Assembly (NCBI RefSeq): GCF_054482595.1
Contig: NZ_CM137008.1
Length of the DNA: 64,000 bases
Strand: one strand, 5' to 3'
The notes beneath the pieces were generated by a model, which ran no database searches, was not told where the DNA came from, and saw nothing but the letters and a program-made list of their open reading frames with translations. Both the position numbers and the translations under genes were made by a program. Shown here piece by piece: positions 1 to 64,000 of this stretch. How positions within the stretch are numbered: position 1 is the first letter of the stretch; the number at the start of each line of letters is the position of its first letter.

Positions 1-390
1 TTCGTCTGACCACTTAACGCCACGCTCTGTACCGAATGCCTGTATAAGCTCTAATAGCTCCGCAAATTCGCTTACACGCATCCTGCTGGTTGACTGGCCT
101 ATTACCACAAAGCCATTCCCGGCAAGGTTAGGAACAACGTCCTGCTGCTTTAATGCTGCGGTAAACACACACTTCCAGCTTTCTGCATCCAGCCAGCGAC
201 CATGCCATTCAACCTGACGAGAGACGTCACCAAGGCAAGCCCAAAGCTTTCGATTCTGGTCTAAGCTGCGGTTGCGTTCCTGAATGGTTACTACGATTGG
301 TTTGGTTGGGTCTGGAAGAATTTGCTGTACCGCGTGAATAGCGTTTTGCTGATGTGCTGGAGATCGAATTTCAAAGGTTAGTTTTTTCAT
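1..390 (-). CDS. ninB: NinB (Orf family recombination protein), N-terminal 130 codons; C-terminus lies beyond window start
   Basis: Reverse-strand translation from ATG at 390 reads MKKLTFEIRSPAHQQNAIHAVQQILPDPTK... and reaches window edge as ...ELLELIQAFGTERGVKWSDE, matching lambda NinB as recalled. Confidence 0.8.
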   Translation of the reverse strand, partial: MKKLTFEIRSPAHQQNAIHAVQQILPDPTKPIVVTIQERNRSLDQNRKLWACLGDVSRQVEWHGRWLDAESWKCVFTAALKQQDVVPNLAGNGFVVIGQSTSRMRVSEFAELLELIQAFGTERGVKWSDE

Positions 391-405
391 GACTTCCCTC
401 TCCCC

Positions 406-440
406 CAAATAAAAAGGCCTGCGATTACCAGCAGGCCTGT
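406..440 (-). terminator. Rho-independent terminator between ren and ninB (lambda tR2 position)
   Basis: 8-bp inverted repeat AGGCCTGC/GCAGGCCT followed on minus strand by UUUUUAUUU. Confidence 0.6.
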
Positions 441-463
441 TATTAGCTCAGTAATATAGATGG

Positions 464-754
464 TCATCTTTTAACTCCATATACCGCCAATACCCGTTTC
501 ATCGCGGCACTCTGGCGACACTCCTTAAAAATCAGGTTCGTGCTCATCTTTCCTTCCCGTTCTTCCTTGGTAGCAAACCGGTAATACACCGTTCGCCAGA
601 CCTTACCTTCGATAACCAGAAGACCTGCCCGTGCCATTTTAGCCGCGGCCTGATTTATGCTGGTTACTGTTGCGCCTGTTAGCGCGGCAACGTCCGGCGC
701 ACAGAAGCTATTATGCGTCCCCAGGTAATGAATAATTGCCTCTTTGCCCGTCAT
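464..754 (-). CDS. ren: Ren protein (96 aa)
   Basis: ORF translation matches lambda Ren as recalled; overlaps P stop as in lambda. Confidence 0.9.
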   Translation of the reverse strand: MTGKEAIIHYLGTHNSFCAPDVAALTGATVTSINQAAAKMARAGLLVIEGKVWRTVYYRFATKEEREGKMSTNLIFKECRQSAAMKRVLAVYGVKR

Positions 755-1452
755 ACACTTGCTCCTTTCAGTCCGAACTTAGCTTTGATTTCTGCGATCT
801 TCGCCAGAGCCTGTGCACGATTTAGAGGTCTACCGCCCATGACAGGAAGTTGTTTTACTGGTTCAGGGATCGCCTCACCACGGTTAATTCTCGCAGTCAT
901 ATGGACAAGCTCATCTGCGGCCTTACGGCGTAATTCCGCATCAGTAAGCGCATTGGCCCGCATGTTCTGATACAGGTTGGTAATCAGCCAGTAGTGCGCG
1001 TTTGATTTCCACGGATAAGACTCCGCATCCGGATACAGGCCTCGCTTCCGGCAATACTCGTAAACCATATCAACCAGCTCGCTGACGTTTGGCAGTCCGG
1101 CGGTAACGGATGCTTCTTCCCGGCACCATGCAACAAACTGCCCGGGTGATGGCAGAAATGGTCGATTCTGCCGACGGGCTACGCGCATTCCTGCGTTAAC
1201 CTGTTCCATTGTGGTGATCCCGTTTTCCCGGAAAGCCAGAACCCACTGGCGGCGGATTTCGTTCAGTTCGTTCTGGTCACGGTTAGCCAGGCTCGCCGGG
1301 AAAGTTGCCAGTAACTGGCTGAACACACCGTTGATGATCTGCGCTACCTGCTGTACCTGCGGCTTTTCGTCGTACTGTTCCGGCATGTTGTTGGCGATCC
1401 GACGCATCTGCTCACGGTCAAAGTTAACCATCTGTGCGGCGATGTTTTTCAT
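751..1452 (-). CDS. P: Replication protein P (DnaB helicase loader), 233 aa
   Basis: Full-length translation matches lambda P as recalled; overlaps O stop. Confidence 0.95.
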   Translation of the reverse strand: MKNIAAQMVNFDREQMRRIANNMPEQYDEKPQVQQVAQIINGVFSQLLATFPASLANRDQNELNEIRRQWVLAFRENGITTMEQVNAGMRVARRQNRPFLPSPGQFVAWCREEASVTAGLPNVSELVDMVYEYCRKRGLYPDAESYPWKSNAHYWLITNLYQNMRANALTDAELRRKAADELVHMTARINRGEAIPEPVKQLPVMGGRPLNRAQALAKIAEIKAKFGLKGASV

Positions 1453-2348
1453 AGATCCACCCCGTAAATCCAGTCTGTGTTTGTCAGGTCGAGTTTTGGT
1501 TTACTGGCTGTCACGACTGCCTGTTGCTTGTTACGGTTGATTTCGAGCTGGGTCCACTTGTCGCGGAGTTTGGCCGGACTCAGCACGTTACCGGACCAGA
1601 AGTTGTCCTGGCAGGCCCAGCGGAAAAGCACACACATATCGCGGTGGTTACGTCCGTCACGTTCACGCATCAGGCGGATATCGTTAGCCCACCCAGCAAA
1701 ATTCGGTTTTCTGGCTGATGGCGCGATGGTCTTCACCATGTCAAACATCCACTCTGCGGCGGTCAGGTCTTCTGCTGTTCCCCACTTGCTGCCGCTCTGA
1801 ATTGCAGCATCCGGTTTAACCACAGAAAGATCGTTTTCTGGCTGGTCAGAGGATTTGCCAGAATTCTCGGACGAATAATCTTTTCTTTTTTCTTTTGTAA
1901 TAGTGTCTTTTGTGTCCCCCTGTTTTGAGGGATAGCAATCCCCCAATTTGAGGGATGTTTTATCCCTCGTTTTAGGGGATTTTCCCTCGTTTTGAGGGAT
2001 ACACCATTCTGAGATGTTTTTATTTGGTCCAAACATGCCGCCTTGCTGCTTGATAATATTCATTCTGACGAGTTCTAACTTGGCTTCATTGCACCGTTTG
2101 ACAGGTAACTTTGTAATCTCGCTAAGTTGAGAATCGGTGATTCTGTCCATTGGTTTATTCCACCCATAGGTTTTACGCAGAATGGCAAGCAGCACTTTAA
2201 ACTGTCGCTTGGTCAGATCTGCGCCCGAATAAGCCTCAAGCAGCATATTTGATAGTCTGGCGTAACCATCATCGAGATCTGCCACATTACGCTCCTGTCC
2301 GGCAAAGTTACCTCTGCCGAAGTTGAGTATTTTTGCTGTATTTGTCAT
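1449..2348 (-). CDS. O: Replication initiator O, 299 aa
   Basis: Translation MTNTAKILNFGRGNFAGQERNV... near-identical to lambda O as recalled; contains ori iterons. Confidence 0.95.
   Translation of the reverse strand: MTNTAKILNFGRGNFAGQERNVADLDDGYARLSNMLLEAYSGADLTKRQFKVLLAILRKTYGWNKPMDRITDSQLSEITKLPVKRCNEAKLELVRMNIIKQQGGMFGPNKNISEWCIPQNEGKSPKTRDKTSLKLGDCYPSKQGDTKDTITKEKRKDYSSENSGKSSDQPENDLSVVKPDAAIQSGSKWGTAEDLTAAEWMFDMVKTIAPSARKPNFAGWANDIRLMRERDGRNHRDMCVLFRWACQDNFWSGNVLSPAKLRDKWTQLEINRNKQQAVVTASKPKLDLTNTDWIYGVDL
1870..2001. repeat. ori-lambda: four tandem iterons plus adjacent AT-rich region inside O
   Basis: Four ~19-bp repeats (TCCCTC-N-GAGGGA cores) at ~1912-2001, with an A/T-rich tract at 1870-1910. 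Confidence 0.85.
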
Positions 2349-2359
2349 AATGACTCCTG

Positions 2360-2434
2360 TGGATTGATCCAGTAATTCCCTCAGAATTGCATATCAATTT
2401 GCTTAGAGTCCCCGGCGGCCACCGGGGATTTTTT
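2360..2434 (+). ncRNA. oop: oop-like antisense RNA with its terminator (to), overlapping cII 3' end
   Basis: Plus-strand hairpin CCCCGG-CGGCCA-CCGGGG then T6 at 2410-2434, opposite to cII/O; position and sequence pattern resemble lambda oop as recalled; 5' end approximate. Confidence 0.6.
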
Positions 2435-2677
2435 CTTTGTGATTCCATCAAGCGCATACTTAAAAGCCCTGCTAATTGGACTGATGTCTGATGCCATTCC
2501 GAAAGCACACAAGACCGAAGCAATAAACCGCCAGTCCGTTCTGCTTATCTTCGATTCATGACAGCCAATCATCTTTGCCAGACCGCGCTGGGTAATAGTT
2601 GACAGATTGATAAGTAAATCTGTTTCTGCGCGATCAACGTCACGCTGTGATAGTTTGCTGTAACTTGTTCTTTCCAT
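2381..2677 (-). CDS. cII: CII-like transcriptional activator (98 aa)
   Basis: C-terminus ...KKKSPVAAGDSKQIDMQF resembles lambda CII ...KKRPAATERSEQIQMEF; HTH-like centre; lambda-order position between cro and O. Confidence 0.85.
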   Translation of the reverse strand: MERTSYSKLSQRDVDRAETDLLINLSTITQRGLAKMIGCHESKISRTDWRFIASVLCAFGMASDISPISRAFKYALDGITKKKSPVAAGDSKQIDMQF

Positions 2678-2762
2678 TTCTTAAGATTTCCAATAGTGAA
2701 TAGTTAGTTGAAAGGTATGCGTGGAAACGCATATGGCCTTAGTTGGTCAGATATCTTGGGAC

Positions 2763-2809
2763 TCGCTTTTCAGCGACGTAGGACGAATGTCCGTTGTTAC
2801 AAAGAGCGG
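2763..2809 (-). promoter_or_regulatory. nutR-like site (boxA CGCTCTTTGTAACAAC, boxB UCGCU-GAAA-AGCGA) on pR transcript
   Basis: Minus-strand boxA-like element followed by 5-bp stem/GAAA loop hairpin; near-identical architecture to the nutL candidate at 5263-5309. Confidence 0.5.
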
Positions 2810-2815
2810 GGTTAC

Positions 2816-3043
2816 TTATGCTGCCAGAAGGTTCTTTTTGCTTATTTCAAGCAATTCGCTTGCTTGATATTTGCCACCAGAAATCTCTTCGATTTTTGAG
2901 GCGTATTTCGTTTTCCCAAAAAACTCAGTCTTAGGGAGGAAGCCGTTTTTGAGCCACTTATAGACAGCCCTTTCGCTAACTCCACAAGCCTTCGCAACTT
3001 CAGGGATGCCGACACCTTTAATCGGCTCATCAAGATTTTGCAT
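2816..3043 (-). CDS. cro: Cro-like HTH repressor (75 aa)
   Basis: Small ORF divergent from cI with HTH motif (VAKACGVSERAVYKWLKNG); not lambda Cro sequence. Confidence 0.8.
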   Translation of the reverse strand: MQNLDEPIKGVGIPEVAKACGVSERAVYKWLKNGFLPKTEFFGKTKYASKIEEISGGKYQASELLEISKKNLLAA

Positions 3044-3122
3044 AGGAATATCCCTTTTTCGTACTTTTAGTACGCATTATGGTTGAACTGAAAGTTTTTG
3101 CAAGTGCTTTAGTATCGTACTC
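3044..3122. promoter_or_regulatory. oR-type operator/promoter region (divergent pR/pRM) between cro and cI
   Basis: 79-bp divergent intergenic region with palindromes GTACTTTTAGTAC (3061-3073) and AGTATCGTACT (3110-3120) and motif TTATGGTT also present near the pL region. Confidence 0.6.
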
Positions 3123-3830
3123 ATGGTTCAGAATGAAAAAGTGCGCAAAGAATTCGCCCAGCGGCTAGCGCAAGCCTGTAAAGAAGCTGGTCTTGATGAA
3201 CATGGTAGGGGTATGGCCATAGCCCGTGCCCTTTCTCTTTCGTCCAAAGGCGTTAGCAAATGGTTTAATGCTGAGTCTTTACCGCGTCAGGAAAAAATGA
3301 ATGCGCTTGCGAAATTTCTAAACGTTGATGTTGTTTGGCTTCAGCACGGCACTTCGTTAAATGGAGCGAATGATGAAGATACTCTTTCATTTGTTGGCAA
3401 ATTAAAAAAAGGGTTAGTGCGCGTGGTTGGTGAGGCAATTCTTGGTGTTGATGGTGCCATCGAGATGACCGAAGAGCGCGATGGGTGGCTCAAGATTTAT
3501 AGTGATGATCCAGATGCCTTTGGTCTTCGTGTGAAAGGAGACAGCATGTGGCCCAGAATAAAATCAGGAGAATATGTACTCATTGAGCCTAACACCAAAG
3601 TATTCCCGGGGGATGAGGTGTTTGTCAGAACCGTTGAAGGACACAACATGATCAAGATTCTTGGCTATGACAGAGATGGAGAATACCAATTTACAAGCAT
3701 CAACCAGGACCACAGGCCAATAACGTTACCTTATCATCAAGTAGCAAAGGTGGAGTATGTGGCTGGTATTCTGAAGCAATCTCGTCATCTGGATGACATC
3801 GAGGCAAGGGAGTGGCTGAAAAGTTTGTGA
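3123..3830 (+). CDS. cI: CI-type prophage repressor (N-terminal HTH + C-terminal S24 LexA-like autopeptidase), 235 aa
   Basis: HTH at N-terminus; GDSM serine motif and downstream lysine (MIKILG) typical of S24 family; heterologous to lambda cI. Confidence 0.9.
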   Translation: MVQNEKVRKEFAQRLAQACKEAGLDEHGRGMAIARALSLSSKGVSKWFNAESLPRQEKMNALAKFLNVDVVWLQHGTSLNGANDEDTLSFVGKLKKGLVRVVGEAILGVDGAIEMTEERDGWLKIYSDDPDAFGLRVKGDSMWPRIKSGEYVLIEPNTKVFPGDEVFVRTVEGHNMIKILGYDRDGEYQFTSINQDHRPITLPYHQVAKVEYVAGILKQSRHLDDIEAREWLKSL

Positions 3831-3953
3831 CTTCAAGTACGCGACAAGCCCCGTCCTTCAGGGCGTGGAGGATGTCAAAATAACTTTAAATAACACACCA
3901 CCAACATTTAACACATTGAATTAAAAAACCTACAATATTTGATGAGAGGCGTT

Positions 3954-4274
3954 ATGGAACCGGTCAAAATTAAACCATCTGTGGATTATATTGAAACCTA
4001 TGCGGACTTCGCTAGTTTTGCTCCACTACCGGGAGCGGAAAAAAATCTCATTTGTATACATTTTATCGCAAACAAGTCAATACCTGCGGTACTATCCCAA
4101 AATGATATACCAGATCAACCAGGTAGAGCGAATATGCAGATAGGCTCTGTAAATGAACTCAATCAGCAATGCACTGTGATAATGCCAATGGCACAACTAA
4201 AGGCTCTTCAGGAGAATATAGTTCTTCTTTTCGAACAATTAGAGGCACAAAACTCTAATGGAGCGAAGTCGTAA
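3954..4274 (+). CDS. Hypothetical protein ORF-A (~106 aa), first gene of cassette in rexA position
   Basis: ORF with GAGG Shine-Dalgarno 5 nt before ATG 3954 (alternative starts 3939/3942); stop overlaps ORF-B start (TAATG); no family recognised. Confidence 0.6.
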   Translation: MEPVKIKPSVDYIETYADFASFAPLPGAEKNLICIHFIANKSIPAVLSQNDIPDQPGRANMQIGSVNELNQQCTVIMPMAQLKALQENIVLLFEQLEAQNSNGAKS

Positions 4275-4957
4275 TGCAACAACCGGAAGAAGTAGGTGAT
4301 TTAACTATTACTTACAAAACATCAAGTATTGTTAAACCACTGCAAGTTTCCCTGAATAACGTTAATACTCGCGATTTCATGATGTTCATGGAAACAGCAA
4401 AAGGTAATCTGTTTTCTACGCCTATTTCCTCTTATTCACCAAAAAACATGGTGGATGATGCGACCAATTCCCAGCTAACTGCTACAATCGTAGATAAAGG
4501 AGGGGTTGCCGATTGTAAAGGACAATCTAATGTTATCCCACCGTACGAGGAAACTCCTATACAGGGAACCGCAATGTCCGATTTGAGCAGAAACGAAATA
4601 CAGGCACTTCTGAAGGCAAATAAAGCTGAAGTGGATGCAGTGGCCTCAAAAATGCAGGCTGATATGGCCAAATGGCGTGAACTAATGGCTTCAGATATAA
4701 AGGAGATGAAGCATTTAGTTGTTACTCAGCACGAACAAATCAACAGTCGTCTGGACATACAATCGAGTAGAATTGAGAGTGCCCTTGACTCCCAATCAAA
4801 AAAGATCGATGCAGCTCTTTCTGTTCAAGAGGCAAAGTTAGAAGGTAAGCTTAGTGATGTTAAGCTTGATATAATCAAATGGGCCCTTGGCTTGCCAGCA
4901 TTAGCATTTGCTGTATATAAAATCTACGGATTGCTCTCTGGAGTCTCAACCCCCTAA
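4274..4957 (+). CDS. Hypothetical tail-anchored membrane protein ORF-B (227 aa), in rexB position
   Basis: Translationally coupled to ORF-A; heptad-like/charged segment ~100-200; single C-terminal hydrophobic helix IIKWALGLPALAFAVYKIYGLL; no family recognised. Confidence 0.65.
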   Translation: MQQPEEVGDLTITYKTSSIVKPLQVSLNNVNTRDFMMFMETAKGNLFSTPISSYSPKNMVDDATNSQLTATIVDKGGVADCKGQSNVIPPYEETPIQGTAMSDLSRNEIQALLKANKAEVDAVASKMQADMAKWRELMASDIKEMKHLVVTQHEQINSRLDIQSSRIESALDSQSKKIDAALSVQEAKLEGKLSDVKLDIIKWALGLPALAFAVYKIYGLLSGVSTP

Positions 4958-4963
4958 TACACA

Positions 4964-4989
4964 CCCGGCCTCAGTGCCGGGTTTTCTTT
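4964..4989 (+). terminator. Rho-independent terminator closing the cI/ORF-A/ORF-B unit (lambda timm position)
   Basis: CCCGGC-CTCAGT-GCCGGG hairpin followed by TTTTCTTT. Confidence 0.65.
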
Positions 4990-4999
4990 GCCCAACGTT

Positions 5000-5262
5000 C
5001 GCCCACCTAAAAACACATAATCGATTGTATTTATTGAAAAACTGATAGATACAACTTGCTAAACAGTGCAACCCTGATCCCTGCCCCATCACCTTCATCC
5101 TCAACATTTACAAAAATAAAATACCTTATATATCAAAACCATATCTCGAGAAAACGAATGAACAACAAAATTTCGTACTTATGGTTCTTGATTGTATCGA
5201 ACCAATAGTTCATTATTATCACCATCAGCAGGACGCTGGAAGCCAAACGGAACAGACTGGCA
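5000..5262 (+). promoter_or_regulatory. pL/oL region (inferred), driving N and the leftward early operon
   Basis: Located between terminator and nutL; candidate -35/-10 TTGATT-17-CATTAT at ~5178-5206; inverted repeats GAACCAATAGTTC and TTATGGTTC. Confidence 0.4.
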
Positions 5263-5309
5263 GGCTCTTTAAACAACGTCGAACTCTCGACTACGTGGCT
5301 GAAAAGCCA
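5263..5309 (+). promoter_or_regulatory. nutL-like site (boxA GGCTCTTTAAACAAC, boxB UGGCU-GAAA-AGCCA)
   Basis: boxA-like GCTCTTT and 5-bp stem/GAAA loop hairpin ~100 nt upstream of N; same boxA/spacer(CTACGT)/boxB layout as the nutR candidate. Confidence 0.5.
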
Positions 5310-5407
5310 GATCACCCAACCACATAAGCTGTGGGATGCAATGCCGAAGCAACCGTCTCAGGAGGAGCTTCGAGATTGCATCGCCAAAGTTTATTCGGGA
5401 GGAATCT

Positions 5408-5680
5408 ATGTCCAGAAAAACAAAATTTAAAGGCACCGCAGCTTCTCGCCGTAGAGCCCGTCGCGCAAATCTGCAAAGTCAGGAGGCGATCAGCTCCGAC
5501 AAGCTACACAGACCAACCCCTTCACGAGTGGTCTTGCAATGCAAGCGCAAACCAGCAATGAGAGCAGAAGTTATAACTCTGACAACGTTGACCAGAAAAT
5601 ATGAAGGTTCAACTTGTCTTCCGAACGTAGCTCTTTACGCGGCAGGCTACCGGAAATCAAAACAACTGACGGCGAGATGA
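5408..5680 (+). CDS. N: N-type antiterminator (90 aa), P22 gp24-like
   Basis: Arg-rich N-terminal motif (GTAASRRRARRANL) and C-terminus ...CLPNVALYAAGYRKSKQLTAR resembling recalled P22 gp24 ...LLPGVALYAAGHRKSKQITAR; ORF-track start 5336 judged too far upstream. Confidence 0.8.
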   Translation: MSRKTKFKGTAASRRRARRANLQSQEAISSDKLHRPTPSRVVLQCKRKPAMRAEVITLTTLTRKYEGSTCLPNVALYAAGYRKSKQLTAR

Positions 5681-5696
5681 TAAATTAATTTGCTAA

Positions 5697-6278
5697 TTAC
5701 TTGTTTTTGCCATGCTTATCCTGAGCGATAAGTTCATCCATAAGACTGTCTTTCTTCCCAGCAAACCTAATGTAGCACTCATTTCTATAGCGTTCCGGGA
5801 TAACAAAACGGTCGATTTCAGGATATCCAGTAGCAGAAGGTACCCGAATAAGAAGCCCTTTTTCGAGCAATGAGATTGCTTCAGGGCTTCCCTTTTCTGT
5901 CTTTAGCTGGTTATTAGCGGCTACAGCGAATGCCAAATACGCTCTTTCTCCAAGAGTTAACGAATCAAACAAATCTTGCACGTATTTCTCTTCTTTAGAT
6001 TTGCGCTTCTGAGCAGCGAATATCTCAATTCTTTCAGTCACAGCGTGATAAGCGGAATTAACAACGCCGTTAAGCACATAGCTAACGCAAAACAACAGGA
6101 TGTAATACATCCAGTAATGAGGAAGGATTTCTGGATTATGCAGGTTTATCCATTCTTTTACGCTTACAGGCATAACAATAATCAATATGATCAGGATGAT
6201 TAGCATATGAATCAACTGTTTAAGTGTCATTCCTTGCAGGAAAAAATGCATTAGTTCCTGCCACCATGAGTTGTTCAT
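5697..6278 (-). CDS. sieB: Superinfection exclusion protein B (193 aa), membrane protein
   Basis: Translation MNNSWWQELMHFFLQGMTLKQLIHMLIILIILIIVMPV... matches lambda SieB as recalled. Confidence 0.9.
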   Translation of the reverse strand: MNNSWWQELMHFFLQGMTLKQLIHMLIILIILIIVMPVSVKEWINLHNPEILPHYWMYYILLFCVSYVLNGVVNSAYHAVTERIEIFAAQKRKSKEEKYVQDLFDSLTLGERAYLAFAVAANNQLKTEKGSPEAISLLEKGLLIRVPSATGYPEIDRFVIPERYRNECYIRFAGKKDSLMDELIAQDKHGKNK

Positions 6279-6538
6279 CGGCGTTTCTCTTTTGCTCTCT
6301 GTAGGGGTGAATAGAGTTTATCCGATTTCTCGCTGTAGGGGTACACGAGAACCACCGAGCCTGATGTGGTTAAAAGACAGGCATACTAATAAACACTGCA
6401 CTGTGTATTCATTCCAACGAGTGAATACACTGAGCAATGTCGCTCGTAACTAAACAGGAGCCGACTTGTTCTGATTATTGGAAATCTTCTTTGCCCTCCA
6501 ATGTGAGGGCGATTTTTTATCTGTGAGGATATGAATAG

Positions 6539-6907
6539 ATGTCAAACATCAAAAAATACATCATTGATTACGACTGGAAAGCATCAATAGAAATTGAAAT
6601 CGACCATGACGTAATGACAGAGGAAAAACTTCACCAGATTAATAATTTCTGGTCAGACTCTGAATACCGACTCAATAAACACGGCTCTGTATTAAATGCT
6701 GTATTAATCATGCTGGCGCAACATGCTCTGCTTATAGCAATTTCAAGCGACTTAAATGCATATGGTGTTGTGTGTGAGTTCGACTGGAATGATGGAAATG
6801 GTCAGGAAGGATGGCCTCCAATGGATGGTAGCGAAGGAATAAGAATTACCGATATCGATACATCAGGAATATTTGATTCAGATGATATGACTATCAAAGC
6901 CGCCTGA
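6539..6907 (+). CDS. ea10: Ea10-like protein (122 aa)
   Basis: Size and position between sieB and cIII as in lambda; sequence identity recalled only approximately. Confidence 0.75.
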   Translation: MSNIKKYIIDYDWKASIEIEIDHDVMTEEKLHQINNFWSDSEYRLNKHGSVLNAVLIMLAQHALLIAISSDLNAYGVVCEFDWNDGNGQEGWPPMDGSEGIRITDIDTSGIFDSDDMTIKAA

Positions 6908-6979
6908 GCGCGGCGTTACCGCATACCAATAACGCTTCACTCGAGGCGTTTTTCGTTATGTATAAATAAGGAGCACACC

Positions 6980-7144
6980 ATGCAATATGCCATTGCAGGG
7001 TGGCCTGTTGCTGGCTGCCCTTCCGAATCTTTACTTGAACGAATCACCCGTAAATTACGTGACGGATGGAAACGCCTTATCGACATACTTAATCAGCCAG
7101 GAGTCCCAAAAAATGGATCAAACACTTATGGCTATCCAGACTAA
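6980..7144 (+). CDS. cIII: CIII (FtsH inhibitor, 54 aa)
   Basis: Translation [54 protein letters not shown] matches lambda CIII; below ORF-track size cutoff. Confidence 0.9.
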   Translation: MQYAIAGWPVAGCPSESLLERITRKLRDGWKRLIDILNQPGVPKNGSNTYGYPD

Positions 7145-7256
7145 ATTCACTATCGCCACTTTTATTGGCGATGAAAAGATGTTTCGTGAGGCCGTCGACG
7201 CTTATAAAAAATGGATATTAATACTGAAACTGAGATCAAGCAAAAGCATTCACTAA
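7113..7256 (+). CDS. kil: Kil (FtsZ-targeting host killing peptide, 47 aa)
   Basis: [47 protein letters not shown] matches lambda Kil; overlaps cIII and gam. Confidence 0.85.
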
Positions 7257-7627
7257 CCCCCTTTCCTGTTTTCCTAATCAGCCCGGCATTTCGCGGGCGA
7301 TATTTTCACAGCTATTTCAGGAGTTCAGCCATGAACGCTTATTACATTCAGGATCGTCTTGAGGCTCAGAGCTGGACGCGTCACTACCAGCAGATCGCCC
7401 GTGAAGAGAAAGAGGCAGAACTGGCAGACGACATGGAAAAAGGTCTGCCCCAGCACCTGTTTGAATCACTCTGCATCGATCATTTACAACGCCACGGGGC
7501 CAGCAAAAAAGCCATTACCCGTGCGTTTGATGACGATGTTGAGTTTCAGGAGCGCATGGCAGAACACATCCGGTACATGGTTGAAACCATTGCTCACCAC
7601 CAGGTTGATATTGATTCAGAGGTATAA
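7211..7627 (+). CDS. gam: Gam (RecBCD inhibitor), 138 aa long form
   Basis: Translation near-identical to lambda Gam as recalled. Confidence 0.95.
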
Positions 7628-7632
7628 AACGG

Positions 7633-8418
7633 ATGAGTACAGCACTCGCAACGCTGGCTGGGAAGCTGGCTGAACGCGTCGGCATGGATTCTGTCGACCC
7701 ACAGGAACTGATCACCACTCTTCGCCAGACGGCATTTAAAGGTGATGCCAGCGATGCGCAGTTCATCGCATTGCTGATCGTCGCCAACCAGTACGGCCTT
7801 AATCCGTGGACGAAAGAAATTTACGCCTTCCCTGACAAGCAGAACGGCATCGTTCCGGTGGTGGGCGTTGATGGCTGGTCCCGTATCATCAATGAAAACC
7901 AGCAGTTTGATGGCATGGACTTTGAGCAGGACAATGAATCCTGCACATGCCGGATTTACCGCAAGGACCGCAATCATCCGATCTGCGTTACCGAGTGGAT
8001 GGATGAATGCCGCCGCGAACCATTCAAAACCCGCGAAGGCAGAGAAATCACGGGGCCGTGGCAGTCGCATCCCAAACGGATGTTACGGCATAAAGCCATG
8101 ATTCAGTGTGCCCGTCTCGCCTTCGGATTTGCTGGTATCTATGACAAGGATGAAGCCGAGCGCATTGTCGAAAATACCGCATACACTGCAGAACGTCAGC
8201 CGGAACGCGACATCACTCCGGTTAACGATGAAACCATGCAGGAGATTAACACTCTGCTGATTGCCCTGGATAAAACATGGGATGACGACTTATTGCCGCT
8301 CTGTTCCCAGATATTTCGCCGCGACATTCGAGCATCGTCAGAACTGACACAGGCCGAAGCAGTGAAAGCTCTTGGATTCCTGAAACAGAAAGCCACTGAG
8401 CAGAAGGTGGCAGCATGA
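7633..8418 (+). CDS. bet: Bet (Red beta single-strand annealing protein), 261 aa
   Basis: Translation matches lambda Bet as recalled. Confidence 0.95.
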
Positions 8419-9095
8419 CACCGGACATTATCCTGCAGCGTACCGGGATCGACGTGAGAGCTGTCGAACAGGGGGATGATGCGTGGCACAAATTACGGCT
8501 CGGCGTCATCACCGCTTCAGAGGTTCACAATGTGATAGCAAAACCCCGCTCCGGAAAGAAATGGCCTGACATGAAAATGTCCTACTTCCACACCCTGCTT
8601 GCCGAGGTTTGCACCGGTGTGGCTCCGGAAGTTAACGCTAAGGCGCTGGCCTGGGGAAAACAGTACGAGAACGACGCCAGAGCCCTCTTTGAGTTCACTT
8701 CCGGCGTGAATGTTACTGAATCCCCGATCATCTATCGCGACGAAAGTATGCGCACCGCCTGCTCTCCCGATGGTTTATGCAGTGACGGCAACGGCCTTGA
8801 ACTGAAATGCCCGTTTACCTCCCGGGATTTCATGAAGTTCCGGCTCGGTGGTTTCGAGGCCATAAAGTCGGCTTACATGGCCCAGGTGCAGTACAGCATG
8901 TGGGTGACGCGAAAAGATGCCTGGTACTTTGCCAACTATGACCCGCGCATGAAGCGTGAAGGCCTGCATTATGTCGTGATTGAGCGGAATGAAAAGTACA
9001 TGGCGAGTTTTGACGAGATGGTGCCGGAGTTCATCGAAAAAATGGACGAGGCACTGGCTGAAATTGGTTTTGTATTTGGGGAGCAATGGCGATGA
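8415..9095 (+). CDS. exo: Exo (Red alpha 5'-3' exonuclease), 226 aa
   Basis: Translation matches lambda Exo as recalled. Confidence 0.95.
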
Positions 9096-9274
9096 CGCAT
9101 CCTCACGATAATATCCGGGTAGGCGCAATCACTTTCGTCTACTCCGTTACAAAGCGAGGCTGGGTATTTCCCGGCCTTTCTGTTATCAGAAATCCACTGA
9201 AAGCACAGCGGCTGGCTGAGGAGATAAATAATAAACGGGGAGCTGTATGCACAAAGCATCTCCCGTTGAGTTAA
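9086..9274 (+). CDS. lambda orf60a-like small protein (62 aa)
   Basis: Matches recalled lambda orf60a; overlaps exo 3' end. Confidence 0.7.
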
Positions 9275-9438
9275 GAACGAGTATCGAGATGGCACATAGC
9301 CTCGCTCAAATTGGAGTCAGGTTTGTGCCAATACCAGTAGAAACAGACGAAGAATTTCATACGTTAGCCGCATCCCTTTCACAAAAGCTGGAAATGATGG
9401 TGGCGAAAGCAGAAGCAGATGAGAGAGACCAGGTATGA
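9247..9438 (+). CDS. lambda orf63-like small protein (63 aa)
   Basis: Matches recalled lambda orf63. Confidence 0.7.
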   Translation: MHKASPVELRTSIEMAHSLAQIGVRFVPIPVETDEEFHTLAASLSQKLEMMVAKAEADERDQV

Positions 9439-9518
9439 CAACCACGGAATGCATTTTTCTGGCAGCGGGCTTCATATTCTGTGTGCTTATGCTTGCCGAC
9501 ATGGGACTTGTTCAATGA
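9435..9518 (+). CDS. Small hydrophobic peptide (27 aa, MTTTECIFLAAGFIFCVLMLADMGLVQ), ATGA-coupled on both sides
   Basis: Read from sequence: ATG overlaps orf63 stop (ATGA), stop overlaps next gene start (ATGA); single predicted TM helix; below ORF-track cutoff. Confidence 0.4.
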   Translation: MTTTECIFLAAGFIFCVLMLADMGLVQ

Positions 9519-9730
9519 CACCTCAGCAGGAAAACGCCCTTCGCAGTATTGCCCGTCAGGCTAATTCTGAAATCAAAAAAGCCAGACAGCAGTTTCCGGA
9601 TAAAAACGTCGATGACATTTGCCGTAGCGTACTGAAGAAGCACCGCGAAACGGTAACGCTGATGGGATTCACACCGACTCATTTAAGCCTGGCGATCGGC
9701 ATGTTAAACGGCGTCTTTAAGGAACGGTGA
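9515..9730 (+). CDS. lambda orf61-like small protein (71 aa from this start)
   Basis: In-frame ATG at 9515 within ORF 9419-9730; sequence MTPQQENALRSIARQ...; start choice uncertain. Confidence 0.6.
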   Translation: MTPQQENALRSIARQANSEIKKARQQFPDKNVDDICRSVLKKHRETVTLMGFTPTHLSLAIGMLNGVFKER

Positions 9731-9752
9731 GCATGAAAAACAAAATCATCAT

Positions 9753-9776
9753 GGAGCTACAGGCTCCTTTTTTATT
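9753..9776 (+). terminator. Weak intrinsic terminator-like hairpin inside the leftward operon
   Basis: GGAGC-TACAG-GCTCC followed by TTTTTT; only a 5-bp stem. Confidence 0.35.
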
Positions 9777-9828
9777 ATTCGCATTCACCCTCAAGCGTAT
9801 TAACCAACAATTCAGGGATTAATGAAAG

Positions 9829-10050
9829 ATGGCAGACATCATTGATTCAGCATCAGAAATTGAAGAATTACAGCGCAATACAGCAATAAAAATGCGTCGT
9901 CTGAACTACCAGACTATATCCGCCACTCATTGTTGTGAGTGTGGCGATCCCATAGATGAACGAAGACGCCTGGTCGTTCAGGGTTGTCGGACTTGTGCAA
10001 GTTGCCAGGAGGATCTGGAGCTTATCAGTAAACAGAGAGGTTCGAAGTGA
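9829..10050 (+). CDS. TraR/DksA-family C4 zinc-finger protein (73 aa)
   Basis: CxxC...CxxC motif (CCECGDPIDERRRLVVQGCRTCASCQ) typical of TraR/DksA-type phage proteins. Confidence 0.7.
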   Translation: MADIIDSASEIEELQRNTAIKMRRLNYQTISATHCCECGDPIDERRRLVVQGCRTCASCQEDLELISKQRGSK

Positions 10051-10454
10051 GCGAAATTAACTCTCAGGCACTGCGTGAAGCGGCAGAGAAAGCCGGTGAA
10101 GATAAGTGGCAGGCTAAAAAAATAAATGGTGATTTTTTCGTTATTCGTCACGGTAGTTATACAAGACAGCATGGCTACACATCGTATCAACCCATTGCGG
10201 AGATTGATTGTAAGCCAGTCCGGGATTTTGTTGCCAAGGCTAATCCGGCTACCGTGCTGGAATTACTGGATGAACTGGAAGCAGCAAAAAAGCGCATTGC
10301 AGAACTGGAAGCGCGGGAAATACTGCTCCCGGAACGTAGCAGCATGCTTCATCGAACAGATTTTCACGATGATTACCAAACGGTAATGGCATACAAAGTT
10401 TCTGAAGTCATCGATGCAATCCGCGCTACTGGCATTCGCATCAAAGGAGAGTGA
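10047..10454 (+). CDS. Ead/Ea22-like protein (135 aa), shortened/mosaic
   Basis: N-terminus MSEINSQALREAAE and C-terminus ...ATGIRIKGE as in lambda Ea22 family; coiled-coil motif LELLDELEAAKKRIAELEARE. Confidence 0.7.
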   Translation: MSEINSQALREAAEKAGEDKWQAKKINGDFFVIRHGSYTRQHGYTSYQPIAEIDCKPVRDFVAKANPATVLELLDELEAAKKRIAELEAREILLPERSSMLHRTDFHDDYQTVMAYKVSEVIDAIRATGIRIKGE

Positions 10455-10455
10455 G

Positions 10456-11211
10456 ATGATTCACTACCACGGTGGGCCTATTACTCCTGATACGTGCGCA
10501 ATGAGGGCATGGAAAGGGCGACATGCGTTTATCAGTTTTGCGCATTCAGGCCAGATCAATCTCGCGGCTGAATACTGTCAGTCGTTCGCGCTGGACAACG
10601 GTGCATTCACCGCCTGGAAAGCAGCTGGCAAAAACAAAATCGACTGGAGCGATTACTACGAGTTTGTTGCTCGCTGGAAGAATCACCCAGGATTCGATTT
10701 TGCCATTATCCCGGATATTATTGATGGCGGAGAGGAGGAAAATGATGCGCTTCTGAATGAGTGGCCTCACGGAAAACTAGCTGGCGTTCCAGTGTGGCAC
10801 ATGAATGAAAGTGACGCGCGATTTATTCATTTGTGCAATGAGTTTCCGCGAGTGGCTATCGGTAGTTGTGGCGACTATGACGTAAAGCGCCCAACTCTTG
10901 CGGTAGCCAGAATGAAAGACCTGATTCGTCACATTGTTGATGGGCATGGTCAGCCGGTTACGAAACTACATGGATTGCGCATGTTAAATCCGCTGATATT
11001 CACAAAATTACCCTTAGCCAGCGCAGATAGTACGAACGTCGCTCGAAACATCGGTATTGATAAAGCCTGGTCTAGGGCTTATGCACCTGCAAGTAAAGAG
11101 ACACGCGCAGCATTAATGGTAGAACGGATTGAGGCACACAATAGCCCTGGTTCTCTTGCGTATTGTGAACAACGCGACCGCTTTGAAATGCAATTGCAAC
11201 TAGCAGTTTAA
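10456..11211 (+). CDS. TGT-fold protein, candidate DpdA-like 7-deazaguanine DNA transglycosylase (251 aa)
   Basis: Strong SD AGGAG before ATG 10456; ordered motifs LDNGAF, FAIIPD, VAIGSCG, HGLRM, ADSTNVARN resembling tRNA-guanine transglycosylase motifs DSGGYQ, MAFDE, AVGG, HYLMGVG, FDCVLPTRSGRN; no zinc-binding subdomain; assignment by eye. Confidence 0.55.
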   Translation: MIHYHGGPITPDTCAMRAWKGRHAFISFAHSGQINLAAEYCQSFALDNGAFTAWKAAGKNKIDWSDYYEFVARWKNHPGFDFAIIPDIIDGGEEENDALLNEWPHGKLAGVPVWHMNESDARFIHLCNEFPRVAIGSCGDYDVKRPTLAVARMKDLIRHIVDGHGQPVTKLHGLRMLNPLIFTKLPLASADSTNVARNIGIDKAWSRAYAPASKETRAALMVERIEAHNSPGSLAYCEQRDRFEMQLQLAV

Positions 11212-11221
11212 GGACTAACAA

Positions 11222-12019
11222 ATGACCACTATTACCAAAGAACGTATTGAATTGTTCATTAAAAATCCGCTTGAAAACGGACTTACTCGTGGCGAACAAA
11301 TGGAACTGGCACGAATTGCACTGGCATCACTGGAACGCGAACTGATTCGCCACGAGCATGCCAAATGGTCTGACTCCACATTTGGCTGCGTTGGCCCCAT
11401 TGGTCCACTGAAACACCTCTCAAAAGAGGCTCTGGAAGCCGCAGCCGAACCAGACGATCTCAGCGAGTGGGCTGATATGCATTTCCTGTTGTGGGATGCA
11501 CAGCGCCGTGCTGGCATCAGCGATGCTGAAATTACCGCTGCTATGGAAGATAAATTGAAGATCAACATGGAGCGCCAGTGGCCTGAACCAATAGATGGTG
11601 AGCCTCGCTTGCACATTAAAGAACCCGGCAACTCTCCGGTAATTCCGGATGGTTTATCCACGGTATGCGCTGAGGCTTATCAGGTTGTAGGAGTTATGGC
11701 AGATGCGCTTGGTGTATTCGGTGATGCAGCAGTACAGAAAGTTCTGGATAACCTGTCACAGCAAAAACTTGTTCACAGAGATGTGCTGCCGTTCTCGCTT
11801 CCGGTGACTCCGGATGGTTGGATAAGCTGTAGTGAGCGAATGCCGAAAGAAACGGGTGACATTATTGTTGTTTCGGATGGCATTGTAATGTCCGGGATTT
11901 CTTATTCTCGTCGTGACGGGTTCTATATAGCCGCATTGGAGTACGACGACGATGAGCCAATTGGCGGTGTAACCCACTGGATGCCTCTACCAGAACCGCC
12001 TCGATTAAAGGAGCTATAA
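11222..12019 (+). CDS. Phage protein with N-terminal dATP/dGTP pyrophosphohydrolase-like (DUF550-like) region and C-terminal DUF551-like region (265 aa)
   Basis: C-terminal motif PDGWISCSERMPKE...THWMPLPEPP typical of DUF551; N-terminal acidic region (EWADMHFLLWDAQRR) resembles MazG-like nucleotide pyrophosphohydrolases; recalled, not searched. Confidence 0.6.
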   Translation: MTTITKERIELFIKNPLENGLTRGEQMELARIALASLERELIRHEHAKWSDSTFGCVGPIGPLKHLSKEALEAAAEPDDLSEWADMHFLLWDAQRRAGISDAEITAAMEDKLKINMERQWPEPIDGEPRLHIKEPGNSPVIPDGLSTVCAEAYQVVGVMADALGVFGDAAVQKVLDNLSQQKLVHRDVLPFSLPVTPDGWISCSERMPKETGDIIVVSDGIVMSGISYSRRDGFYIAALEYDDDEPIGGVTHWMPLPEPPRLKEL

Positions 12020-12133
12020 TAGTGAACTATTATATCTATTTGTATTAAAAGAGTTTTTATAAAATAAATCTTCCAAAGCATGTAAAAACACTGTTAATCT
12101 TAACGTGTGTGAAACGTGAAGAGAGGTGTTGAA

Positions 12134-12415
12134 ATGAGCATTCATGATTTGTGTGAAGATCAAGAGCAATGGGCTATGCAGACCCTTATGGGATCAGGAG
12201 TTCTTGCAAGGTGCAGAATCCATAACGATGTAATTTTAGACAGCGGAAATGATGCTTCTTCTGCTTATAAATTAGGAACTTACCTATATCAAAAAGATAA
12301 TAGCTGCAACTTATTCAATACTCTTACTGAAGCCCGCGACGCAATAAAGGATGCATATGAATCGTATTGTGGGATCGATGATTGCCCACAATGCTCAAAA
12401 TACATTGACGATTAA
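12134..12415 (+). CDS. ea8.5: Ea8.5-like protein (93 aa from ATG 12134)
   Basis: SD GAGAGGTG upstream of ATG 12134 (ORF track starts at GTG 12116); C-terminal CPQC motif; lambda-like position and size. Confidence 0.6.
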   Translation: MSIHDLCEDQEQWAMQTLMGSGVLARCRIHNDVILDSGNDASSAYKLGTYLYQKDNSCNLFNTLTEARDAIKDAYESYCGIDDCPQCSKYIDD

Positions 12416-12503
12416 TAATATGAACAAGTAACTATCCTCGCACTCGCGGGGATTTCTTTTATCTGAACTCGCTACGGCGAGTTTTGTTTTATGGAGATGA
12501 TAA

Positions 12504-12671
12504 ATGCACTTCCGAGTTACAGGTGAATGGAATGGAGAACCATTCAACAGAGTTATCGAAGCCGAGAACATCAGCGACTGCTATGACCACTGGATGCTGT
12601 GGGCGCAGATAGCACATGCAGACGTAACCAATATTCGAATTGAAGAACTGAAAGAACACCAAGCCGCCTGA
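12504..12671 (+). CDS. lambda orf55-like protein (55 aa)
   Basis: Translation MHFRVTGEWNGEPFNRVIEAENISDCYDHWMLWAQIAHADVTNIRIEELKEHQAA; followed by hairpin and T-run; below ORF-track cutoff. Confidence 0.6.
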   Translation: MHFRVTGEWNGEPFNRVIEAENISDCYDHWMLWAQIAHADVTNIRIEELKEHQAA

Positions 12672-12710
12672 TGGCGGTTTTTTCTTGCGTGTAATTGCGG
12701 AGACTTTGCG

Positions 12711-12929
12711 ATGTACTTGACACTTCAGGAGTGGAACGCACGCCAGCGACGCCCAAGAAGCCTTGAAACAGTTCGTCGATGGGTACGCGAGTGCAGGATA
12801 TTCCCTCCTCCGGTTAAGGATGGAAGAGAGTATCTGTTCCACGAATCAGCGGTAAAGGTTGACTTAAATCGACCAGTAACAGGTAGCCTTTTGAAGAGGA
12901 TCAGAAATGGGAAGAAGGCGAAGTCATGA
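12711..12929 (+). CDS. xis: Excisionase Xis (72 aa)
   Basis: Translation MYLTLQEWNARQRRPRSLETVRRWVRECRIFPPPVKDGREYLFHESAVKVDLNRPVTGSLLKRIRNGKKAKS matches lambda Xis. Confidence 0.95.
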   Translation: MYLTLQEWNARQRRPRSLETVRRWVRECRIFPPPVKDGREYLFHESAVKVDLNRPVTGSLLKRIRNGKKAKS

Positions 12930-13980
12930 GCGCCGGGATTTACCCCCTAACCTTTATATAAGAAACAATGGATATTACTGCTACAGGGACCCAAGGACGG
13001 GTAAAGAGTTTGGATTAGGCCGAGACAGGAGGATAGCAATCACTGAAGCAATACAGGCCAATATTGAGTTACTCTCAGACAGCGGACGCAAATCACTGAT
13101 AGACAGAATTAAAGGCGGTGACGCAATCACTCTTCATGTGTGGCTTGACCGATATGAAACAATCCTCACCGAAAGGGGGATCAGGCCGAAAACTCTACTC
13201 GACTACGCCAGCAAAATCAGGGCAATCCGAAGAAAATTGCCGGACAAACCGCTCACTGACATATCAACGAAAGAAGTGGCAGCAATGCTAAACACCTACG
13301 TAGCAGAAGGTAAAGCAGCTTCCGCAAAATTAATCAGGTCAACCCTTGTTGACGTTTTTCGTGAAGCAATAGCCGAGGGGCATGTGGCAACGAATCCGGT
13401 AACAGCAACCCGTACAGCAAAGTCAGAAGTAAGGCGCTCAAGGCTGACAGCTAATGAGTATGTCGAGATTTACCATGCAGCCGAACCTCTCCCTATCTGG
13501 CTAAGGCTGGCGATGGATTTGGCCGTCGTTACAGGGCAGAGAGTCGGCGATTTGTGCAGAATGAAATGGTCAGACATAAACGACAACCATCTTCACATTA
13601 AACAGAGTAAAACAGGGGCTAAACTCGCCATTCCGCTAACGCTAACGATTGACGCGCTCAATATCTCATTGGCTGATACACTACAGAAATGCAGGGAGGC
13701 CAGCAGCAGTGAAACTATAATCGCATCAAAGCATCACGATCCGCTTTCCCCGAAAACAGTATCAAAGTATTTTACAAAGGCGAGAAATGCATCTGGCCTC
13801 TCATTTGATGGAAACCCGCCAACATTCCATGAACTGCGTAGCCTGTCAGCGAGGCTATACCGGAACCAGATTGGCGATAAGTTTGCTCAACGTCTTCTCG
13901 GGCATAAATCAGATTCAATGGCGGCGCGGTATAGGGACAGCCGTGGACGGGAATGGGACAAAATTGAAATCGACAAATGA
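12907..13980 (+). CDS. int: Tyrosine integrase Int (357 aa), lambda-family
   Basis: N-terminus MGRRRSHERRDLPPNLYIRNNGYYCYRDPRTGKEFGLGRDRRIAITEAIQANIEL and C-terminal RSLSARLY...HLLGHKSD...REWDKIEI as in lambda Int; central domain divergent. Confidence 0.95.
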   Translation: MGRRRSHERRDLPPNLYIRNNGYYCYRDPRTGKEFGLGRDRRIAITEAIQANIELLSDSGRKSLIDRIKGGDAITLHVWLDRYETILTERGIRPKTLLDYASKIRAIRRKLPDKPLTDISTKEVAAMLNTYVAEGKAASAKLIRSTLVDVFREAIAEGHVATNPVTATRTAKSEVRRSRLTANEYVEIYHAAEPLPIWLRLAMDLAVVTGQRVGDLCRMKWSDINDNHLHIKQSKTGAKLAIPLTLTIDALNISLADTLQKCREASSSETIIASKHHDPLSPKTVSKYFTKARNASGLSFDGNPPTFHELRSLSARLYRNQIGDKFAQRLLGHKSDSMAARYRDSRGREWDKIEIDK

Positions 13981-14074
13981 TTTTATTTTGACTAATAATG
14001 ACCTACTTACATTAATTTACTGATAATTAAAGAGATTTTAAATATACAACTTATTCACCTTAAGTGCACCGACC
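13981..14074. other. attL-type prophage/host junction region (P' arm with arm-type Int sites; core not resolved)
   Basis: TTTTGACTAATAATGACC resembles lambda P' arm-type sites as recalled; lies between int stop and host torS start. Confidence 0.4.
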
Positions 14075-16819
14075 GTGAATTTAACCCTGACCCGAAGACT
14101 CTGGATGGGCTTTGCCCTGATGGCACTGTTAACCCTGACCAGTACCCTGGTGGGATGGTACAACCTGCGCTTTATCAGCCAGGTGGAAAAAGACAATACT
14201 CAGGCATTGATTCCTACCATGAATATGGCGCGCCAGTTGAGCGAAGCCAGCGCCTGGGAACTTTTCGCCGCGCAGAACCTGACCAGTGCCGATAACGAAA
14301 AGATGTGGCAGGCGCAGGGGCGAATGCTCACCGCACAAAGCCTGAAGATTAATGCGTTGCTGCAAGCGTTACGGGAACAAGGTTTTGATACCACCGCTAT
14401 TGAACAACAGGAGCAGGAGATCTCCCGTTCGTTACGTCAGCAAGGGGAACTGGTGGGGCAGCGTTTGCAACTGCGCCAGCAACAACAGCGACTCAGTCAG
14501 CAGATAGTCGCTGCCGCCGATGAGATCGCACGCCTGGCGCAAGGTCAGGCGAATAATGCGACAACTTCCGCTGGAGCGACCCAGGCCGGGATTTACGATT
14601 TGATCGAACAAGATCAGCGTCAGGCTGCTGAAAGTGCACTCGACCGGCTGATTGATATCGATCTTGAGTATGTTAACCAGATGAATGAACTGCGCCTTAG
14701 CGCCCTGCGGGTGCAGCAAATGGTGATGAATCTGGGGCTGGAACAGATCCAGAAAAATGCGCCAACGCTGGAAAGGCAGCTCAATAATGCGGTGAAAATT
14801 CTGCAACGTCGGCAAATACGCATTGAAGATCCGGGAGTTCGTGCGCAGGTCGCAACAACGTTAACTACCGTTAGCCAATATAGCGATCTGTTGGCGCTGT
14901 TCCAGCAGGACAGTGAAATCAGCAATCACCTGCAAACTCTCGCCCAAAATAATATCGCCCAGTTCGCGCAGTTTAGTAGCGAAGTCAGTCAGCTGGTCGA
15001 CACCATTGAGCTGCGCAATCAGCATGGACTGGCGCATCTGGAAAAAGCCAGTGCACGCGGGCAATACAGCCTGTTATTGCTGGGGATGGTTTCACTTTGC
15101 GCACTGATTCTGATCCTCTGGCGCGTGGTTTATCGCTCAGTCACGCGTCCACTTGCCGAACAAACGCAGGCGCTGCAACGGCTGCTGGACGGTGATATTG
15201 ACTCCCCTTTTCCGGAAACCGCTGGCGTACGGGAGCTGGATACCATCGGGCGGCTGATGGATGCGTTTCGCAGCAGTGTTCATGCACTGAATCGCCACCG
15301 CGAACAGCTGGCGGCGCAGGTCAAAGCACGTACAGCTGAATTGCAGGAACTGGTGATAGAACACCGACAGGCACGGGCGGAAGCAGAAAAAGCCAGCCAG
15401 GCAAAATCGGCGTTTCTGGCGGCGATGAGCCATGAGATCCGCACACCGCTGTACGGTATTCTCGGCACCGCACAGCTACTGGCAGATAACCCCACACTTA
15501 ACGCCCAGCGTGATGATTTGCGGGCAATTACTGACTCTGGTGAATCGTTGCTGACCATCCTCAACGATATTCTCGATTATTCGGCTATCGAAGCAGGTGG
15601 CAAGAATGTTTCGGTCAGCGATGAGCCCTTTGAACCGCGCCCGCTGCTGGAAAGTACCCTGCAATTAATGAGCGGACGGGTGAAAGGTCGCCCGATTCGC
15701 CTGGCAACGGCAATTGCCGATGATGTACCGAGCGCGTTAATGGGCGATCCGCGGCGTATTCGTCAGGTCATTACCAACCTGTTGAGCAACGCCCTGCGTT
15801 TTACTGACGAAGGGCAGATCGTTTTACGTAGCCGTACTGATGGTGAGCAATGGCTGGTCGAAGTGGAAGACAGCGGCTGCGGTATTGATCCCGCGAAACT
15901 GGCAGAAATCTTCCAGCCATTTATTCAGGTAAGTGGCAAACGCGGCGGCACCGGGCTGGGGCTGACTATCAGTAGCCGTCTGGCCCAGGCGATGGGCGGC
16001 GAACTGAGCGCCACCAGCACGCTGGAGGTTGGAAGCTGTTTTTGTTTACGCTTGCCGTTACGTGTTGCCACAGCACCCGCGCCAAAAACAGCCAATCAGG
16101 CGGTGCGTCTGGACGGTTTACGTTTGCTGTTAATTGAAGATAACCCGCTAACCCAGCGAATTACCGTTGAGATGCTGAACACCAGTGGTGCGCAGGTTGT
16201 TGCTATTGGCAATGCCGCGCAGGCTTTAGAGACACTGCAAAATAGCGAACCGTTTGCTGCCGCACTGGTGGATTTTGATCTGCCGGATATCGACGGCATT
16301 ACCCTTGCCCGGCAACTGGCACAGCAATATCCGTCGCTGGTTTTGATTGGCTTTAGCGCTCATGTCATTGACGAAACGCTGCGCCAGCGTACCAGTTCAC
16401 TATTTCGCGGGATTATCCCTAAACCGGTGCCGCGTGAAGTGCTCGGTCAGTTACTGGCGCACTATCTCCACCTGCAAGTCAATAACGATCTACCACTTGA
16501 TGTATCGCAACTCAATGAAGATGCTCAATTAATGGGGACGGAGAAGATCCACGAATGGCTGGCATTATTTAAACAACATGCCCTGCCGCTTCTCGATGAA
16601 ATCGACATTGCCCGCGCCAGCCAGGACAGCGAGAAAATAAAGCGTGCCGCGCATCAGCTAAAAAGCAGTTGCTCGAGTCTGGGAATGCGTAGCGCCAGTC
16701 AGCTATGCGCACAACTGGAGCAGCAGCCATTATCTGCCCCCCTTCCACACGAAGAAATTACACGCAGTGTTGCCGCTCTGGAAGCATGGTTGAATAAGAA
16801 AGACCTGAACGCGATTTGA
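14075..16819 (+). CDS. torS: TMAO sensor hybrid histidine kinase TorS (914 aa), GTG start
   Basis: Full-length match to E. coli TorS as recalled (HAMP, HisKA/HATPase, receiver, HPt domains). Confidence 0.95.
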
Positions 16820-16890
16820 ATCAATATCAGCCAGTTAAGAATAACTAGAATAGTGGCATTTGGTATGCAACTTAACGGACTGGCAAAATC

Positions 16891-17964
16891 ATGGCAGAGA
16901 AAAAAAGAACCCGCTGGCAGCGGCGGCCAGGCACGACGGGCGGCAAATTACCGTGGAATGACTGGCGCAATGCCACGACCTGGCGTAAAGCGACGCAATT
17001 CTTACTATTGGCAATGAATATTTATATTGCCATCACGTTCTGGTATTGGGTGCGCTATTACGAAACGGCAGGTAGTACGACATTTCTCGCCAGACCGGGA
17101 GGTATCGAAGGCTGGCTACCGATTGCCGGTCTGATGAATCTGAAATATAGCCTTGCAACAGGTCAGTTACCGTCCGTCCACGCCGCCGCGATGCTGTTAT
17201 TGGTCGCTTTTATCGTCATCAGTCTATTACTCAAAAAGGCCTTTTGCTCATGGTTATGCCCGGTTGGTACGCTTTCTGAATTAATCGGCGATCTCGGTAA
17301 CAAACTGTTTGGTCGGCAATGTGTCCTTCCCCGCTGGCTGGATATTCCTCTGCGCGGCGTGAAGTATTTGCTGTTGAGTTTTTTTCTCTATATCGCGTTA
17401 TTGATGCCCGCTCAGGCGATTCACTATTTTATGTTGTCGCCCTACAGCGTGGTGATGGACGTAAAAATGCTCGATTTCTTTCGTCATATGGGGACCGCGA
17501 CATTAATCAGCGTGAACGTTTTGCTGATTACCAGCCTGTTTATTCGCCATGCCTGGTGTCGTTATCTTTGCCCATATGGCGCGCTGATGGGCGTGGTTTC
17601 GCTATTATCGCCGTTTAAGATTCGTCGCAATGCCGAAAGTTGTATCGATTGTGGCAAATGCGCAAAAAATTGCCCATCACGGATCCCGGTCGATAAATTA
17701 ATTCAGGTACGAACAGTGGAATGTACCGGCTGTATGACTTGCGTAGAGTCATGTCCGGTAGCCTCAACATTGACCTTTTCACTGCAAAAACCTGCGGCAA
17801 ATAAAAAAGCCTTTGCGTTGTCTGGCTGGTTAATGACGCTACTGGTTCTGGGGATTATGTTTACGGTGATTGGTTACGCAATGTATGCAGGAGTATGGCA
17901 AAGCCCGGTGCCGGAGGAATTGTACCGACGCTTAATTCCGCAAGCGCCAATGATTGGTCACTAA
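16891..17964 (+). CDS. yccM: YccM, membrane 4Fe-4S ferredoxin-type protein (357 aa)
   Basis: Cys motifs CxxCxxCxxxCP; TM segments; conserved position next to torS. Confidence 0.9.
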   Translation: MAEKKRTRWQRRPGTTGGKLPWNDWRNATTWRKATQFLLLAMNIYIAITFWYWVRYYETAGSTTFLARPGGIEGWLPIAGLMNLKYSLATGQLPSVHAAAMLLLVAFIVISLLLKKAFCSWLCPVGTLSELIGDLGNKLFGRQCVLPRWLDIPLRGVKYLLLSFFLYIALLMPAQAIHYFMLSPYSVVMDVKMLDFFRHMGTATLISVNVLLITSLFIRHAWCRYLCPYGALMGVVSLLSPFKIRRNAESCIDCGKCAKNCPSRIPVDKLIQVRTVECTGCMTCVESCPVASTLTFSLQKPAANKKAFALSGWLMTLLVLGIMFTVIGYAMYAGVWQSPVPEELYRRLIPQAPMIGH

Positions 17965-17978
17965 ATTAGCAACAAGCG

Positions 17979-18008
17979 GAACATCACCTCGCACGGGGTG
18001 ATGTTCAC
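17979..18008. terminator. Bidirectional hairpin between convergent yccM and gnsA
   Basis: Inverted repeat AACATCACC...GGTGATGTT between the two stops. Confidence 0.5.
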
Positions 18009-18012
18009 AAAA

Positions 18013-18186
18013 TCACATTATTTTGATTTTGACATCATAACTTTCAAGCCCGGTCATTTTTTCTCGCGCGGTGAAGCGAATTTCAGAGACTTCTTTCCCT
18101 GTATTCTTGTTCAGCTCGGCGATTTTTTGCGCGATAAAGTCGGCGATTTCCGTTTCGGCTTGTTTTTTTAACTCTTCAATATTCAC
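18013..18186 (-). CDS. gnsA: GnsA (57 aa), GTG start
   Basis: Reverse translation MNIEELKKQAETEIADFIAQKIAELNKNTGKEVSEIRFTAREKMTGLESYDVKIKIM. Confidence 0.85.
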   Translation of the reverse strand: MNIEELKKQAETEIADFIAQKIAELNKNTGKEVSEIRFTAREKMTGLESYDVKIKIM

Positions 18187-18406
18187 TGTTAACCTCTTCT
18201 GGTCTTAAAAGACAGCAACACGCCAGTAAGGTGTTGGTTCCCGGTACCCTGGTCAGGTAAGAAATGTTATAAGCCATCTCCCCGAAAGATTCAATAATCA
18301 ACAGGTTATCGCTTACTATACATACAGCGTTGAAGAAAAATAAGGCAGATATAAAAAAGGCTCCACGAGGGAGCCTGATATTATTTTGTGAAATCCAGCG
18401 GCGCAT
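18176..18406 (-). CDS. ymcE: YmcE (76 aa)
   Basis: Internal Met of ORF 18176-18439 gives MRRWISQNNIRLPRGAFFISALFFF... matching K-12 YmcE. Confidence 0.8.
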   Translation of the reverse strand: MRRWISQNNIRLPRGAFFISALFFFNAVCIVSDNLLIIESFGEMAYNISYLTRVPGTNTLLACCCLLRPEEVNSEY

Positions 18407-18579
18407 GGTCAGTGCGTATTTGCAGCGCGACGTTATCAAAGGTGATCATCGTCGATTTACAAAAAATACACTTAGCGCCCAAAGGGTTTCGCTCCGTCAC
18501 ATCGAATGCCGATGTGCGGTACTGTGAACCATGACAACATGGACAGCGGAAATGGAGATGTTGAGTAATAACGGCAACC

Positions 18580-18792
18580 TTAGAGCGTAACAACGTTCGC
18601 TGCCGCGGGGCCACGTTGCCCCTGCTCAATAGAAAATTCAACTTTCTGATTTTCGTTCAGCGTGCGGAATTCATTGCTCTGGATGGCGGTGAAATGGACG
18701 AAAACGTCTTTGCTGCCATCATCAGGAGTGATAAAGCCAAAACCTTTATCTGCGTTAAACCATTTTACTAAACCAGTCATTTTATTAGACAT
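18580..18792 (-). CDS. cspG: Cold shock protein CspG (70 aa)
   Basis: CSD protein [23 protein letters not shown]...; conserved neighbourhood. Confidence 0.9.
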
Positions 18793-19077
18793 ATTTTACT
18801 TCCTTCATTTTGGGCCTTTCGGCAAACAGGGCTTTAATACAGAAACTACTTAGTGTTCAGGAGAGAGACTCAAAAGAAGGGGATAATGCCTGATAATGAG
18901 AACTGCTTTAGTAAACTACTTTGTATGCTGTCTGTCTTTCCAACCGACGCAGCTATTAACGCATGATAATTGAGATTAAGCAAATTTTATTTTAGCCGTC
19001 CGGCGGTCTTAAATATCGCTGGCTTTATTTTATTAACCCCGTATAGTGCAGCGCAGTATTTTCAGTAAGGAATTTGT

Positions 19078-19290
19078 TTGTCCCGTAAAATGACAGGAAT
19101 TGTCAAAACCTTTGATCGCAAAAGCGGCAAAGGATTCATTATCCCCTCCGACGGTCGTAAAGAAGTTCAGGTCCATATTTCCGCATTCACTCCCCGCGAC
19201 GCAGAAGTGCTTATACCAGGATTACGCGTGGAATTTTGCCGCGTAAATGGCCTGCGAGGACCAACAGCGGCAAATGTTTATCTCTCTTAA
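19078..19290 (+). CDS. cspH: Cold shock-like protein CspH (70 aa)
   Basis: CSD protein [23 protein letters not shown]... Confidence 0.9.
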
Positions 19291-19731
19291 TATGACGCTG
19301 CTTGTTTAAAGCTGACTGGTTTTATTGGCATAGTTCAATAGTCAACACCATGTATTATAACACAAGTTACTTTTTCACCGGAAAACTAATCCATTTGACC
19401 GAATATCTCTACAACTAATAGTTATAAATGCCACTTAACAGCGAGTTATAGTACCACTTGAAACTATATTGCCAACAATAGTTAATAGCTTTCTTAACAA
19501 TTTTCTTATCTTTAATTTGTATTTTGCTAAGATTTATCTTATGCTCACAAGTCGTATTTCCAGAGGGGAATAGTTAACAATCTTATATTTCCCTCTGCGC
19601 GCCTTTCTCACCCGCTGTATATAGTGCAAGTGGTATGAGGAAAGGGAGATTTCACAAGGATGTTATACTCAAAGTAGACAATCCTGATCTCAAGCGTACG
19701 TATTGTCCATGCGATGAATAAAGGAAAAGTT

Positions 19732-20037
19732 ATGAAACACAAGCTTTCTGCAATCCTTATGGCCTTCATGTTGACGACGCCAGCTGCGTTTGCTGCCCCT
19801 GAAGCAGCAAACGGGACCGAGGCAACGACGGGTACTACTGGCACCACAACGACCACTACCGGTGCAACCACGACGGCTGCTACCACTGGTGGCGTGGCTG
19901 CTGGCGCTGTCGGCACGGCGACAGTTGTCGGTGTGGCAACGGCTGTTGGTGTGGCGACGTTGGCAGTAGTTGCAGCAAATGACAGTGGCGATGGCGGTTC
20001 TCATAACACCTCAACCACCACGTCCACTACGCGCTAA
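19732..20037 (+). CDS. gfcA: GfcA (YmcD), Thr-rich secreted protein (101 aa)
   Basis: MKHKLSAILMAFMLTTPAAFA signal peptide then Thr/Gly/Ala/Val low-complexity region; ORF-track start 19714 is an upstream in-frame Met. Confidence 0.85.
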   Translation: MKHKLSAILMAFMLTTPAAFAAPEAANGTEATTGTTGTTTTTTGATTTAATTGGVAAGAVGTATVVGVATAVGVATLAVVAANDSGDGGSHNTSTTTSTTR

Positions 20038-20143
20038 TTCTGCTTAAACGCGTCGAAATTAAAGTTAAATAATACCCGGTTGCGATATTCGTACCGGGCT
20101 TTAGAGATTTGCATTTTTTTAATTAACCTTTCAAGGATTAAAG

Positions 20144-20788
20144 GTGCGCCCTCTTATTTTATCGATTTTCGCACTATTTCTTGCGGGATGTACGCACAGC
20201 CAGCAAAGTATGGTCGATACATTTCGCGCCAGCCTTTTCGATAATCAGGATATCACCGTAGCGGATCAGCAGATCCAGGCGTTGCCTTATTCCACGATGT
20301 ATTTACGCCTTAATGAAGGGCAACGAATCTTTGTGGTACTGGGATATATAGAACAAGAACAAAGCAAATGGTTATCCCAGGATAACGCCATGCTGGTTAC
20401 CCACAATGGACGTCTTTTAAAGACCGTCAAACTTAATAATAATCTGCTGGAAGTGACAAATTCCGGGCAGGACCCTCTGCGTAACGCGCTGGCAATAAAA
20501 GACGGCAGCCGCTGGACGCGCGATATTCTCTGGAGTGAAGACAACCATTTTCGCTCTGCGACCCTGAGTTCCACTTTTTCCTTTGCTGGATTAGAGACGC
20601 TGCATATTGCGGGTCGCGATGTGCTGTGTAATGTCTGGCAGGAAGAGGTGACTTCCACGCTGCCAGAAAAACAGTGGCAAAACACATTCTGGGTCGATTC
20701 GGCTACTGGCCAGGTTCGTCAAAGTCGGCAAATGTTAGGCGCAGGGGTTATTCCCGTAGAAATGACGTTTCTTAAACCCGCACCATGA
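20144..20788 (+). CDS. gfcB: GfcB (YmcC) lipoprotein (214 aa)
   Basis: Lipobox LAGC; operon position. Confidence 0.9.
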   Translation: MRPLILSIFALFLAGCTHSQQSMVDTFRASLFDNQDITVADQQIQALPYSTMYLRLNEGQRIFVVLGYIEQEQSKWLSQDNAMLVTHNGRLLKTVKLNNNLLEVTNSGQDPLRNALAIKDGSRWTRDILWSEDNHFRSATLSSTFSFAGLETLHIAGRDVLCNVWQEEVTSTLPEKQWQNTFWVDSATGQVRQSRQMLGAGVIPVEMTFLKPAP

Positions 20789-21531
20789 ATAAATTACAGT
20801 CGTATTTCATTGCCAGCGTACTTTACGTAATGACACCCCATGCCTTTGCGCAAGGAACGGTGACTATTTATCTGCCTGGCGAACAACAGACACTTTCCGT
20901 TGGCCCCGTGGAGAATGTTGCCCAGTTGGTGACACAACCGCAACTGCGCGATCGCCTCTGGTGGCCTGGTGCCCTGCTGACCGACTCCGCGGTGAAAGCT
21001 AAAGCGCTTAAAGACTACCAACATGTCATGGCACAGCTTGCTTCCTGGGAAGCAGAAGCTGACGACGATGTGGCGGCAACGATTAAATCCGTGCGCCAGC
21101 AGTTACTCAATCTCAATATTACTGGTCGCTTACCGGTCAAACTGGACCCTGATTTTGTACGAGTGGATGAGAACAGCAATCCCCCGCTGGTCGGGAACTA
21201 TACGCTCTATACCGTACAGCGCCCGGTGACTATTACTCTTCTGGGTGCGGTTTCTGGGGCTGGGCAATTGCCCTGGCAGGCAGGCCGTAGCGTTACCGAT
21301 TATCTGCAAGATCACCCCCGTCTTGCAGGCGCGGACAAGAATAACGTTATCGTGATTACGCCTGAGGGTGAGACTGTCGTCGCCCCTGTTGCCCTGTGGA
21401 ATAAAAGACATGTGGAACCACCGCCTGGCAGCCAGCTTTGGTTAGGCTTTTCTGCGCATGTACTGCCCGAAAAATATGCTGATTTAAATGACCAGATTGT
21501 GTCTGTTTTAACGCAACGTGTTCCTGACTGA
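20785..21531 (+). CDS. gfcC: GfcC (YmcB) (248 aa)
   Basis: Signal peptide; operon position; overlapping stop/start. Confidence 0.9.
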
Positions 21532-23627
21532 TGAAGAAGAATTCTTATCTTTTAAGCTGCCTGGCCATTGCCGTCTCCAGTGCCTGTCATGCTGAAGTAT
21601 TAACCTACCCGGATCCGCTGGGTTCGTCGCAATCGGACTTTGGCGGCACAGGATTGTTGCAGATGCCAAATGCGCGCATCGCACCGGAAGGTGAATTCAG
21701 CGTCAACTACCGGGATAACGATCAATACCGTTTCTACTCCACCTCCGTGGCGCTGTTCCCATGGCTGGAAGGCACCATTCGTTATACGGATGTGCGCACA
21801 CGTAAATATAGCCAGTGGGAAGATTTCAGCGGCGATCAGTCATACAAAGACAAATCATTCGATTTTAAACTTCGCCTGTGGGAAGAAGGTTACTGGCTAC
21901 CGCAAGTGGCGTTTGGTAAACGTGATATTGCTGGTACGGGTCTGTTTGACGGTGAGTATCTGGTGGCCAGCAAGCAAGCGGGGCCATTTGATTTCACCCT
22001 CGGGATGGCATGGGGCTACGCCGGTAATGCAGGCAATATTACCAACCCGTTTTGCCGGGTGAGCGATAAATATTGTCATCGCGCAGAGTCTCACGATGCG
22101 GGCGATATCAGCTTTAGCGATATCTTTCGTGGCCCAGCCTCCATCTTTGGCGGCATTGAGTATCAAACGCCGTGGAATCCCCTGCGTCTGAAACTCGAAT
22201 ACGACGGCAACAATTACCAGAATGATTTCGCTGGCAAACTGCCTCAGGCAAGCCATTTCAACGTCGGTGCAGTTTATCGCGCTGCCAGCTGGGCAGACCT
22301 CAACCTGAGTTATGAACGCGGTAACACGTTGATGTTTGGTTTCACTTTACGGACCAATTTCAACGATCTGCGCCCTGCCCTGCGCGATACGCCAAAACCG
22401 GCATATCAACCTGCGCCTGAATCTGAAGGATTGCAGTACACCACGGTAGCAAACCAACTTACCGCCCTGAAGTATAACGCGGGCTTTGACGCGCCAGAAA
22501 TTCAGCTACGCGATAAGACGCTGTATATGTCTGGTCAGCAATACAAATACCGTGACTCTCGTGAAGCGGTCGATCGTGCCAACCGGATTCTGGTGAATAA
22601 CCTGCCGCAAGGCGTTGAGAAGATTAGCGTGACGCAAAAGCGCGAGCATATGGCGATGGTGACTACCGAAACCGACGTAGCCAGCCTGCGCAAACAGCTG
22701 GCAGGTACAGCGCCTGGTCAATCAGAGCCACTGCAACAACAACGTGTTGAAGCTGAAGATCTTTCTGCCTTTGGTCGGGGCTACCGTATTCGTGAAGATC
22801 GCTTTAGCTACTCTTTCAACCCAACACTTTCACAGTCGCTGGGCGGCCCGGAAGATTTCTATATGTTCCAGCTGGGGCTGATGTCCAGCGCCCGCTACTG
22901 GTTTACCGACCACCTGCTGCTTGATGGCGGTATTTTCACCAATATTTACAACAACTACGACAAGTTTAAGTCTTCACTGTTGCCCGCGGACTCTACCCTG
23001 CCCCGCGTGCGCACGCATATCCGTGATTACGTTCGCAATGACGTTTATCTCAACAACTTGCAGGCGAATTACTTTGCCGACTTAGGCAATGGTTTCTATG
23101 GCCAGGTGTATGGCGGTTATCTGGAAACGATGTACGCCGGTGTCGGTTCCGAGCTGCTTTATCGCCCGCTAGATGCCAGCTGGGCGCTGGGTGTGGACGT
23201 TAACTACGTGAAGCAGCGTGACTGGGACAACATGATGCGCTTCACCGATTATTCCACGCCAACTGGTTTCGTGACGGCTTACTGGAACCCGCCGACGCTC
23301 AATGGCGTACTGATGAAACTTAGCGTTGGGCAATATCTGGCAAAAGATAAAGGGGCAACGATCGACGTCGCCAAACGCTTTGACAGCGGCGTGGCGGTAG
23401 GGGTATGGGCGGCAATCAGTAACGTATCTAAAGATGACTACGGCGAAGGCGGCTTTAGTAAAGGTTTTTATATCTCGATTCCGTTCGACTTGATGACCAT
23501 TGGACCTAACCGCAACCGCGCGGTGGTTTCGTGGACACCATTGACGCGTGATGGTGGACAAATGCTGTCACGCAAATACCAGCTCTATCCAATGACGGCA
23601 GAGCGAGAAGTACCGGTTGGACAATAA
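21531..23627 (+). CDS. gfcD: GfcD (YmcA) outer membrane beta-barrel lipoprotein (698 aa)
   Basis: Size, signal peptide, operon position. Confidence 0.9.
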
Positions 23628-23672
23628 CCTGACGTAATTCATAACATTACATTGACTGATAAATATAAACCA

Positions 23673-24812
23673 ATGAAAAAGAACATTTTTAAGTTTTCGG
23701 TACTGACATTGGCTGTTCTGTCTTTGACAGCATGTACCCTTGTTCCTGGTCAGAATTTATCGACCAGTAACAAGGATGTCATTGAACTACCTGACAATCA
23801 GTATGACCTGGACAAAATGGTCAATATCTATCCCGTCACGCCAGGATTGATTGATCAGTTGCGCGCCAAACCGATTATGTCGCAGGCTAACCCGGAGCTG
23901 GAGCAGCAAATCGCGAACTATGAATATCGTATCGGCATTGGTGATGTGTTGATGGTTACGGTCTGGGATCACCCGGAACTAACCACCCCCGCAGGGCAAT
24001 ACCGTAGCGCCAGTGATACCGGCAACTGGGTTAACGCCGATGGTGCGATTTTCTACCCCTATATTGGTCGCCTGAAAGTGGCCGGGAAAACACTTACCCA
24101 GGTACGCAACGAGATTACAGCGCGTCTGGATTCAGTCATTGAAAGCCCGCAGGTCGATGTCAGCGTCGCGGCGTTCCGATCGCAAAAAGCGTACGTCACC
24201 GGCGAAGTCAGCAAATCGGGTCAGCAGCCGATTACCAATATTCCTCTGACCATCATGGATGCGATTAACGCCGCAGGCGGTCTGACCGCAGATGCAGACT
24301 GGCGCAATGTGGTGCTCACCCAGAATGGCGTAAAGACCAAAGTGAACCTCTATGCGCTGATGCAGCGTGGCGACTTGCGCCAGAACAAACTGCTGCACCC
24401 GGGAGATATTTTATTTATTCCGCGCAACGATGATCTGAAAGTCTTCGTGATGGGTGAAGTGGGTAAACAGAGCACGCTGAAAATGGACCGCAGCGGTATG
24501 ACCCTGGCGGAAGCGCTGGGTAACGCTGAGGGTATGAATCAGGATGTCGCTGATGCGACGGGGATTTTTGTTATTCGTGCAACGCAAAACAAGCAGAATG
24601 GCAAAATCGCCAATATTTATCAGCTGAATGCGAAGGACGCATCGGCAATGATACTCGGAACGGAATTCCAGCTTGAACCTTACGACATTGTTTATGTCAC
24701 TACCGCGCCTCTGGCTCGTTGGAACCGTGTGATTTCTCTGCTGGTACCGACGATTTCCGGGGTGCATGACCTGACAGAGACTTCACGGTGGATTCAAACA
24801 TGGCCCAACTAA
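23673..24812 (+). CDS. gfcE: GfcE (YccZ), Wza-like polysaccharide export lipoprotein (379 aa)
   Basis: Start at [21 protein letters not shown] (lipobox); Wza-like. Confidence 0.9.
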
Positions 24813-25246
24813 AATTTAACTCAATCCTGGTGGTTTGTACCGGCAACATTTGCCGTTCGCCCATTGGCGAGCGCTTGCTGCGTAAACGTCTGCCGGGCGT
24901 AAAAGTCAAATCGGCAGGTGTTCATGGTCTGGTAAAACACCCTGCAGATGCGACAGCGGCAGATGTTGCCGCTAATCATGGCGTATCTCTTGAAGGACAT
25001 GCCGGACGTAAGCTCACTGCTGAGATGGCACGAAATTACGATCTGATTCTGGCAATGGAGTCGGAACATATTGCTCAGGTTACCGCAATCGCTCCCGAGG
25101 TCCGCGGGAAGACAATGCTGTTTGGGCAATGGCTGGAACAGAAAGAGATCCCGGATCCCTATCGTAAAAGTCAGGACGCATTTGAACATGTCTACGGTAT
25201 GTTGGAGCGCGCCAGTCAGGAATGGGCGAAGCGCCTCAGCCGGTAA
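24800..25246 (+). CDS. etp: Etp, low-molecular-weight protein-tyrosine phosphatase (148 aa)
   Basis: CTGNICRS P-loop motif; start at [16 protein letters not shown]. Confidence 0.9.
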
Positions 25247-25265
25247 TTTGAGTTTATAAAATACG

Positions 25266-27446
25266 ATGACAACTAAAAATATGAATACGCCACCAGGCAG
25301 CACTCAGGAAAATGAGATCGATCTGCTTCGTCTGGTCGGCGAGTTATGGGATCACCGTAAGTTTATTATCAGCGTGACCGCGTTATTCACGCTGATCGCT
25401 GTCGCTTACTCGCTGTTAAGCACACCAATTTATCAGGCAGATACTCTGGTCCAGGTTGAGCAAAAACAGGGCAACGCCATTCTCAGCGGCCTGAGTGATA
25501 TGATCCCTAACTCATCGCCCGAGTCTGCACCGGAGATCCAACTGCTGCAATCGCGCATGATTCTCGGTAAAACCATTGCTGAACTGAATCTGCGCGACAT
25601 GGTTGAGCAGAAGTATTTTCCGATTGTGGGTCGCGGCTGGGCGAGATTAACCAAAGAGAAACCAGGTGAGCTGGCGATCAGCTGGATGCATATTCCACAA
25701 CTGAATGGTCAGGATCAGCAACTGACACTCACGGTTGGGGAAAACGGCCACTATACGCTGGAAGGTGAAGAGTTCACCGTCAATGGTATGGTCGGCCAGC
25801 GTCTGGAAAAAGATGGCGTTGCGCTGACTATAGCGGATATTAAGGCCAAACCAGGAACACAGTTTGTCCTGAGCCAACGTACCGAACTGGAAGCGATTAA
25901 CGCGTTGCAGGAAACCTTTACCGTTAGCGAACGCAGTAAAGAAAGCGGGATGCTGGAACTTACCATGACCGGTGATGATCCCCAGTTGATTACCCGTATT
26001 CTGAACAGCATCGCTAACAACTATTTGCAACAGAATATCGCTCGCCAGGCGGCGCAGGATTCACAAAGCCTTGAATTCTTACAGCGCCAGTTGCCTGAAG
26101 TGCGCAGCGAGCTGGACCAGGCGGAAGAAAAACTCAACGTTTATCGCCAGCAGCGCGATTCGGTTGACCTTAACCTGGAAGCCAAAGCCGTTCTTGAGCA
26201 GATTGTGAACGTTGATAATCAACTCAATGAGCTGACCTTCCGCGAGGCAGAGATCTCCCAGCTGTATAAGAAAGATCACCCAACTTATCGTGCGCTGCTG
26301 GAAAAACGCCAGACGCTGGAGCAAGAACGCAAACGCCTGAATAAGCGGGTATCGGCTATGCCTTCCACCCAACAGGAAGTGTTGCGTTTAAGTCGTGACG
26401 TAGAAGCGGGCCGTGCGGTATATCTGCAATTACTTAACCGCCAGCAGGAGTTGAGTATTTCGAAATCCAGTGCCATTGGTAACGTGCGGATTATCGACCC
26501 GGCAGTCACTCAGCCGCAGCCAGTGAAACCGAAAAAAGCGTTGAACGTGGTGCTTGGTTTTATTCTTGGCCTGTTTATTTCGGTGGGTGCCGTGCTGGCG
26601 CGTGCGATGTTGCGTCGTGGTGTAGAAGCACCGGAACAACTGGAAGAGCACGGCATCAGCGTTTATGCCACTATCCCAATGTCCGAGTGGCTGGATAAAC
26701 GCACCCGTCTGCGTAAGAAAAATTTATTTTCTAATCAGCAGCGCCATCGTACTAAAAATATCCCCTTCCTGGCGGTGGATAACCCGGCGGATTCTGCTGT
26801 GGAAGCCGTACGTGCGCTACGAACCAGTCTGCATTTCGCTATGATGGAGACTGAGAATAACATTCTGATGATCACCGGTGCGACGCCAGACAGTGGTAAA
26901 ACATTTGTCAGTTCAACTCTGGCAGCGGTGATCGCCCAGTCCGATCAAAAAGTGTTATTTATTGATGCCGACTTACGCCGTGGTTATTCGCATAACCTGT
27001 TTACCGTGAGTAATGAACATGGCTTGTCGGAATATCTGGCAGGTAAAGATGAGCTCAACAAAGTGATCCAGCATTTTGGCAAAGGAGGCTTTGATGTGAT
27101 TACTCGCGGTCAGGTGCCACCTAACCCGTCTGAACTGCTGATGCGCGATCGGATGCGTCAATTACTGGAATGGGCGAACGACCATTACGATCTGGTGATT
27201 GTCGATACGCCGCCGATGCTGGCGGTGAGCGATGCTGCGGTCGTGGGGCGCTCTGTCGGCACCAGCCTGCTGGTTGCACGTTTTGGCCTGAACACCGCCA
27301 AAGAGGTGAGTTTGTCAATGCAGCGTCTGGAACAGGCAGGCGTCAATATTAAAGGCGCTATCCTCAATGGTGTGATTAAACGCGCCAGCACCGCTTACAG
27401 TTACGGCTATAACTATTACGGTTATAGTTACTCCGAGAAAGAGTAA
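25266..27446 (+). CDS. etk: Etk, BY-kinase (Wzc-like tyrosine autokinase), 726 aa
   Basis: Walker A GATPDSGKT, C-terminal Tyr cluster YSYGYNYYGYSYSEKE. Confidence 0.9.
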   Translation: MTTKNMNTPPGSTQENEIDLLRLVGELWDHRKFIISVTALFTLIAVAYSLLSTPIYQADTLVQVEQKQGNAILSGLSDMIPNSSPESAPEIQLLQSRMILGKTIAELNLRDMVEQKYFPIVGRGWARLTKEKPGELAISWMHIPQLNGQDQQLTLTVGENGHYTLEGEEFTVNGMVGQRLEKDGVALTIADIKAKPGTQFVLSQRTELEAINALQETFTVSERSKESGMLELTMTGDDPQLITRILNSIANNYLQQNIARQAAQDSQSLEFLQRQLPEVRSELDQAEEKLNVYRQQRDSVDLNLEAKAVLEQIVNVDNQLNELTFREAEISQLYKKDHPTYRALLEKRQTLEQERKRLNKRVSAMPSTQQEVLRLSRDVEAGRAVYLQLLNRQQELSISKSSAIGNVRIIDPAVTQPQPVKPKKALNVVLGFILGLFISVGAVLARAMLRRGVEAPEQLEEHGISVYATIPMSEWLDKRTRLRKKNLFSNQQRHRTKNIPFLAVDNPADSAVEAVRALRTSLHFAMMETENNILMITGATPDSGKTFVSSTLAAVIAQSDQKVLFIDADLRRGYSHNLFTVSNEHGLSEYLAGKDELNKVIQHFGKGGFDVITRGQVPPNPSELLMRDRMRQLLEWANDHYDLVIVDTPPMLAVSDAAVVGRSVGTSLLVARFGLNTAKEVSLSMQRLEQAGVNIKGAILNGVIKRASTAYSYGYNYYGYSYSEKE

Positions 27447-27460
27447 AACTGAAGGTAAAG

Positions 27461-27500
27461 TGACCGGATGCGGCGTGAACGCCTTTTCCGGTCTACGCAT
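27461..27500. repeat. REP-like palindromic element downstream of etk
   Basis: GACCGGATGCGGCGTGAACGCCTTTTCCGGTCTAC resembles the E. coli REP consensus. Confidence 0.5.
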
Positions 27501-27565
27501 TAGACAGTTCTTCGTTTGTCATCAGCCTCAGAGCATTCAGGTAGCTGAATGCTCTTTTTTATACA

Positions 27566-28870
27566 TTACAAACTGCACGCCGGTATGCGTGCTTCATTCA
27601 CGATTTGCGTAAAACCGGCCAACGAACACATGCCCTGCGCATTTCGCTCTTCACATCCTGCCAGGGTCAGTTTCACCTCTCCGGGCGGCGTATTTAATGA
27701 CAGCGGCGTTTTATCACGCATCTGCTGTAAAGTCTGGAAGACCAGCGAAACCTGAATCCACTGGCTGTTATCGCTTAGCCGACGCCAGCGTTCAAACACC
27801 AGTTCACCACCTGGCGGCGTGTTATCCGGCTGACCTGGAAGCGTCCAATTGAGCTCCAGTGCGCCGCCGAGATTTGCCAGATTAGTATCGTGTCCGGCGA
27901 TAAACAGCACTGAAGTGGGTAATGTCACACTATACGCCTGTTTTTGCGGTGGATGGGGCGTCAACGCTGTCATGATCAATTCCAACAACGGGGTGGCGCG
28001 GCTGCGGGCAACCTCTGGCGTGCGTTGTAGTAAATAAAATTGCGCGTTATGCAAACTTAGCAACGTGTTCCACTGGTGTGAATCAGTGATCCTTCCCCAC
28101 CCCGGCTCCGGCATTCCCTGTGCCTGTTGCAGGAGAAATATCTCCGTCAGCATTGATGCGAGGCTTACCGCACCGGTTAATGAGACATTGTCGGCGCTCA
28201 CCTTGAGTTCCGATGGTAATGCCTGCATTAATGAACAGCTTTCGTCCTGTTTCTCACGGTTAAGGCACAAGTTTGATTGCGGAAAATTAAGCACCCGTTC
28301 CAGTTCGCGAAACGCCGTTTGCCGATGCCCGGTAAAGTCAGCAATTGACCCTCCTGCCCTGCTGAGGATCGCGTCAGTCACGTTCGCGTTATCCAGTTGG
28401 CAAACGCCAGTTTTTAGAGGATTAAATAACGGATCGGGACTGGACGTATCTGCCTGGGTATGTACGGTTATTGCACAGTCAGGTGCCAGCCCGGCGGCGA
28501 AGGCTTCGCCTGTTTTACGGGTACGCTCGTCGACATCAGCAATAATCGCGACCTGACCAGGCTGCGGGCAGCCCTTTTTCGCCAGCAATCCGTCGGCTAC
28601 CAGACGCTGGCGTTGGTAATGTCCGAGATAGGCGATTAGCTCACCACCGCGCGGTGTCAGCCAACCTAGTTTTACCGGCCAGGTTGGCCATGCGTCTGGG
28701 GTGACATCCTGCATCAGTTGCGTGGCCTTGGTTGGGGCACGCACACCATGACGACTGACAATCACCACACTTTCCAGCTTCAGCTCCGGCTCCGGCTCAC
28801 TCTGAGCGAATGCAGATTGCGGGGTTAACGGAATCAGAAGAGATAAAAATGGGATCAAGATCGCTTTCAT
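27566..28870 (-). CDS. appA: AppA periplasmic acid phosphatase/phytase
   Basis: RHGVRAPT histidine acid phosphatase motif; start at MKAILIPFLSLLIPLTPQSAFA signal peptide. Confidence 0.9.
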   Translation of the reverse strand: MKAILIPFLSLLIPLTPQSAFAQSEPEPELKLESVVIVSRHGVRAPTKATQLMQDVTPDAWPTWPVKLGWLTPRGGELIAYLGHYQRQRLVADGLLAKKGCPQPGQVAIIADVDERTRKTGEAFAAGLAPDCAITVHTQADTSSPDPLFNPLKTGVCQLDNANVTDAILSRAGGSIADFTGHRQTAFRELERVLNFPQSNLCLNREKQDESCSLMQALPSELKVSADNVSLTGAVSLASMLTEIFLLQQAQGMPEPGWGRITDSHQWNTLLSLHNAQFYLLQRTPEVARSRATPLLELIMTALTPHPPQKQAYSVTLPTSVLFIAGHDTNLANLGGALELNWTLPGQPDNTPPGGELVFERWRRLSDNSQWIQVSLVFQTLQQMRDKTPLSLNTPPGEVKLTLAGCEERNAQGMCSLAGFTQIVNEARIPACSL

Positions 28871-28949
28871 CGATATGTTTCCGCTTTTCATATCCGACAT
28901 TATTGATTGCCTGATACGACGCTAATGCGCCGCATCAGACTTACGTTCG

Positions 28950-29042
28950 TTAACTTTTCAATCGCGGGTCCAGCCATACCAACACAAGGGTGGAGAGCGA
29001 ACACATCAACAAAATGCCGACGAACCAAAGTAAATACCACAT
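28950..29042 (-). CDS. appX: AppX (YccB) small membrane peptide (30 aa)
   Basis: Reverse translation MWYLLWFVGILLMCSLSTLVLVWLDPRL...; between appB and appA. Confidence 0.7.
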   Translation of the reverse strand: MWYLLWFVGILLMCSLSTLVLVWLDPRLKS

Positions 29043-29054
29043 TGTTCCTGCTCC

Positions 29055-30191
29055 TTAGTACAGCTCGTTTTCGTTACGGCGGAGAGTTTCTGTCGTCATG
29101 CGTCCCCACATTTTGTAGTAGCTCCAGAGAGTGTAGAGCAACACAATGGGCAAAAATATCAGCACGATTACCAACATAATGCTCAGCGTCAGCTGACTGG
29201 AAGTGCTGTCCCACAACGTCAGGCTGGAGATTGGACTCACGCTTGACGGCATGACAAAGGGGAACAGCGTGATGCCTGCCGTGAAAATCACGCCAAATTG
29301 CATCAATGACGCCATCAAAAATCCCCAACCCGGGCGACCACGATAAATCGCCATCACCGTCAGCAATGGGCAGAAGAACCCCAGCAGCGGGAAGATCCAC
29401 AAAACGGGCGACTCGACAAAATTATTCATCCAGGCACCAGGTAGCACTGCCACCAGTTTCATTAACGGATTGGAAGGACCGTTAGCATCCTGGGCGAGCA
29501 GTACAAAGCCATCAATACCGACCCACAGCCAGTAACCCGCCAGCAAAAAGCACAGCATCACCAGTAGTGCGGCGCGTTTAGTCGCCAGCTGTGAACGCAG
29601 ATGAATCACACCAACAGTTTTCAGTTGTAACCAGACGCCACCTTGCAAAATCACCATCCCAAGGCTGAGCAATCCGCACAATAAAGGGAATGGCGTCAGC
29701 AGTTGCCAGAAGGTGCCGAGATACTCCACGCGTAATTGCGGTGTGAAGGCAAACGGCACGCCGAGCAACAAGTTGCCGAAGGCGATACCGAAGACTACCG
29801 GCGGCACCAGACTGCCGATGACCAGACCGGCATCCCACATTTTACGCCAGCGTGCATCGGCGATTTTTCCGCGATAATCAAAGGCCAGCGGGCGGAAGAA
29901 CAGTGAGCACAGCACCAGGATCATCGCCACATAAAAGCCGGAAAACGCCGCTGCATACACTCTGGGCCAGGCGGCAAATAATGCCCCACCTGCGAGGATC
30001 AACCAGACCTGATTGCCTTCCCAGTGCGCACCAACGCTATTAATCACTATCCGGCGTTCATCATCATCACGCGCCACCAGCGGCAGCAAACAGCCAATCC
30101 CCATGTCAAATCCGTCGGAGATCATAAAGACCACCAGGATCACGCCAATCAGCAGCCACCAGATGAAGCGCAATGTTTCATAATCAAACAT
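29055..30191 (-). CDS. appB: Cytochrome bd-II oxidase subunit II AppB (378 aa)
   Basis: Polytopic membrane protein; operon position. Confidence 0.9.
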
Positions 30192-30202
30192 GATTTTCTC
30201 CT

Positions 30203-31747
30203 TTACCCCTGTTGCTGCGTCGGTTGTTCACTCTGCATCGCGCTCGGCCCCAGACGGGCATATTTCTGCATCAGGTAGACTTCGGCGATTAAGAACAGGG
30301 TGTAAAGCCCTACGATCATGATCAGTGAGAAAGCCAGTTGTCCTGTGGTTAAAGCGGAGTGCGCGGAGTATGTCGGTAAGATGTCCTGTATCGCCCACGG
30401 CTGACGACCAAACTCGGTCATAAACCACCCGGCTTCAATCGCAATCCACGGCAACGGCAAACTCCAGAGCGCCATTTTCAGCACCCAGCGATGCTGGTCG
30501 ATTTTGCCACGCAGCGTCTGGACAAGCGCAATCAGCATCACCAGTAGCAGCAGGGAACCACAGCCCACCATGATGCGGAAACTCCAGAATACCGGCGCAA
30601 CCTGAGGTATCGCGCCACGCATCGCCGCCTGGTACTGTGCGGCTGTGACATGATTCATATCCGGCGCATAGCGGGAGAGCAACATGCCGTAACCCAGGTC
30701 GCCTTCCAGCTCCCGGAATGCCTGCAACACATGCGGCTCACGATTGCCTTGCGATATTTCCTGCATTAACAGCCAGGCCATACGTCCGCGTTGCAAGCGT
30801 GGGTAGGTTTCAGCCATCAAATTCTTCAGACCCGGCACGGGTTTATCTAGTGAGTGAGTGGCGAGGATCCCTAACAGCGCGGGAATTTTGATGGCAAAGG
30901 CGTTACGCTCTTGATCCTGTTCCGGCCAGGCAACCACATGGAACGGTGCAGGAGCAGGTTCCGTTTGCCACTCCCCTTCCATCGCCGCCAGTTTTACCGG
31001 TTGTACTTGCGCGACTTCATACGCAGAACTGTCTCCGAGTTGCAGGGTACCGATAATCGCCAGAGTACCGAAGACGGAACCGATGGCAAACGAGCGTAAT
31101 GCGACATCGCGCTCCCGTCCGCGCAGTAAATACCAGGCGCTGATCGCCATAATAAACATGGCCCCGGTCACGTAGCCCGCCATTACGGTGTGCACAAATT
31201 TCACCTGGCTGACCGGGTTAAAGACCAGCTCGCTGAAGCTGGTCATCTCCATACGCAGGGTGTCGATATCAAAATGCGCACCGGTCGGGTATTGCATCCA
31301 ACCGTTGGCATTCAATATCCACAATGCAGAGAGATTTGAACCGAACGCCACCAGCCACGTCACCAGCAGGTGCTGGTATTTATTCAGCCGCTGCCAGCCG
31401 AAGAAGAAAAGCCCGACAAAGGTGGATTCGAGGAAGAAGGCCATTAATGCTTCCATCGCCAGCGGTGCGCCAAAAATATCGCCCACATAGTTGGAATAGA
31501 ATGACCAGTTAGTACCAAACTGAAACTCCATGGTCAGGCCGGTAGCCACGCCAAGAGCAAAGTTGATACCGAAGAGCTTACCCCAGAAGCGCGTCATATC
31601 GCGGTAGATTGTTTTGCCGGTGACCACGTAAATGGTTTCCATGATAGCCAGCAAAAAAATCAGCCCCAGGGTAAGGGGTACAAATAAAAAGTGATACAGC
31701 GCGGTCAGAGCAAACTGCCAGCGCGATAAATCAATGACATCCCACAT
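30203..31747 (-). CDS. appC: Cytochrome bd-II oxidase subunit I AppC (514 aa)
   Basis: Start at [15 protein letters not shown]; Q-loop-bearing subunit I. Confidence 0.9.
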
Positions 31748-31880
31748 GCGCACTCCTGTAGGCGAAGAGAGAAAAATAACCCGATAATGGTAGATCTCCC
31801 TCTTTATCCTGAAACTCTACGACCAGAGGTATTCGCCGATTGCGATATTCATAAGCCTGAAAGCGATACTTACCGTCTTT

Positions 31881-32738
31881 TTACGTCGGTGCAGCTTCCG
31901 CCAGCCACTGACATACCTCGCTAAGCCGCTGCGCAGAGTCGACCAAATCTTCTGGCGCTGCCAGCACCACTTCCGGTATTGGGCAGATTTCATAACTTTC
32001 CAGTAACGGGCCTTTTAAGGTGTCCGTACAGCGTAAATGCCAGACATGGCGTAACCCCGTGGCGTTGATATAGCTCTCGCCATAGCCAATGGTACGAATC
32101 TGAATATTTCCCGGCCCACAGAGACGTGAGAGAAAAAGCCGATCAGCCTCGCTGATGGGTAATTGCGTCAGATTAATGCTGTGCGGCTGCGCGTCGGGGT
32201 TACGTACATGCGCCAGTAACTCATGCGCCAACGGTAGGCCATTCATCAGGCCATCAATGGGCGGCGGTAACAGCGAATCTGTCGGCAAGAGATTTTGCGT
32301 TGCCGCCTGCCACAACGCCAGCGGCGCGCAGCCGGCCTCCAGTTTGTCCTCCAGCAACTTTTCGCCGCGACGTCTGCGCACCCGCCATAATCCGCAGAAG
32401 ATCGCCTCCTGTATTTCACTTTCGCTGTCGTCAGCCTGCTGAATGCGCACTGACACTTCCCCTTCCCCGAGAAGCGTATTGATAAAGTGACGATCGTCGG
32501 CGTTGAGATTTAACAGATCGACTGCCAGCACCTCGCCCAACGGCGGCTGGCGTTGACTTAGTTGATGTTGTAACTCGTTTAACAGCGCAATCACCTGCGG
32601 GCTGTGAGCACATTGCTCCAGGGCCGCCATACTCGGTTCATCATTCACCTGACAGGTGATCGGCAGTGGATTCATGCTGAAACTGTCATCGTTCGGTTGC
32701 GTTCCTGGCCCCAGCAGATGGAAAAAAGTTTCGCTCAT
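31881..32738 (-). CDS. hyaF: Hydrogenase-1 operon protein HyaF (285 aa)
   Basis: Start at [14 protein letters not shown]; overlaps hyaE. Confidence 0.9.
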
Positions 32739-33133
32739 GAGGCACGCTCCTGTTGTGGTTCGACAAGCCCACGCATCAGGTTTATCAGTTCCGCCCACGG
32801 GTGAATACCATTCAGCACGCCGCGATAGTTTCCGCCGGTAAACACTAATGTGGCGGGAAAGCGAAAGACGCCAAAGCGATCGCCGATGGCTTCGCTCTGT
32901 TCAAGGTCAGCAATCGCCACCTGCCATGTGTAGTCGGGAAACTCGCGCAGTAATTCGCCAATCATTACCGGATTATCGCTGACCTCTGGCGTGCGTTTCG
33001 GGTCACTGCTTAATAACACCACACCGTCTGGCGCTTGCGTAAGCCAGTCGTCAAGACGGAATTCACTAACCGGCGTCCAGCCGCGCGCCAGCATTCGTTG
33101 CCACAACGCATCAAATGGCGTGTCGTTGCTCAT
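32735..33133 (-). CDS. hyaE: Hydrogenase-1 operon protein HyaE (132 aa)
   Basis: Operon order and size. Confidence 0.9.
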
Positions 33134-33717
33134 CCCTGCTCCTCCAGTGTCATCCTGTACTGGCGCAAGCGAACGCCTTCGTAATTTTCCATCGACAGAC
33201 AGTCATAATTGAGACAGCGCGATTCATTAGCCGGTTGCGGCACAATTCCCCATGCAGCCAGCTGCGCCAGCGCCGCCTGTTCTGCTGCGGGCAGTTGCTC
33301 CCGTGCCAGTTCGCTCAGGCTGCCGCCGTAGTCGTCGAGCATTGCGGGTTGCAGACCGACGAGGGCAATATGTGCTGGCAGATGTCCGCGGATATCTGCC
33401 AGCGCCAGCACTTCGGAGAAACTGTTCTGGTGCAGGCTCATTTTCTTCGCGCTGAGATAAGCCGGAATACGTTCTCCGGCATAGGTTCGCAGCGTTCCAG
33501 GTTCCAGCCCGTAGTCAATGGCATCGAGAATCAACAGATGGCTGGCGCTTTCGACATACCCCAGCAAGTTCAGTCCCTGAGTACCGCCATCGACAATCTC
33601 CACATACTCGGGCCAGTGGTAATGGGCATACAACCGTTCCGCCACCCGCACGCCGAAACCTTCATCGGCCCACAGCAGGTTGCCCAGCCCCATTACCACC
33701 ACGCGTTGCTCGCTCAT
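33130..33717 (-). CDS. hyaD: Hydrogenase-1 maturation protease HyaD (195 aa)
   Basis: Operon order and size. Confidence 0.9.
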
Positions 33718-34421
33718 GAACGCTCCTTGTTACTTATTTTGCCAAATTTGTGGCTACGGTAGCCGTTGACCATGGTGGAGATCACCGTGTCGTCGGACAT
33801 GATGTCTTCACGCAGCGCCATATAGACATGACCGATCACAAACGCGCCAATCAGCCACATCCCCAGCCGATGCCAGCTGTGAATGTCCATTGAGTTGCCT
33901 CCCGTCCAGTAGAAAAATTCCACCACATAACGGAACGGCGCAAAAATAGCGTACTGGCTGTGTTCGCTGTACAGCGCAAAGCCGGTGATGATCATAAAGA
34001 CCGACATCAGGAAATAGCCGAACATCGCCGCCTGGGCGATGGGGTTATGGCCTATATCGGCACTCGGACGTTTTGCCAGAAACAGATACCAGCGGATTTC
34101 ATACCACACGCCCTGCCACCAGCTTTTACGCCATACCGGCACGATAAACAGCTCGCGGGAGTATCGATTGCCAACAAAAGCCCAGTAGATCCGCATCAGC
34201 AAGACCACGGTAAAAACCATCCCGGCGCTGAAGTGAATTAACCTGATGTAGCCCATATAGAACAGATACGTCGCCTCGCCGCTGACGGAAGGTAGCGGCT
34301 TGCCGATAAAGTATCCGGTGACCATCAATACCGCCATGCATAACACCGTCAGCCAGTGCCAGATGCGGACTGGCGCTTCAAAGACATAGTGGCTGACAAC
34401 GTTGTCGCTTTTCTGTTGCAT
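33714..34421 (-). CDS. hyaC: Hydrogenase-1 cytochrome b subunit HyaC (235 aa)
   Basis: Four TM helices; operon order. Confidence 0.9.
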
Positions 34422-34439
34422 GATGATTCTCCTTCGCTG

Positions 34440-36233
34440 TTAACGCACCTGCACGGAGATCAGCTCGCTACCGTCGTCGCCCAGCACGTGTGTTGAACAG
34501 GCGAGGCACGGATCAAAGCTGTGCAGAGTACGCAGGATCTCCAGCGGTTGCTCGGGGATCGCCATTTTGGTATTCATCAGCGCCGCTTCATAAGCGCCAA
34601 TCTGCCCTTTGGGATCGCGCGGGCTGGCGTTCCAGGTGGTCGGCACCACGCACTGGTAGAGATCAATCTTGCCATCGCGAATGGCGGCCCAGTGGCCTAA
34701 CGCCCCGCGCGGCGCTTCGGTAAAGCCGACGCCACGGCACTCTGTCGGCCAGGTTGTGGGTTCCCATTTTTCCGTGGAGGCGGTGGCAAGATTGCCGTTT
34801 TTCAGGTTAGTCATCAGCTTGTTGAAGAAATACTGCAACTTACCTGCGGCCCACTGTGCTTCGTGCGCGCGGCACAAAATGCGGCCCAACGTTGACTGGA
34901 TACCGGAAAGCGGCAGGTTCAGCGCCGACATCATGCGATCGACCGACTCAACGGTCGCAGCATCGCCTTTGTGATAAGCGATTAACGTGCGTGCCAGCGG
35001 CCCCACTTCCATCGCGTTACCGCGCCAGCGCGGCGCTTTGATCCACGAGTAGCGTTCCTGTTCATTCAGCTGCTGAATGTTGGTATCGCTGCCTTTGACA
35101 TCGCCGGGGTTGTACCACGGGTCGGTAATGCCATCGAATGGATGACGCCCGACCTGATCGTTGGGATAACGATACCAGGCGTGATCGACAAACTCCTGCA
35201 CCTGCTGCGGATCAACCAAATCCACTGGCAGCACATTGTTGAAGTCGCCGTTAATCACCGCGCCGCCAGGCATCAGCAGACTTTTCTCACCAAAGTCGTT
35301 GGCAATATCCGGGAATGCGCCGTAGCTGAGGACACATTTATCAGAAAGACCCGTGCCGATTTCACTCCACGGTTTGTTGAACTGACCGATGGCTAAGGCG
35401 TCGGGGATCATCACGTTGTTAATGAAATCCGCCGTGCGGGTGATAATCGACTGCACCAGGTTCAGGCGTTCCATATTGACCGCCCCGACCGCGCCGCTTT
35501 CGTCAATGTTAATGGCGCAAGGCATCCCGCCGACAATCCAGTTTGGATGCGGGTTTTTACCGCCAAAGACCGCGTGGATTTTGACAATTTCACGCTGGAA
35601 ATCGAGAGCTTCGAGATAGTGGGCAAAGCCCATCAGGTTAGCTTCTGGCGGCAGTTTGTACTGCGGGTGCCCCCAGTAGCCATTGCGGAAGATCCCCAAC
35701 TGCCCGCCTTCAACGAATTTCTTCAGGCGGTTTTGTACGTCGAAGAAATAGCCAGGGGATGATTTCGGCCAAGAGGAGAGACTTTGCGCCAGTTCGGAGG
35801 TTTTCCGCGGGTCGGCTTTCAGCGCATCCAACACATCGATCCAGTCCATCCCGGCAAGCTGATAGAAGTGCACCAGATGATCGTGGCACCAGAGCGTTGC
35901 CAGCATAATGTTGCGGATGATATTGGCGTTGTCCGGCACTTTAATACCGATGGCATCTTCGATGGCGTAAACCGAAGCCAGAGCGTGTACGCCAGTACAG
36001 ACGCCGCAGATACGTTCAACGAACGCCCACGCATCGCGCGGGTCGCGCCCTTGCAGGATGATCTCCAGCCCGCGAAACATGGTGCCGCAGGAGACGGCAT
36101 TGGTGATTACATTCTGATCGTTAATATTCACTTCGCAGCGCATGTGGCCTTCAATGCGCGTAATCGGGTCGACCACCAGGCGGCGTCCGGCATTATTGAT
36201 GGTGTATCCCTGAGTTTCGTACTGAGTGCTCAT
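34440..36233 (-). CDS. hyaB: [NiFe] hydrogenase-1 large subunit HyaB (597 aa)
   Basis: N-terminal RICGVC and C-terminal DPCLAC nickel-binding motifs. Confidence 0.95.
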
Positions 36234-37348
36234 GCCTGTTTATCCTCATTGCCTGGCTGATGTTCGGTTTCTGTAGGTTGCTGATTATGACGTCTGCGCT
36301 GGTCAACGGCGCTGGCGACTGCGTGCACACCAACAGCCGCTGCCACCACACCAAGCGCGGTTAAACCGACGGTATCGGCGGTGGAATGAGTACCCATTTG
36401 TGGAATATCGACCACGCGGCTGTAGAACGAACCGCGATCCCAGAAACCATTTTCCGCACAGCCCAGGCAGCCGTGACCAGACTGGATTGGGAAAGAAACG
36501 CCATCATTCCAGCGTGTGGAGGAACAGGCGTTATAGGTGGTAGGCCCTTTGCAGCCCATTTTGTACAGGCAATAACCTTTGCGGGCAGCGTCATCATCCC
36601 AACTCTGGACGAACTCTCCGGCGTCGAAGTGAGCGCGGCGATAGCATTTATCGTGGATACGCTGACCATAAAACATCAGTGGACGACCCATTCTGTCGAC
36701 ATCTGGCAAGCGATCAAAGGTCACCATGTAAGTAATGATGGCGCTCATCACATCCGGGATCGGCGGGCAGCCAGGTACTTTGATAATGGGTTTGTCGGTG
36801 ATGACTTTGTCGATAGGCGTTGCCTGTGTCGGATTAGGTCGCGCGGCCTGCACGCAGCCCCAGGACGCGCAGGTTCCCCAGGCGATAATCGCGCTGGCTC
36901 CGGCAGCGGCACGTTTGAGTTTCTCAATAAACGGTCGTCCGCTGCTGATACAGAACATCCCCTGCTCGCCCAGCGGCGGATTACCTTCTACTGCGAGGAT
37001 ATATTTGCCATTGTATTGCGTGATGATGTCTTCAAAGACTTCTTCCGCCTGGGTTCCGGCGGCAGCCATCAAAGTATCGTCATAATCGAGGGAAATCAGG
37101 GAAAGGATGACGTCCTTTGCCAGCGGGTGAGCGGAGCGGATAAAAGATTCGGTACAGCAGGTGCATTCCAGACCGTGGATCCATACCACTGGAATGCGGG
37201 GTTTATTCTCCAGCGCCCAGGCAATCTTTGGTGCCATTCCCGCGCCTAATCCCAGCGACGTGGCAGCCAGACTACAATATTTGAGAAAGCTGCGCCGGGT
37301 AACGCCCTGACGCCGCATGGCCTGGTAAAATGTTTCCTCGTTATTCAT
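36230..37348 (-). CDS. hyaA: [NiFe] hydrogenase-1 small subunit HyaA (372 aa)
   Basis: Tat signal RRSFLK; Fe-S Cys motifs; start at [16 protein letters not shown]. Confidence 0.95.
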
Positions 37349-37773
37349 ATCGCACGTCTCTCCTCCTTGCGACACCGGCAGGACACCGGGCGCACATGGT
37401 CGGCAAGCGACGTCCCTGTAGCAAGGCAAACCATCGCTTCACGTGAGATGCTGAAAACGAAAGCTCATCCTTCTGCACTGGCGCACGTCGCCAGAAAGTA
37501 ATGTTAATAAAGCGTAGTGAAACTTTTGCACAAAACAATACAAACTGTGTGGATTTATCTTTTAGCGATAAAAATGGACCTATTTTTCTTTTTACCGGGC
37601 GGTGGGATGTTTAGCCTGTTGCTAAACGAGTAAAAGAGAAGGAATTCATGGTGATGAAATGATCAATCTGCTGTTATTTCACGCTATCAATGCACTTTTG
37701 GCTGTTTTTCAGGCAAACAAACAAATTAGGGGTTTACACGCCGCATCGGGATGTTTATAGTGCGCGTCATTCC

Positions 37774-37861
37774 GGAAGTGTGGCCGAGCGGTTGAAGGCA
37801 CCGGTCTTGAAAACCGGCGACCCGAAAGGGTTCCAGAGTTCGAATCTCTGCGCTTCCGCCA
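37774..37861 (+). tRNA. serT: tRNA-Ser (anticodon UGA), 88 nt with CCA end
   Basis: GGAAGTGTGGCCGAGCGGTTGAAGGCACCGGTCTTGAAAACCGG...CGCTTCCGCCA; long variable arm; matches E. coli serT. Confidence 0.95.
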
Positions 37862-38067
37862 GATAAGATAAGGGGTTAGCTAAATGCTAACCCCTTTTTC
37901 TTTTGCCTGTCGAAATTCTCAGGGCGTTATATTTGCTTAATGACCTGATAATCCGCTGTTAAACCTGTTCCAGATCAAATGCGTAAAGATGGGTAAAACT
38001 TCTGGGTGCCCTTACGCATTATCATTATGCTGCTTAATTAATTACATCTGTCATAGAGAGTGACTCA

Positions 38068-38727
38068 ATGGATCGTATTGTTAGTTCTTCACATGACCGT
38101 ACATCACTGCTTAGCACCCATAAGGTGCTGCGTAATACCTATTTTCTGCTGAGCCTGACGCTGGCCTTTTCGGCGATTACCGCAACTGCCAGTACGGTGC
38201 TGATGCTGCCATCTCCGGGTCTGATTCTGACGCTGGTGGGTATGTATGGTTTGATGTTCCTGACCTATAAAACGGCGAATAAGCCGACCGGGATTATCTC
38301 CGCATTCGCCTTTACCGGTTTTCTGGGTTATATCCTCGGACCAATTCTGAACACCTATCTGTCTGCCGGAATGGGTGACGTAATCGCTATGGCACTGGGC
38401 GGAACGGCGTTAGTGTTCTTCTGCTGCTCTGCATATGTGCTGACCACCCGCAAAGATATGTCGTTCCTCGGCGGTATGCTGATGGCGGGTATTGTGGTGG
38501 TGCTGATTGGTATGGTTGCTAATATCTTCCTGCAACTGCCTGCTCTGCATCTGGCGATCAGCGCGGTCTTCATTTTGATCTCCTCTGGCGCTATTTTGTT
38601 TGAAACCAGCAACATCATTCATGGCGGTGAAACGAACTATATTCGTGCCACGGTTAGCCTGTATGTTTCGCTGTACAACATCTTCGTCAGCCTGCTGAGC
38701 ATTCTGGGCTTCGCCAGCCGCGATTAA
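38068..38727 (+). CDS. yccA: YccA (Bax inhibitor-1 family membrane protein), 219 aa
   Basis: Seven hydrophobic segments; conserved position next to serT. Confidence 0.9.
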
Positions 38728-38817
38728 TCTCACCCGCTAACACTGTCATAGCCTCGCTTTATGCGGGGCTTTGTTTTTTGTTACACTGCCGGCAGTCTGA
38801 TTAAGGTAGTAATAATT

Positions 38818-39147
38818 ATGCTGATCTTCGAAGGTAAAGAGATAGAAACGGATACCGAAGGCTATCTCAAAGAAAGCAGCCAGTGGAGTGAGCCGCTGGC
38901 AGTGGTGATTGCAGAGAACGAAGGGATTTCGCTGTCGCCAGAACACTGGGAAGTGGTGCGTTTTGTGCGTGATTTCTATCTGGAATTCAATACTTCTCCG
39001 GCGATTCGTATGCTGGTAAAAGCGATGGCGAATAAATTTGGCGAAGAAAAAGGTAACAGCCGCTATTTATACCGACTGTTTCCGAAAGGTCCGGCTAAGC
39101 AAGCCACCAAAATTGCTGGCCTGCCAAAACCGGTAAAATGTATTTAA
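38818..39147 (+). CDS. tusE: Sulfurtransferase TusE (109 aa)
   Basis: Start at [17 protein letters not shown]; DsrC-like C-terminus ...PKPVKCI. Confidence 0.9.
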
Positions 39148-39422
39148 CGGATACGAAAATCGGTTAATTCACCCGAGGGATGATGCGGCTCGCTGAGCAC
39201 CCGTTCTACACGCGCAGAACGCGGGCCGCCACTCTTTAACCACTGCATTAATTTTTCTACCTGCCCTTCTTCACCGCAAGCAACCACTTCCACGCTGCCA
39301 TCGTCAAGATTTTTGGCGTACCCGGTTAAACCCAGTCTTTTCGCTTCGTACTGTGTGGTGTAGCGAAATCCTACGCCCTGAACTCGCCCGTAAACCCAGG
39401 CAATTATGCAGACTTTCGACAT
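39144..39422 (-). CDS. yccX: Acylphosphatase YccX (92 aa)
   Basis: Start at [20 protein letters not shown] (acylphosphatase signature). Confidence 0.85.
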
Positions 39423-39516
39423 TGCTGCTCTCCTTATCCTTAATGGACGCGTTGCAAATCCATGGAAAACTCCGGACAATGACGCCCATTTCTTTGCATC
39501 GACAGAAAAGTAAATT

Positions 39517-40707
39517 ATGAGTGTACGTTTAGTGTTAGCCAAAGGGCGCGAAAAATCATTACTTCGTCGCCATCCGTGGGTCTTTTCCGGGGCCGTTGCC
39601 CGCATGGAAGGTAAAGCCAGCCTCGGTGAAACCATCGATATTGTTGATCATCAGGGAAAATGGTTAGCACGCGGCGCTTATTCGCCAGCTTCGCAAATCC
39701 GGGCGCGCGTCTGGACGTTTGACCCGTCTGAGTCTATCGACATTGCTTTTTTTTCCCGCCGTTTGCAACAAGCACAAAAATGGCGTGACTGGCTGGCGCA
39801 AAAAGATGGCCTCGACAGCTATCGTTTAATCGCCGGTGAATCTGATGGCCTGCCGGGTATTACTATCGATCGTTTCGGTAATTTTCTGGTGCTGCAACTG
39901 CTGAGTGCTGGTGCAGAATATCAGCGCGCGGCATTAATTAGTGCCCTGCAAACGCTGTACCCGGAATGTGCGATTTACGATCGCAGCGACGTCGCGGTAC
40001 GTAAAAAAGAAGGAATGGAGCTGACCCAAGGCCCCGTCACCGGCGAGTTGCCGCCTGCCCTGCTGCCGATTGAAGAACATGGCATGAAGCTGCTGGTGGA
40101 CATACAGCACGGACACAAAACGGGCTACTACCTGGACCAGCGTGACAGCCGCCTGGCTACCCGCCGCTACGTTGAAAATAAACGCGTACTGAACTGTTTC
40201 TCCTATACCGGTGGTTTCGCCGTATCGGCACTGATGGGCGGTTGCAACCAGGTTGTCAGTGTTGATACCTCCCAGGAAGCCCTGGATATTGCACGGCAGA
40301 ACGTTGAGCTGAACAAACTGGATCTGAGCAAGGCTGAGTTTGTCCGTGATGATGTCTTTAAATTGCTGCGTACTTATCGCGATCGCGGTGAAAAATTTGA
40401 CGTTATCGTGATGGACCCGCCGAAGTTTGTTGAGAATAAAAGCCAGTTGATGGGCGCGTGTCGTGGCTATAAAGACATCAACATGCTGGCGATTCAGTTG
40501 CTGAATGAAGGCGGTATTCTCCTGACTTTCTCCTGTTCCGGTCTGATGACCAGCGATTTATTTCAGAAAATCATCGCGGATGCCGCAATTGATGCCGGCC
40601 GTGATGTACAATTTATAGAGCAGTTCCGTCAGGCAGCCGATCATCCGGTGATCGCTACCTATCCGGAAGGGCTATATCTGAAAGGGTTTGCCTGTCGCGT
40701 CATGTAA
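39517..40707 (+). CDS. rlmI: 23S rRNA m5C1962 methyltransferase RlmI (396 aa)
   Basis: PUA + SAM-MTase; conserved neighbourhood. Confidence 0.9.
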
Positions 40708-41082
<375 letters not shown>

Positions 41083-41126
41083 TCCCTGAACGAATCCCCG
41101 GAAGGTTTTTGCCTTCCGGGGATTTT

Positions 41127-41540
41127 TTATTTGGCCAGGCCCAGGCGAGGGATCTCAATAGCCGGGCAGCGATCCATCACCACATTCAACCCGGCATCCC
41201 GTGCCAGTACTGCCGCTTGCTCATTAATCACCCCCAATTGCATCCAGAGGGTTTTCGCGCCAATGGCGATAGCTTCCTGCGCCACGCCCCACGCCGCTTC
41301 TGAATTACGGAAAACATCGACCATATCGACCTTTTCCGGAACGTCTGCCAGCGTGCCATACCCCTGCTGGCCCAGCAGCGTTTTGCCGGCAACTTTTGGC
41401 GAAACCGGAATGACGTGATACCCCTGGTCGAGTAGATATTTCATCACGCGATAGCTGGGACGATCGGGTTTGTCGCTTGCCCCCACCAGCGCAATGGTGT
41501 GAGTGGACGTTAAAATGCCTGCAATATCGGTTTCTTTCAT
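41127..41540 (-). CDS. yccU: YccU CoA-binding protein (137 aa)
   Basis: Size and position. Confidence 0.85.
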
Positions 41541-41712
41541 TATTTCCTCCAGACTGTTTCACAAAGTGTACGACAAAGCCGACATGCCAACCATGCAGCT
41601 AATACGAATGAATGAGAGCAAAAGCGGGAAATATGTCTATATGTTAGTAAGTATGATTAAAGAAAAATTTTGACACATTATTATTCGGGCGGTCTTTTGA
41701 CAGGAGCTACCT

Positions 41713-42375
41713 ATGAAAACCGGCATCGTGACCACCTTGATTGCATTATGTTTGCCGGTATCCGTTTTTGCCACCACGCTGCGGCTTTCAACCGATGTCG
41801 ATCTTCTGGTACTCGACGGCAAGAAGGTTTCCAGCTCTCTGCTGCGCGGTGCGGACAGCATTGAACTGGATAATGGACCGCATCAGTTAGTGTTTCGCGT
41901 TGAGAAGACGATTCATCTTTCCAATAGTGAAGAACGGCTGTATATCTCCCCACCGCTGGTGGTCAGTTTTAATACCCAGCTCATCAACCAGGTCAATTTT
42001 CGCCTGCCTCGCCTGGAGAATGAGCGGGAAGCTAACCATTTTGATGCCGCGCCGCGCCTTGAATTGTTGGATGGCGATGCGACGCCGATTCCGGTAAAGC
42101 TGGATATTCTCGCCATTACCTCAACGGCAAAAACGATTGATTATGAGGTCGAGGTTGAACGCTATAACAAATCCGCGAAACGCGCTTCACTACCGCAATT
42201 TGCCACGATGATGGCAGATGACAGTACGCTGCTTTCGGGTGTTTCCGAGCTGGATGCTATTCCACCGCAGTCTCAGGTGCTCACAGAACAACGGCTGAAG
42301 TATTGGTTTAAACTGGCTGACCCACAAACGCGAAATACTTTCCTGCAATGGGCGGAAAAACAACCATCTTCCTGA
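41713..42375 (+). CDS. yccT: YccT (UPF0319 periplasmic protein), 220 aa
   Basis: Signal peptide; conserved position. Confidence 0.85.
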
Positions 42376-42470
42376 GATTTTTGTGCCTGTGCGCAGGCTT
42401 TTTCGGTCTTTATCTTGCAGCGATAAGTGCTTACAGTAATCTGTAGGAAAGTTAACTACGGATGTACATT

Positions 42471-42929
42471 ATGGAACTGACGACTCGCACTTTACCTGCG
42501 CGGAAACATATTGCGCTGGTGGCACACGATCACTGCAAACAAATGCTGATGAGCTGGGTGGAACGGCATCAACCGTTACTGGAACAACACGTACTGTATG
42601 CAACAGGCACTACCGGTAACTTAATTTCCCGCGCGACCGGCATGAACGTCAACGCGATGTTGAGTGGCCCAATGGGGGGTGACCAGCAGGTTGGCGCATT
42701 GATCTCAGAAGGGAAAATTGATGTATTGATTTTCTTCTGGGATCCACTAAATGCCGTGCCGCACGATCCTGACGTGAAAGCCTTGCTGCGTCTGGCGACG
42801 GTATGGAACATTCCGGTCGCCACCAACGTGGCAACGGCAGACTTCATTATCCAGTCGCCGCATTTCAACGACGCGGTCGATATTCTGATCCCCGATTATC
42901 AGCGTTATCTCGCGGACCGTCTGAAGTAA
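42471..42929 (+). CDS. mgsA: Methylglyoxal synthase MgsA (152 aa)
   Basis: Start at [23 protein letters not shown]. Confidence 0.9.
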
Positions 42930-42960
42930 TATTGCACAGGTGGCAAACGCCACCTGTTTC

Positions 42961-45015
42961 TTACGGTTTTCTCGCCACCGGCACATCCAGATTTTTCAGT
43001 ATTTCGACAAAGGGAGAGGGATTCTCTTTGTTAAACAGTGCCCATACCCGATGGCGTGCCCGGGTCAGCGCCACGTACATTAACCGCCGTTCTTCAGCGT
43101 CCGGGAAATCCTCAACCGGTGGCAGTAGCGCCTCTTCCATAATCGACTCCCGCGCCGCAGCCGGAAAACCATCACTTCCCTCCTGCAAGCCAACGATGAT
43201 GACGTAATCCGCCTGTTGCCCTTTGCTGGCATGAATGGTCATAAAGTCGATTTGCAACTTCGGCCAGCGTGTTGCCGCTTTTTCCAGGCTGGCAGGCCTC
43301 ATGTGATGGTAACGCGCCAGGATCAGAATGCGCTCTTCCGGTTTGGCATAACCAGAGAGCTTATCCAGCAAAGCGTCAAGTTGACTCTCATCCAATAACG
43401 TGACGGCTTTTTTATCTCCATTGGTTAAGCTGTTTAGCGGCTTTTTCAACTGGCCTGGGTTCTGCTGAATAAACCGGTTTGCCACCTCACCGATACGACT
43501 GTTAAAACGGTAAGTCGTGTCTAAATCACAGCGATCGCCTTCACCAAAGTTTTCATGGAAAGCGGTGGTGAGCGACATTTGCGCACCGCTGAATCGGTAA
43601 ATCGCCTGCCAGTCATCACCAACGGCGAACAACGTCGTCTGACTGTTTTGCTTGCGTAATGCCGCTAACAACGCTGCCCGCTGCGGCGAGATATCCTGAA
43701 ATTCATCAACCAGAATATGCTTCCACGGGCTGATAAAGCGACCTTTCTCCAGAATCACAATCGCCTGATGAATAAGGCCCGAAAAATCGACAGCGTTTTC
43801 TGCCTTCAGTGCACCTTTCCAGGCTTTTAATAACGGGGCCATCAACTTGATACGTTTACTGAACAGATCGCGAATCTCTTCGGGTGCACTGGCAATCATT
43901 TCTGCCTGTGCACCACCGTGCATCCGCATCAGACTTACCCAACGATCGAGGCGTGAGGCAAGACGACGCTGTAATTTTTCATCATCCCAGAAGTTACCTT
44001 CTGGCACTGACCACTGCATTTCTTCCGTCAGCCATTGCCGCCAGCCCTTCGCCTGCGCTTTCTTTTCGCTGCATTGCTTGCGCCACTCAGCAATAAAGAG
44101 TTCATGACGGGCAGCGGTATCATTTTCCAGTTTGCTGACTATCGGAACTTTTTTGCTGCCCTGCTGAATAATATGCAGCGCCAGCGCATGAAACGTGCGT
44201 GCGGTAATGTCTTCGGTATGTAGCCGTTCGCGAATACGCTCGTCCATCTCTTCAGCGGCTTTGCGACCAAACGCCAGCAATAAAATTTGCTCAGGGGACG
44301 CTTCACCACGCGCCAGCAACCAGCCTGCACGGGCCACCAGCACCGACGTTTTTCCGCTTCCTGCACCTGCCAGCACTAACAGAGAATGCTCGCCATTAAC
44401 GACTGCCCGGGCCTGCGCCGGATTCAGCGGTGAAGACTCGACCTGGCGGAAAAAATCCGCATACTCGGTAAGCATGGCTTCGGTATACGCCTGGTTATGC
44501 TGCAACCGAGCGCTTTCAATATCTTTCAACCAGGCCTGACATTTACGCCACGCCTCACGGCAGTTATCGAATTCTTCCAGTCGGTTAACCGGCAACGGCA
44601 ACGCCGACAAAGCCTGGCGGATTTGTTGCTGAACGCCAGAGGTTTGCTCACGCGTCAGCCATTTATTTTCTCCAGTGCGCGTGGCAATCAAATCCAGTTG
44701 CTGGCGTAAAACACCAGACGCAATTTCGCTCATCTCGCCACTCCACCGCCGCCAGTGAGCATCAAGATGATGGTAAAAACGCTGCGTCTCGCCCCATTCG
44801 GTGCCGTGCAGACGCACCACTTTTTCGTCCGGCAGTACAAATTCCAGCTCGCCCCATACCAGACCGCGCTTACAGTGAATCGCCAGTAATTGATTGAAAG
44901 GAATAAGGTATTCGTGGCGATCGCCGGAGACTTTAATCCCGGCATTGAGGATCACCGCCCGATCGTAAGGGTGCTGTGCCAGACGTTTTCCAAGCGTTGT
45001 CGCTTTCAGTTCCAT
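42961..45015 (-). CDS. helD: DNA helicase IV HelD (684 aa)
   Basis: Start at MELKATTLGKRLAQ; UvrD-like Walker A AGAGSGKTSVLV. Confidence 0.9.
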   Translation of the reverse strand: MELKATTLGKRLAQHPYDRAVILNAGIKVSGDRHEYLIPFNQLLAIHCKRGLVWGELEFVLPDEKVVRLHGTEWGETQRFYHHLDAHWRRWSGEMSEIASGVLRQQLDLIATRTGENKWLTREQTSGVQQQIRQALSALPLPVNRLEEFDNCREAWRKCQAWLKDIESARLQHNQAYTEAMLTEYADFFRQVESSPLNPAQARAVVNGEHSLLVLAGAGSGKTSVLVARAGWLLARGEASPEQILLLAFGRKAAEEMDERIRERLHTEDITARTFHALALHIIQQGSKKVPIVSKLENDTAARHELFIAEWRKQCSEKKAQAKGWRQWLTEEMQWSVPEGNFWDDEKLQRRLASRLDRWVSLMRMHGGAQAEMIASAPEEIRDLFSKRIKLMAPLLKAWKGALKAENAVDFSGLIHQAIVILEKGRFISPWKHILVDEFQDISPQRAALLAALRKQNSQTTLFAVGDDWQAIYRFSGAQMSLTTAFHENFGEGDRCDLDTTYRFNSRIGEVANRFIQQNPGQLKKPLNSLTNGDKKAVTLLDESQLDALLDKLSGYAKPEERILILARYHHMRPASLEKAATRWPKLQIDFMTIHASKGQQADYVIIVGLQEGSDGFPAAARESIMEEALLPPVEDFPDAEERRLMYVALTRARHRVWALFNKENPSPFVEILKNLDVPVARKP

Positions 45016-45137
45016 GACTCTGTAGATCCACACGAAATTATTTCTTATCAGTGTAACCGTCAGAGAAAACGTGCTCCAGCCCAAAAAAACGTTACAATTG
45101 CCGCCCATTACTGAAAACCACAGTAAAGCGAGGTTTT

Positions 45138-45584
45138 ATGCGTACCGTTTTGAACATTCTGAACTTTGTGCTTGGCGGATTTGCCACCACTCTGGGCTGG
45201 CTGTTGGCGACTCTGGTCAGTATTGTGCTGATTTTTACCTTACCGCTGACACGATCCTGCTGGGAGATCACTAAACTGTCTCTGGTGCCTTATGGCAATG
45301 AAGCTATTCATGTCGATGAACTGAACCCGGCTGGCAAAAATGTGCTGCTGAATACTGGCGGTACGGTATTGAATATTTTCTGGCTGATTTTCTTTGGCTG
45401 GTGGTTATGCCTGATGCACATTGCAACGGGCATCGCACAATGTATTTCCATCATTGGCATTCCTGTCGGTATTGCGAACTTTAAAATTGCCGCTATTGCA
45501 CTATGGCCGGTTGGTCGTCGCGTGGTATCGGTAGAAACAGCGCAAGCTGCGCGTGAAGCCAATGCACGTCGTCGTTTTGAATAA
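45138..45584 (+). CDS. yccF: YccF inner membrane protein (148 aa)
   Basis: Hydrophobic; position. Confidence 0.85.
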   Translation: MRTVLNILNFVLGGFATTLGWLLATLVSIVLIFTLPLTRSCWEITKLSLVPYGNEAIHVDELNPAGKNVLLNTGGTVLNIFWLIFFGWWLCLMHIATGIAQCISIIGIPVGIANFKIAAIALWPVGRRVVSVETAQAAREANARRRFE

Positions 45585-45602
45585 TCCACTAATATGGCCT
45601 AT

Positions 45603-47756
45603 ATGCTAAGTCCTTTGCTCAAACGCTATACTTGGAACAGCGCCTGGCTGTATTACGCGCGTATTTTTATTGCGCTTTGTGGAACCACAGCGTTTCCGTG
45701 GTGGCTGGGTGATGTAAAACTGACGATTCCGCTGACGCTGGGGATGGTGGCAGCGGCGCTGACCGATCTCGATGACCGACTGGCGGGACGTTTGCGTAAC
45801 CTCATCATTACGCTGTTCTGCTTTTTTATCGCCTCGGCCTCAGTAGAATTGCTGTTTCCCTGGCCCTGGCTATTTGCGATTGGCTTAACGCTCTCTACCA
45901 GCGGCTTCATTTTGCTCGGCGGTCTGGGTCAACGCTATGCAACAATTGCCTTCGGTGCATTGCTGATCGCCATTTACACAATGTTGGGAACATCACTGTA
46001 TGAGCACTGGTATCAGCAGCCGATGTATCTGCTGGCCGGTGCCGTCTGGTACAACGTCCTGACACTTATTGGTCATCTGCTGTTCCCGGTCCGCCCGCTG
46101 CAGGACAACCTGGCGCGTTGCTATGAACAACTGGCGCGTTATCTTGAGCTCAAGTCGCGCATGTTTGATCCTGATATTGAAGATGAAAGCCAGGCACCGC
46201 TGTACGATTTGGCTCTCGCCAACGGTCAGCTGATGGCGACATTGAATCAGACGAAACTCTCGCTGCTGACCCGCTTACGTGGCGATCGTGGTCAACGGGG
46301 AACGCGTCGCACGCTGCATTATTACTTTGTCGCACAGGATATTCACGAGCGTGCCAGCTCTTCTCATATTCAGTATCAAACATTGCGTGAACATTTTCGC
46401 CACAGCGACGTGCTGTTCCGTTTTCAGCGGCTGATGTCGATGCAGGGCCAGGCGTGCCAGCAACTGTCACGCTGTATTTTGCTGCGTCAGCCTTATCAAC
46501 ATGATCCGCATTTTGAGCGCGCTTTTACGCATATTGATGCTGCCCTGGAGCGGATGCGCGATAACGGCGCGCCTGCCGATTTACTCAAAACACTGGGATT
46601 TTTGCTGAACAATTTACGCGCCATTGATGCCCAACTGGCAACAATTGAATCAGAACAGGCCCAGGCACTGCCCCATAATAATGACGAAAATGAGCTCGCT
46701 GATGACAGCCCGCACGGATTGAGTGATATCTGGCTGCGTCTTAGCCGTCACTTCACGCCGGAATCCGCCCTCTTCCGTCATGCGGTAAGAATGTCGCTGG
46801 TGTTGTGCTTCGGCTACGCCATCATTCAAATAACCGGAATGCATCACGGGTATTGGATCTTGCTGACAAGTTTGTTTGTCTGCCAGCCAAACTATAACGC
46901 CACGCGCCACCGCCTGAAGTTAAGGATTATTGGTACGCTGGTAGGTATCGCCATTGGCATTCCTGTGCTGTGGTTTGTGCCATCACTGGAAGGGCAGCTG
47001 GTGCTGCTGGTTATTACCGGCGTGCTCTTTTTTGCCTTCCGTAACGTGCAATACGCTCATGCAACGATGTTCATCACACTTTTGGTGCTACTGTGTTTTA
47101 ACTTACTGGGTGAAGGTTTTGAAGTAGCGTTACCTCGCGTAATCGATACGCTGATTGGTTGTGCCATTGCGTGGGCGGCAGTGAGCTACATCTGGCCTGA
47201 CTGGCAGTTTCGCAATCTGCCGCGCATGCTCGAACGCGCCACAGAGGCCAACTGTCGCTATCTCGATGCCATACTGGAGCAATACCATCAGGGGCGTGAT
47301 AACCGTCTGGCGTATCGTATTGCCCGCCGCGATGCACACAACCGTGATGCTGAACTGGCGTCGGTGGTATCAAATATGTCCAGCGAACCGAACGTTACCC
47401 CGCAAATTCGCGAAGCCGCGTTTCGGTTGCTGTGCCTTAACCATACGTTTACCAGCTATATCTCAGCCCTCGGTGCTCACCGGGAGCAGTTAACTAATCC
47501 TGAAATTCTGGCATTTCTTGATGACGCAGTTTGCTATGTTGATGACGCGTTACATCATCAACCTGCTGATGAAGAACGCGTCAATCAGGCATTAGCTGGC
47601 CTGAAACAACGGATGCAGCAACTTGAACCACGGGCAGACAGCAAAGAACCTCTGGTCGTACAACAAGTTGGGTTATTGATTGCATTACTGCCTGAGATTG
47701 GTCGTCTGCAACGCCAGATTACTCAAGTTCCGCAGGAAACTCCTGTTTCGGCGTAA
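45603..47756 (+). CDS. yccS: YccS inner membrane protein (717 aa)
   Basis: Start at MLSPLLKRYTWNSAWLYY; 3' end overlaps convergent sxy. Confidence 0.85.
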   Translation: MLSPLLKRYTWNSAWLYYARIFIALCGTTAFPWWLGDVKLTIPLTLGMVAAALTDLDDRLAGRLRNLIITLFCFFIASASVELLFPWPWLFAIGLTLSTSGFILLGGLGQRYATIAFGALLIAIYTMLGTSLYEHWYQQPMYLLAGAVWYNVLTLIGHLLFPVRPLQDNLARCYEQLARYLELKSRMFDPDIEDESQAPLYDLALANGQLMATLNQTKLSLLTRLRGDRGQRGTRRTLHYYFVAQDIHERASSSHIQYQTLREHFRHSDVLFRFQRLMSMQGQACQQLSRCILLRQPYQHDPHFERAFTHIDAALERMRDNGAPADLLKTLGFLLNNLRAIDAQLATIESEQAQALPHNNDENELADDSPHGLSDIWLRLSRHFTPESALFRHAVRMSLVLCFGYAIIQITGMHHGYWILLTSLFVCQPNYNATRHRLKLRIIGTLVGIAIGIPVLWFVPSLEGQLVLLVITGVLFFAFRNVQYAHATMFITLLVLLCFNLLGEGFEVALPRVIDTLIGCAIAWAAVSYIWPDWQFRNLPRMLERATEANCRYLDAILEQYHQGRDNRLAYRIARRDAHNRDAELASVVSNMSSEPNVTPQIREAAFRLLCLNHTFTSYISALGAHREQLTNPEILAFLDDAVCYVDDALHHQPADEERVNQALAGLKQRMQQLEPRADSKEPLVVQQVGLLIALLPEIGRLQRQITQVPQETPVSA

Positions 47757-48348
47757 GAGAGTCAGCCCATTCTGCAAGCTCCTGGCGGCGTGCCACCGGG
47801 AGCGCAGCTTCATGAATGCCGATAATGGCACCTTCAAGCATAAACAGAATCTTTTCTGTCACCAGACTGTTTTGCTGCCGCAGTCGCAACCAACACATTT
47901 TTGCCCCAAGTATACGTAACGCCCGTACATCCTTAATCCCCACCTCCCCGAGAATCGCTTCCAGATGAAAAGACATATTGGGCAAATCTTTCAGTCTTTC
48001 CCGGGTATTGCGCGTGCTTTTCTCTTTCAGCGCTGCATCGAGAGAATATTTCGACAGACGCACCAGCTTCAGTTGATTTCGCCATAGACTTTCATCAACC
48101 CGATAGTAATTGAGGGTAACGGATCGGCCACACTTTTTATATGTCAGCCAGACAGGCGGATGTTTTACACAGTACTGTGCACTTTGCTCACAAGCCCGAA
48201 GATATAACTCACCATCAGAAACCATCGCAAACACCGTGTCGTCAACGGTCAGGCTGTAACTACCAAACAATGATCGGTATTCAATTGTGCCCAACGTTGC
48301 CAGGTATTCTTGTGATTTATAGATCCGCTTATAGGAGAGGCTTTTCAT
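47719..48348 (-). CDS. sxy: Sxy (TfoX) competence regulator (209 aa)
   Basis: Size and position between yccS and sulA. Confidence 0.85.
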   Translation of the reverse strand: MKSLSYKRIYKSQEYLATLGTIEYRSLFGSYSLTVDDTVFAMVSDGELYLRACEQSAQYCVKHPPVWLTYKKCGRSVTLNYYRVDESLWRNQLKLVRLSKYSLDAALKEKSTRNTRERLKDLPNMSFHLEAILGEVGIKDVRALRILGAKMCWLRLRQQNSLVTEKILFMLEGAIIGIHEAALPVARRQELAEWADSLTPKQEFPAELE

Positions 48349-48524
48349 AAAATTCCTTTTAAAATCATAACATAAAAGAATGATTCACATTAACGGATCC
48401 GTTAAATACGAAAATAGGCAACTTATTCTTTAGGGGCAAGATTAATTTATGTTTTCCCGTCACCAACGACAAAATTTGCGAGGCTCTTTCCGAAAATAGG
48501 GTTGATCTTTGTCGTCACTGGATG

Positions 48525-48544
48525 TACTGTACATCCATACAGTA
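48525..48544. promoter_or_regulatory. LexA SOS box upstream of sulA
   Basis: TACTGTACATCCATACAGTA, canonical CTGT-N8-ACAG palindrome. Confidence 0.85.
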
Positions 48545-48566
48545 ACTCACAGGGGCTGGATTGATT

Positions 48567-49076
48567 ATGTACACTTCAGGCTATGCACATCGTTCTTCGT
48601 CGTTCTCATCCGCAGCAAGTAAAATTGCGCGTGTCTCTACGGAAAACACTACAGCCGGGCTTATCAGTGAAGTTGTCTATCGCGAAGATCAGCCCATGAT
48701 GACGCAACTTCTACTGTTGCCATTGTTACAGCAACTCGGTCAGCAATCGCGCTGGCAACTCTGGTTAACACCGCAACAAAAACTGAGTCGGGAATGGGTT
48801 CAGGCATCTGGGCTACCCTTAACGAAAGTAATGCAGATTAGCCAGCTCCCCCCTTGCCACACTGTGGAGTCAATGGTTCGCGCTTTACGCACGGGCAATT
48901 ACAGTGTGGTGATCGGTTGGTTGGCAGATGATTTGACTGAAGAAGAGCATGCTGAACTTGTTGATGCGGCAAATGAAGGTAACGCTATGGGGTTTATTAT
49001 GCGTCCGGTAAGCGCATCCTCTCACGCAACGAGACAACTTTCCGGGCTAAAAATTCACTCTAATTTGTATCATTAA
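48567..49076 (+). CDS. sulA: Cell division inhibitor SulA (169 aa)
   Basis: Start at [19 protein letters not shown]. Confidence 0.9.
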
Positions 49077-49432
49077 GTAAATTTAGGATTAATCCTGGAA
49101 CTTTTTTTGTCGCCCAGCCAATGCTTTCAGTCGTGACTAATTTTCCTTGCGGAGGCTTGTCTGAAGCGGTTTCCGCGATTTTCTTCTGTAAATTGTCGCT
49201 GACAAAAAAGATTAAACGTACCTTATACAAGACTTTTTTTTCATATGCCTGACGGAGTTCACACTTGTAAGTTTTCAACTACGTTGTAGACTTTACATCG
49301 CCAGGGGTGCTCGGCATAAGCCGAAGATATCGGTAGAGTTAATATTGAGCAGATCCCCCGGTGAAGGATTTAACCGTGTTATCTCGTTGGAGATATTCAT
49401 GGCGTATTTTGGATGATAACGAGGCGCAAAAA

Positions 49433-50488
49433 ATGAAAAAGACAGCTATCGCGATTGCAGTGGCACTGGCTGGTTTCGCTACCGTAGCGCAGGCCGCTCC
49501 GAAAGATAACACCTGGTACACTGGTGCTAAACTGGGCTGGTCCCAGTACCATGACACTGGTTTCATCGACAACAATGGCCCGACCCATGAAAACCAACTG
49601 GGCGCTGGTGCTTTTGGTGGTTACCAGGTTAACCCGTATGTTGGCTTTGAAATGGGTTACGACTGGTTAGGTCGTATGCCGTATAAAGGCAGCGTTGAAA
49701 ACGGTGCATACAAAGCTCAGGGCGTTCAGTTGACCGCTAAACTGGGTTACCCAATCACTGACGACCTGGACGTGTACACTCGTCTGGGTGGTATGGTTTG
49801 GCGTGCAGACACCAAAGCTCACAACAATGTGACAGGTGAATCTGAGAAAAACCACGATACCGGCGTTTCTCCGGTATTCGCAGGTGGTGTTGAATGGGCC
49901 ATCACTCCTGAAATCGCTACCCGTCTGGAATACCAGTGGACCAACAACATCGGTGACGCACACACCATCGGCACTCGTCCGGACAACGGCCTGCTGAGCC
50001 TGGGTGTTTCCTACCGTTTCGGTCAGGGCGAAGCAGCTCCGGTAGTTGCTCCGGCTCCAGCTCCGGCACCGGAAGTACAGACCAAGCACTTCACTCTGAA
50101 GTCTGACGTTCTGTTCAACTTCAACAAAGCAACCCTGAAACCGGAAGGTCAGGCTGCTCTGGATCAGCTGTACAGCCAGCTGAGCAACCTGGATCCGAAA
50201 GACGGTTCCGTAGTTGTTCTGGGTTACACCGACCGCATCGGTTCTGACGCTTACAACCAGGGTCTGTCCGAGCGCCGTGCTCAGTCTGTTGTTGATTACC
50301 TGATCTCCAAAGGTATCCCGGCAGACAAGATCTCCGCACGTGGTATGGGCGAATCCAACCCGGTTACTGGCAACACCTGTGACAACGTGAAACAGCGTGC
50401 TGCACTGATCGACTGCCTGGCTCCGGATCGTCGCGTAGAGATCGAAGTTAAAGGCATCAAAGACGTTGTAACTCAGCCGCAGGCTTAA
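49433..50488 (+). CDS. ompA: Outer membrane protein A OmpA (346 aa)
   Basis: [21 protein letters not shown] signal peptide; beta-barrel; APAPAPAPE hinge; OmpA-C domain. Confidence 0.95.
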
Positions 50489-50504
50489 GTTCTCGTCTGG
50501 TAGA

Positions 50505-50533
50505 AAAACCCCGCAGCTGCGGGGTTTTTTTTT
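50505..50533 (+). terminator. ompA rho-independent terminator
   Basis: CCCCGCAGCTGCGGGG hairpin followed by T9. Confidence 0.9.
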
Positions 50534-50565
50534 CACCTTTAGTAAATTGAACTGAGTTTCGTCAG

Positions 50566-51018
50566 TTATTCCTTACCCAGCAATGCCTGCAGATCATGCT
50601 TCAAAGAAGACATTTTATTCGCGTATTTCTCTTTGTTTTCCGCATCTTCAATCAGCTGAACAATCGTTTCAGAAAGCGTTTTACCGCGACGCTGCGCAAG
50701 ACCAGCCAGACGTTGCCAGACAATAAATTCCAGATCGATCGATTTTTTGCGCGTATGCTGGTGTTCCGCATTAAAATGGCGCTTCCGTCTGGCCCGAATG
50801 GTTTGCTTCATGCGATTGACCAGTTCCGGATTCATATGCTTGTCAATCCAGCCATTTACCAGCACGGGTTCATTTTCCAGCGAGAGCAACACATCGACGG
50901 CTTCCTGGGCGGCACTGGCTTCTATGTAACGGGTAATTAACTCCCCTTCGCGATGCTTCTTCACCAGATACTTCCATTTCCAACCGCTTTCAAGATTTTC
51001 AAGTTGTTGATATTTCAT
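50566..51018 (-). CDS. matP: MatP, Ter macrodomain organiser (150 aa)
   Basis: Size and position. Confidence 0.85.
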
Positions 51019-51203
51019 AGCGATCTCAATGTTACCGTGTAACTCTTTACAGAATATCAGCTTTTTAGGCCAGTGAAGAAAAGAATCTCCATCCTGTGAG
51101 CTTTAACGCCCATGCCAGGAGTATTGTCGGTGCTTTCTACGTGTGCTGTAGTGCCGGTTACGGTATAATCGCGGCTTTGACAACAGACTAAAAAACATCA
51201 ACT

Positions 51204-52964
51204 TTGACCATTACGAAACTTGCATGGCGTGACCTGGTTCCTGATACCGATAGCTATCAGGAAATATTTGCTCAGCCACATTTGATTGACGAAAACGATC
51301 CTTTATTCAGTGATACTCAACCGCGGCTGCAATTTGCGCTGGAGCAGTTGCTGCATACGCGAGCATCCTCCTCTTTTATGCTGGCGAAGGCCCCGGAAGA
51401 GTCTGAGTATCTGAATCTTATTGCCAATGCCGCGCGTACGCTACAAAGCGATGCAGGCCAACTCGTGGGCGGTCACTATGAGGTTTCCGGCCACACCATC
51501 CGCTTACGTAACGCAGTGAGTGCAGATGATAATTTTGCGACTTTAACGCAAGTTGTCGCTGCCGACTGGGTAGAAGCGGAGCAACTCTTTGGCTGCCTGC
51601 GCCAGTTTAATGGCGACATTACCCTGCAGCCTGGTCTGGTGCATCAGGCAAATGGCGGTATTCTCATCATCTCTTTGCGTACACTGCTGGCGCAACCTCT
51701 GCTGTGGATGCGGCTGAAAAATATCGTTAACCGCGAGCGTTTTGACTGGGTTGCGTTTGATGAGTCGCGCCCTCTCCCCGTCTCTGTGCCTTCGATGCCA
51801 TTGAAGCTGAAAGTCATTCTGGTAGGCGAACGCGAATCATTGGCTGATTTCCAGGAGATGGAGCCAGAGCTTTCAGAGCAGGCTATTTATAGCGAATTTG
51901 AAGATACTCTGCAGATTGTCGATGCGGAGTCAGTAAGCCAGTGGTGTCGCTGGGTGACATTTACCGCCAGACATAATCACTTACCTGCACCGGGAGCGGA
52001 TGCCTGGCCGATACTTATCCGCGAAGCAGCACGCTACACCGGTGAACAAGAAACACTTCCGCTTAGCCCGCAGTGGATCCTCCGCCAGTGTAAAGAGGTC
52101 GCCTCCCTGTGCGATGGCGACACCTTCTCCGGCGAGCAGCTAAACTTAATGCTGCAGCAGCGTGAATGGCGCGAGGGTTTCCTCGCTGAACGCATGCAGG
52201 ATGAGATCCTTCAGGAGCAAATCCTGATTGAAACCGAAGGCGAACGCATCGGGCAAATTAACGCCCTTTCGGTCATTGAATTTCCGGGTCATCCACGCGC
52301 TTTTGGCGAACCTTCTCGCATTAGCTGCGTTGTGCATATTGGCGATGGTGAATTCACCGACATCGAACGCAAAGCGGAGCTTGGCGGCAATATCCATGCG
52401 AAAGGGATGATGATCATGCAGGCGTTCCTGATGTCGGAACTACAGCTTGAGCAACAGATCCCCTTCTCAGCATCGCTGACATTTGAGCAGTCATACAGTG
52501 AAGTTGATGGAGATAGTGCCTCGATGGCTGAACTCTGCGCCCTGATAAGCGCCCTCGCTGATGTGCCGGTGAATCAGAGTATCGCTATCACAGGTTCAGT
52601 CGATCAGTTCGGTCGCGCCCAGCCGGTCGGTGGTTTAAATGAGAAAATCGAAGGCTTCTTTGCTATTTGCCAGCAACGTGAGTTAACGGGTAAACAAGGT
52701 GTCATTATCCCCACTGCTAACGTTCGCCATTTAAGTCTTCACAGTGAACTGGTGAAAGCGGTAGAAGAAGGCAAATTCACCATCTGGGCAGTAGACGATG
52801 TGACTGACGCACTGCCGTTATTATTAAATCTGGTGTGGGATGGCGAAGGCCAAACGACGCTGATGCAAACCATCCAGGAACGTATCGCGCAAGCATCGCA
52901 ACAGGAAGGACGTCACCGTTTTCCATGGCCATTACGTTGGCTGAACTGGTTTATTCCGAACTGA
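51204..52964 (+). CDS. ycbZ: YcbZ (LonH), Lon protease homolog (586 aa)
   Basis: Lon-like C-terminal S16 domain. Confidence 0.85.
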
Positions 52965-53032
52965 TCGGACTTGTTCAGCGTACACGTGTTAGCTATCCTG
53001 CGTGCTTCAATAAAATAAGGCTTACAGAGAAC

Positions 53033-53551
53033 ATGGTAGATAAACGCGAATCCTATACAAAAGAAGACCTTCTTGCCTCTGGTCGCGGTGAACTGTTTGG
53101 CGCTAAAGGCCCGCAATTGCCAGCACCGAACATGCTGATGATGGACCGTGTGGTCAAAATGACCGAAACGGGTGGTAACTTCGACAAAGGGTATGTTGAA
53201 GCAGAACTGGATATCAATCCGGATCTGTGGTTCTTCGGATGCCACTTTATTGGCGATCCGGTTATGCCGGGATGCCTGGGCCTGGACGCAATGTGGCAGC
53301 TGGTAGGGTTCTACCTCGGCTGGCTGGGCGGCGAAGGTAAAGGCCGCGCGCTGGGCGTTGGCGAAGTGAAATTCACTGGTCAGGTACTGCCGACAGCGAA
53401 AAAAGTGACCTACCGTATTCACTTTAAACGCATTGTTAATCGTCGTCTGATTATGGGTCTGGCAGATGGCGAAGTGCTGGTTGATGGTCGTCTGATCTAT
53501 ACCGCCAGCGACCTGAAAGTCGGTCTGTTCCAGGATACGTCTGCCTTCTGA
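53033..53551 (+). CDS. fabA: 3-hydroxydecanoyl-ACP dehydratase/isomerase FabA (172 aa)
   Basis: Start at [30 protein letters not shown]; ORF-track start 52835 is an upstream in-frame extension. Confidence 0.95.
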
Positions 53552-53582
53552 TTATAATCAGACAGAGTATCAAAAGGCGAAA

Positions 53583-53608
53583 CCTCCGCAATGCGGAGGT
53601 TTCTTTTT
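53583..53608. terminator. Bidirectional terminator between convergent fabA and rmf
   Basis: CCTCCGCAATGCGGAGG hairpin flanked by A-run and T-run. Confidence 0.8.
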
Positions 53609-53620
53609 AAAGAGACAGAA

Positions 53621-53788
53621 TCAGGCCATTACTACCCTGTCCGCCATGGCTTCTCGCCAGCCTCCCAGCCATTGTGACCTTTGATTCAGCGTCTGATAGG
53701 GACACATTTCTTTTGAGCGTCCGGCGATGCCGGCCTGATAACCACGTTGATGTGCCCGTTCCAGGCGATCTCGTTTTTGTCTCTTCAT
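53621..53788 (-). CDS. rmf: Ribosome modulation factor Rmf (55 aa)
   Basis: Reverse translation MKRQKRDRLERA...GGWREAMADRVVMA; below ORF-track cutoff. Confidence 0.9.
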   Translation of the reverse strand: MKRQKRDRLERAHQRGYQAGIAGRSKEMCPYQTLNQRSQWLGGWREAMADRVVMA

Positions 53789-53987
53789 GCCTCGTTTCCC
53801 TCATACTGGTTTCTGGTGGAAAAGAAAACAGTGATTACTAAATGTGCAATCACAGTTAAGCAATACCGCGAATCATAACTGCCGTCAATGCGCAAAATTC
53901 ACGCCACTGTCATATTTGTGAGCTACACGGGCATGTCGGTTGTACAAAAAATGTGAAGAGGAACAAATTTTTCCGTACGTTAGAAAC

Positions 53988-54020
53988 AAAAAAACCGCCT
54001 CAGGCAACATACCGGAGACG
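53988..54020 (-). terminator. Probable terminator downstream of pqiC
   Basis: Imperfect hairpin CCGTCTC...GAGGCGG followed by U-run on minus strand. Confidence 0.45.
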
Positions 54021-54043
54021 GTTATATTTACAAATCTTTATAA

Positions 54044-54607
54044 TTAAGGTAGACGCTTTATCTCTTGAGCAATAGAAGCGGCTTCCTGACTCCAGACACC
54101 GGCCAGCACTTTAACCATCTCATCGTAACCATCCTGAGTTTGCACTCCTTCCAGACGGAACGGACGTTTGATCAGTTGTCCCTGGTGGTTCAACAGCCAC
54201 TCACCACTGACAATGACCTTGCCATCATAGCGACCGTTAAACTCCGTTACGGTAACATTGAGCGTGTCCTGGGCGCTTCCCAGAGGCTGGGAGGCAACCA
54301 CCCAGCCGGGCAGTTGCGTGCTCAGGTTGGCTACCAGGGTGTTGCGCAACTGTTGATCCAACGGGCTGGCCCACAAGTTGTTGTTGGCAATCACATACTT
54401 CACATCACTGGTTTGATAAACCACACCATTCCCCGCCAGATAGTCAGGTACAGCGACCTGCTCTACCCATAACAGGCGATTGCCCTGGCTGGCGGTACTT
54501 TGTGTACCGCTCTGCACCACAGGTAACTGGTAATAGTTTTTATTAATTTCGCCGGAGCTGCATCCGGCCAGCCACAGTGCTGCAATCGTCACTAGCCACT
54601 TTTTCAT
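54044..54607 (-). CDS. pqiC: PqiC (YmbA) lipoprotein (187 aa)
   Basis: Lipobox LAGC; operon position. Confidence 0.85.
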   Translation of the reverse strand: MKKWLVTIAALWLAGCSSGEINKNYYQLPVVQSGTQSTASQGNRLLWVEQVAVPDYLAGNGVVYQTSDVKYVIANNNLWASPLDQQLRNTLVANLSTQLPGWVVASQPLGSAQDTLNVTVTEFNGRYDGKVIVSGEWLLNHQGQLIKRPFRLEGVQTQDGYDEMVKVLAGVWSQEAASIAQEIKRLP

Positions 54608-56244
54608 TGTTTCGCCCTCTTCGGCTCTGGATCTTTTTTGTCCTTCGCTTCAAATACCAGCGCGTTACTCTTCTCATTGAGCGTTTTCAGCACCGGTTGC
54701 AGTTCTCGCAACACCTGATCAAGGCGCTGCATATCCGCCACCATCTTGTTGTAGGCTGCGGAGCCAGGCTGGAAGCCCTGCATGCTGCGATTCAATTCAC
54801 GCAACGTTGACTGCATATCCGTCGGCAACTGCTGCATCGACTGGCTGGCGAGGATCTTGTTCATGCTATCCAGCGTCGTTTGCAGGTTTTTCATTGTGCG
54901 CTGACTTTCAGAAAGCGTACTGGTTGCCTGTTCAATCATCGGATTCAATGGCAGTTTGTTGATCTTATCCAACGCTTCCATCAGTCGTTGCTGGATTTGC
55001 GCCAGGCCGCCACTAACGGTCGGGATAATCTGATAACCATTAAATTCACGAATACCGGTTATTGCAGGCGTATTTGGATAGAAATCGAGATCAACATACA
55101 GTGCGCCAGTGACCAGGTTTCCGGTTTTCAGCGATCCGCGTAAACCACGTTTCAACAATTCGCCAAGGTGCTCAACAACATCCGCATTTTCGCCAAGCTG
55201 CATTTTCAGCCGCTCTGGCTCGATACGAATCAGCACCGGAATACGGTAATCATCGTTAAATGTCTGACGCATATTCGGCGCAAAGAATGGCACTTTGCTT
55301 ACGGTACCCAGGCGAATACCCCGGAATTCTACCGGAGCTCCCGGTTGCAGACCGCGTACCGAATCTTTAAAGAACATCAGATAATCAATGTGATCGGTGT
55401 ACAACGAATCCTGAATGCTCTTCTGATCATCATACAAAACGAAAGCTGTTTTCGGTGCCACTGGCTGCCCTAAATCCAGACCTTCCGGCACATCAAAGCT
55501 GACACCGCCACTCAGCAGCGTTGTCAATGAGCCCATCTCCACACGCATTCCCGCTGACGTCAGATCAACCGCAATGCCACTATCTTTCCAGAAGCGAACA
55601 TTGCTGGTCACCAGTCGGTCATAAGGTGCATTGATGAACAGTTGATAACTGATATTGCGTTTTTGCGTATCGAAGGTGCTGGTTTCAACCGAACCTACCC
55701 GATAGCCACGGAACAGCACCGGATCTCCTGGCGAGAGCTGCCCGGCTTTTTTGCTATCGAGAATCACACGGATACCTTTCGCATCAGGCGGGGCCAACGG
55801 TGGCGAGTCCAGCAAATCGTATTTATCCATTTTGCTGCCTTTCGCGCCTGGCTGCAGTTCGATATAAACCCCAGACAGCAGGGTTCCCAGACCGCTAATC
55901 CCTTCTCGACCAATCTGCGGTTTCACCACCCAAAAGACGGTATCTTTATGCAGCAATTTTTCCATACCGGAATTCAGCCGCGCTTTGATTTCAACGTGTG
56001 TCAAATCATCAGCGAGTGTGGCGCTTTCAACCACGCCGACGTCAACGCTACGGCTTTTAATGGTGGTTTTGCCACCTTCAATTCCTTCCGCATTCGCGGT
56101 GATCAGGGTCACTTCCGGTCCCTGATGGCTGTAATGATAAAAAAGAACCCAGGCCCCAATGAGCGCCGTGACGATAGGAAATATCCACACGGGAGACCAG
56201 TTCTTCACTTTCTGGATTTTGGCTTCCCCATTATTAGATTCCAT
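54604..56244 (-). CDS. pqiB: PqiB, MCE-domain intermembrane transport protein (546 aa)
   Basis: Start at MESNNGEAKIQKVKNWSPVW; three MCE domains. Confidence 0.9.
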   Translation of the reverse strand: MESNNGEAKIQKVKNWSPVWIFPIVTALIGAWVLFYHYSHQGPEVTLITANAEGIEGGKTTIKSRSVDVGVVESATLADDLTHVEIKARLNSGMEKLLHKDTVFWVVKPQIGREGISGLGTLLSGVYIELQPGAKGSKMDKYDLLDSPPLAPPDAKGIRVILDSKKAGQLSPGDPVLFRGYRVGSVETSTFDTQKRNISYQLFINAPYDRLVTSNVRFWKDSGIAVDLTSAGMRVEMGSLTTLLSGGVSFDVPEGLDLGQPVAPKTAFVLYDDQKSIQDSLYTDHIDYLMFFKDSVRGLQPGAPVEFRGIRLGTVSKVPFFAPNMRQTFNDDYRIPVLIRIEPERLKMQLGENADVVEHLGELLKRGLRGSLKTGNLVTGALYVDLDFYPNTPAITGIREFNGYQIIPTVSGGLAQIQQRLMEALDKINKLPLNPMIEQATSTLSESQRTMKNLQTTLDSMNKILASQSMQQLPTDMQSTLRELNRSMQGFQPGSAAYNKMVADMQRLDQVLRELQPVLKTLNEKSNALVFEAKDKKDPEPKRAKQ

Positions 56245-56248
56245 ACTG

Positions 56249-57502
56249 TCAGGACTCCTCATGCTCTGATTCAGGTTGACGATCCCACGACAAACGCGGG
56301 TCAAACGTCATAGCAGAAAACATTGTCATTATGACGACTAAAGCAAACATTAATGCACCCATTGCCGGATAAATACTCATTAAACCTCCCATACGCACCA
56401 GCGCCGAGAGCACCGCGATAACGAAAACGTCAATCATCGACCAGCGGCCTACAAACTCAACAACTTCATAAATCAAATGCATTCTTTCACTGTCGCGCTT
56501 GCCATGCCCTTTGGCATCCCAACACAGCCACGCGATGGCGATCATCTTTAACGTTGGCACCATAATACTGGCCAGAAAGATCACCGCAGCGACGGGATAA
56601 GAGCCTTCGCTCCATAACAGGATGACCCCAGCGAGAATCGTCGATGGCATCTTCGAGCCTAATAAATCCGTCACCATGATGGGCAAAATATTAGCCGGAA
56701 GATACAGCATGATGGACGTAACAAGCAGCGCGAGTGTCCATTGCAGGCTGTTTCTACGTCGAACGTACCCTTTGGTACTACAACGCGGGCACACGGGTTC
56801 GTCAGCAGGAAGGATTGCCGTACAACAGGAGCACGAACGCAGCCCCTGACGTATCCCCGTGACACCTGGTTTTAGCGGCTGGCGCAGTTCTGGCATCGGG
56901 GCGATATCGTCCCATAACCAGCGACGATCAACGCACTGAAAAGCACGCAGTTGCAGGACACAAAATAAACACCAGGGGAGAAAGCTGCTGCCTACGCCAA
57001 TGCTGCCGTAAGCCATCAGTTTAACGAAACTGACCAGCACACCCGCGAGGAAAATCTCCGCCATTCCCCAGGTTTTGAGTTGAAAAAGCACCCGTGCCAG
57101 TTGCTCTTTTAAACGGACCGGTAATTCCGCGCGATTCACCAGTAACAGAATGGTTATCAGACAAAACGCGGGAACCAGTTGCACAAACAACAGGAAAAAG
57201 GTGCCGAGGCTGGCGTAGTCCTCAGAAAAAAGCACGCCGGGAATTTCCAGTAATGTAATTTCACTGGTAACTCCTGCAACGTTCATATTCACAAAAGGAA
57301 ACAAGTTGGACAGCAACAGCATGAACAGTGCAGCCAACGCATAGGCGGTAGGACGCTGCCGGGGGGCATCCCACGCCACGGTTAACGTTGTGCCACACCG
57401 GGGACATGCCGCTTTCTGACCATGCTCAAGGCGCGGTAACGCCACCAGCATGTCACACTGCGAGCACAGGATGTGCTTCGCGGCATGATGATGTTCGCAC
57501 AT
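56249..57502 (-). CDS. pqiA: PqiA paraquat-inducible membrane protein (417 aa)
   Basis: Polytopic with Cys-rich zinc-ribbon-like motifs. Confidence 0.9.
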   Translation of the reverse strand: MCEHHHAAKHILCSQCDMLVALPRLEHGQKAACPRCGTTLTVAWDAPRQRPTAYALAALFMLLLSNLFPFVNMNVAGVTSEITLLEIPGVLFSEDYASLGTFFLLFVQLVPAFCLITILLLVNRAELPVRLKEQLARVLFQLKTWGMAEIFLAGVLVSFVKLMAYGSIGVGSSFLPWCLFCVLQLRAFQCVDRRWLWDDIAPMPELRQPLKPGVTGIRQGLRSCSCCTAILPADEPVCPRCSTKGYVRRRNSLQWTLALLVTSIMLYLPANILPIMVTDLLGSKMPSTILAGVILLWSEGSYPVAAVIFLASIMVPTLKMIAIAWLCWDAKGHGKRDSERMHLIYEVVEFVGRWSMIDVFVIAVLSALVRMGGLMSIYPAMGALMFALVVIMTMFSAMTFDPRLSWDRQPESEHEES

Positions 57503-57631
57503 TGGTACTCCTTAATGATGCGCTATTTTACAGATGACTAACAAAGTGTTGGTTTTCATGCCTGATAAACCCAGTTCATCAGGCAATTTTACCGTTGTCA
57601 GCTGTCTCTGTTTAAATCGACTATTTTGCGA

Positions 57632-59539
57632 TCAGCCACCATTTTTTAACGCTTCAAGATACTCCCAGCGTTCAAAGGCTTGCTCCAGCTCCTGCTCTGC
57701 AGCAGCCATATCAGCGAGCACTTTTTGTGTCTGCTCATGCGGCTGACTGAAGAAGGAAGCATCCGCCACCTGCGTCTGTAGGGCTTCCAGCTTCGCCTCC
57801 AGATCTTCGAGCAATTGCGGTAGCTGCTCCAGTTCGCGCTGCAATTTATAGCTTAGTTTGCTACTGCTGCGTTTTACAGTTTCTGCTTTTGGCGCGGCGG
57901 CTTCTTCGTTTTTTTTCACCGCAGGCTGTTTGAGCGCCACATACTGCTCTTGCTGAGCACGGGCATCATGATAACCGCCGACATAACGACCAATTTTACC
58001 GCCGCCTTCGAAGATCCAGCATTCTGTAACGGTGTTATCAACAAACTGACGATCGTGGCTTACCAGCAATACCGTGCCCTGGTAGCTGTCGATCAGTTCT
58101 TCCAGCAGTTCCAGCGTTTCGACATCAAGATCGTTGGTCGGTTCGTCAAGAATCAATAAGTTGCTTGGTTTGAGGAACAAACGCGCCAGCAGCAAGCGGT
58201 TCCGCTCACCGCCAGAAAGCGCACGTACTGGCGTCATCGCCCGTTTCGGATGGAACAGGAAGTCCTGCAAATAGCCCAAAACGTGGCGTGGCTTGCCGTT
58301 AACCATCACCTCTTGCTTACCTTCGGCAAGGTTATCCATCACCGTTTTATCGGGATCCAGTTCCGCGCGGTGCTGATCGAAATAAGCCACTTCCAGTTTG
58401 GTGCCAACGTGAATACGCCCGCTGTCCGCTTGAAGCTGACCGAGCATCAGTTTCAGCAGCGTGGTTTTGCCGCAGCCATTCGGCCCAATCAGGGCAATTT
58501 TGTCGCCACGTAGAACCTGGGCAGAAAAATCTTTCACCAGTTGCTTTCCGTCAACCTGGTAGCAAACGTCTTCCATTTCGAAAACGATCTTACCGGAGCG
58601 GCTGGCCTCTTCCACCTGCATCTTTGCGGTACCCATCACTTCGCGACGTTCGCCACGCTCGCGACGCATCGCTTTCAGGGCGCGTACGCGGCCTTCATTA
58701 CGGGTACGGCGTGCTTTGATCCCCTGGCGAATCCACACTTCTTCCTGCGCCAGTTTGCGATCGAACTCGGCATTTTGTAGTTCTTCCACGCGCAGGGCTT
58801 CTTCTTTTTCCAGCAGGTACTGATCGTAATTGCCCGGATAGGTCACCAGCTTGCCGCGATCGAGATCAACAATGCGCGTCGCCATATTGCGGATAAACGA
58901 ACGGTCGTGGGAGATGAAAATAATCGTCCCATTGAAGGTTTTGAGGAACCCTTCCAGCCAGTCGATGGTTTCGATATCCAGGTGGTTAGTCGGTTCGTCC
59001 AGCAGCAATACGCGCGGATTGCTCACCAGCGCGCGTCCTAATGCCGCTTTACGCAACCAGCCGCCGGAAAGCGACGACAGCGCAACGTTAGGATCTAACC
59101 CCAGTTGCGCCAGCACTTCGTTGATGCGGTTTTCCAGCTGCCACAGGTTGTGGTGATCCAGCTGTTCCTGAACCTTTGCCAGTTCGTTGAGATTTTTCTC
59201 GCTCGGGTCGTTCATCACCAGGCGCGAAATATCGTGATAGCGTTTCAGGTATTCCGCTTGTTCTTCAATGCCTTCGGCAACGAAATCATAAACACTACCC
59301 TCAACGTTACGCGGCGGATCCTGTTGCAGACGCGCTACAATCAAATCCTGCTCGTAAATAATGCGACCGTCATCCAGCCCTTGTTCACGGTTGAGGATTT
59401 TCATTAACGTCGATTTGCCTGCGCCGTTGCGGCCCACCAGACAAACACGTTCGTTATCTTCGATATGCAGTTCTGCGTTATCGAGAAGCGGCGCGTCGCT
59501 GAACGACAGCCATGCGCCATGCATACTGATTAATGACAT
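57632..59539 (-). CDS. uup: ABC-F ATPase Uup (635 aa)
   Basis: Two ABC cassettes (Walker A GRNGAGKST and GPNGCGKTT) plus C-terminal coiled coil. Confidence 0.9.
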   Translation of the reverse strand: MSLISMHGAWLSFSDAPLLDNAELHIEDNERVCLVGRNGAGKSTLMKILNREQGLDDGRIIYEQDLIVARLQQDPPRNVEGSVYDFVAEGIEEQAEYLKRYHDISRLVMNDPSEKNLNELAKVQEQLDHHNLWQLENRINEVLAQLGLDPNVALSSLSGGWLRKAALGRALVSNPRVLLLDEPTNHLDIETIDWLEGFLKTFNGTIIFISHDRSFIRNMATRIVDLDRGKLVTYPGNYDQYLLEKEEALRVEELQNAEFDRKLAQEEVWIRQGIKARRTRNEGRVRALKAMRRERGERREVMGTAKMQVEEASRSGKIVFEMEDVCYQVDGKQLVKDFSAQVLRGDKIALIGPNGCGKTTLLKLMLGQLQADSGRIHVGTKLEVAYFDQHRAELDPDKTVMDNLAEGKQEVMVNGKPRHVLGYLQDFLFHPKRAMTPVRALSGGERNRLLLARLFLKPSNLLILDEPTNDLDVETLELLEELIDSYQGTVLLVSHDRQFVDNTVTECWIFEGGGKIGRYVGGYHDARAQQEQYVALKQPAVKKNEEAAAPKAETVKRSSSKLSYKLQRELEQLPQLLEDLEAKLEALQTQVADASFFSQPHEQTQKVLADMAAAEQELEQAFERWEYLEALKNGG

Positions 59540-59550
59540 TACTATTCCTT

Positions 59551-61659
59551 TCAGGCTGCGGTAATCAGCCAGCAGTTGTGGATCTGGCGGTTACGGGCGA
59601 AATCCTGGGAGAGCGTTTTTTGCGTAATTTCTTGTGCTTTCAGTCCCAGTTTTGCCAGACCGTCGAGATCCATACGGAAGCCACGTTTGTTGTTCGAGAA
59701 CATGATCGTCCCACCTGCACGCAGCAGACGTTTCAAATCTTTCATCAGCGCCAGATGATCGCGCTGAACATCAAACGCATCTTCCATTCGTTTTGAGTTA
59801 GAGAAGGTTGGCGGATCGATAAAGATCAGATCGAACTGTTCATTTGCCTCACGCAGCCACGCCAGACAATCGGCCTGAATCAGGCGATGCGCACGCCCGG
59901 TCAGGCCATTCAGACGCAGGTTGCGTTCTGCCCACTCCAGATAAGTACGCGACATATCCACGGTGGTGGTGCTGCGTGCACCGCCTAATCCCGCATGCAC
60001 GGTGGCGCTGCCGGTATAAGAAAACAGGTTGAGGAAATCTTTGCCTTTGCTCATCTGACCGAGCATACGGCGGGCGATACGGTGATCGAGGAACAGACCA
60101 GTATCGAGATAATCCGTCAGGTTCACCCACAAGTGAGCGTTATATTCGGTAACTTCAAGAAACTCGCCCTTCTCGCCCAGTTTCTGGTACTGGTTTTTGC
60201 CCTTCTGGCGTTCACGGGTTTTCAGCACCAGTTTGTTTGGCGCAATCCCCAGTACCGAAATGGTTACAGCGATAATATCGAACAGACGCTGACGCGCTTT
60301 GTGAGCATCAATAGTTTTTGGCGGTGCATACTCCTGCACCACCACCCAGTCGGCATAACGGTCAACGGCAACGTTATATTCCGGCAGATCGGCGTCATAC
60401 AGGCGGTAACATTCAATTCCTTCCTGGCGAGCCCACTTCTCGAATTTTTTGAGGTTCTTACGCAGGCGGTTGGCGTAATCTTCCGCTACCATCGCCGGTT
60501 TGCTGTCTGGAGTGCTTTCGGCAACGTGGTAATTTTTCTGTACGCAGTCCAGCGGGCCGTTTTTCGCCTTGTACTGTTTGTCTGCACGCAGCTGCAAGCA
60601 GCTTAGCAGATCCGGCGAGGCACTAAACAAAGAGAGATTCCAGCCACCAAACTGGTTTTTCATGATCCGACCCAGCAGGCTATGCAGCGCAATCAGCGCC
60701 GGTTCGCTGTCCAGACGTTCCCCGTATGGCGGGTTGCTCAACACTGTGCCGTACGGCCCTTTCGGCAGCGGATTGGTCAGTTGCGCGACATCTTTCACCT
60801 CAAAGGTGATCAGTTCACCAATCCCCGCAAGACGGGCGTTAGTGCGTGCACGTTGAATCACCCGTGCGTCGCTGTCCGAACCGTAAAAATGAGAGCTATA
60901 CTCAGCCAGGCCTTTACGGGCGCGAGTTTGCGCTTCCGCTTTCACTTCCTGCCAAATAGCTTCATCATGCTGCGCCCAGCCGCTAAAGCCCCAACGCCCA
61001 CGGTGCAAGCCTGGTGCGCGATCGGTCGCCAGCATCGCCGCTTCAATCAGCAACGTACCGGAACCACACATCGGATCGAGCAGCGGTGTTCCTGGCTGCC
61101 AGCCGGATCGCATCACAATAGCGGCTGCCAGGGTTTCTTTGATCGGCGCAATACCAGCACGATCGCGATAGCCACGCAGATGTAAACCATCACCACTGAG
61201 ATCAAGGGCGATACTGGCGGTTTCTTTATGCAGCCAGACGTTAACGCGGATATCCGGCGCATCGCGATCAACATTTGGACGCGGCAGATTTTTCCGCGTG
61301 AAAGCATCGACGATCGCGTCTTTCACTTTCATCGCGCCGTACTGACTGTTGCGGATGGTGTCATTCAAACCACTGAAGTGGACAGCGAAGGTCGCGCCAG
61401 GATTAAACATCTCTGTCCAGTTGATCGCCTGAACACCGAGATAGAGGTCTAAATCGCTGTAAACCTTACACTCGCCCAGCGGCAACATAATACGCGAGGC
61501 CAGGCGGCTCCACATCAGGCTCTGGTAAACAAGCCGTGTGTCGCCCTTGAAATGGACCCCACCCTGAACCACCTGGCATTCAACGGCCCCCAGGTTTTCC
61601 AGTTCAGTTTTTAACAGCTCTTCCAGCCCACGGGCCGTACTGGCAAACAGAGAATTCAT
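59551..61659 (-). CDS. rlmL: Bifunctional 23S rRNA methyltransferase RlmKL (702 aa)
   Basis: THUMP + two MTase domains; size. Confidence 0.9.
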
Positions 61660-61902
61660 ATCGTCACTTTTACTCTAAGAGCCTACCGCAGTAGGCGTAA
61701 TTGTTGCAGTCAGTCTGGACATGGACAGCGCGGAGAAACCGGAGCGTACACAAGTACGTGAGGATTTCGAGCACAACCCAGGGCCAAACTGACAAATAAA
61801 ATAGCCTAATGGGACAGGCGCTAAGAAAATTGTTGCGCATTATAGCTAATAAGCGCGTCATGTCATAAAGTTGAGGGCTTATTTTCATTTGAGGACCACA
61901 CC

Positions 61903-63012
61903 GTGGCGACATTAACCCGGCTTTTTATTCATCCTGTTAAATCGATGCGCGGCATTGGTCTTACACATGCTCTGGCTGATGTCAGTGGTCTGGCCTTCGA
62001 TCGCATCTTTATGATCACGGAACCTGACGGTACGTTTATTACCGCTCGCCAGTTTCCCCAGATGGTACGGTTTACTCCTTCACCTGTGCATGATGGCTTG
62101 CATCTCACCGCACCAGATGGCAGTAGCGCATATGTTCGTTTTGCTGATTTCGCCACACAAGACGCACCAACCGAAGTTTGGGGCACACATTTTACCGCGC
62201 GAATTGCGCCAGACGCGATCAACAAATGGCTAAGTGGATTTTTCTCCCGCGAAGTGCAATTACGCTGGGTGGGGCCACAAATGACCCGGCGCGTGAAACG
62301 CCACAACACTGTACCTCTGTCATTTGCTGATGGCTATCCTTACCTTCTTGCTAACGAAGCCTCGTTACGTGATCTCCAACAACGTTGTCCGGCCAGTGTA
62401 AAAATGGAGCAATTCCGCCCCAATCTGGTGGTTTCCGGCGCGTCAGCCTGGGAAGAAGATCGCTGGAAAGTGATTCGCATTGGTGATGTGGTGTTTGATG
62501 TGGTTAAACCTTGTAGCCGCTGTATTTTCACCACCGTCAGCCCAGAAAAAGGGCAAAAACATCCGGCAGGCGAACCATTAAAAACATTGCAATCTTTCCG
62601 CACTGCCCAGGATAACGGCGATGTCGATTTTGGTCAGAATTTAATTGCCCGTAATAGCGGCGTGATTCGCGTTGGCGATGAGGTGGAAATTCTGGCAACG
62701 GCTCCGGCAAAAATTTACGGCGCAGCTGCCGCTGATGATACTGCCAACATCACGCAACAACCGGACGCCAATGTAGATATTGACTGGCAGGGACAGGCAT
62801 TTCGTGGAAATAACCAACAGGTGTTGCTGGAGCAATTAGAAAATCAGGGAATTCGTATCCCTTATTCTTGCCGCGCGGGCATTTGTGGAAGTTGCCGTGT
62901 TCAGCTTTTAGAAGGCGAAGTCACGCCGCTGAAAAAATCAGCAATGGGCGATGATGGCACCATTCTTTGCTGTAGCTGTGTACCGAAGACTGCACTTAAG
63001 TTGGCGCGTTAG
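61903..63012 (+). CDS. ycbX: YcbX, MOSC-domain protein with C-terminal 2Fe-2S ferredoxin domain (369 aa)
   Basis: C-terminal CRAGICGSC ferredoxin motif. Confidence 0.85.
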
Positions 63013-63551
63013 ACTGCCTGTTCGAGGCTGAAGCTGTCAACATTAACCTGCGGTTTCAGCCTGTCGTTCATGATTTTAATGGCGTCGCCCAACTGCATCG
63101 CGCGACCCGCAATAACAACGCAGGGTTGTGCCAGCAGGCATAGCGCGGCATTCTCGCCAGATTCAACGACCAGTAAATTCACTTGCTCGTTAGTGTCGCT
63201 CAACCAAACGCAGGCCGCATCCCCCGGCATGGGCACCCACATTTCACCATGGGAAACAAAATGCCAGCTTTTCGGCATTTGCGGTTTGAGATAGCGAATT
63301 GCTACCAGTGCATTCAGCACCAGTTCGGCTTTTTGTTCTTTAGATAAATTAAAATCGCGGCACTTTTCTTCAAAAGAGAAATAGAGCGCGGCGTCGTCAA
63401 CGCAAAAGCCTGCGGGAGAAAAGGCATCTGGAGTCAACATCTTGCGCGCAAAACGTGAGCGAAATAGCATACCATTGGCTAAATCGAGCATCATACGATC
63501 GTGCTCTTCATCGTAATACCAACGCCAGTTATCGTCTGGTTTAATTCGCAT
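63009..63551 (-). CDS. zapC: ZapC cell division protein (180 aa)
   Basis: Start at [24 protein letters not shown]. Confidence 0.85.
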
Positions 63552-63724
63552 CTGCCTCTCCCCAACCTTATAAAACCGCAGCAACACAATCCATTGTCGC
63601 TTCGCTTAATAACCTCAACAATAAAAGTACAAAATGTCTAAATAAGCAACAGTGATGAATATAAAACAACCAGGGCTGAAAATAAAGCCCTGATTATCTT
63701 ATAAAGAGGAATTCGAAGAAATAA

Positions 63725-64000
63725 TTAGATATGGGTAACGATTTCTTTAATCAGCGGCGGACCTTTAAAAATAAAACCAGAATAAATTTGCACCAGTGAG
63801 GCACCCGCAGCAATCTTTTCACGCGCAGCGATAACCGAGTCGATGCCGCCAACACCGATGATCGGTAAGCGACCGTTTAATTCCAGTGACAAGCGGCGAA
63901 TAATTTCGGTGCTTTTTAACTGAAGCGGACGACCACTTAATCCACCGGTTTGATCGCAATTTTTCATTCCCTGAACCAGAGAACGATCGAGTGTGGTATT
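63725..64000 (-). CDS. pyrD: Dihydroorotate dehydrogenase PyrD, C-terminal ~92 codons; gene continues beyond window end
   Basis: C-terminal sequence ...[47 protein letters not shown]. Confidence 0.85.

Follow-up and report, generated by a model that had tools for sequence, protein, structure and literature searches.

A mosaic lambda-family prophage with an HK022-type integration module upstream of torS

INTRODUCTION

About 5% of E. coli genomes have a prophage with an HK022 integrase between torS and torT, and the outward promoter of these prophages into torS is conserved (Carey et al. 2019, PMC6814406). This promoter was mapped in an HK022 lysogen (PMC6814406); in HK022 lysogens TorS is raised and the bet-hedging of aerobic torCAD expression is abolished (Carey et al. 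2019, PMC6814406). The effect on torS was demonstrated for HK022 and one wild prophage, that of NRG 857C, and the authors caution that torS behaviour may vary among prophages (PMC6814406). Rewiring of torS expression by prophages at the torT-torS site is already known (Carey et al. 2019, PMC6814406).

Other relatives of the prophage described here are lambda (NC_001416), with the same early gene order and two DNA blocks, 6.1 kb in total, at 97.6-97.9% identity; phi24B (EF517298), a relative of 933W; VT2-Sakai (NC_000902); and P22. The best single phage record is Escherichia phage PhiR11_1 (PV340547), to which 66% of the region aligns at 94.7% identity.

RESULTS

Organization and class of the prophage

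The window is the whole stretch of DNA that was analyzed, 64,000 nucleotides long. With a probability of about 0.9, its positions 1-14064 are the early (left) arm of a temperate prophage of the lambda supercluster, which has an HK022-type Int/Xis/attP module and lies at attB-HK022 between torT and torS. The arm has the opposite orientation to the lambda map. The window start cuts it within ninB, and the element runs on to the left of that point. Its right end is the att core near 14064, not 14074 as in the original prediction, which had given the extent as 1-14074.

According to the open reading frame (ORF) map and the RefSeq annotation of matching genomes, the gene order is ninB-ren-P-O-cII-cro / cI-(rex slot)-N, sieB, ea10-cIII-kil-gam-bet-exo-...-xis-int, which is lambdoid. 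Taken together with protein identities to lambda, they place in the arm the conserved lambdoid order int-xis-(ea genes)-recombination-kil-cIII-N-(slot)-cI / cro-cII-replication-nin.

Identities were measured for each module against lambda, HK022, P22, VT2-Sakai, phi24B, 1H12, and PhiR11_1, and they upheld the original view of a mosaic lambdoid prophage with modules swapped at the immunity and b/ea regions. Since a known phage matches nearly every module, the element is an ordinary mosaic lambda-family prophage, a real and textbook case and no discovery. Lambda-like at 95-100% amino acid identity are the products of ninB, ren, P, O, cIII, kil, gam, bet, exo, and xis (97.8-100%), as had been claimed, and beyond that list those of ea10 (100%), orf60a (98.3%), orf63 (95.2%), and orf55 (96.4%). 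In comparison to lambda, the cI, cro, operators, cII, N, nut sites, sieB, rex slot, b-region cargo, Int specificity, and attachment site differ, and ral is absent. Phage lambda itself was excluded by cI (a weak match over 45 aa), Cro (no match), Int (74.9%), and the junction beside torS.

Integration module and the torS junction

12504-12671, plus strand: orf55, 96.4% aa identity to lambda
12711-12929, plus strand: xis, 100% aa identity to HK022 and 98.6% to lambda
12907-13980, plus strand: int, 96.6% aa identity to HK022 and 74.9% to lambda
13981-14064, plus strand: torS-side junction, HK022 P' arm and core (...TTCACCTTAAG), from the HK022 alignment
14075-16819, plus strand: host torS, outside the prophage, from the torS annotation in matching genomes

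The genes orf55-xis-int at 12504-13980 form an HK022-type recombination module. The DNA at 12663-14064 is 95.9% identical to HK022 22041-20640, and the P' arm and core (13904-14064) match HK022 in 160 of 161 nt. At position 14061, within the att core, the base is T, compared to A in HK022 and in strain 4FM, which carries the same prophage and in which the torT-side junction has a second copy of the core TTCACCTAAAG. The int gene reads toward torS, which starts 10 nt after the att core. The HK022-type Int, Xis, and attP arm therefore place the prophage at attB-HK022 upstream of torS and not at att-lambda, with the same Int/Xis/P' arm and the same insertion directly upstream of torS as HK022 (NC_002166) and the attB-HK022 prophages (PMC6814406). 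Its torS-side junction is the attL-HK022 of Carey et al. 2019 (PMC6814406), and the torS ATG start with experimental support corresponds to 14105 (start-codon discussion, PMC6814406).

Int had been described as unlike lambda Int in its central domain. The difference was confirmed, but not its limits: the two proteins agree throughout residues 1-55 and diverge from residue 56 on, as far as the C terminus. Similarly, of the proposed lambda int-xis backbone, the near-lambda Xis stood (98.6%), whereas the module is not lambda's own, with Int at 96.6%, Xis at 100%, and the arm all HK022. A lambda backbone that kept its own int-xis, and with it the att specificity of lambda, but took up a P22-type N and a foreign immunity region would account for this Xis and for the 55 shared Int residues, and is nevertheless extremely improbable given an Int closer to HK022 (96.6%) than to lambda (75%), a P' arm and core from HK022, and a prophage that adjoins torS, not gal-bio. 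The alignments and the chromosomal location already refute it.

Because of the 160/161 nt identity with the HK022 junction, rewiring of torS is inferred for this HK022-type prophage as well; the torS-promoter region of HK022 is conserved in it. Integration would cut torS off from its native promoters and the IscR site and would put it under the control of a promoter that the phage carries within the 84 bp following int. By homology, this outward P'-arm promoter is likely active in the lysogen.

Immunity region

2816-3043, minus strand: cro, phi24B type, 98.7% aa identity to phi24B Cro
3060-3130, no strand: OR operators and divergent PR/PRM region, aligned to the operators annotated in EF517298
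3123-3830, plus strand: cI repressor with HTH and S24 autopeptidase domains (Pfam HTH_3 and Peptidase_S24), phi24B immunity type
5174-5212, no strand: OL operators at PL, read from the sequence and compared with phi24B

The cI, cro, and operators, left without assignment in the original prediction, are by sequence of the known immunity type of phi24B. Over 2816-3835, DNA identity to the phi24B immunity region in EF517298 is 97.9%, and at the protein level cI is 99.6% identical to phi24B cI. The layout of OR1-3 and OL1-2 is that of phi24B, with nearly the same operator sequence. OR2 (3084-3103) and OR3 (3116-3130) are identical to phi24B, while OR1 (3060-3074) has one difference within the annotated 15-bp site and a second in a flanking base. 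OL2 (5174-5188, CGTACTTATGGTTCT) and OL1 (5198-5212, CGAACCAATAGTTCA) show the half-sites and 9-nt spacing of the annotated phi24B OL1 and OL2. A PR-like promoter was placed by scan at 3103-3076, and the predicted sites and domains fit the lambdoid arrangement of divergent PL and PR under a cI acting at multiple operators.

As had been claimed, cI, cro, the operators, the rex-slot genes, and N are unlike lambda. No lambda DNA matched positions 2443-4962; cI gave only a weak match to lambda cI over 45 aa, similarity was likewise weak and local for N, and none was found between Cro and lambda Cro or for the rex-slot genes. Aligned directly, neither the immunity region nor N was lambda-identical. 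The cI of HK022 is only 36% identical to that of the prophage.

In the lysogen, by homology, cI would act on OR1-3 and OL1-2 and keep PR and PL off, and its S24 domain would make the prophage inducible through RecA and the SOS response.

The cassette in the rex slot

3908-4982, plus strand: two-gene cassette in the rex slot, from ORFs, a promoter-like site, and a terminator hairpin

Downstream of cI, where phi24B has stk for a Ser/Thr kinase, the prophage has a different two-gene cassette. It comprises a promoter-like site (3908-3936), an ORF of 106 aa (3954-4274), a DUF1640/CCDC90-like ORF of 227 aa (4274-4957), and a terminator hairpin (4963-4982). The 227-aa protein matches Pfam CCDC90-like with a score below the gathering threshold and also hits phrog_14825, of unknown function. 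A search of the cassette with PADLOC gave nothing meaningful (one match with E = 0.0091, in which no stretch passed alone), and there was no match in NCBIfam. BLASTP gave no significant match of either protein to RexA or RexB. A RexAB exclusion system was rejected for lack of homology; what is shared is the position only, after cI and before a t_imm-like terminator. The distal end of the cassette adjoins DNA 82.5% identical to lambda 35825-35709, directly after rexB, and in prophages from Yersinia and from metagenomes, homologous gene pairs likewise lie between cI and N. By homology, the cassette replacing rexAB is likely on in the lysogen, cotranscribed with cI or expressed from its own promoter.

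N antiterminator and nut sites

5408-5680, plus strand: N antiterminator, 90 aa (Pfam N_peptide, E = 8e-32)
2763-2808, minus strand: nutR with boxA (CGCTCTTT), spacer hairpin, and boxB (TCGCT-GAAA-AGCGA), from sequence and fold
5263-5309, plus strand: nutL with boxA (GCTCTTTA), spacer hairpin, and boxB (TGGCT-GAAA-AGCCA), from sequence and fold

An upstream ATG at 5336 is an alternative start that would extend N to 114 aa. N is 98.9% identical to N of VT2-Sakai, 41% to P22 gp24, and 32% to lambda N. Both early operons have a nut site with boxA and a GAAA-loop boxB hairpin; nutL folds with -14.9 kcal/mol (z = -3.0). The 46-nt nutR occurs as an exact copy in VT2-Sakai and PhiR11_1 and is absent from lambda, P22, HK022, and 1H12, and the nutL boxB has the same distribution. 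Among the phages compared, the boxB hairpins of the prophage occur only in those with the same N allele. With that allele, both boxB exact, and the whole nutR identical, the N/nut system is, as judged from these comparisons, of the VT2-Sakai type.

N had been called P22-type on account of its C terminus. The likeness is real, with 19 of the C-terminal 25 aa matching P22 gp24, and it would also suit the lambda backbone with an inserted P22-type N considered above. The label itself did not hold, and a gp24-type N was ruled out by the overall identity of 41%, a different N-terminal arginine-rich RNA-binding motif, and boxB sequences that P22 does not have; the same differences, and the 98.9% identity to VT2-Sakai, count against such a backbone. 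HK022, which has Nun and put RNA in place of N, gave no detectable N homologue, whereas the prophage has N and nut sites. PhiR11_1 has the same N allele, nut sites, lambda O/P, and Red block, but differs in cI, cro, rex-slot genes, and b-region cargo, and its lambda-type Int is 75% identical to that of the prophage.

In the lytic phase, to judge from the homologues, Cro and the Sakai-type N would be produced. N would work at its own cognate nutL and nutR, which bracket the swapped cro-cI core, and would thereby carry transcription on into lambda O/P/ori in one direction and into the lambda Red/kil/cIII block in the other.

Replication block, oop, and cII

1-390, minus strand: ninB, 3' part cut at the window start, 99.2% identical to lambda NinB across 130 aa, with the same name in the matching RefSeq genome
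464-2348, minus strand: lambda-type replication module ren-P-O, from aa identities to lambda
464-754, minus strand: ren, 97.9% aa identity to lambda
751-1452, minus strand: P, 99.1% aa identity to lambda
1449-2348, minus strand: O, 99.3% aa identity to lambda
1916-2000, minus strand: ori-lambda iterons 1-4, within O, aligned to lambda 39034-39118
2323-2438, plus strand: oop-like antisense RNA unit, from promoter-like and terminator-like sites by scan and from fold
2381-2677, minus strand: cII, non-lambda allele of VT2-Sakai/HK022 type (phrog_191, CII-like activator)

Positions 1-2442 align without gaps to lambda 41033-38592 at 97.6% DNA identity. HK022, in contrast, has P22-type replication genes and Erf, where the prophage has lambda O/P and Red; ninB is also 98% identical to that of P22. 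The iterons and oop had both been reported as present. All four iterons are lambda-identical, but oop is lambda only in its 5' part. In the oop-like unit, which folds with -31.2 kcal/mol (z = -4.5), the Po promoter occupies 2323-2351 and the transcript starts near 2359; the terminator is a hairpin at 2405-2432 with a T run behind it. The unit is a hybrid, lambda-identical in Po and over the first ~20 nt, with a diverged body and terminator that go with the non-lambda cII allele. The cII protein is 90.8% identical to VT2-Sakai, 87.8% to HK022, and 32% to lambda; this divergence from lambda was absent from the original prediction.

sieB, PL operon block, and b/ea cargo

5697-6278, minus strand: sieB, superinfection exclusion, P22 type (Pfam SieB)
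6388-10088, plus strand: lambda-type PL operon block, 97.9% DNA identity to lambda 34055-30354
10047-12415, plus strand: b/ea-region cargo
10047-10454, plus strand: Ea22-like gene
10456-11211, plus strand: putative TGT/DpdA-like TIM-barrel gene, 251 aa
11222-12019, plus strand: EaA-like dATP/dGTP pyrophosphohydrolase gene with DUF551
12134-12415, plus strand: ea8.5 homologue

The sieB gene had been read as near-identical to lambda, which was wrong: SieB is 24% identical to lambda with no lambda DNA match, compared to 84.8% for P22 and 99.5% for phage 1H12. By homology it is likely expressed in the lysogen. The immunity, replication, recombination, and integration modules of P22 are unrelated to those of the prophage.

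The PL block contains ea10, cIII, kil, gam, bet, exo, orf60a, orf63, orf61, an ORF for a TraR/DksA zinc-finger protein, and the first part of an ea22-like gene. Its proteins are 95-100% identical to lambda (cIII and kil 100%, gam 97.8%, bet 99.6%, exo 98.2%) except for orf61, whose frame differs from the lambda reference annotation. The cIII thermoregulator RNA lies at 6967-7025 (Rfam Lambda_thermo, 88.5 bits). The ral gene is deleted, the alignment going from lambda 34396 to 34055 at window positions 6383/6388. In VT2-Sakai the Red/kil/cIII block is 97.7% identical in DNA.

Cargo among the lambda ea genes was found as predicted, with non-lambda genes interleaved at 10089-12368. The 251-aa protein matches phrog_887, labelled queuine tRNA-ribosyltransferase (E = 3e-101), and its AlphaFold model has pLDDT 63 and pTM 0.67. 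None of 30 members of the family hit Pfam TGT, even when matches up to E = 1 were allowed, the family alignment has no invariant Cys cluster corresponding to the TGT Cys/His zinc site, and comparison with PDB sequences gave no match. The EaA-like protein shares 47% identity with that of P22.

Completeness, Stx phage relatives, and spread

In strain 4FM, the same prophage is a complete element of ~48 kb that spans the distance between torT and torS and has head, tail, lysis, and Q genes of the lambda type. Over the 14,064 nt of the arm there are two mismatches to 4FM and none to strain EC5502.

The immunity and antitermination alleles raise the question of a Shiga-toxin-converting phage, with Stx1a phages known at the same torS-torT site. 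For cI, matches include phi24B and many Stx1a and Stx2a phages, and for N, VT2-Sakai. In Stx1a phage EH2115, 63% of the region is found at 98.2%, and about 83% of positions 1-20000 have a match in O111 and O26-like genomes. Such a phage is very unlikely here, as replication is of the lambda O/P type while VT2-Sakai has HK022/P22-type replication genes, and the near-identical 4FM prophage has lambda-type late genes and no stx annotated between the Q-like antiterminator gene and the holin. VT2-Sakai differs from the prophage or its 4FM copy in cI, cro, replication genes, int, and late genes, and it carries stx2, which the prophage probably does not.

A defective or cryptic remnant, in which only the early arm survives or excision and virion formation fail, is unlikely, if less so than a Stx phage. 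Consistent with it are the mere 14 kb of the element within the window, the deleted ral, the one-base variant in the att core, and two small pseudogenes marked by RefSeq in the region. Yet all recognizable genes of the arm are full-length, the "pseudogene" at 11222 is an intact ORF of 265 aa split by the annotation pipeline, and the copy in 4FM is a complete 48-kb prophage. The phage appears intact, given a 4FM copy 99.99% identical in the arm, the part from which the present copy is known here.

The adjoining 5.9 kb of chromosome shows 137 differences from EC5502 and 92 from 4FM (2.3% and 1.5%). Identical copies of the arm in chromosomes that differ to this extent next to the junction indicate recent transfer, which also speaks against a remnant and points to a lambda-family prophage that is mobile and has recently spread.

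The prophage arm is a new combination of known modules

The early arm of a lambdoid prophage occupies window 1-14064, where it runs in reverse to the standard lambda map. The window start cuts ninB, the remaining prophage lies leftward, outside the window, and the arm terminates at the att core, about 10 nt ahead of the host gene torS. The original prediction of a mosaic prophage held for the most part, and reading the element as a mosaic is sound. The region matched 657 phage records, the best coverage by any one being at most 66%; the prophage is a new combination of known parts, and a close named relative exists for each major module. Among 5,426 complete E. coli genomes, 37 contain 80% or more of window 1-20000, and the three best matches showed 99.3 to 99.5% identity. 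The base-composition profile was without distinctive islands. Prophages of this class at torS-torT and their host effect are already published. The main value of the finding is the corrected annotation, and real discovery potential is seen only in two accessory modules of unknown function, a cassette in the rex slot between cI and N and a solitary TGT/DpdA-like gene in the b/ea region.

Lambda-type blocks and the hybrid oop unit

The DNA was compared with lambda 27001-42500 by blastn, and window segments 2443-6298 and 10089-12368 had essentially no match in that range. The matching blocks were as follows:

Window 1-2442, lambda 41033-38592, 97.6% identity
Window 6388-10088, lambda 34055-30354, 97.9% identity
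Window 12369-14004, a weaker lambda block, 78.9% identity

At the protein level, the claimed near-identity to lambda was confirmed for most of the genes named, and all four ori iterons are identical to those of lambda.

Amino acid identity of proteins of the prophage arm to lambda
ninB (partial), 99.2%
ren, 97.9%
P, 99.1%
O, 99.3%
ea10, cIII and kil, 100% each
gam, 97.8%
bet, 99.6%
exo, 98.2%
orf60a, 98.3%
orf63, 95.2%
orf55, 96.4%
Xis, 98.6%

The exception was sieB, which had been read as lambda-like and is P22-type (24% identity to lambda SieB, 85% to P22 SieB). Three further departures from lambda had gone unnoticed, namely, cII (32% identity), ea8.5 (41%), and the deletion of ral at the 6383/6388 junction. 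At this junction, between the sieB promoter region and ea10, about 340 bp with ral and orf28 are absent relative to lambda. At window 9419-9730, the orf61 homolog exceeds the lambda reference in length (103 aa counted from 9419, 71 aa from 9515). Its matches to lambda fall in two frames, hence a frame difference exists at this point in the annotation or the sequence of the lambda reference.

The oop RNA was predicted as well, and an oop-like unit is present, but it is a hybrid of lambda and non-lambda sequence. Identity to lambda covers the Po promoter (2323-2351) and the opening ~20 nt of the transcript; past that point, terminator hairpin (2405-2432) included, the unit is part of the non-lambda cII allele, and the junction coincides with the cII stop codon. 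The 82-nt RNA predicted from it is well folded (-31.2 kcal/mol, z = -4.5). Rfam holds no oop or nut family for comparison, and the sole match of an Rfam E-value scan was the cIII thermoregulator at 6967-7025.

Immunity region and antitermination

The heterologous immunity region that had been proposed is of the known phi24B type. The repressor cI (235 aa, HTH and Peptidase_S24 domains) is 99.6% and Cro 98.7% identical to the phi24B proteins, the phi24B immunity record matches DNA 2816-3835 at 97.9% identity, and the boundaries of the phi24B-type module are the cro and cI stop codons. Operators were placed from the annotation of the same record:

3060-3074, OR1, with one difference inside the annotated site and one flanking base
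3084-3103, OR2
3116-3130, OR3
5174-5188, OL2
5198-5212, OL1

N comprises 90 aa from 5408, where a strong GGAGG ribosome-binding site is found, or 114 aa with a start at 5336. It had been described as P22-type from its C terminus, and that part does resemble P22 gp24 (19 of 25 residues), but over its whole length the protein is of the VT2-Sakai type (98.9% identity). Identity to gp24 was 41% and to lambda N 32%, and the arginine-rich N terminus differs from that of gp24, which rules out a P22-type N. A phage-21-type N was likewise ruled out by tblastn, which was without an N match in lambda imm21. The two nut sites were located on either side of the core:

5263-5309, nutL, boxA, spacer hairpin and boxB with a GAAA loop
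2763-2808, minus strand, nutR, boxA, spacer hairpin and boxB with a GAAA loop

Both boxB sequences recur in VT2-Sakai and in the comparison phage PhiR11_1, which share this N, and were not found in lambda, P22, HK022, or the comparison phage 1H12. The phi24B-type cro-cI core is flanked by Sakai-type sequence on both sides; N and its two sites stayed together during exchange of the core. This is a functional constraint on mosaicism, in that the swap of the cro-cI core left a surrounding frame in which N, nutL, and nutR are all of one type. The combination of phi24B immunity and VT2-Sakai N predicts which phages the lysogen excludes and its recombination partners, Shiga-toxin phages included.

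As an alternative to a plain boxB hairpin, the minimum-energy folds of nutL and nutR pair boxA with the 3' half of boxB, enclosing the spacer hairpin. This fold presumably resembles the alternative NUT structures described for H-19B. RefSeq annotates a frameshifted hypothetical protein at 5205-5430; the interval holds PL-proximal sequence and nutL, and the call is probably spurious.

An HK022-type integration module next to torS

The int-xis genes had been assigned to the lambda backbone, with an Int that departs from lambda in its central domain. The int/att module is instead that of HK022, with Int 96.6% and Xis 100% identical to the HK022 proteins and DNA 12663-14064 95.9% identical. Compared with lambda Int, residues 1-55 are identical, and differences run through the rest of the protein rather than its central domain. 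The 161 nt ending at 14064 matched the HK022 int end, P' arm, and core at 160 of 161 positions. In strain 4FM, the same prophage spans torT to torS with the core TTCACCTAAAG repeated at both junctions. The Int, Xis, and core matches, together with the position of the 4FM copy, identify the site as attB-HK022, the HK022 attachment site between torT and torS; integration at att-lambda is ruled out by the HK022-type Int and Xis, P' arm, core, and torT-torS location. At window 14061, the core reads TTCACCTTAAG here and in strain EC5502, differing at this position from TTCACCTAAAG of HK022 attP and both 4FM junctions. The variant falls outside what we take to be the AGGTGAA overlap.

Integration of HK022 splits torS from its promoters and IscR site, and a prophage promoter in the short stretch past int then drives torS (Carey et al. 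2019, PMC6814406). In HK022 lysogens, TorS is raised and aerobic torCAD expression is off, so that a bet-hedging strategy is lost, and prophages of the lambda supercluster that encode HK022-like integrases lie exactly here in about 5% of E. coli genomes, with the promoter region conserved (PMC6814406). With the stretch past int conserved in this prophage too, the same effect on torS, that is, raised TorS and lost aerobic torCAD expression, would be the expected phenotype of the lysogen, judging from sequence. The HK022-type module thus predicts a host phenotype that the first reading had missed, with TorS over-expressed under a promoter of the phage and aerobic torCAD bet-hedging lost. The annotated torS start is a GTG at 14075 (window 14075-14107); in published reporter fusions, support was confined to the in-frame ATG at 14105, 30 nt further on (PMC6814406).

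Recent spread of the phage

The 14,064-nt arm showed 0 mismatches to EC5502 and 2 to 4FM. The adjacent 5.9 kb of chromosome (14065-20000) showed 137 differences to EC5502 (2.3%) and 92 to 4FM (1.5%). A near-identical arm beside diverged chromosome indicates recent horizontal spread of the same phage. The 4FM copy is a complete 48-kb prophage, and its interval from Q to the holin has no annotated stx gene. The arm identity set against the chromosomal divergence, along with the complete 4FM copy, argues for a phage that would be functional and would lately have lysogenized different lineages.

Cargo of the b region

The cargo is ordered as a lambda-type TraR/DksA ORF, an Ea22-like gene, a 251-aa protein (10456-11211), an EaA-like protein, and the ea8.5 homolog. 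The EaA-like protein (265 aa) has dATP/dGTP pyrophosphohydrolase and DUF551 domains and is 47% identical to P22 EaA. RefSeq splits 11222-12019 into a partial pseudogene and a shorter CDS in other strains with identical sequence; a real disruption at 11222 is ruled out by the ORF, which is intact at 265 aa.

The family of the 251-aa protein is very large (>7,600 clusters) and highly conserved, has unnamed members and no Pfam model, and shows 64 to 93% identity among members across Enterobacterales, Vibrio, Aeromonas, and Shewanella. The protein matches phrog_887, labeled queuine tRNA-ribosyltransferase, and its predicted model (pLDDT 63, pTM 0.67) most resembles DpdA/TGT-type TIM barrels. Searching the PDB by sequence, with either the single protein or a 30-member profile as the query, returned no real relative, a Pfam scan of 30 of 30 family members gave no TGT domain, and the family has no conserved zinc-site cysteines. 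A large group of phages with a solitary DpdA has been described, with no or trace DNA modification in the two tested (Hutinet et al. 2019), and the 251-aa gene may be among such solitary phage DpdA-like genes.

The rex-slot cassette

Two ORFs of 106 aa (3954-4274) and 227 aa (4274-4957) lie between cI and a terminator hairpin at 4963-4982. A promoter-like site (3908-3936, 10 of 12 matches) precedes them, and the site scan gave no terminator between them and cI. Beyond the cassette, the adjoining DNA aligns at 82.5% identity with lambda 35825-35709, directly after rexB, which places the cassette exactly at the rexAB position. In protein comparison, neither product was similar to RexA or RexB. 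When the rex-slot and cargo proteins were scanned, no PADLOC or NCBIfam model matched in a meaningful way, the lone PADLOC match having E = 0.0091 with no stretch passing on its own.

The cassette was absent from 50,697 phage records, where the DNA search gave only chance 42-nt matches, and few E. coli genomes carry it (39 of 5,426, at least 99.7% identity). Homologous gene pairs, with a larger protein 40 to 54% identical to the 227-aa protein, occupy the same cI-to-N slot of Yersinia and uncultured metagenome prophages having other repressor alleles. One further pair adjoins tail-fiber genes, and single-gene relatives of the larger protein were also found in Klebsiella, Serratia, and Providencia. 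The gene pair moves as one unit among moron hotspots of lambdoid prophages, in Escherichia and Yersinia as well as in the metagenome prophages. Position and the analogy to RexAB, Stk, and SieB make an exclusion function expressed in the lysogen the best guess for what the cassette may do. The fuller reading, to which we give roughly one chance in three, is that of an uncharacterized repressor-linked phage-exclusion or abortive-infection module, which would act in the lysogen like those systems.

The literature on DUF1640 in prophages yielded nothing functional. For the 106-aa protein, a beta-sheet-plus-helix protein, the homolog search returned 6 sequences only and the predicted structure had no usable structural match. 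The 227-aa protein is of the DUF1640/CCDC90-like coiled-coil kind. A short segment at its N terminus is conserved and the linker is variable; the coiled coil, which starts at the invariant Met101, is strongly conserved, and the C terminus is conserved and hydrophobic, borderline for a membrane helix (hydropathy score, 1.5). Met101 (window 4574-4576) opens the conserved half, and stand-alone homologs of ~165 aa exist; the two observations hint that translation also starts internally, at a second site, as in sieB/esc.

Follow-up and report, generated by a model that had tools for sequence, protein, structure and literature searches.

The left end of the 64-kb stretch of E. coli DNA analysed here (hereafter the window, 64,000 nucleotides in all) contains, within a gene for a phage replication initiator, a short series of repeats followed by AT-rich DNA, and this raises the question of whether a resident prophage has kept a working replication origin, and whether that origin could fire upon induction. 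The earlier note on this DNA, made from the letters alone, had claimed that four iterons and an AT-rich tract are readable inside O at positions 1870–2001, and that the prophage therefore keeps a functional theta origin and is likely to be inducible, and replication-competent if its late genes are intact. As judged by sequence comparison, the feature is almost certainly ori-lambda, the iteron-type theta origin of the lambdoid phages, and the O gene in which it lies belongs to a lambda-like prophage.

In phage lambda this origin spans nucleotides 39034–39160 and comprises four 18-bp iterons and a 38-bp high-AT sequence (Hayes et al. 2012, PMC3349717). A base-by-base alignment with the lambda genome (NC_001416) revealed that all 127 bases of this interval are shared by the minus strand of the window at 1874–2000, and the same 127 bp are also base-identical in phage 21. 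[quoted passage not shown] The O-binding sites, all on the minus strand, are ITN1 (ATCCCTCAAAACGAGGGA, 1983–2000), which corresponds to lambda 39034–39051 and is annotated there as 'ori iteron 1', ITN2 (ATCCCCTAAAACGAGGGA, 1963–1980; lambda 39054–39071), ITN3 (ATCCCTCAAATTGGGGGA, 1939–1956; lambda 39078–39095) and ITN4 (ATCCCTCAAAACAGGGGG, 1916–1933; lambda 39101–39118). A repeat search recovered them as one family of four members of 18 nt each, with start-to-start distances of 23, 24 and 20 bp along the plus strand; these are the tandem 18–19-bp repeats with the dyad TCCCYC...GRGGGA, spaced by approx. 20–24 bp, that characterize ori-lambda. The spacers between them are likewise base-identical to those of lambda and phage 21. 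A degenerate pattern written in the lambda iteron register, ATCCCYYAAAWYRRGGGR, matched exactly four times in the 64-kb window, each match being one of the four iterons, and had no match across 100 dinucleotide-preserving shuffles. A strict palindromic pattern, TCCCYCNNNNNNRRGGGA, caught only two of the four iterons, a chance-level result, and was dropped in favour of the lambda-register pattern.

Immediately past ITN4 lies the AT-rich tract (1874–1915, minus strand), at which ori-lambda is unwound; it is identical to lambda approx. 39119–39160. The region 1870–1915, which comes after the iterons in the reading direction of O, is 74% A+T, and GC content along the O gene is lowest here (27.5% at 1860–1899). 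Its strand asymmetry is strong, with an AT skew of −0.78 on the plus strand, so that the strand-asymmetric tract of approx. 40 bp expected next to the last iteron is found at its proper place. Going outward from the origin, the first differences from lambda are encountered at 2001, 1869 and 1856; those at 2001 and 1869 are synonymous and common to phage 21. A search against Rfam gave no match in the ori/oop region.

The AT-rich tract is flanked by an imperfect palindrome (TCCGAGAATTCTGGCAAATCCTCTGA, 1846–1871, minus strand), read from the sequence and the alignments, whose counterpart after the AT-rich tract of lambda is TCAGAGAATTCTGGCGAATCCTCTGA. In older descriptions this palindrome was counted within ori; the definition given in PMC3349717 leaves it out. 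The window differs from lambda at two positions of the palindrome, 1869 and 1856, and one pair is broken by each of them; phages 21 and 933W share the variant at 1869, and the variant at 1856, which changes residue 165 of O (E165K), is particular to the allele found in the window.

The gene that holds the origin encodes the origin-binding initiator O, with 299 aa (1449–2348, minus strand; Pfam Phage_rep_O, E 5.5e-36, residues 22–115). Its reading frame is intact and of full length, and P, also intact, comes next. The origin occupies codons 117–159, past the Phage_rep_O domain, which is the position known for ori-lambda, i.e., between the N-terminal DNA-binding part and the C-terminal part of O. 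Relative to lambda, the 900 bp of the gene carry 16 substitutions, none of them in ori; 14 are synonymous and the only amino-acid changes are E165K and G278V. Residues 1–164, which include the whole origin-binding part, are those of lambda O, and by this identity the protein would be the cognate initiator, with a specificity that matches the iterons. The protein has 99% identity with its counterparts in lambda, 21 and 434, and the gene matches 167 phage records, with phage 21 as the best of them (99.4%) and the lambda derivatives at approx. 99%; the exact O protein is present on 100 public contigs. Valine at position 278 is also present in O of phage 434, which is a functional phage; in the search for an isolated phage with this O allele, no exact match was found to the 61-bp segment around G278V.

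The E165K change results from a G-to-A substitution at window position 1856 and affects a residue located in a serine- and acid-rich low-complexity linker (SSENSGESSDQ), outside the Phage_rep_O domain. It is absent from all of the 50,697 phage records searched, and therefore the exact O allele is one unseen in an isolated virion; among the 5426 complete E. coli genomes it was found in only 8, in nine records altogether, one of which is the plasmid pSM107_MCR. This rare K165 allele is the sole slightly unusual point of the locus, and there is no reason to expect that it has a functional effect. It could be imagined that K165, together with the two substitutions that weaken the palindrome, yields a quantitatively altered origin, one that relies to another extent on transcriptional activation or on host factors, as has been reported for the variants of this module in Stx phages, or one with an altered over-replication of the adjacent torS and gfc/etk region upon induction; we consider this very unlikely.

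The second replication gene, P, encodes a DnaB helicase loader of 233 aa (751–1452, minus strand; Pfam Phage_lambda_P, E 6.1e-62). Its start overlaps the stop of O, and the loader is thus found directly downstream of the initiator. P is 99% identical to lambda P, from which it differs by two conservative changes, V63L (common to phage 21) and V157I; the exact protein is present on 309 public contigs. Next on the minus strand are ren (464–754; PHROG 142, Ren-like exclusion protein, E 3.6e-42), annotated as 'protein ren' in the identical sequence of E. coli EC5502, and, at the left end of the window, the start of ninB. On the other side of O, a promoter/terminator scan located on the plus strand the pO promoter, a homologue of the oop antisense RNA and the terminator tO (2323–2439). 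The pO promoter, with its −35 at 2323–2328 and its −10 at 2346–2351, has the lambda sequence; the body of oop has diverged from lambda, and the G+C-rich terminator stem (2405–2432) and its T run (to 2439) are kept. At approx. 2360 a replication module of the lambda/21 type joins a different immunity module. At the level of sequence, all the cis elements of the origin and both phage-encoded trans factors are therefore present, and they hardly differ from those of phages whose replication is established; this supports the proposal of an intact theta origin of the lambda type, given the 127 identical bases of ori, the 164 lambda residues of O and a full-length P.

The immunity module starts with a cII-like activator (2381–2677, minus strand; Pfam Phage_CII, E 6.7e-31), which is preceded in the reading direction by the gene of a cro-like repressor (2816–3043, minus strand), which opens the rightward operon leading into O and P; this cro-like gene shows matches to HTH families and is annotated as an HTH protein in EC5502. 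Between cro and cI there is a pR-like promoter, TTGCAA-16 bp-CATAAT (3076–3103, minus strand), recognized as a consensus match only. Promoter-like sites were no more numerous in the promoter scan than in shuffled sequence; the pR-like match (3103–3076) is in the expected place and orientation, and is a candidate source of the transcription that would activate ori. A perfect palindrome, CGTACTTTTAGTACG, lies beside it at 3060–3074, and a near copy is found at 5171–5185, near pL and upstream of N; this pair has the layout expected of the oR and oL operators, as pattern matches only. The divergent cI-like repressor has 235 aa (3123–3830, plus strand), with an HTH_3 domain and a Pfam Peptidase_S24 domain (E 4.8e-16), and the exact protein is present on at least 1000 public contigs. 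The only segment of it that aligns with lambda cI is GDSM, which corresponds to GNSM, the segment of the catalytic serine, and no sequence relative was detected among solved structures at E < 0.001. Given the HTH and S24 domains and the alignment of the catalytic-serine segment, SOS induction through self-cleavage of cI would be the expected route. The module ends with an antiterminator of the N type, of 90 aa (5408–5680, plus strand; Pfam N_peptide, E 7.9e-32). The pR-like promoter, cro, cII, oop, N and a cI with an S24 domain agree with the earlier suggestion that the prophage is likely to be inducible.

Several minor features accompany these genes. Two hairpins with 5-bp stems and GAAA loops, TCGCTGAAAAGCGA and TGGCTGAAAAGCCA, were seen by eye at 2763–2776 (minus strand) and 5296–5309 (plus strand); the first follows cro and the second precedes N, which are the positions expected for the boxB elements of nutR and nutL, and are putative as such. 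Directly past cI, at the position of lambda rexA/rexB, there are two co-oriented genes of 106 and 227 aa (3954–4957), followed by a terminator (4963–4982). The first has no family match; the second shows only a match to PHROG 14825 (unknown function) and a sub-threshold match to a CCDC90-like coiled coil, and no convincing match in PADLOC. Both are candidate exclusion or conversion genes expressed in the lysogen. The whole immunity region (2349–5700, with cII, cro, cI, the cargo genes and N) was found in none of the 50,697 phage records, and its best match, to Stx2a-converting phages, covers 51% of it at 94% identity. Further to the right, ahead of cIII, Rfam recognized the lambda cIII thermoregulator element (6967–7025, plus strand) with a score that exceeds the gathering threshold; it is ordinary.

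From these components, and by analogy with lambda (reviewed in PMC7466680), a sequence of events can be proposed. The repressor cI would be inactivated by RecA-stimulated self-cleavage through its S24 domain during the SOS response. The derepressed pR-like promoter would then transcribe cro, cII, O and P; O dimers would bind the four iterons through their N-terminal domain and bend the DNA, giving rise to the O-some, which in turn would strain and open the adjoining AT-rich tract. The host helicase DnaB would be brought to the O-some by P, and the release of P by DnaK, DnaJ and GrpE would allow bidirectional theta replication, with transcription from pR through or near ori aiding initiation. 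The firing of the origin requires derepression, O, P, ori and host factors, and the late genes matter only for the production of particles. The proviso that the late genes be intact, attached by the earlier note to replication, was therefore misplaced, since O binding, unwinding and firing need none of them. The earlier reading is otherwise sound, and the prophage is probably replication-competent upon induction, as far as its sequence can tell.

The comparison with known phages places the locus among the four-iteron origins. Lambda has the same position of the origin within O, the same O length, P and ren downstream, and pO/oop upstream; the two differ beyond the right side of oop, where cII, cro, cI and N of the window belong to another lambdoid immunity type. 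The annotations of lambda, 21 and 434 label the equivalent sites as gpO-binding iterons of ori-lambda (for 21 and 434, 'ori lambda 4 iterons for gpO binding'). Phage 21, the best overall match to O, shows five differences in 900 bp, an identical ori and the variants at 2001 and 1869 in common with the window, whereas phage 434, which shares V278, is substituted at three positions of ITN4 and the AT-rich tract at which the window is unchanged; both 21 and 434 lack K165. The Stx phages 933W and P27, which have six-iteron origins, have iterons, O and P of the same families as the window, and the AT-rich tract as well.

Two other readings of the repeats themselves have to be weighed. The iterons are translated within O, and they could be merely a coding feature, a repetitive peptide linker, with replication starting elsewhere. 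However, iterons of identical sequence have been shown by footprinting and deletion to be bound by O and required for replication (PMC3349717, PMC7466680), and the annotation of the identical prophage has no replication module of the P22 18/12 type nor a DnaB/DnaC-like one; this reading is extremely improbable. Equally improbable is that the locus is the origin variant of Stx phages, which has six iterons and an O enlarged by 13 aa, and depends less on transcriptional activation and DnaA; a lower dependence on transcriptional activation and different host-factor requirements have been described for the Stx-type origin (PMC7466680). Many of the closest database matches of O are indeed Stx-converting phages, and parts of the immunity region are approx. 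94% like Stx2a phages; nevertheless, the 39-bp insertion of 933W that carries iterons 1' and 1'' is missing from the window, and O has 299 residues instead of the 312 of 933W, so that the alignment with this phage rules out the six-iteron reading. The four-iteron ori-lambda is therefore retained, and the remaining alternative concerns the phage around it.

It could be argued that the ori sequence is intact but that the prophage is defective or cryptic, for instance if its late genes are damaged, if its left end is lost or if there is a defect in trans such as E165K, so that the origin would be a relic, or would serve for escape replication in situ without producing phage. In favour of this possibility, the late region lies outside the window and E165K occurs in no phage record. 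The left 14 kb of the window are the early half of a lambdoid prophage, with the rightward operon running leftward, and along the plus strand the order is cI, the two cargo genes, N, then ea10, cIII, kil, gam, bet and exo, xis, int, and finally torS. The integrase has 357 aa (12907–13980, plus strand; PHROG integrase, E 3.5e-92, and EC5502 annotation), and the prophage ends just past it, adjoining torS. Positions 1–14124 are 100% identical to E. coli EC5502, with the identity ending approx. 50 bp into the torS reading frame; for the host backbone beyond the prophage the best complete-genome match is 99.1% (strain 4FM). EC5502 and 4FM, which share the identical 14.1-kb early region, carry the same prophage, of approx. 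48 kb, from torS to torT, and thus the lambda-like prophage sits between torT and torS in the E. coli chromosome. In these two genomes the late region includes Q, holin, lysozyme, Rz, both terminase subunits, portal, protease, the decoration and major capsid proteins, the head-tail joining proteins, a complete tail set through J, lom, and the tail fibre with its assembly protein, and none of the late genes bears a pseudogene flag. The late genes of the prophage studied here are located beyond the left edge of the window (position 1), and their completeness is judged from EC5502 and 4FM. Such full late operons next to an identical early region speak against a defective prophage, as do the position of residue 165 in a linker outside the Phage_rep_O domain and the early genes of the window, which are all open except for two small fragments flagged as pseudogenes by RefSeq. 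The same O allele is also found at a second site, on a plasmid, which implies a recent movement. On balance, a defective prophage is an unlikely explanation, and an intact origin in a prophage probably able to replicate is preferred.

The second site is in pSM107_MCR (NZ_CP130669.1), a plasmid of 111 kb named for mcr, which carries a near-identical early region at 27274–45432. The products of O, P, ren, the nin genes, bet, exo, xis and int are identical RefSeq proteins in both places, but cI, cro and the cargo gene are different, the last of these encoding here a Clp-fold serine proteinase of the SDH family; a resistance plasmid has in this case taken up a lambdoid prophage by integration. The presence of the same O, P and Int between torS and torT in EC5502 and 4FM and in pSM107_MCR, in unrelated strains, suggests that this phage lineage has recently been mobile or active, although this evidence is circumstantial.

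The two pseudogenes mentioned above were called by RefSeq in the identical EC5502 sequence. One (5205–5430) is a frameshifted hypothetical gene that immediately precedes N in the pL/nutL region, and may be a spurious call; the other (11222–11341) is a partial hypothetical gene ahead of a dATP/dGTP pyrophosphohydrolase gene. Regarding the attachment site, comparison of both prophage ends gave as a possible att core only a 10-bp repeat, AATTTAACCC (14078–14087), which overlaps the start of torS and is unconvincing.

The four-iteron lambda origin is already known, very common and ordinary. The 127-bp ori was matched in 1331 of the 5426 complete E. coli genomes, i.e., approx. a quarter of them, with 1222 records at 99% identity or more; given this frequency, the locus matters little and opens no new question. 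In its cis elements the replication module cannot be told from the best-studied of all phage origins. Its recognition helps to label the prophage as likely active in annotations, and to detect induced prophages by their read-depth peaks.

The remainder of the window (14125–64000) is ordinary E. coli chromosome that includes torS, yccM, the csp genes, gfcA-E, etp, etk, appA/appCB, the hya operon, a tRNA-Ser gene, and the genes from yccA to pyrD. Two further Rfam matches that exceed the gathering threshold fall in this part, and both are ordinary: a cspA-type thermoregulator in the leader region of cspG (18526–18948, minus strand), and a tRNA (37774–37858, plus strand) that is the tRNA-Ser of the 4FM annotation.

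Follow-up and report, generated by a model that had tools for sequence, protein, structure and literature searches.

A predicted pO-oop-tO unit with the H-19B oop allele between cII and O of a lambdoid prophage

The oop locus of lambdoid phages has been known since the 1970s. In lambda, the OOP RNA and the pR transcript pair, the duplex is cleaved by RNase III, cII expression is lowered and the phage is biased towards lytic growth (Krinke & Wulff 1987, 1990; Krinke et al. 1991; cited in PMC12197685, PMC5488031, PMC2327240 and PMC5869508). When expressed from its promoter pO, OOP abolishes the CII activities of lambda (PMC5869508), and when supplied in trans it turns the plaques of lambda imm21 clear, acting across five mismatches (PMC3349717). 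The RNase III cuts in the lambda duplex fall outside the cII coding region (PMC5869508), so that secondary decay is needed, and OOP makes little difference to the elimination of CII after SOS induction of lambda (PMC2327240). For these two reasons, the physiological weight of OOP control may be modest.

Among lambdoid phages, a 33-bp block spanning the −10 element and the 5' end of oop is conserved (PMC3349717), and the locus has been aligned across 23 of these phages, including 21, H-19B, 933W, Stx1, Stx2, HK97, HK022 and P22 (PMC3349717, Figs S1, S2 and S5). OOP-like sequences in the cII–O regions of Stx phages are mentioned in reviews (PMC5488031, PMC12197685), which state only that similar sequences exist; in the searchable literature, no transcripts of the H-19B/Stx-type allele are reported. 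The P22 oop transcript was seen by RNA-seq (PMC13397905), and an OOP-BTP1 transcript was found by the same technique in a lysogen (PMC7067206). Both the locus and the allele described below are already known, and they carry little weight as a discovery, conservation of oop in 21, H-19B, 933W, the Stx1/Stx2 phages, HK97, HK022 and P22 having been published.

The oop unit and its setting in the window

The window is the whole stretch of DNA that was analysed, with a length of 64,000 nucleotides. When positions 1–3830 are read on the minus strand, they form the early-right region of a lambdoid prophage, with O and P replication genes of the lambda/H-19B type and a cII gene of the H-19B/21/933W type. 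Based on the list of open reading frames and Pfam, this region comprises ren (464–754, minus), P (751–1452, minus), a cro-like HTH gene (2816–3043, minus) and a cI-like repressor gene with HTH and S24 domains (3123–3830, plus), along with the two genes that flank the locus. The first of these, cII (2381–2677, minus; 98 aa; Pfam Phage_CII, E = 6.7e-31), is the predicted antisense target. It is followed directly downstream on the same mRNA by the lambda-type replication gene O (1449–2348, minus; Pfam Phage_rep_O, E = 5.5e-36), which is 98.2% identical to lambda O at the DNA level. The intergenic mRNA segment between them (2349–2380, minus), as read from the sequence, contains the Shine-Dalgarno sequence of O, AGGAG (2354–2358, minus). 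Over 49.9 kb, the window is colinear at 98.9% with the E. coli EC5502 chromosome, in which the prophage end has an integrase adjoining torS; RefSeq names cII a 'CII family transcriptional regulator' in the colinear genome.

Several further elements were recorded along the window. Four iterons of the ori-lambda type (…tgagggat / tccctc… repeats) lie within O at about 1915–2000, and these draw spurious snoRNA matches in a permissive Rfam scan. Elements resembling nutR were read by eye between cro and cII on the minus strand, at 2716–2735 and 2795–2806, and comprise a boxB-like hairpin (ATGCG-TTTCCA-CGCAT) and a boxA-like CGCTCTTTGTAA. Directly downstream of cI, in the position of lambda rexA/rexB, two plus-strand genes (3954–4271 and 4274–4957) gave no Pfam family above cut-off, with a weak coiled-coil CCDC90-like match, and no PADLOC match; one possibility is an exclusion or defence pair, of unknown type, expressed during lysogeny. 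Next comes sieB (5697–6278, minus). The Rfam family Lambda_thermo, the cIII thermoregulator, matched at 6967–7025 (plus) with 88.5 bits, in agreement with the annotation of a cIII gene in the colinear genome. The region at about 12907–14075 contains the integrase and excisionase of the prophage, with host torS immediately after them, which sets the prophage–host junction at about 13980–14075. The remaining window is chromosome (torS, yccM, cspG/H, gfc, etk, appCBA, hya, serT, yccA … sulA, ompA), including the host cspA-type thermoregulator 5'UTR of cspG (18526–18948, minus) and tRNA-Ser(UGA) (37774–37861, plus).

The oop unit itself (2323–2438, plus) sits between cII and O, on the strand opposite to both. 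Gapless alignment to lambda oop (lambda 38675–38599, within the stretch 37900–39700 used for the alignment) placed a predicted OOP antisense RNA of 77 nt at 2359–2435 (plus). This RNA is convergent with cII, overlaps its 3' end by 55 nt (2381–2435) and, at its own 5' end (2359), directly adjoins the Shine-Dalgarno sequence of O. Being encoded in cis, this RNA is complementary to cII by necessity. By analogy, we infer both ends, 2359 and 2435, from those of lambda oop, and the 5' end could lie up to 3 nt further downstream, since P22 oop RNA-seq reads start at the G of GAUUGAUCC (PMC13397905); from the fourth base on, the P22 read sequence equals that of one variant (L086) in the set described below. 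The original prediction had proposed an RNA of about 75 nt at 2360–2434, which lies within a base or two of the present span, as well as a plus-strand hairpin with T-run at 2410–2434, convergent with cII. The latter was recovered as the G+C core and T-run of a structure that extends over 2405–2434.

The promoter pO (2323–2351, plus) was located by a consensus scan and by identity to lambda. It consists of a −35 element TTGAGT (2323–2328), a 17-bp spacer and an extended −10 element TGtCATAAT (2343–2351), whose hexamer CATAAT (2346–2351) is preceded by TG. This sigma-70-like promoter lies 54 bp upstream of the terminator stem. The CAT of this hexamer (2346–2348) is the complement of the O start codon ATG. 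As the consensus scan did not rise above chance (two promoter-like sites in the region, with 2.5 expected), the case for the promoter stands on its match to lambda pO, which is complete over 2323–2358, including the discriminator (36/36). The reverse complement of 2341–2373, ACTGGATCAATCCACAGGAGTCATTATGACAAA, fits the published lambdoid 33-mer (PMC3349717) and is the sole match in the window, in which a conserved 27-mer also occurs once, against zero occurrences expected. Overlapping oop +1 is a LexA-box-like motif, TCCTGTGGATTGATCCAGTA (2354–2373, assigned to neither strand; CTG-N10-CAG core at 2356–2371), which matches the 20-mer LexA consensus at 14 of 20 positions, with six mismatches by manual count. 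The lambda equivalent reads CTGTTGATAGATCCAG, and a LexA site within lambda oop-pO is cited in PMC5869508. A canonical LexA box was absent from pO, and a search of the window allowing up to three mismatches gave only the canonical box upstream of sulA (48525–48544).

The 77-mer was predicted to fold with −31.2 kcal/mol (z = −4.5), and none of 200 shuffled sequences folded as well. In the predicted fold, the 77–78 nt from 2359 form two hairpins. The 5' stem-loop I (2359–2402, plus), on which the MFE and centroid structures agree, has an outer helix (2359–2368 with 2393–2402) and an inner helix (2372–2378 with 2384–2390). The second hairpin is the intrinsic terminator tO (2405–2438, plus), with a stem of 11 pairs, six of them G–C (2405–2415 with 2422–2432), a 6-nt loop (2416–2421) and a run of six Ts (2429–2434) followed by CTTT. 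The terminator scan reported tO on the plus strand only; on the minus strand, an A-run precedes the palindrome and no T-run follows it.

Compared with lambda, the sequence is identical throughout pO (100%), and identity falls to 73% from oop +1 on, the base that matches the 5' G of lambda's OOP. Over the body, 56 of the 77 bases are identical (72.7%) without gaps, and a search of a 2.3-Gb phage database with just the 84-bp body returned lambda at E = 9e-6, so that the likeness to lambda oop put forward in the original prediction was borne out by alignment. DNA similarity to lambda ends at 2442 (blastn, window 1334–2442 aligned), 7 nt past the oop 3' end, and the 24–27% identity beyond this point is that of random sequence. 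The CII proteins of the window and lambda are homologous but distant (32% amino-acid identity, E = 9e-9), and the cII DNA is unrelated outside the overlap; cII is thus heterologous to that of lambda, as had been proposed.

The features shared with lambda oop are the position between cII and O on the opposite strand, the length of 77 nt, the 55-nt overlap with cII, the identical pO, the 5' hairpin followed by an intrinsic terminator, the 5' end adjoining the Shine-Dalgarno sequence of O, and the CTG-N10-CAG LexA-like motif at +1 (values for the lambda geometry, including the 55-nt overlap, are from PMC3349717). The window differs from lambda at 21 of the 77 bases, in stem I, which pairs 4 nt out of register with that of lambda and includes an inner helix that lambda lacks, in two compensatory terminator pairs, and in a terminator loop of 6 nt compared with 4 nt. 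The claim that oop had been retained across the mosaic junction accordingly stood for the promoter, the two-hairpin architecture and the terminator, but not for an intact body, which is 73% identical to that of lambda and represents the H-19B allele.

Allele identity and annotation

The 84-bp oop body is 100% identical to that of phage H-19B (AF034975) and of 71 other phage records, and these 72 records are mostly Stx1a and some Stx2a converting phages. Identity is 92.9% to HK022, HK97, Stx2 II and mEp phages, and 73–77% to lambda-class phages. A 401-bp segment covering cII, oop and O' was present in 1827 of 5426 complete E. coli genomes (about a third), with up to five copies per genome. H-19B is colinear with the window from P through cII (95.7%), whereas its cro gene, OR and the N-terminal part of its cI do not match, and the immunity region (2826–3376 compared) is itself a mosaic. 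Instead, window 2420–3101 was found to be 95.6% identical to cII, cro and OR of the phi24B/933W type, up to the end of the phi24B stretch compared.

The alleles of the HK97 group (HK97, HK022, Stx2 II and mEp) have the same stem I and the same cII type as the window. The two versions differ in the terminator arm, AAAATCCTCGG...CCGGGGATTTT vs AGAGTCCCCGG...CCGGGGATTTT, and in the resulting CII tail, …SPAATEDFK… vs …SPVAAGDSK…; most of the HK97-group alleles adjoin non-lambda replication modules. The oop of P22 and BTP1, which is antisense to c1, has in common with that of the window the −10 element and the initial ~15 nt of the transcript, as well as its position and its layout of two hairpins, whereas its length is ~63–67 nt, and its body and terminator are unrelated in sequence. 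Phage phi24B (HM208303; 280–400 of the stretch compared) has the same cII body along with a lambda/434-like terminator, but its oop 5' half is diverged, with its own TATAAT as −10 element and without the lambdoid 33-bp block. A '21-type' label for the window allele was considered and dropped, as lambda imm21 has a lambda-like stem I and a different terminator loop, and the window allele is that of H-19B.

No RNA feature is annotated at the oop site, either in RefSeq or in the H-19B record. In Rfam, a scan of the region up to E = 10 and of the whole window at gathering thresholds returned no oop family. A His_leader match at 20 bits was set aside as a generic terminator match, and the snoRNA matches fall on the ori iterons. 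As a control, lambda's own oop was found to match no Rfam family either, so that the missing match reflects a gap in the library, Rfam 15 having no oop model, and is uninformative on the locus. The oop gene is unannotated because of this missing model, an annotation gap that affects about a third of complete E. coli genomes and that a covariance model built from the variant set gathered here would close.

Variant alleles, terminator covariation and mosaic joints

The variant set was obtained by scanning IMG/VR with a 27-nt pattern spanning the −10 element and the oop 5' end, which yielded 120 loci with 31 distinct oop sequences; since the pattern is derived from oop, the set says nothing on the universality of oop. 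The 31 sequences sort into one class of lambda type, one of H-19B/HK97 type and two P22-type classes of short RNAs (67 nt), with numerous chimeras besides. Folding of six classes differing in sequence gave, in each case, a hairpin at the 5' end and a terminator hairpin followed by a U-run (z = −3.4 to −5.4).

When the 23 distinct long-form variants were aligned, 100% of the stem cells of the terminator helix were paired, compared with 27–63% in a control in which the partner was slid by 1–3 columns. Two pairs were changed on both sides, from C–G to U–A and from G–C to C–G, in eight sequences each, and three pairs were changed on one side. Both compensatory changes are non-synonymous in cII (R…R in lambda vs D…S in the window, that is, D/R and S/R). 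The RNA helix has thus been preserved at the expense of the C-terminal tail of CII, whose residues changed, and this pattern speaks for selection acting on the helix and not on the protein. Pairwise covariation was confined to the terminator, stem I being class-specific. A single stem I common to all long-form variants was rejected, with 72–82% of cells paired in either register and zero compensatory pairs. The register is i+j = 45 in the H-19B/HK97 class and i+j = 49 in lambda, corresponding to the 4-nt shift, and the stem I of each class is a helix of its own on the same conserved 5' 14 nt.

The surroundings of the unit are mosaic. Within the 120 IMG/VR loci, at least four unrelated types of replication module, at least three of them non-lambda, are joined upstream to the block formed by the −10 element and the oop 5' end, and each type is combined with two or more of the oop bodies of lambda, H-19B/HK97 and P22. 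The same loci include three stem-I classes, six terminator classes and about five cII-body types, with a hairpin and T-run in every combination; the presence of an oop-like unit in every combination observed is to be read in the light of the oop-derived pattern by which the loci were gathered. In this set, the window oop allele is accompanied only by the cII type of the window, and this cII type also occurs with lambda-like oop bodies. Four oop bodies were found with it, namely the H-19B and HK97 ones, that of lambda, and a lambda body whose terminator loop is 21/434-like; lambda imm21 has one of the lambda-like combinations. In HK97, VT2-Sakai and Stx2 phage 86, which carry the cII of the window and other replication genes, similarity is lost at 2341, inside pO between the −35 and −10 elements. 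The same kind of junction was described by Hayes et al. in a lambda/P22 hybrid (PMC3349717). With joints at pO and on the tO side, the oop unit thus sits between two recurrent recombination joints.

Proposed function and alternative readings

The segment 2323–2438 (plus) is very probably the pO-oop-tO unit of a lambdoid prophage, whose OOP RNA would pair with the cII–O mRNA, lead to its cleavage by RNase III and bias the phage towards lytic growth. Transcription, the exact RNA ends, RNase III dependence and phenotype are points that we infer by analogy with lambda. Firing from pO would be leftward on the phage map, which corresponds to the plus strand of the window, and transcription would stop at tO to give the 77-nt RNA, folded into stem-loop I at its 5' end and the terminator hairpin. 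This RNA would match the pR transcript without a mismatch, the complementarity beginning just upstream of the O Shine-Dalgarno sequence, crossing the cII–O spacer and reaching into the last 55 nt of cII. Subsequently, the double-stranded RNA would be cut by RNase III, the cII mRNA would decay, and the lower amount of CII would shift the decision towards lytic growth.

The segment might instead have been conserved for other reasons, such as coding for the C-terminal tail of CII, supplying O with its Shine-Dalgarno sequence and start codon, and providing homology as a 'linker' for module exchange, with an RNA that has little or no regulatory effect on cII. We regard this as unlikely, although it would be in line with the 33-bp conserved block including the ATG and the Shine-Dalgarno sequence of O, with the reassortment of replication modules, oop bodies and cII bodies at junctions inside or at the edge of the oop unit, and with the minor role of OOP in the loss of CII after SOS induction of lambda (PMC2327240). 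It is at variance with the compensatory changes of the terminator stem, which alter amino acids, and with a pO identical to a promoter shown to work in lambda. Further against it, OOP expressed from pO abolishes CII activities (PMC5869508), and OOP in trans clears the plaques of lambda imm21 (PMC3349717).

Less probable still is that pO-oop mainly serves to control replication at the neighbouring lambda-type ori, acting in cis with the iterons of O, in the manner of the oop+ ori-lambda+ 'inhibition phenotype'. The window does encode a lambda-type O with four iterons about 360–440 bp from pO, and Hayes et al. found both oop transcription and the iterons to be required for the replicative inhibition of rep-lambda phages (PMC3349717). 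However, the same pO −10/oop 5' block is joined to at least three non-lambda replication modules, so that its retention is independent of ori-lambda. The replication and cII roles of oop are not mutually exclusive, and for oop transcription a further role linked to ori has been put forward (PMC3349717).

The reading in which the hairpin and T-run arose by chance within cII coding DNA, with no oop gene present, can be dismissed: short G+C palindromes do arise by chance, and 1.5 terminator-like sites are expected in the 1.5-kb region scanned, but this reading is effectively refuted by the ungapped homology to lambda oop together with an identical, correctly spaced promoter, by a fold that no shuffled sequence equalled, by a stem maintained across 23 variants, by the single occurrence of the 27-mer against zero expected, and by the matches in the phage database.

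Building on the preferred reading, in which OOP acts as an antisense regulator of cII, the oop body alleles (lambda/21-, H-19B/HK97-, phi24B- and P22-types) might be specificity determinants for cross-talk in trans among lambdoid phages, either co-resident or superinfecting, a suggestion that we make tentatively and hold to be rather doubtful. In such cross-talk, OOP from a resident prophage may lower the CII of an incoming phage only if the oop/cII-tail allele is common to both. The predicted duplex energies fit such allele specificity, with −155 kcal/mol for the cognate duplex, −129 to −134 for H-19B vs HK97, and −75 to −83 for lambda vs H-19B, in which the longest perfect run is 11 nt.

For lambdoid phages, the oop unit marks a recurrent recombination joint in their mosaics, with junctions inside pO and at the T-run of tO, and this joint is useful for delimiting the immunity and replication modules of Stx prophages. 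If allele-specific cross-talk does occur, frequent recombination at the oop borders would reshuffle which phages bias each other's choice between lysis and lysogeny.

What the first reader, a model, noticed from the sequence alone, without database searches (positions are those of the whole stretch)
3044..5215. Operator-like motifs shared between the cro-cI intergenic region and the putative pL region
The cro/cI intergenic region (3044..3122) has palindromes GTACTTTTAGTAC and AGTATCGTACT plus CATTATGGTTGAAC. The region upstream of nutL (5120..5215) has TTTCGTACTTATGGTTC and the palindrome GAACCAATAGTTC. Shared TTTCGTACT and TTATGGTT elements at both promoters suggest the binding sites of the heterologous CI/Cro pair, though exact operator boundaries cannot be set by eye.
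Basis: seen in the sequence. Interest (0 to 1): 0.3.

Follow-up and report, generated by a model that had tools for sequence, protein, structure and literature searches.

The report
Known phage 933W repressor operator sites
The shared motifs are the five binding sites of the phage 933W CI repressor, which have already been studied experimentally, sitting in an E. coli prophage with 933W-type immunity; the finding is real but ordinary.

Summary
They lie in the immunity region of a lambdoid prophage next to torS. Its cro-cI segment is 97.9% identical to Shiga-toxin phage 933W. CI is 233/234 identical and Cro 74/75.

The real units are five 15-bp pseudo-symmetric operators with the half-site C-G-(A/T)-A-C-(T/C):
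- OR1, 3060-3074
- OR2, 3084-3098
- OR3, 3116-3130, which spans the cI ATG
- OL2, 5174-5188
- OL1, 5198-5212

The three OR sites are the annotated oR1-oR3 of 933W. A matrix built from 933W's ten half-sites ranks these five first in 64 kb. Across 41 distinct pL regions linked to this CI, contact positions vary in 2 of 16 columns and central positions in 9 of 10.

TTTCGTACT is the left half of OR1 and OL2, and GAACCAATAGTTC is the core of OL1. Three details were wrong:
- TTATGGTT in OR is the pR -10 hexamer plus three bases. It is at chance level and polymorphic.
- AGTATCGTACT mis-frames OR3.
- OR2 was missed.

933W operator recognition is published (PMC3317979, PMC5977221), so this is already known and of low interest.

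The parts
2816..3043 (-). cro (75 aa), transcribed from pR
   Evidence: ORF. It is 74/75 identical to 933W Cro, with HTH hits in Pfam.
3060..3074 (.). OR1, CGTACTTTTAGTACG. It covers the predicted pR start region just downstream of the -10.
   Evidence: Maps onto the annotated 933W oR1. Matrix score 16.7, second best in 64 kb. It differs from 933W OR1 (CGTACTTTCAGTACG) by one central base.
3076..3081 (-). pR -10 hexamer CATAAT, read on the minus strand.
   Evidence: Promoter scan gives TTGCAA-16-CATAAT. It lies inside the pR annotation of 933W and phi24B. ATTATG is invariant in the four-way alignment with phage HK75.
3084..3098 (.). OR2, TGAACTGAAAGTTTT. It lies in the pR spacer between -35 and -10 and over the weak pRM -35 region.
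   Evidence: Identical to the annotated 933W oR2. Matrix score 12.2, fifth best in 64 kb. Invariant in all 16 distinct OR variants.
3098..3103 (-). pR -35 hexamer TTGCAA
   Evidence: and the phi24B -35 annotation.
3110..3115 (+). Predicted pRM -10, TAGTAT. The annotated start is 1 nt before the cI ATG, so cI mRNA is leaderless or nearly so.
   Evidence: Transferred by position from the 933W pM and phi24B pRM annotations. This is a prediction and was not tested here.
3116..3130 (.). OR3, CGTACTCATGGTTCA. It spans the pRM start and cI codons 1-3 (ATG GTT CA).
   Evidence: Identical to the annotated 933W oR3. Matrix score 14.7.
3123..3830 (+). cI repressor (235 aa), HTH plus S24 autocleavage domain
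   Evidence: 233/234 identical to 933W CI. The only change, I179V, is outside the DNA-binding domain. Pfam HTH_3 and Peptidase_S24. S41, K42, K46 and E51 are present, read directly from the translation.
3954..4957 (+). Two cargo ORFs in the rexAB position (3954-4274 and 4274-4957), presumably co-transcribed with cI
   Evidence: No confident family hit. 933W carries four different genes here.
4963..4982 (+). Terminator of the pRM operon (tM)
   Evidence: Terminator scan. It aligns with the annotated 933W tM.
5174..5188 (.). OL2, CGTACTTATGGTTCT. It abuts the pL -35.
   Evidence: Aligns with the 933W site CGTACCAATAGTTCT, which I designate OL2 (the record annotates no oL sites). Matrix score 15.0. 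Contact positions are conserved across 41 pL variants.
5188..5193 (+). Predicted pL -35, TTGATT
   Evidence: Read from the sequence: TTGATT-N17-CATTAT. TTGAT is nearly invariant across the variants.
5198..5212 (.). OL1, CGAACCAATAGTTCA. It lies in the pL spacer and overlaps the -10 by 2 nt.
   Evidence: Aligns with the 933W site CGAACTATTGGTTCA, which I designate OL1 (the record annotates no oL sites). Best matrix score in 64 kb, 17.1. Contact positions are conserved.
5211..5216 (+). Predicted pL -10, CATTAT
   Evidence: Corresponds in position to the putative -10 annotated in phage Stx2 II. Conserved in most variants.
5264..5309 (+). nutL: boxA-like GCTCTTTAA (5264-5272) and a boxB-like hairpin TGGCT-GAAA-AGCCA (5296-5309)
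   Evidence: Read. 98% identical to the VT2-Sakai N leader. Aligns with the annotated 933W nutL. This is a prediction.
5408..5680 (+). N antiterminator gene, first gene of the pL operon
   Evidence: PGAP name: transcriptional antitermination N peptide.

Best explanation
The motifs are the operator sites of a 933W-type (imm933W) lysis-lysogeny switch. This prophage's CI repressor has a DNA-binding domain identical to that of phage 933W. As a dimer it recognises 15-bp pseudo-symmetric sites whose half-site is C-G-(A/T)-A-C-(T/C), with a loosely specified 3-bp centre.

Three sites lie between cro and cI:
- OR1 sits over the pR start.
- OR2 sits in the pR spacer.
- OR3 sits over the pRM start and the cI ATG.

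Two sites flank the pL -35. OL2 is upstream of it and OL1 is in the spacer. There is no OL3.

In a lysogen, CI at OR1/OR2 and at OL1/OL2 blocks RNA polymerase at pR and pL. CI at OR2 is taken to stimulate pRM (the held paper says only that binding at OR does so), and CI at OR3 shuts pRM off.

For 933W itself the following are published: the five sites, their 15-bp symmetry, the contacts by S41, K42, K46 and E51, the lack of cooperativity, and the affinity order OR1 > OR2 > OR3 (about 1 : 14 : 26). That the same holds here is inferred from sequence identity. That Cro uses the same sites in the reverse order is inferred from the lambdoid paradigm.
For: - The cro-cI block is 97.9% identical to 933W and phi24B, and those records annotate oR1, oR2 and oR3 at the corresponding positions.
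- CI is 233/234 identical and Cro 74/75. The published contact residues S41, K42, K46 and E51 are present in the translation (PMC3317979).
- A matrix from the ten 933W half-sites ranks exactly these five sites as the top five of about 64,000 positions. Four score 14.7-17.1, against a shuffle maximum of 12.3 +/- 1.2.
- CGWAC-N5-GTWC occurs only at four of these sites in 64 kb.
- The pL region is only 81% identical to 933W's, yet both OL sites keep their half-sites while their centres differ.
- Across 41 distinct pL regions, aligned on an anchor outside the operators, contact positions 2-5 and 2'-5' vary in 2 of 16 columns, centres in 9 of 10, and flanks in 37 of 46.
- Salmonella phage SI8 (81% DNA identity) keeps all five sites.
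- Literature: five natural operators, a 15-bp symmetric site, positions 4 and 5 invariant, only T or C at position 6 (PMC3317979). No OL3, no cooperativity, and OR3 occupancy represses pRM (PMC5977221; PMC4848623).
Against: - There is no binding data for this exact prophage. OR1, OL1 and OL2 differ from the tested 933W sites at central positions 6-8.
- OR2 alone scores at the chance level (12.2 against a shuffle maximum of about 12.3). Its assignment rests on position and on identity to the 933W site.
- The matrix was built from 933W sites, and the OR sites here are nearly identical to them. OR recovery is therefore partly circular. Independent support comes from OL and from the comparative data.
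- The promoter hexamers and the pRM start are annotation or consensus predictions. The primary mapping papers (PMC524894, PMC524892, PMC3133280) were not available.
- I found no data on Cro binding.
Confidence: 0.93

Rival explanations
1. The shared words are chance similarities, or shared sigma-70 promoter elements in two AT-rich promoter regions, and are not repressor sites.
For: This is true for TTATGGTT. It occurs 2 times against 1.7 expected, and a shared 8-mer arises in 25% of shuffles. Its OR copy overlaps the pR -10 and is polymorphic.
Against: TTTCGTACT(T) exceeds chance. The dyad pattern hits only the control regions. The five sites match annotated and published 933W operators. Contact positions are conserved while centres and flanks drift.
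Confidence: 0.03
2. The operators are the short palindromes as the reader framed them: the 11-bp AGTATCGTACT, and a site containing CATTATGGTTGAAC.
For: AGTATCGTACT is a perfect 4+3+4 palindrome. CATTATGGTTGAAC shares TTATGGTT with OL2.
Against: The 15-mer centred on AGTATCGTACT scores -14.9, and every 15-mer across 3062-3083 is negative. The published site is 15 bp with a 5-bp gap between the GWAC cores. The 933W and phi24B records place oR3 across the cI ATG and oR2 at TGAACTGAAAGTTTT.
Confidence: 0.03
3. The region belongs to the HK022 immunity group, and the sites are HK022-type operators bound by an HK022-specificity repressor.
For: The HK022-type phage HK75 has 15-bp operators with the same grammar (TGAACTTATGGTTCA), the same three-site OR layout, and an oR3 across an ATGGTTCA cI start. 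The 933W matrix picks HK75's six annotated operators as its top six hits.
Against: CI is only 35% identical overall (about 49% in the N-terminal domain) and Cro 45%, against 99% to 933W. There is no OL3 and no OFR-like site downstream of cro. The window carries N and nut, not Nun and put.
Confidence: 0.02

Closest known systems
Phage 933W (and phi24B) immunity region: operators OR1-OR3 and OL1-OL2 of the 933W CI repressor
   Same: - CI is 233/234 identical and Cro 74/75.
- OR2 and OR3 are identical in sequence, and OR1 differs at one central base.
- Positions relative to pR, pRM and the cI ATG are the same.
- There are two OL sites 24 bp apart around the pL -35, and no OL3.
- The tM terminator is homologous.
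   Different: - The pL/OL segment is only about 81% identical. The OL1 and OL2 centres differ: CCAATAG against CTATTGG in OL1, and CTTATGG against CCAATAG in OL2.
- OR1 has a 4-bp central A/T tract (TTTT against TTTC).
- The cargo between cI and tM is two unknown ORFs instead of 933W's four genes, which include stk.
- The N/nutL module is VT2-Sakai type, and replication is lambda O/P type with 4 iterons.
HK022-type immunity (phages HK022 and HK75): CI, Cro and their oR/oL operators
   Same: A homologous switch. It shares the 15-bp operators with GAAC/GTAC half-sites, a collinear OR with the same pR -10, an oR3 overlapping a cI gene that begins ATGGTTCA (Met-Val-Gln), and conserved K42, K46 and E51 equivalents.
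   Different: The immunity group is different: CI is about 35% identical and Cro 45%. HK022-type phages have three OL sites and the extra OFR operator, and use Nun/put instead of N/nut. From my own knowledge, HK022 repressor is reported to bind highly cooperatively, whereas 933W repressor is reported not to.
Lambda CI/Cro switch (OR1-3, OL1-3)
   Same: The logic is the same: divergent pR and pRM with three operators between cro and cI, an S24 autocleaving repressor, operators over pL, and a rex-position cargo operon ending in a terminator.
   Different: The operator sequence and length are unrelated (17 bp, TATCACCGCCAGAGGTA type). Lambda has an OL3 and uses cooperative and looping interactions. 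933W-type has neither an OL3 nor, per the literature, cooperativity.

Membership tests
imm933W (933W CI/Cro operator system) | Repressor with the 933W DNA-binding domain, including contact residues S41, K42, K46 and E51 | tested here: met
   233/234 identity, with the only change at residue 179. The residues were read from the translation against PMC3317979.
imm933W (933W CI/Cro operator system) | Cognate Cro of 933W type | tested here: met
   74/75 identity.
imm933W (933W CI/Cro operator system) | Three 15-bp pseudo-symmetric operators between cro and cI at the annotated oR1, oR2 and oR3 positions, with oR3 across the cI ATG | tested here: met
   Window coordinates are 3060-3074, 3084-3098 and 3116-3130.
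imm933W (933W CI/Cro operator system) | Half-site G-(A/T)-A-C at positions 2-5 and a pyrimidine at position 6 | tested here: met
   Nine of ten half-sites fit. The right half of OR2 has T at 2', exactly as published for 933W OR2.
imm933W (933W CI/Cro operator system) | Two OL sites at pL and no OL3 | tested here: met
   OL2 is at 5174-5188 and OL1 at 5198-5212. No third site scores above background near pL. The literature says 933W has no OL3.
imm933W (933W CI/Cro operator system) | Physical binding of the repressor to these sites, and immunity to 933W superinfection | not testable with these tools
   Published for 933W's own sites (PMC3317979). OR1, OL1 and OL2 here differ at central positions.
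imm933W (933W CI/Cro operator system) | Non-cooperative binding with the affinity order OR1 > OR2 > OR3 | not testable with these tools
   Literature only.
HK022-type immunity | Repressor and Cro of HK022 specificity (near-identical proteins) | tested here: not met
   CI is 35% identical and Cro 45% to HK75.
HK022-type immunity | Third OL operator, and an OFR operator downstream of cro | tested here: not met
   The best matrix score in 2300-2830 is 8.5, inside cII. There is no third site at pL. HK75 has both.
HK022-type immunity | 15-bp GAAC/GTAC operators in a collinear OR | tested here: met
   This shows shared ancestry and grammar, not shared immunity.
Lambda-type CI switch (general architecture) | Divergent pR and pRM with three operators, an HTH plus S24 repressor, and operators at pL | tested here: met

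The most novel reading that the evidence does not exclude
The natural operator variants of this prophage may shift CI's affinity hierarchy. They are an OR1 with a 4-bp central A/T tract and OL1/OL2 with exchanged centres. Such a shift could make the prophage more stable than the 'hair-trigger' 933W. The literature reports that a central A-tract raises 933W repressor affinity more than 4-fold.

A second possibility follows from the shared operator grammar of 933W-type and HK022-type switches. The two repressors might cross-bind each other's operators when co-resident.
Probability: 0.15. Interest if true: 0.3.

Novelty: already known. Interest (0 to 1): 0.08.

Why it matters
It matters little as a discovery. 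The 933W operators, their consensus, and the protein-DNA contacts are published and annotated in GenBank records. The practical value is in annotation:
- It fixes the five operator coordinates and the pR, pRM and pL layout in this prophage.
- It shows that the imm933W module circulates outside Stx phages, attached to different N, replication and cargo modules. The full arrangement is found in 38 complete E. coli genomes.
- It provides a natural-variation footprint from 41 pL variants that agrees, position by position, with the published mutagenesis.

Tried and rejected
- **Third OL site.** I looked for an OL3 in the window and found none. The next-best matrix hits (38074, 45351 and others, scoring 11.8 or less) are scattered in chromosomal genes at the chance level.
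- **OFR-like operator.** I looked for an HK022-style OFR site between cro and cII and found none.
- **TTATGGTT as a shared functional element.** I rejected it on chance, polymorphism, its absence from 933W OL2, and negative matrix scores.
- **AGTATCGTACT as an operator frame.** I rejected it.
- **A biased first tally.** My first conservation tally used a regular expression that forced GWAC...GTWC, so it was biased. I redid it with an anchor outside the operators. One locus, L063, was mis-anchored and was dropped.
- **More distant relatives.** The IMG/VR scan returned only loci with CI at least 98% identical. It gave OL and OR variation but no more distant immunity regions. Salmonella phage SI8 and HK75 filled that gap.
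- **Primary papers.** The primary footprinting and promoter-mapping papers (PMC524894, PMC524892, PMC3133280) are not held.
- **Cargo ORFs.** Pfam and PADLOC searches of the two ORFs between cI and tM gave nothing reliable.
Full report
**What is in the window**

Bases 1-13,980 are the early (left) arm of a lambdoid prophage, drawn in reverse of the lambda map. The genes are:

| Gene | Coordinates | Strand |
|---|---|---|
| ninB | to 390 | - |
| ren | 464-754 | - |
| P | 751-1452 | - |
| O | 1449-2348 | - |
| cII | 2381-2677 | - |
| cro | 2816-3043 | - |
| cI | 3123-3830 | + |
| two unknown ORFs | 3954-4957 | + |
| N | 5408-5680 | + |
| sieB | 5697-6278 | - |

cIII, kil, gam, bet and exo follow, then xis and int (12,907-13,980). 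After int come torS and ordinary E. coli chromosome. The 2700-5700 segment is 100% identical in several complete E. coli genomes, and the arrangement occurs in 38 genomes.

**Checking the observation**

TTTCGTACT occurs three times in 64 kb against 0.33 expected. The shared word is really the 10-mer TTTCGTACTT. A shared word that long arises in about 2% of dinucleotide shuffles of the two regions.

TTATGGTT occurs twice against 1.7 expected. A shared 8-mer arises in 25% of shuffles. One of the two shared elements is therefore beyond chance and the other is not.

**Identity of the region**

The cro-cI block (2816-3830) is 97.9% identical to phages 933W, phi24B and many Stx phages. CI is 233/234 identical to 933W CI, the only change being I179V in the C-terminal domain. 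Cro is 74/75 identical.

The 933W and phi24B GenBank records annotate oR1, oR2, oR3, pR and pM/pRM. Transferred through the alignment, these are:
- OR1, 3060-3074, CGTACTTTTAGTACG
- OR2, 3084-3098, TGAACTGAAAGTTTT
- OR3, 3116-3130, CGTACTCATGGTTCA

OR2 and OR3 are identical to 933W. OR1 differs by one central base (TTTC to TTTT).

The pL region is more diverged, at about 81% identity to 933W-type phages. It aligns colinearly from the tM terminator (4963-4982) to the pL -10. It contains OL2 at 5174-5188 (CGTACTTATGGTTCT; 933W has CGTACCAATAGTTCT) and OL1 at 5198-5212 (CGAACCAATAGTTCA; 933W has CGAACTATTGGTTCA). The half-sites are kept and the centres differ.

**Tests of the operator model**

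1. I built a log-odds matrix from the ten half-sites of the five 933W operators and scored every 15-mer in the window. The top five of about 64,000 positions are exactly OL1 (17.1), OR1 (16.7), OL2 (15.0), OR3 (14.7) and OR2 (12.2). The maximum in 30 dinucleotide shuffles averaged 12.3 +/- 1.2. OR2 is thus unremarkable by score alone and is supported by position and identity. Recovery of the OR sites is partly circular, because they are nearly the same sequences the matrix was built from. The OL sites are an independent test.
2. The pattern CGWAC-N5-GTWC hits four sites, all of them operators, and nothing else in 64 kb. The expected number is 1.09.
3. Natural variation gives a footprint. Eighty IMG/VR loci with CI at least 98% identical, together with 933W, phi24B, SI8 and the window, gave 16 distinct OR regions and 41 distinct pL regions. 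I aligned the pL regions on an anchor downstream of the promoter, so the operators did not define the alignment. Results are in the table below.

| Column class | Columns that vary |
|---|---|
| Contact positions 2-5 and 2'-5' | 2 of 16 |
| Central positions 6-8-6' | 9 of 10 |
| Outside the operators | 37 of 46 |

   One of the two variable contact columns is an A/T swap at position 3, which the repressor tolerates. Position 6 shows almost only C or T. This matches the published finding that only T-A or C-G is accepted there.
4. Salmonella phage SI8 (81% DNA identity) keeps all five sites.

**What the literature says**

Bullwinkle et al. 2012 (PMC3317979) describe five natural 933W operators (OR1-3 and OL1-2):
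- The site is 15 bp and rotationally symmetric.
- Positions 2-5 are conserved, with positions 4 and 5 invariant.
- T at position 3 and C at position 6 bind better than the consensus bases.
- Positions 7, 8 and 7' are read indirectly, and a central A-tract raises affinity more than 4-fold.
- S41, K42, K46 and E51 are the specificity residues.

All four residues are present in this CI.

PMC5977221 and PMC4848623 add the following:
- 933W has no OL3.
- The relative dissociation constants (higher means weaker binding) in intact OR are OR1 : OR2 : OR3 = 1 : 13.6 : 26.4.
- Partial OR3 occupancy represses pRM. This keeps repressor levels low and induction 'hair-trigger'.

**Layout and mechanism**

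pR, on the minus strand, reads TTGCAA (3103..3098), a 16-nt spacer, then CATAAT (3081..3076). OR2 fills the spacer. OR1 lies just downstream of the -10, over the start region.

pRM, on the plus strand, has a predicted -10 TAGTAT (3110-3115). Its annotated start is 1 nt before the cI ATG. OR3 therefore covers the pRM start and the first three cI codons, and cI mRNA is leaderless or nearly so.

pL reads TTGATT (5188-5193), a 17-nt spacer, then CATTAT (5211-5216). The -10 corresponds in position to the putative -10 annotated in phage Stx2 II. OL1 fills the spacer and OL2 abuts the -35.

Shown here are the sites, their identity to or homology with the 933W sites, and their conservation pattern. 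Taken from the literature on 933W are binding, affinities and regulatory consequences. Inferred are that the same holds for this prophage's three variant sites and that Cro uses the same sites.

|---|---|
| GTACTTTTAGTAC | OR1 core |
| TTTCGTACTTATGGTTC | OL2 plus flank |
| GAACCAATAGTTC | OL1 core |
| TTTCGTACT | Flank plus the shared left half-site of OR1 and OL2 |
| TTATGGTT (OL copy) | Centre and right half of OL2 |
| TTATGGTT (OR copy) | Complement of the pR -10 plus three bases |
| AGTATCGTACT | True palindrome in the wrong frame for OR3 |

The OR copy of TTATGGTT is not part of an operator, for these reasons:
- Every 15-mer across it scores negative.
- It reads TTATGATT in 30 of the 82 related loci for which the OR region was tallied.
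- 933W's OL2 does not contain the word.

The 15-mer centred on AGTATCGTACT scores -14.9. OR2 was missed altogether.

**Relatives**

The nearest distinct system is HK022-type immunity. In phage HK75 the annotated oR1, oR2, oR3, oL1, oL2 and OFR are the top six hits of the 933W matrix. The OR regions are collinear, including an oR3 across an ATGGTTCA cI start. However, CI is only 35% identical overall (about 49% in the N-terminal domain) and Cro 45%. The window has no OL3 and no OFR. It is a member of the 933W immunity group and a cousin of HK022's.

**Conclusion**

The finding is real, correctly placed and correctly interpreted in kind. It corresponds to a published, annotated operator system. 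The novelty rating is 'already known' and interest is low.

Noticed in passing
window 5213-5225: There is a mosaic junction at pL. Upstream of the -10 the window follows 933W-type sequence (81% identity). From about 5222 (ACCATCAGCAGGACGCTGG...) it is 98% identical to the VT2-Sakai N leader. A short block, TCAGCAGGACGC, is shared by all three phages and may be the recombination point that bounds the immunity module.
   Followed up: partly
window 3954-4957: Two ORFs (106 and 227 aa) sit in the rexAB position between cI and the tM terminator. They replace 933W's four genes (DUF3024, RuvC-like, stk and a small ORF). Neither has a confident family. The second has only a sub-threshold CCDC90-like coiled-coil hit and a C-terminal hydrophobic segment. 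They could be lysogen-expressed exclusion or defence cargo.
   Followed up: partly
L084 (phage HK75) 2171-2185, 2437-2508, 3269-3307: The 933W-derived operator matrix picks HK75's six annotated HK022-type operators, OFR included, as its top six hits, with a large gap to the seventh. The two heteroimmune groups therefore share operator grammar, and cross-binding is conceivable.
   Followed up: partly
L022 and L065 (IMG/VR loci), pL region: A natural variant of the window-type pL region has OL2 = CGTACTTATGGTTAT. This is a C-to-A change at contact position 2', which published mutagenesis suggests would weaken binding.
   Followed up: no
L003 (Salmonella phage SI8) 6370-6384: A possible third OL-like site, CGTACTAAAAGGACA (matrix score 11.7), lies 33 bp upstream of OL2. 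It is absent from the window and from 933W.
   Followed up: no
window 3060-3074: OR1 here has TTTT at its centre, where 933W has TTTC. The variant is rare, seen in 3 of the 83 loci examined. Since central A-tracts are reported to raise 933W repressor affinity, it may bind at least as tightly as 933W OR1.
   Followed up: partly
window 1915-2000: Four ori iterons of the form TCCC(C/T)(C/T)NNTTT(T/G)AGGGGA lie inside the O gene, as in lambda. 933W has six annotated iterons.
   Followed up: no
window 5205-5430: RefSeq (PGAP) annotates a frameshifted 'hypothetical protein' pseudogene here. It overlaps the pL -10, the nutL region and the N leader, so it is probably not a gene.
   Followed up: no
window 12907-14075: The prophage ends with xis and int immediately next to torS. 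The rest of the window (torS to beyond ompA) is ordinary E. coli chromosome. The late region of the phage, and with it any stx locus, lies outside the window.
   Followed up: no

Follow-up and report, generated by a model that had tools for sequence, protein, structure and literature searches.

The two-gene cassette ORF-A/ORF-B lies directly downstream of the prophage repressor gene cI, in the slot that holds rexAB in lambda, and is a conserved, selected occupant of this slot in several genera of enterobacteria, with clinical E. coli, Klebsiella, and Yersinia among them. Since it is a conserved and selected pair in the rexAB slot, we regard it as a good candidate for a new phage-exclusion module; a defence function is plausible from its position, architecture, and modular shuffling. 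We tentatively propose, with a probability of about 35%, that the cassette acts as a Rex-like sensor plus membrane effector that would exclude superinfecting phage. The families of ORF-B are already known, and a sister cassette in phages HK244 and HK542 has been deposited as hypothetical.

In the window, i.e., the whole analyzed stretch of 64,000 nucleotides, the locus comprises the following features:

3123..3830, plus strand: cI-type prophage repressor (HTH and S24 peptidase; PHROG 4, 1.6e-48)
3831..3953, plus strand: spacer between cI and ORF-A, without a terminator, with a promoter-like TTAACA-17-TACAAT at 3908-3936
3954..4274, plus strand: ORF-A, 106 aa
4274..4957, plus strand: ORF-B, 227 aa
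4963..4990, plus strand: intrinsic terminator closing the cI-A-B unit (timm equivalent), a stem-loop followed by TTTTCTTT
5264..5291, plus strand: probable nutL, with a GCTCTTTAA element at 5264-5272, which we take to be boxA-like, and a 5-bp hairpin at 5278-5291, by eye
5408..5680, plus strand: N-type antiterminator, the far border of the slot (PHROG 271, 1e-24; RefSeq annotation agrees)
5697..6278, minus strand: sieB (PHROG 1301, 6e-124)

The repressor gene at 3123-3830(+), named 'LexA family transcriptional regulator' in RefSeq, is the presumed origin of the transcript that enters the cassette. ORF-A begins with TTG at 3939 in the mechanical ORF listing vs. 3954 in RefSeq; the latter ATG is preceded at a distance of four bases by GAGAGG. 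The two reading frames overlap in TAATG (TAA 4272-4274, ATG 4274-4276), and GGAG at 4260-4263 lies ahead of the ORF-B start. No RNA structure or terminator was found between cI and ORF-A (z -0.32). An internal promoter at 3908-3936 was considered and rejected, as the region holds 4 promoter-like sites vs. 5.5 expected from shuffles. The terminator after ORF-B has a 7-bp stem at 4963-4982 with six G-C pairs (-13.4 kcal/mol, z -2.15). ORF-A and ORF-B form a two-gene operon, which is probably co-transcribed with cI: no terminator intervenes between cI and ORF-A, the stop codon of ORF-A overlaps the start codon of ORF-B, and a terminator follows the pair. The probable pL and nutL downstream of the cassette were recognized by eye. 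A sequence-only reading of this DNA had placed the ORF pair after cI with coordinates and a layout that agree with the ORF listing, RefSeq, and PHROG, and its two-gene operon in the rexAB-equivalent slot is borne out by the codon overlap, the terminator, and the downstream N gene; the 'strong hairpin terminator' that it described does exist, but its strength is good rather than exceptional.

The slot after cI is a documented hotspot for exclusion genes expressed in lysogens, in which rexAB and bstA are co-transcribed with cI (PMC8585504, PMC7067206), and sister prophages have other cargo in the same position. In phages HK244 and HK542, a sister two-gene cassette is located exactly at the rexAB place of lambda; these gene pairs (HK24405/HK24404 of HK244 and the gp35 pair of HK542; GenBank EF120457, NC_019769) are deposited with hypothetical annotations, and we found no reported function for them. 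A sister E. coli prophage (L048) carries in this slot a cassette of a DUF3024 protein, a hypothetical protein, and a Ser/Thr kinase. This kinase cassette is presumably Stk-like, of the kind known from phage 933W.

The sequence-only reading had called for a count of the pair behind cI-type repressors; at least seven different repressors of the S24 type have the pair directly 3' of them, and the prophages concerned are from Escherichia, Yersinia, Klebsiella, Providencia, and metagenomes. The cassette is present in 39 of 5,426 E. coli genomes when flank-only matches are excluded (72 genomes when they are counted) and in 6 of 100,044 species representatives; it is thus rare and patchy in its distribution, resembling mobile defence cargo. 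A megablast search of 50,697 phage records with the cassette as query yielded no match, tblastn with ORF-A against isolated phage genomes returned none, and tblastn with ORF-B and the HK542 protein against isolated phages returned HK244 and HK542 only. For both ORFs, cross-genus pairs have pN of 0.25-0.47 vs. saturated pS of 0.7-0.87; pN and pS are given because dN/dS proper is not computable for most pairs with saturated synonymous sites. Both ORFs are conserved across genera and their proteins are kept while synonymous sites are saturated, hence ORF-A and ORF-B are real genes, conserved beyond chance. Within ORF-B, the stalk and the membrane helix are under strong purifying selection, which is relaxed on the linker. 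Relatives also occur elsewhere: at three loci (L016, L033, and L049) they sit as morons among what appear to be structural or tail genes, and at two others (L034 and L051) they lie beside apparent classic toxin-antitoxin pairs, as judged from ORF translations.

ORF-A encodes a soluble, acidic protein (106 aa, pI 4.75), whose model contains a strand (19-24), a long hairpin (32-51/59-78), and a helix (79-101); the predicted β3-α fold weakly resembles COMM. Scanning Pfam-A with ORF-A gave zero matches, and Foldseek against AFDB50 retrieved uncharacterized proteins alone; ORF-A is a true orphan protein. ORF-B, by contrast with the earlier view that neither protein belongs to a recognizable family, is a member of the described CCDC90-like/DUF1640 family, as judged from its match to PF07798 (i-Evalue 3e-6, 27.7 bits, residues 106-214, model 63-167 of 175), its assignment to PHROG 14825 (function unknown), and its RefSeq label 'CCDC90 family protein'; PF07798 is also precomputed for most ORF-B homologs. 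Its domains, all on the plus strand, are as follows:

4274..4414: head (BN), residues 1-47, a small β-β-α unit (AF2 pLDDT 83-86; own HMM survey)
4415..4573: linker, residues 48-100, disordered and fast-evolving (pLDDT <50 at residues 48-98; pN 0.53-0.62)
4574..4876: CCDC90-like coiled-coil stalk, residues 101-201 (PF07798; invariant columns; pN 0.10-0.13)
4877..4957: membrane helix at the C-terminus (WALGLPALAFAVYKIYGLLS), followed by a tail of six residues and the stop codon, residues 202-227 (Kyte-Doolittle; pN 0.13)

This layout, a soluble N-terminal part, a long helical segment, and a single C-terminal hydrophobic helix, had been proposed from the letters of the DNA, and the AF2 model and Pfam agree with it. 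The head region of PF07798 (model 1-62) is unmatched in ORF-B, which has its own, different β-β-α head. The best-conserved block of the stalk is MSDLSRNEIQALLKANKAEVDAVASKMQADMAKWRE. A β-layer motif, [aliphatic]-A-T-K-[polar]-[DE], is described where the C-terminal stalk begins (PMC4786415); in its candidate ORF-B counterpart K-A-N-K-A-E (ANKAE at 4616-4630), A, K, and E are invariant or nearly so in 23 sequences, whereas the first, T, and polar positions are off consensus. The sole hydrophobic segment of ORF-B spans residues 196-222, the AF2 helix ending at 221; the anchor is moderately hydrophobic (Kyte-Doolittle maximum of 1.49 over 19 residues) and coincides in the alignment with the anchors of HK542-type relatives, which are clearly hydrophobic. 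PDB sequence searches with the ORF-A and ORF-B family profiles gave nothing meaningful, and Foldseek of the ORF-B model against the PDB returned noise (E of at least 2), as is to be expected of one long helix; no PDB relative of ORF-B was thus found by sequence or Foldseek. A holin or other lysis-cassette membrane protein was rejected as an identity for ORF-B, which is encoded between cI and N and has 227 aa with ~200 cytoplasmic residues.

ORF-A is found immediately upstream wherever ORF-B bears the head, in 24 of 24 intact loci examined and in the window. At two loci (L031 and L032), ORF-A and the head are combined with an HK542-type stalk and anchor. ORF-A thus tracks the head even where stalk and anchor are swapped, and therefore it probably docks on the ORF-B head, as their co-occurrence suggests. 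At three loci (L007-L009), ORF-B is frameshifted or split with ORF-A kept; the reverse was not seen. Paralogy between ORF-A and the ORF-B head was also considered and rejected, hhalign giving no match.

We propose the following scheme for the cassette. It would be an accessory operon that is expressed in lysogens, shares the cI transcript, and ends at its own terminator, and its products would form a two-part membrane complex. ORF-B is predicted to be a tail-anchored inner-membrane DUF1640/CCDC90 protein, probably a trimer, with its conserved C-terminal helix in the membrane and its head held in the cytoplasm by a coiled-coil stalk of ~100 residues and a flexible tether of ~50 residues. The soluble, acidic ORF-A would dock on this head, and ORF-A plus head may sense, or become titrated by, a component of the infecting phage. 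Sensing would free the conserved stalk and membrane helix to disturb either the membrane itself or a partner located there, and this membrane step would presumably block the superinfecting phage. Several points stand against such a Rex-like model: homology to known defence proteins (PADLOC) is lacking, as are enzymatic or known sensor domains; three membrane helices per trimer make a meagre pore, with a membrane helix that is moderately hydrophobic; and for the CCDC90/MCUR1 relatives in eukaryotes a scaffold rather than an effector role is described. It is rather unlikely, if conceivable, that prophage DUF1640/CCDC90 proteins at large are a modular defence platform, in which a constant trimeric membrane 'mast' of stalk and anchor would be the effector and exchangeable heads or small adaptors (the ORF-A family, the HK542-type 144-aa protein, and zinc-ribbon partners) would serve as swappable phage sensors.

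The scaffold-like nature of the relatives suits an accessory or regulatory role apart from phage defence, either as an envelope or stress scaffold (lysogenic conversion) or as a modulator of the prophage switch or of lysis timing. The characterized members MCUR1 and CCDC90B are described as scaffolds, no defence homologs were found with PADLOC, and genes expressed from the slot need not be defensive. A hotspot position is no proof of defence, the lambda morons lom and bor being non-defence genes. However, partners and heads have been repeatedly swapped on a constant stalk, which is typical of conflict systems and not of housekeeping scaffolds, and the cassette is rare and patchy; we consider this role doubtful. 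The membrane anchor could instead serve non-abortive superinfection exclusion at entry: the anchored stalk would position the head and ORF-A on the cytoplasmic side of the inner membrane, where they would bind an inner-membrane entry factor or incoming ejection or tape-measure proteins and stop genome delivery, the cell not being killed. This scenario is consistent with a membrane-anchored ORF-B whose bulk is cytoplasmic (Kyte-Doolittle, AF2), with a membrane helix conserved beyond the needs of a simple anchor, with the moron-like relatives in apparent structural or tail-gene regions, with sieB as a neighboring gene, and with the precedent of SNIPE at the injection site (PMC13190303). On the other hand, the periplasmic exposure of the ORF-B subfamily amounts to just six residues, no nuclease or other activity domain is present, and DNA binding is unlikely given the acidic character of ORF-A and the head; altogether, exclusion at entry appears decidedly unlikely.

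The gene order and overlap seen in the cassette would also suit a type II toxin-antitoxin system. In such an addiction pair, ORF-B would be a membrane toxin and ORF-A its labile antidote, whose synthesis would come first and, via translational coupling, exceed that of the toxin; the pair would stabilize the prophage, and phage exclusion, if any, would be a secondary effect of host shut-off. A small acidic upstream protein, overlapping codons, a downstream membrane protein, the co-variation of ORF-A with the ORF-B head, and the relatives that adjoin apparent classic toxin-antitoxin pairs fit such an arrangement; however, the proteins bear no likeness to known toxin-antitoxin families, and the loci with broken ORF-B and retained ORF-A fit decay rather than addiction and are uninformative. 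We consider an addiction pair very unlikely.

In lambdoid prophages, the slot between cI and N has been the source of rexAB and bstA, and kinase cassettes are found there too. If the proposed phage exclusion holds true, the cassette would be a mechanistically new membrane-anchored system, which would explain why a constant stalk and anchor are recombined with different heads and partners, and it would provide the first function for bacterial DUF1640 proteins, relatives of mitochondrial MCUR1/CCDC90B. The modular platform, if real, would represent a new class of two-component exclusion system and would likewise give the bacterial branch of the MCUR1/CCDC90 family its first function, whereas a cassette with no phenotype would be one more prophage moron.

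The cassette proteins match no known defence system in PADLOC-DB v2.0.0 (systems up to 2023), where the sole hit for ORF-A and ORF-B was to HEC-07 (E 0.009), a coiled-coil match due to chance, and ten sister-cassette proteins gave zero matches. No paper found in the literature search, DefensePredictor supplements included, connects prophages or defence with DUF1640/CCDC90 or with either of the two RefSeq accessions. HepS (PMC13043305) and svsR (PMC12803456) were considered and are unrelated to the cassette. SNIPE, a cytoplasm-facing, membrane-anchored defence able to act at the injection site, likewise combines an inner-membrane anchor with cytoplasmic functional parts; however, it has an N-terminal membrane helix, DUF4041, and a GIY-YIG nuclease, whereas ORF-A and ORF-B lack an enzymatic domain and the anchor is C-terminal (PMC13190303). 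BstA of the BTP1 prophage is cargo of the same cI-downstream hotspot and a documented abortive-infection protein co-transcribed with cI, but it is a single soluble protein. The proteins and mechanisms of BstA and of the kinase cassette are unrelated to those of ORF-A/ORF-B, from which kinase and KilA-N-type domains are absent. With RexA/RexB, the cassette shares the slot between cI and pL/N, the cI strand, the terminator at its end, and two genes for one soluble and one membrane protein, both presumably expressed in lysogens. Pfam-A, PHROG, and PADLOC give no Rex family, in line with the sequence-only reading, and neither ORF has sequence or profile similarity to RexA/RexB; ORF-A (106 aa) is far smaller than RexA, and RexB is a polytopic membrane protein, whereas ORF-B has one C-terminal membrane helix on a long coiled coil. 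The hallmark of RexAB is that T4 rII and other phages are excluded with a loss of membrane potential. CCDC90B/MCUR1 (PF07798) proteins are like ORF-B in the Pfam match across stalk and anchor, the C-terminal membrane helix, and, in part of its positions, a β-layer-type motif at the stalk start (A-N-K-A-E vs. A-T-K-x-[DE]), but ORF-B differs in its own head and disordered tether, its prophage context, and its obligatory small partner gene. The HK244/HK542 pair likewise consists of two overlapping genes in the rexAB slot of lambda-immunity phages, and its second protein resembles ORF-B in the conserved stalk motif, coiled coil, and C-terminal membrane helix; however, its upstream partner is a β-rich protein of 144 aa (PHROG 5893) unrelated to ORF-A, and the membrane protein of HK542, which belongs to PHROG 5820 and not 14825, carries a periplasmic tail rich in Pro and Gln but no BN head. 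HK542 is an isolated and sequenced phage that has lambda immunity and the sister cassette in place of rexAB, and therefore it offers a ready natural comparison.

The window opens with lambdoid early genes, and the cassette lies between cI and N:

Start of the window, minus strand: ren, P, O, cII and cro, lambdoid early region
3123-3830, plus strand: cI, upstream neighbour of ORF-A
3954-4274, plus strand: ORF-A, with GAGAGG four bases 5' of its ATG
4274-4957, plus strand: ORF-B, with GGAG ten bases 5' of its ATG
4963-4982, then TTTTCTTT: intrinsic terminator after ORF-B, a hairpin with a 7-bp stem including six G-C pairs (-13.4 kcal/mol, z -2.15)
5408-5680, plus strand: N, beyond the cassette terminator
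5697-6278, minus strand: sieB, full-length and convergent with N (PHROG 1301, 6e-124)

The ORF-A stop codon TAA and the ORF-B start codon ATG have one base in common (TAATG), and the hairpin with its TTTTCTTT tract is credible as an intrinsic terminator. RefSeq has an annotated E. coli genome in which this region is identical. The layout proposed in the sequence-only reading (cI, two overlapping ORFs, terminator and a pL/nutL/N region) was correct, including the ORF coordinates, the TAATG overlap and the hairpin terminator. Since the 123-bp spacer between cI and ORF-A revealed neither a terminator nor unusual structure, the simplest assumption is that transcripts from the cI promoters run on through both genes. 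A TTAACA-17-TACAAT site upstream of ORF-A (3908-3936) could be a putative extra promoter, in a region where such sites are not enriched. pL and nutL were placed between the terminator and N by eye only; inspection found a boxA-like GCTCTTTAA at 5264-5272 and a hairpin at 5278-5291. In the same interval, RefSeq has a frameshifted 'hypothetical protein' pseudogene (5133-5407; 7356-7581 in the comparison locus L001), which overlaps the presumed pL/nutL leader and is probably an annotation artefact in the untranslated leader. The perfect palindrome CGTACTTTTAGTACG between cro and cI (3060-3074) is likely an operator half-region, and TTATGGTT/GAACCAAT-like repeats recur near 5174-5215, the expected place of oL/pL. 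The sieB gene, of a superinfection exclusion type, is located ~740 bp from the cassette and is full-length, thus the prophage already has one recognised exclusion gene.

ORF-A and ORF-B are, as judged by their conservation, real genes. Named sources of full-length ORF-B homologues (50-67% identity) are Klebsiella and Yersinia; those in Serratia and Providencia are more remote or incomplete. The relatives of ORF-A are few: a set of 5.8 billion proteins contained 6 clusters, and one of 1.84 billion contained 8 representatives. They align over the full length with invariant P44, C73, M77 and L82. Comparison of the window with the copies from Yersinia, Klebsiella and metagenomes gave saturated synonymous sites (pS 0.7-0.87) against a pN of 0.25-0.47. 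Constraint varies along ORF-B: it is tight on the stalk and membrane helix (pN 0.10-0.13), intermediate on the head (0.26-0.43), and almost absent from the linker (0.53-0.62).

ORF-B matches PHROG 14825 (8e-129; a family of unknown function) and Pfam PF07798, CCDC90-like/DUF1640 (3e-6; residues 106-214 on model positions 63-167 of 175), and is named 'CCDC90 family protein' in RefSeq, which overturns the initial view that it fits no family. An AF2 model computed from a 23-sequence alignment comprises a small beta-beta-alpha head (residues 7-46, pLDDT 83-86), a disordered linker (residues 48-98, pLDDT below 50), and a single uninterrupted helix (residues 103-221), whose last ~20 residues form the sole hydrophobic segment (Kyte-Doolittle 1.49) and align with the plainly hydrophobic anchors of relatives. 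The model and the hydropathy profile thus bear out the predicted soluble N-terminus, long helical segment and one C-terminal TM helix. Only this C-terminal segment is hydrophobic, neither a signal peptide nor an N-terminal hydrophobic segment was found, and the anchor is flanked by lysines on its N-terminal side and by an uncharged tail of six residues on the other. ORF-B is therefore predicted to be anchored in the inner membrane by its tail, with ~200 residues in the cytoplasm. The most conserved block of the superfamily, MSDLNRNE-QALLKANKAEVDAVAS-MQADMAKWRE, marks the start of the helix, and its A-N-K-A-E partially matches the beta-layer motif [aliphatic]-A-T-K-[polar]-[DE] that begins the DUF1640 stalk (Hartmann et al., PMC4786415). 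By analogy with the family, ORF-B would form a trimer.

ORF-A had no match in Pfam, PHROG, NCBIfam, PADLOC or PDB, which agrees with the sequence-only reading that it has no recognisable motif. Its model (pLDDT 85.9) has a three-stranded sheet that includes a very long hairpin, and then a C-terminal helix; the AFDB50 matches are uncharacterised bacterial proteins. Both ORF-A (pI 4.75) and the N-terminal 100 residues of ORF-B, including the head (pI 4.5), are acidic, which argues against nucleic-acid binding. ORF-A and the ORF-B head have no detectable paralogy.

The co-occurrence of the two components was analyzed with HMMs built for ORF-A, the ORF-B head, and the stalk plus anchor. ORF-A is encoded immediately upstream in the window and in all 24 intact fetched loci whose ORF-B contains the head. 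Relatives that lack the head have other upstream partners, namely a 143-144-aa beta-rich protein (HK542, L029), zinc-ribbon proteins (L016, L035, L052), or 92-100-aa proteins (L030, L039-L045) that hhalign relates to ORF-A as probable distant homologues (probability 63%, E 7e-5, 86 collinear columns). In two IMG/VR prophage contigs (L031, L032), ORF-A and the head are joined to a stalk and anchor of the HK542 type. Thus, ORF-A tracks the head and not the stalk, from which we infer that it binds the head.

The pair is located directly 3' of an S24-type repressor gene, which diverges from cro and cII, in every locus with sufficient upstream sequence, including Yersinia enterocolitica (L002-L005, with two different repressors and different replication modules), Klebsiella (L006), Providencia (L010-L012), metagenomic contigs (L013, L015), and twelve IMG/VR prophage contigs (L019-L028, L031, L032). 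It thus recurs in other prophages, as the sequence-only reading had proposed to check, downstream of at least seven distinct S24-type repressors; therefore the cassette moves independently of immunity specificity. Of 5,426 complete E. coli genomes, 39 carry the cassette, in each case as an intact copy with at least 99% identity. Among 100,044 species-representative genomes, just 6 have a gene of the ORF-B superfamily: four are Xenorhabdus, and Providencia and Pantoea account for one each. A few ORF-B relatives occupy other moron sites, among apparent structural/tail genes or beside apparent toxin-antitoxin pairs. The former (L016:4688-5597, L033:3457-4459, L049), whose context was judged from Pfam labels of neighbours and the size of adjacent ORFs, are pairs that do not follow a repressor and whose small partner is either a zinc-ribbon (106-131 aa) or a beta-rich (165-172 aa) protein. 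The latter, in an IMG/VR contig (L034:4760-5306) and Xenorhabdus ehlersii (L051:3977-4581), adjoin RelB/YafQ-like and HigB/HigA-like genes, as read from ORF translations. Decayed or split copies were also observed (L007:5338-6492, L008:902-1912, L009:478-1488): one Klebsiella chromosome has only fragments of the repressor and of both ORFs, and in two low-coverage metagenome contigs ORF-B is broken into parts of 60 aa and 163 aa, perhaps by genuine frameshifts, perhaps by errors of assembly.

The cI-to-N region is a mosaic hotspot for accessory loci: lambda has rexAB there, and BTP1 has bstA, an abortive-infection gene whose transcription starts at the cI promoter (Owen et al.; PMC8585504, PMC7067206). 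In lambdoid prophage NC-SV, the 3' end of cI is reported in a 2026 paper to harbour svsR, a 77-nt sRNA that limits phage infection (PMC12803456). The C-terminal part of cI (window 3400-3830) is common, at 95-97% identity, to many E. coli prophages with differing downstream cargo; 1,539 genomes match some part of the query 3400-5700. In complete E. coli genomes, prophages in which the 3' end of cI is closely related, two of them with a matching N flank as well, carry in this slot a 334-aa Clp protease/crotonase-like protein (L046:2095-3099), two small hypothetical proteins (L047:2197-2703), or DUF3024, hypothetical and Ser/Thr kinase genes (L048:3992-6068); the first two cargoes are themselves candidates and uncharacterised. 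Only two isolated phages, HK244 and HK542, both with lambda immunity, carry an ORF-B relative. Their annotation has a pair of hypothetical genes that overlap (144 and 206 aa; PHROG 5893 and PHROG 5820, both of unknown function) between cI and the Timm terminator, the exact place of lambda rexA and rexB.

Taken together, these comparisons show a predicted operon downstream of cI with one gene for a soluble protein and one for a coiled-coil protein with a tail anchor, the head of which is co-inherited with the soluble partner. We rate it as a presumed lysogen-expressed two-component cassette of uncharacterised families in an immunity-region hotspot. The best-supported functional reading, to which we assign a probability of roughly one in three, is a Rex-like exclusion module. 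ORF-A would dock on a head tethered to a trimeric mast in the membrane and together with this head sense the infecting phage, and the conserved stalk and anchor would then act on the membrane or a membrane partner. The slot, the two-part soluble/membrane design, the shuffling of sensors on a constant anchor, the constrained membrane helix and the patchy distribution favor this function. Against it are the lack of a catalytic domain, one modestly hydrophobic TM per chain, and a PADLOC profile search in which neither the cassette nor ten proteins of sister cassettes had homology to any defence protein. The eukaryotic relatives of ORF-B have scaffold roles, which also weighs against a Rex-like module; a non-defence scaffold or regulatory role is the likeliest of the rival readings, though less probable than the Rex-like one. 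Exclusion at the entry step, acting from the cytoplasmic face, has a precedent in SNIPE (PMC13190303) and seems unlikely here, and it is more improbable still that the two genes form a toxin-antitoxin-like addiction pair. These readings together do not take up the whole probability.

Within the searchable library, no paper was found that ties DUF1640/CCDC90 or these accessions to prophages or defence. The cassette is a clearly delimited candidate that lends itself to experimental testing, and its link to the CCDC90 family was unexpected. By its profile match and C-terminal TM, ORF-B is a divergent member of DUF1640/CCDC90, with a partial beta-layer motif and a head other than that of the family. 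Neither protein resembles RexA or RexB, as supposed at the outset, since homology was tested and not found; the cassette is therefore not a member of RexAB, but is like it in position and layout.
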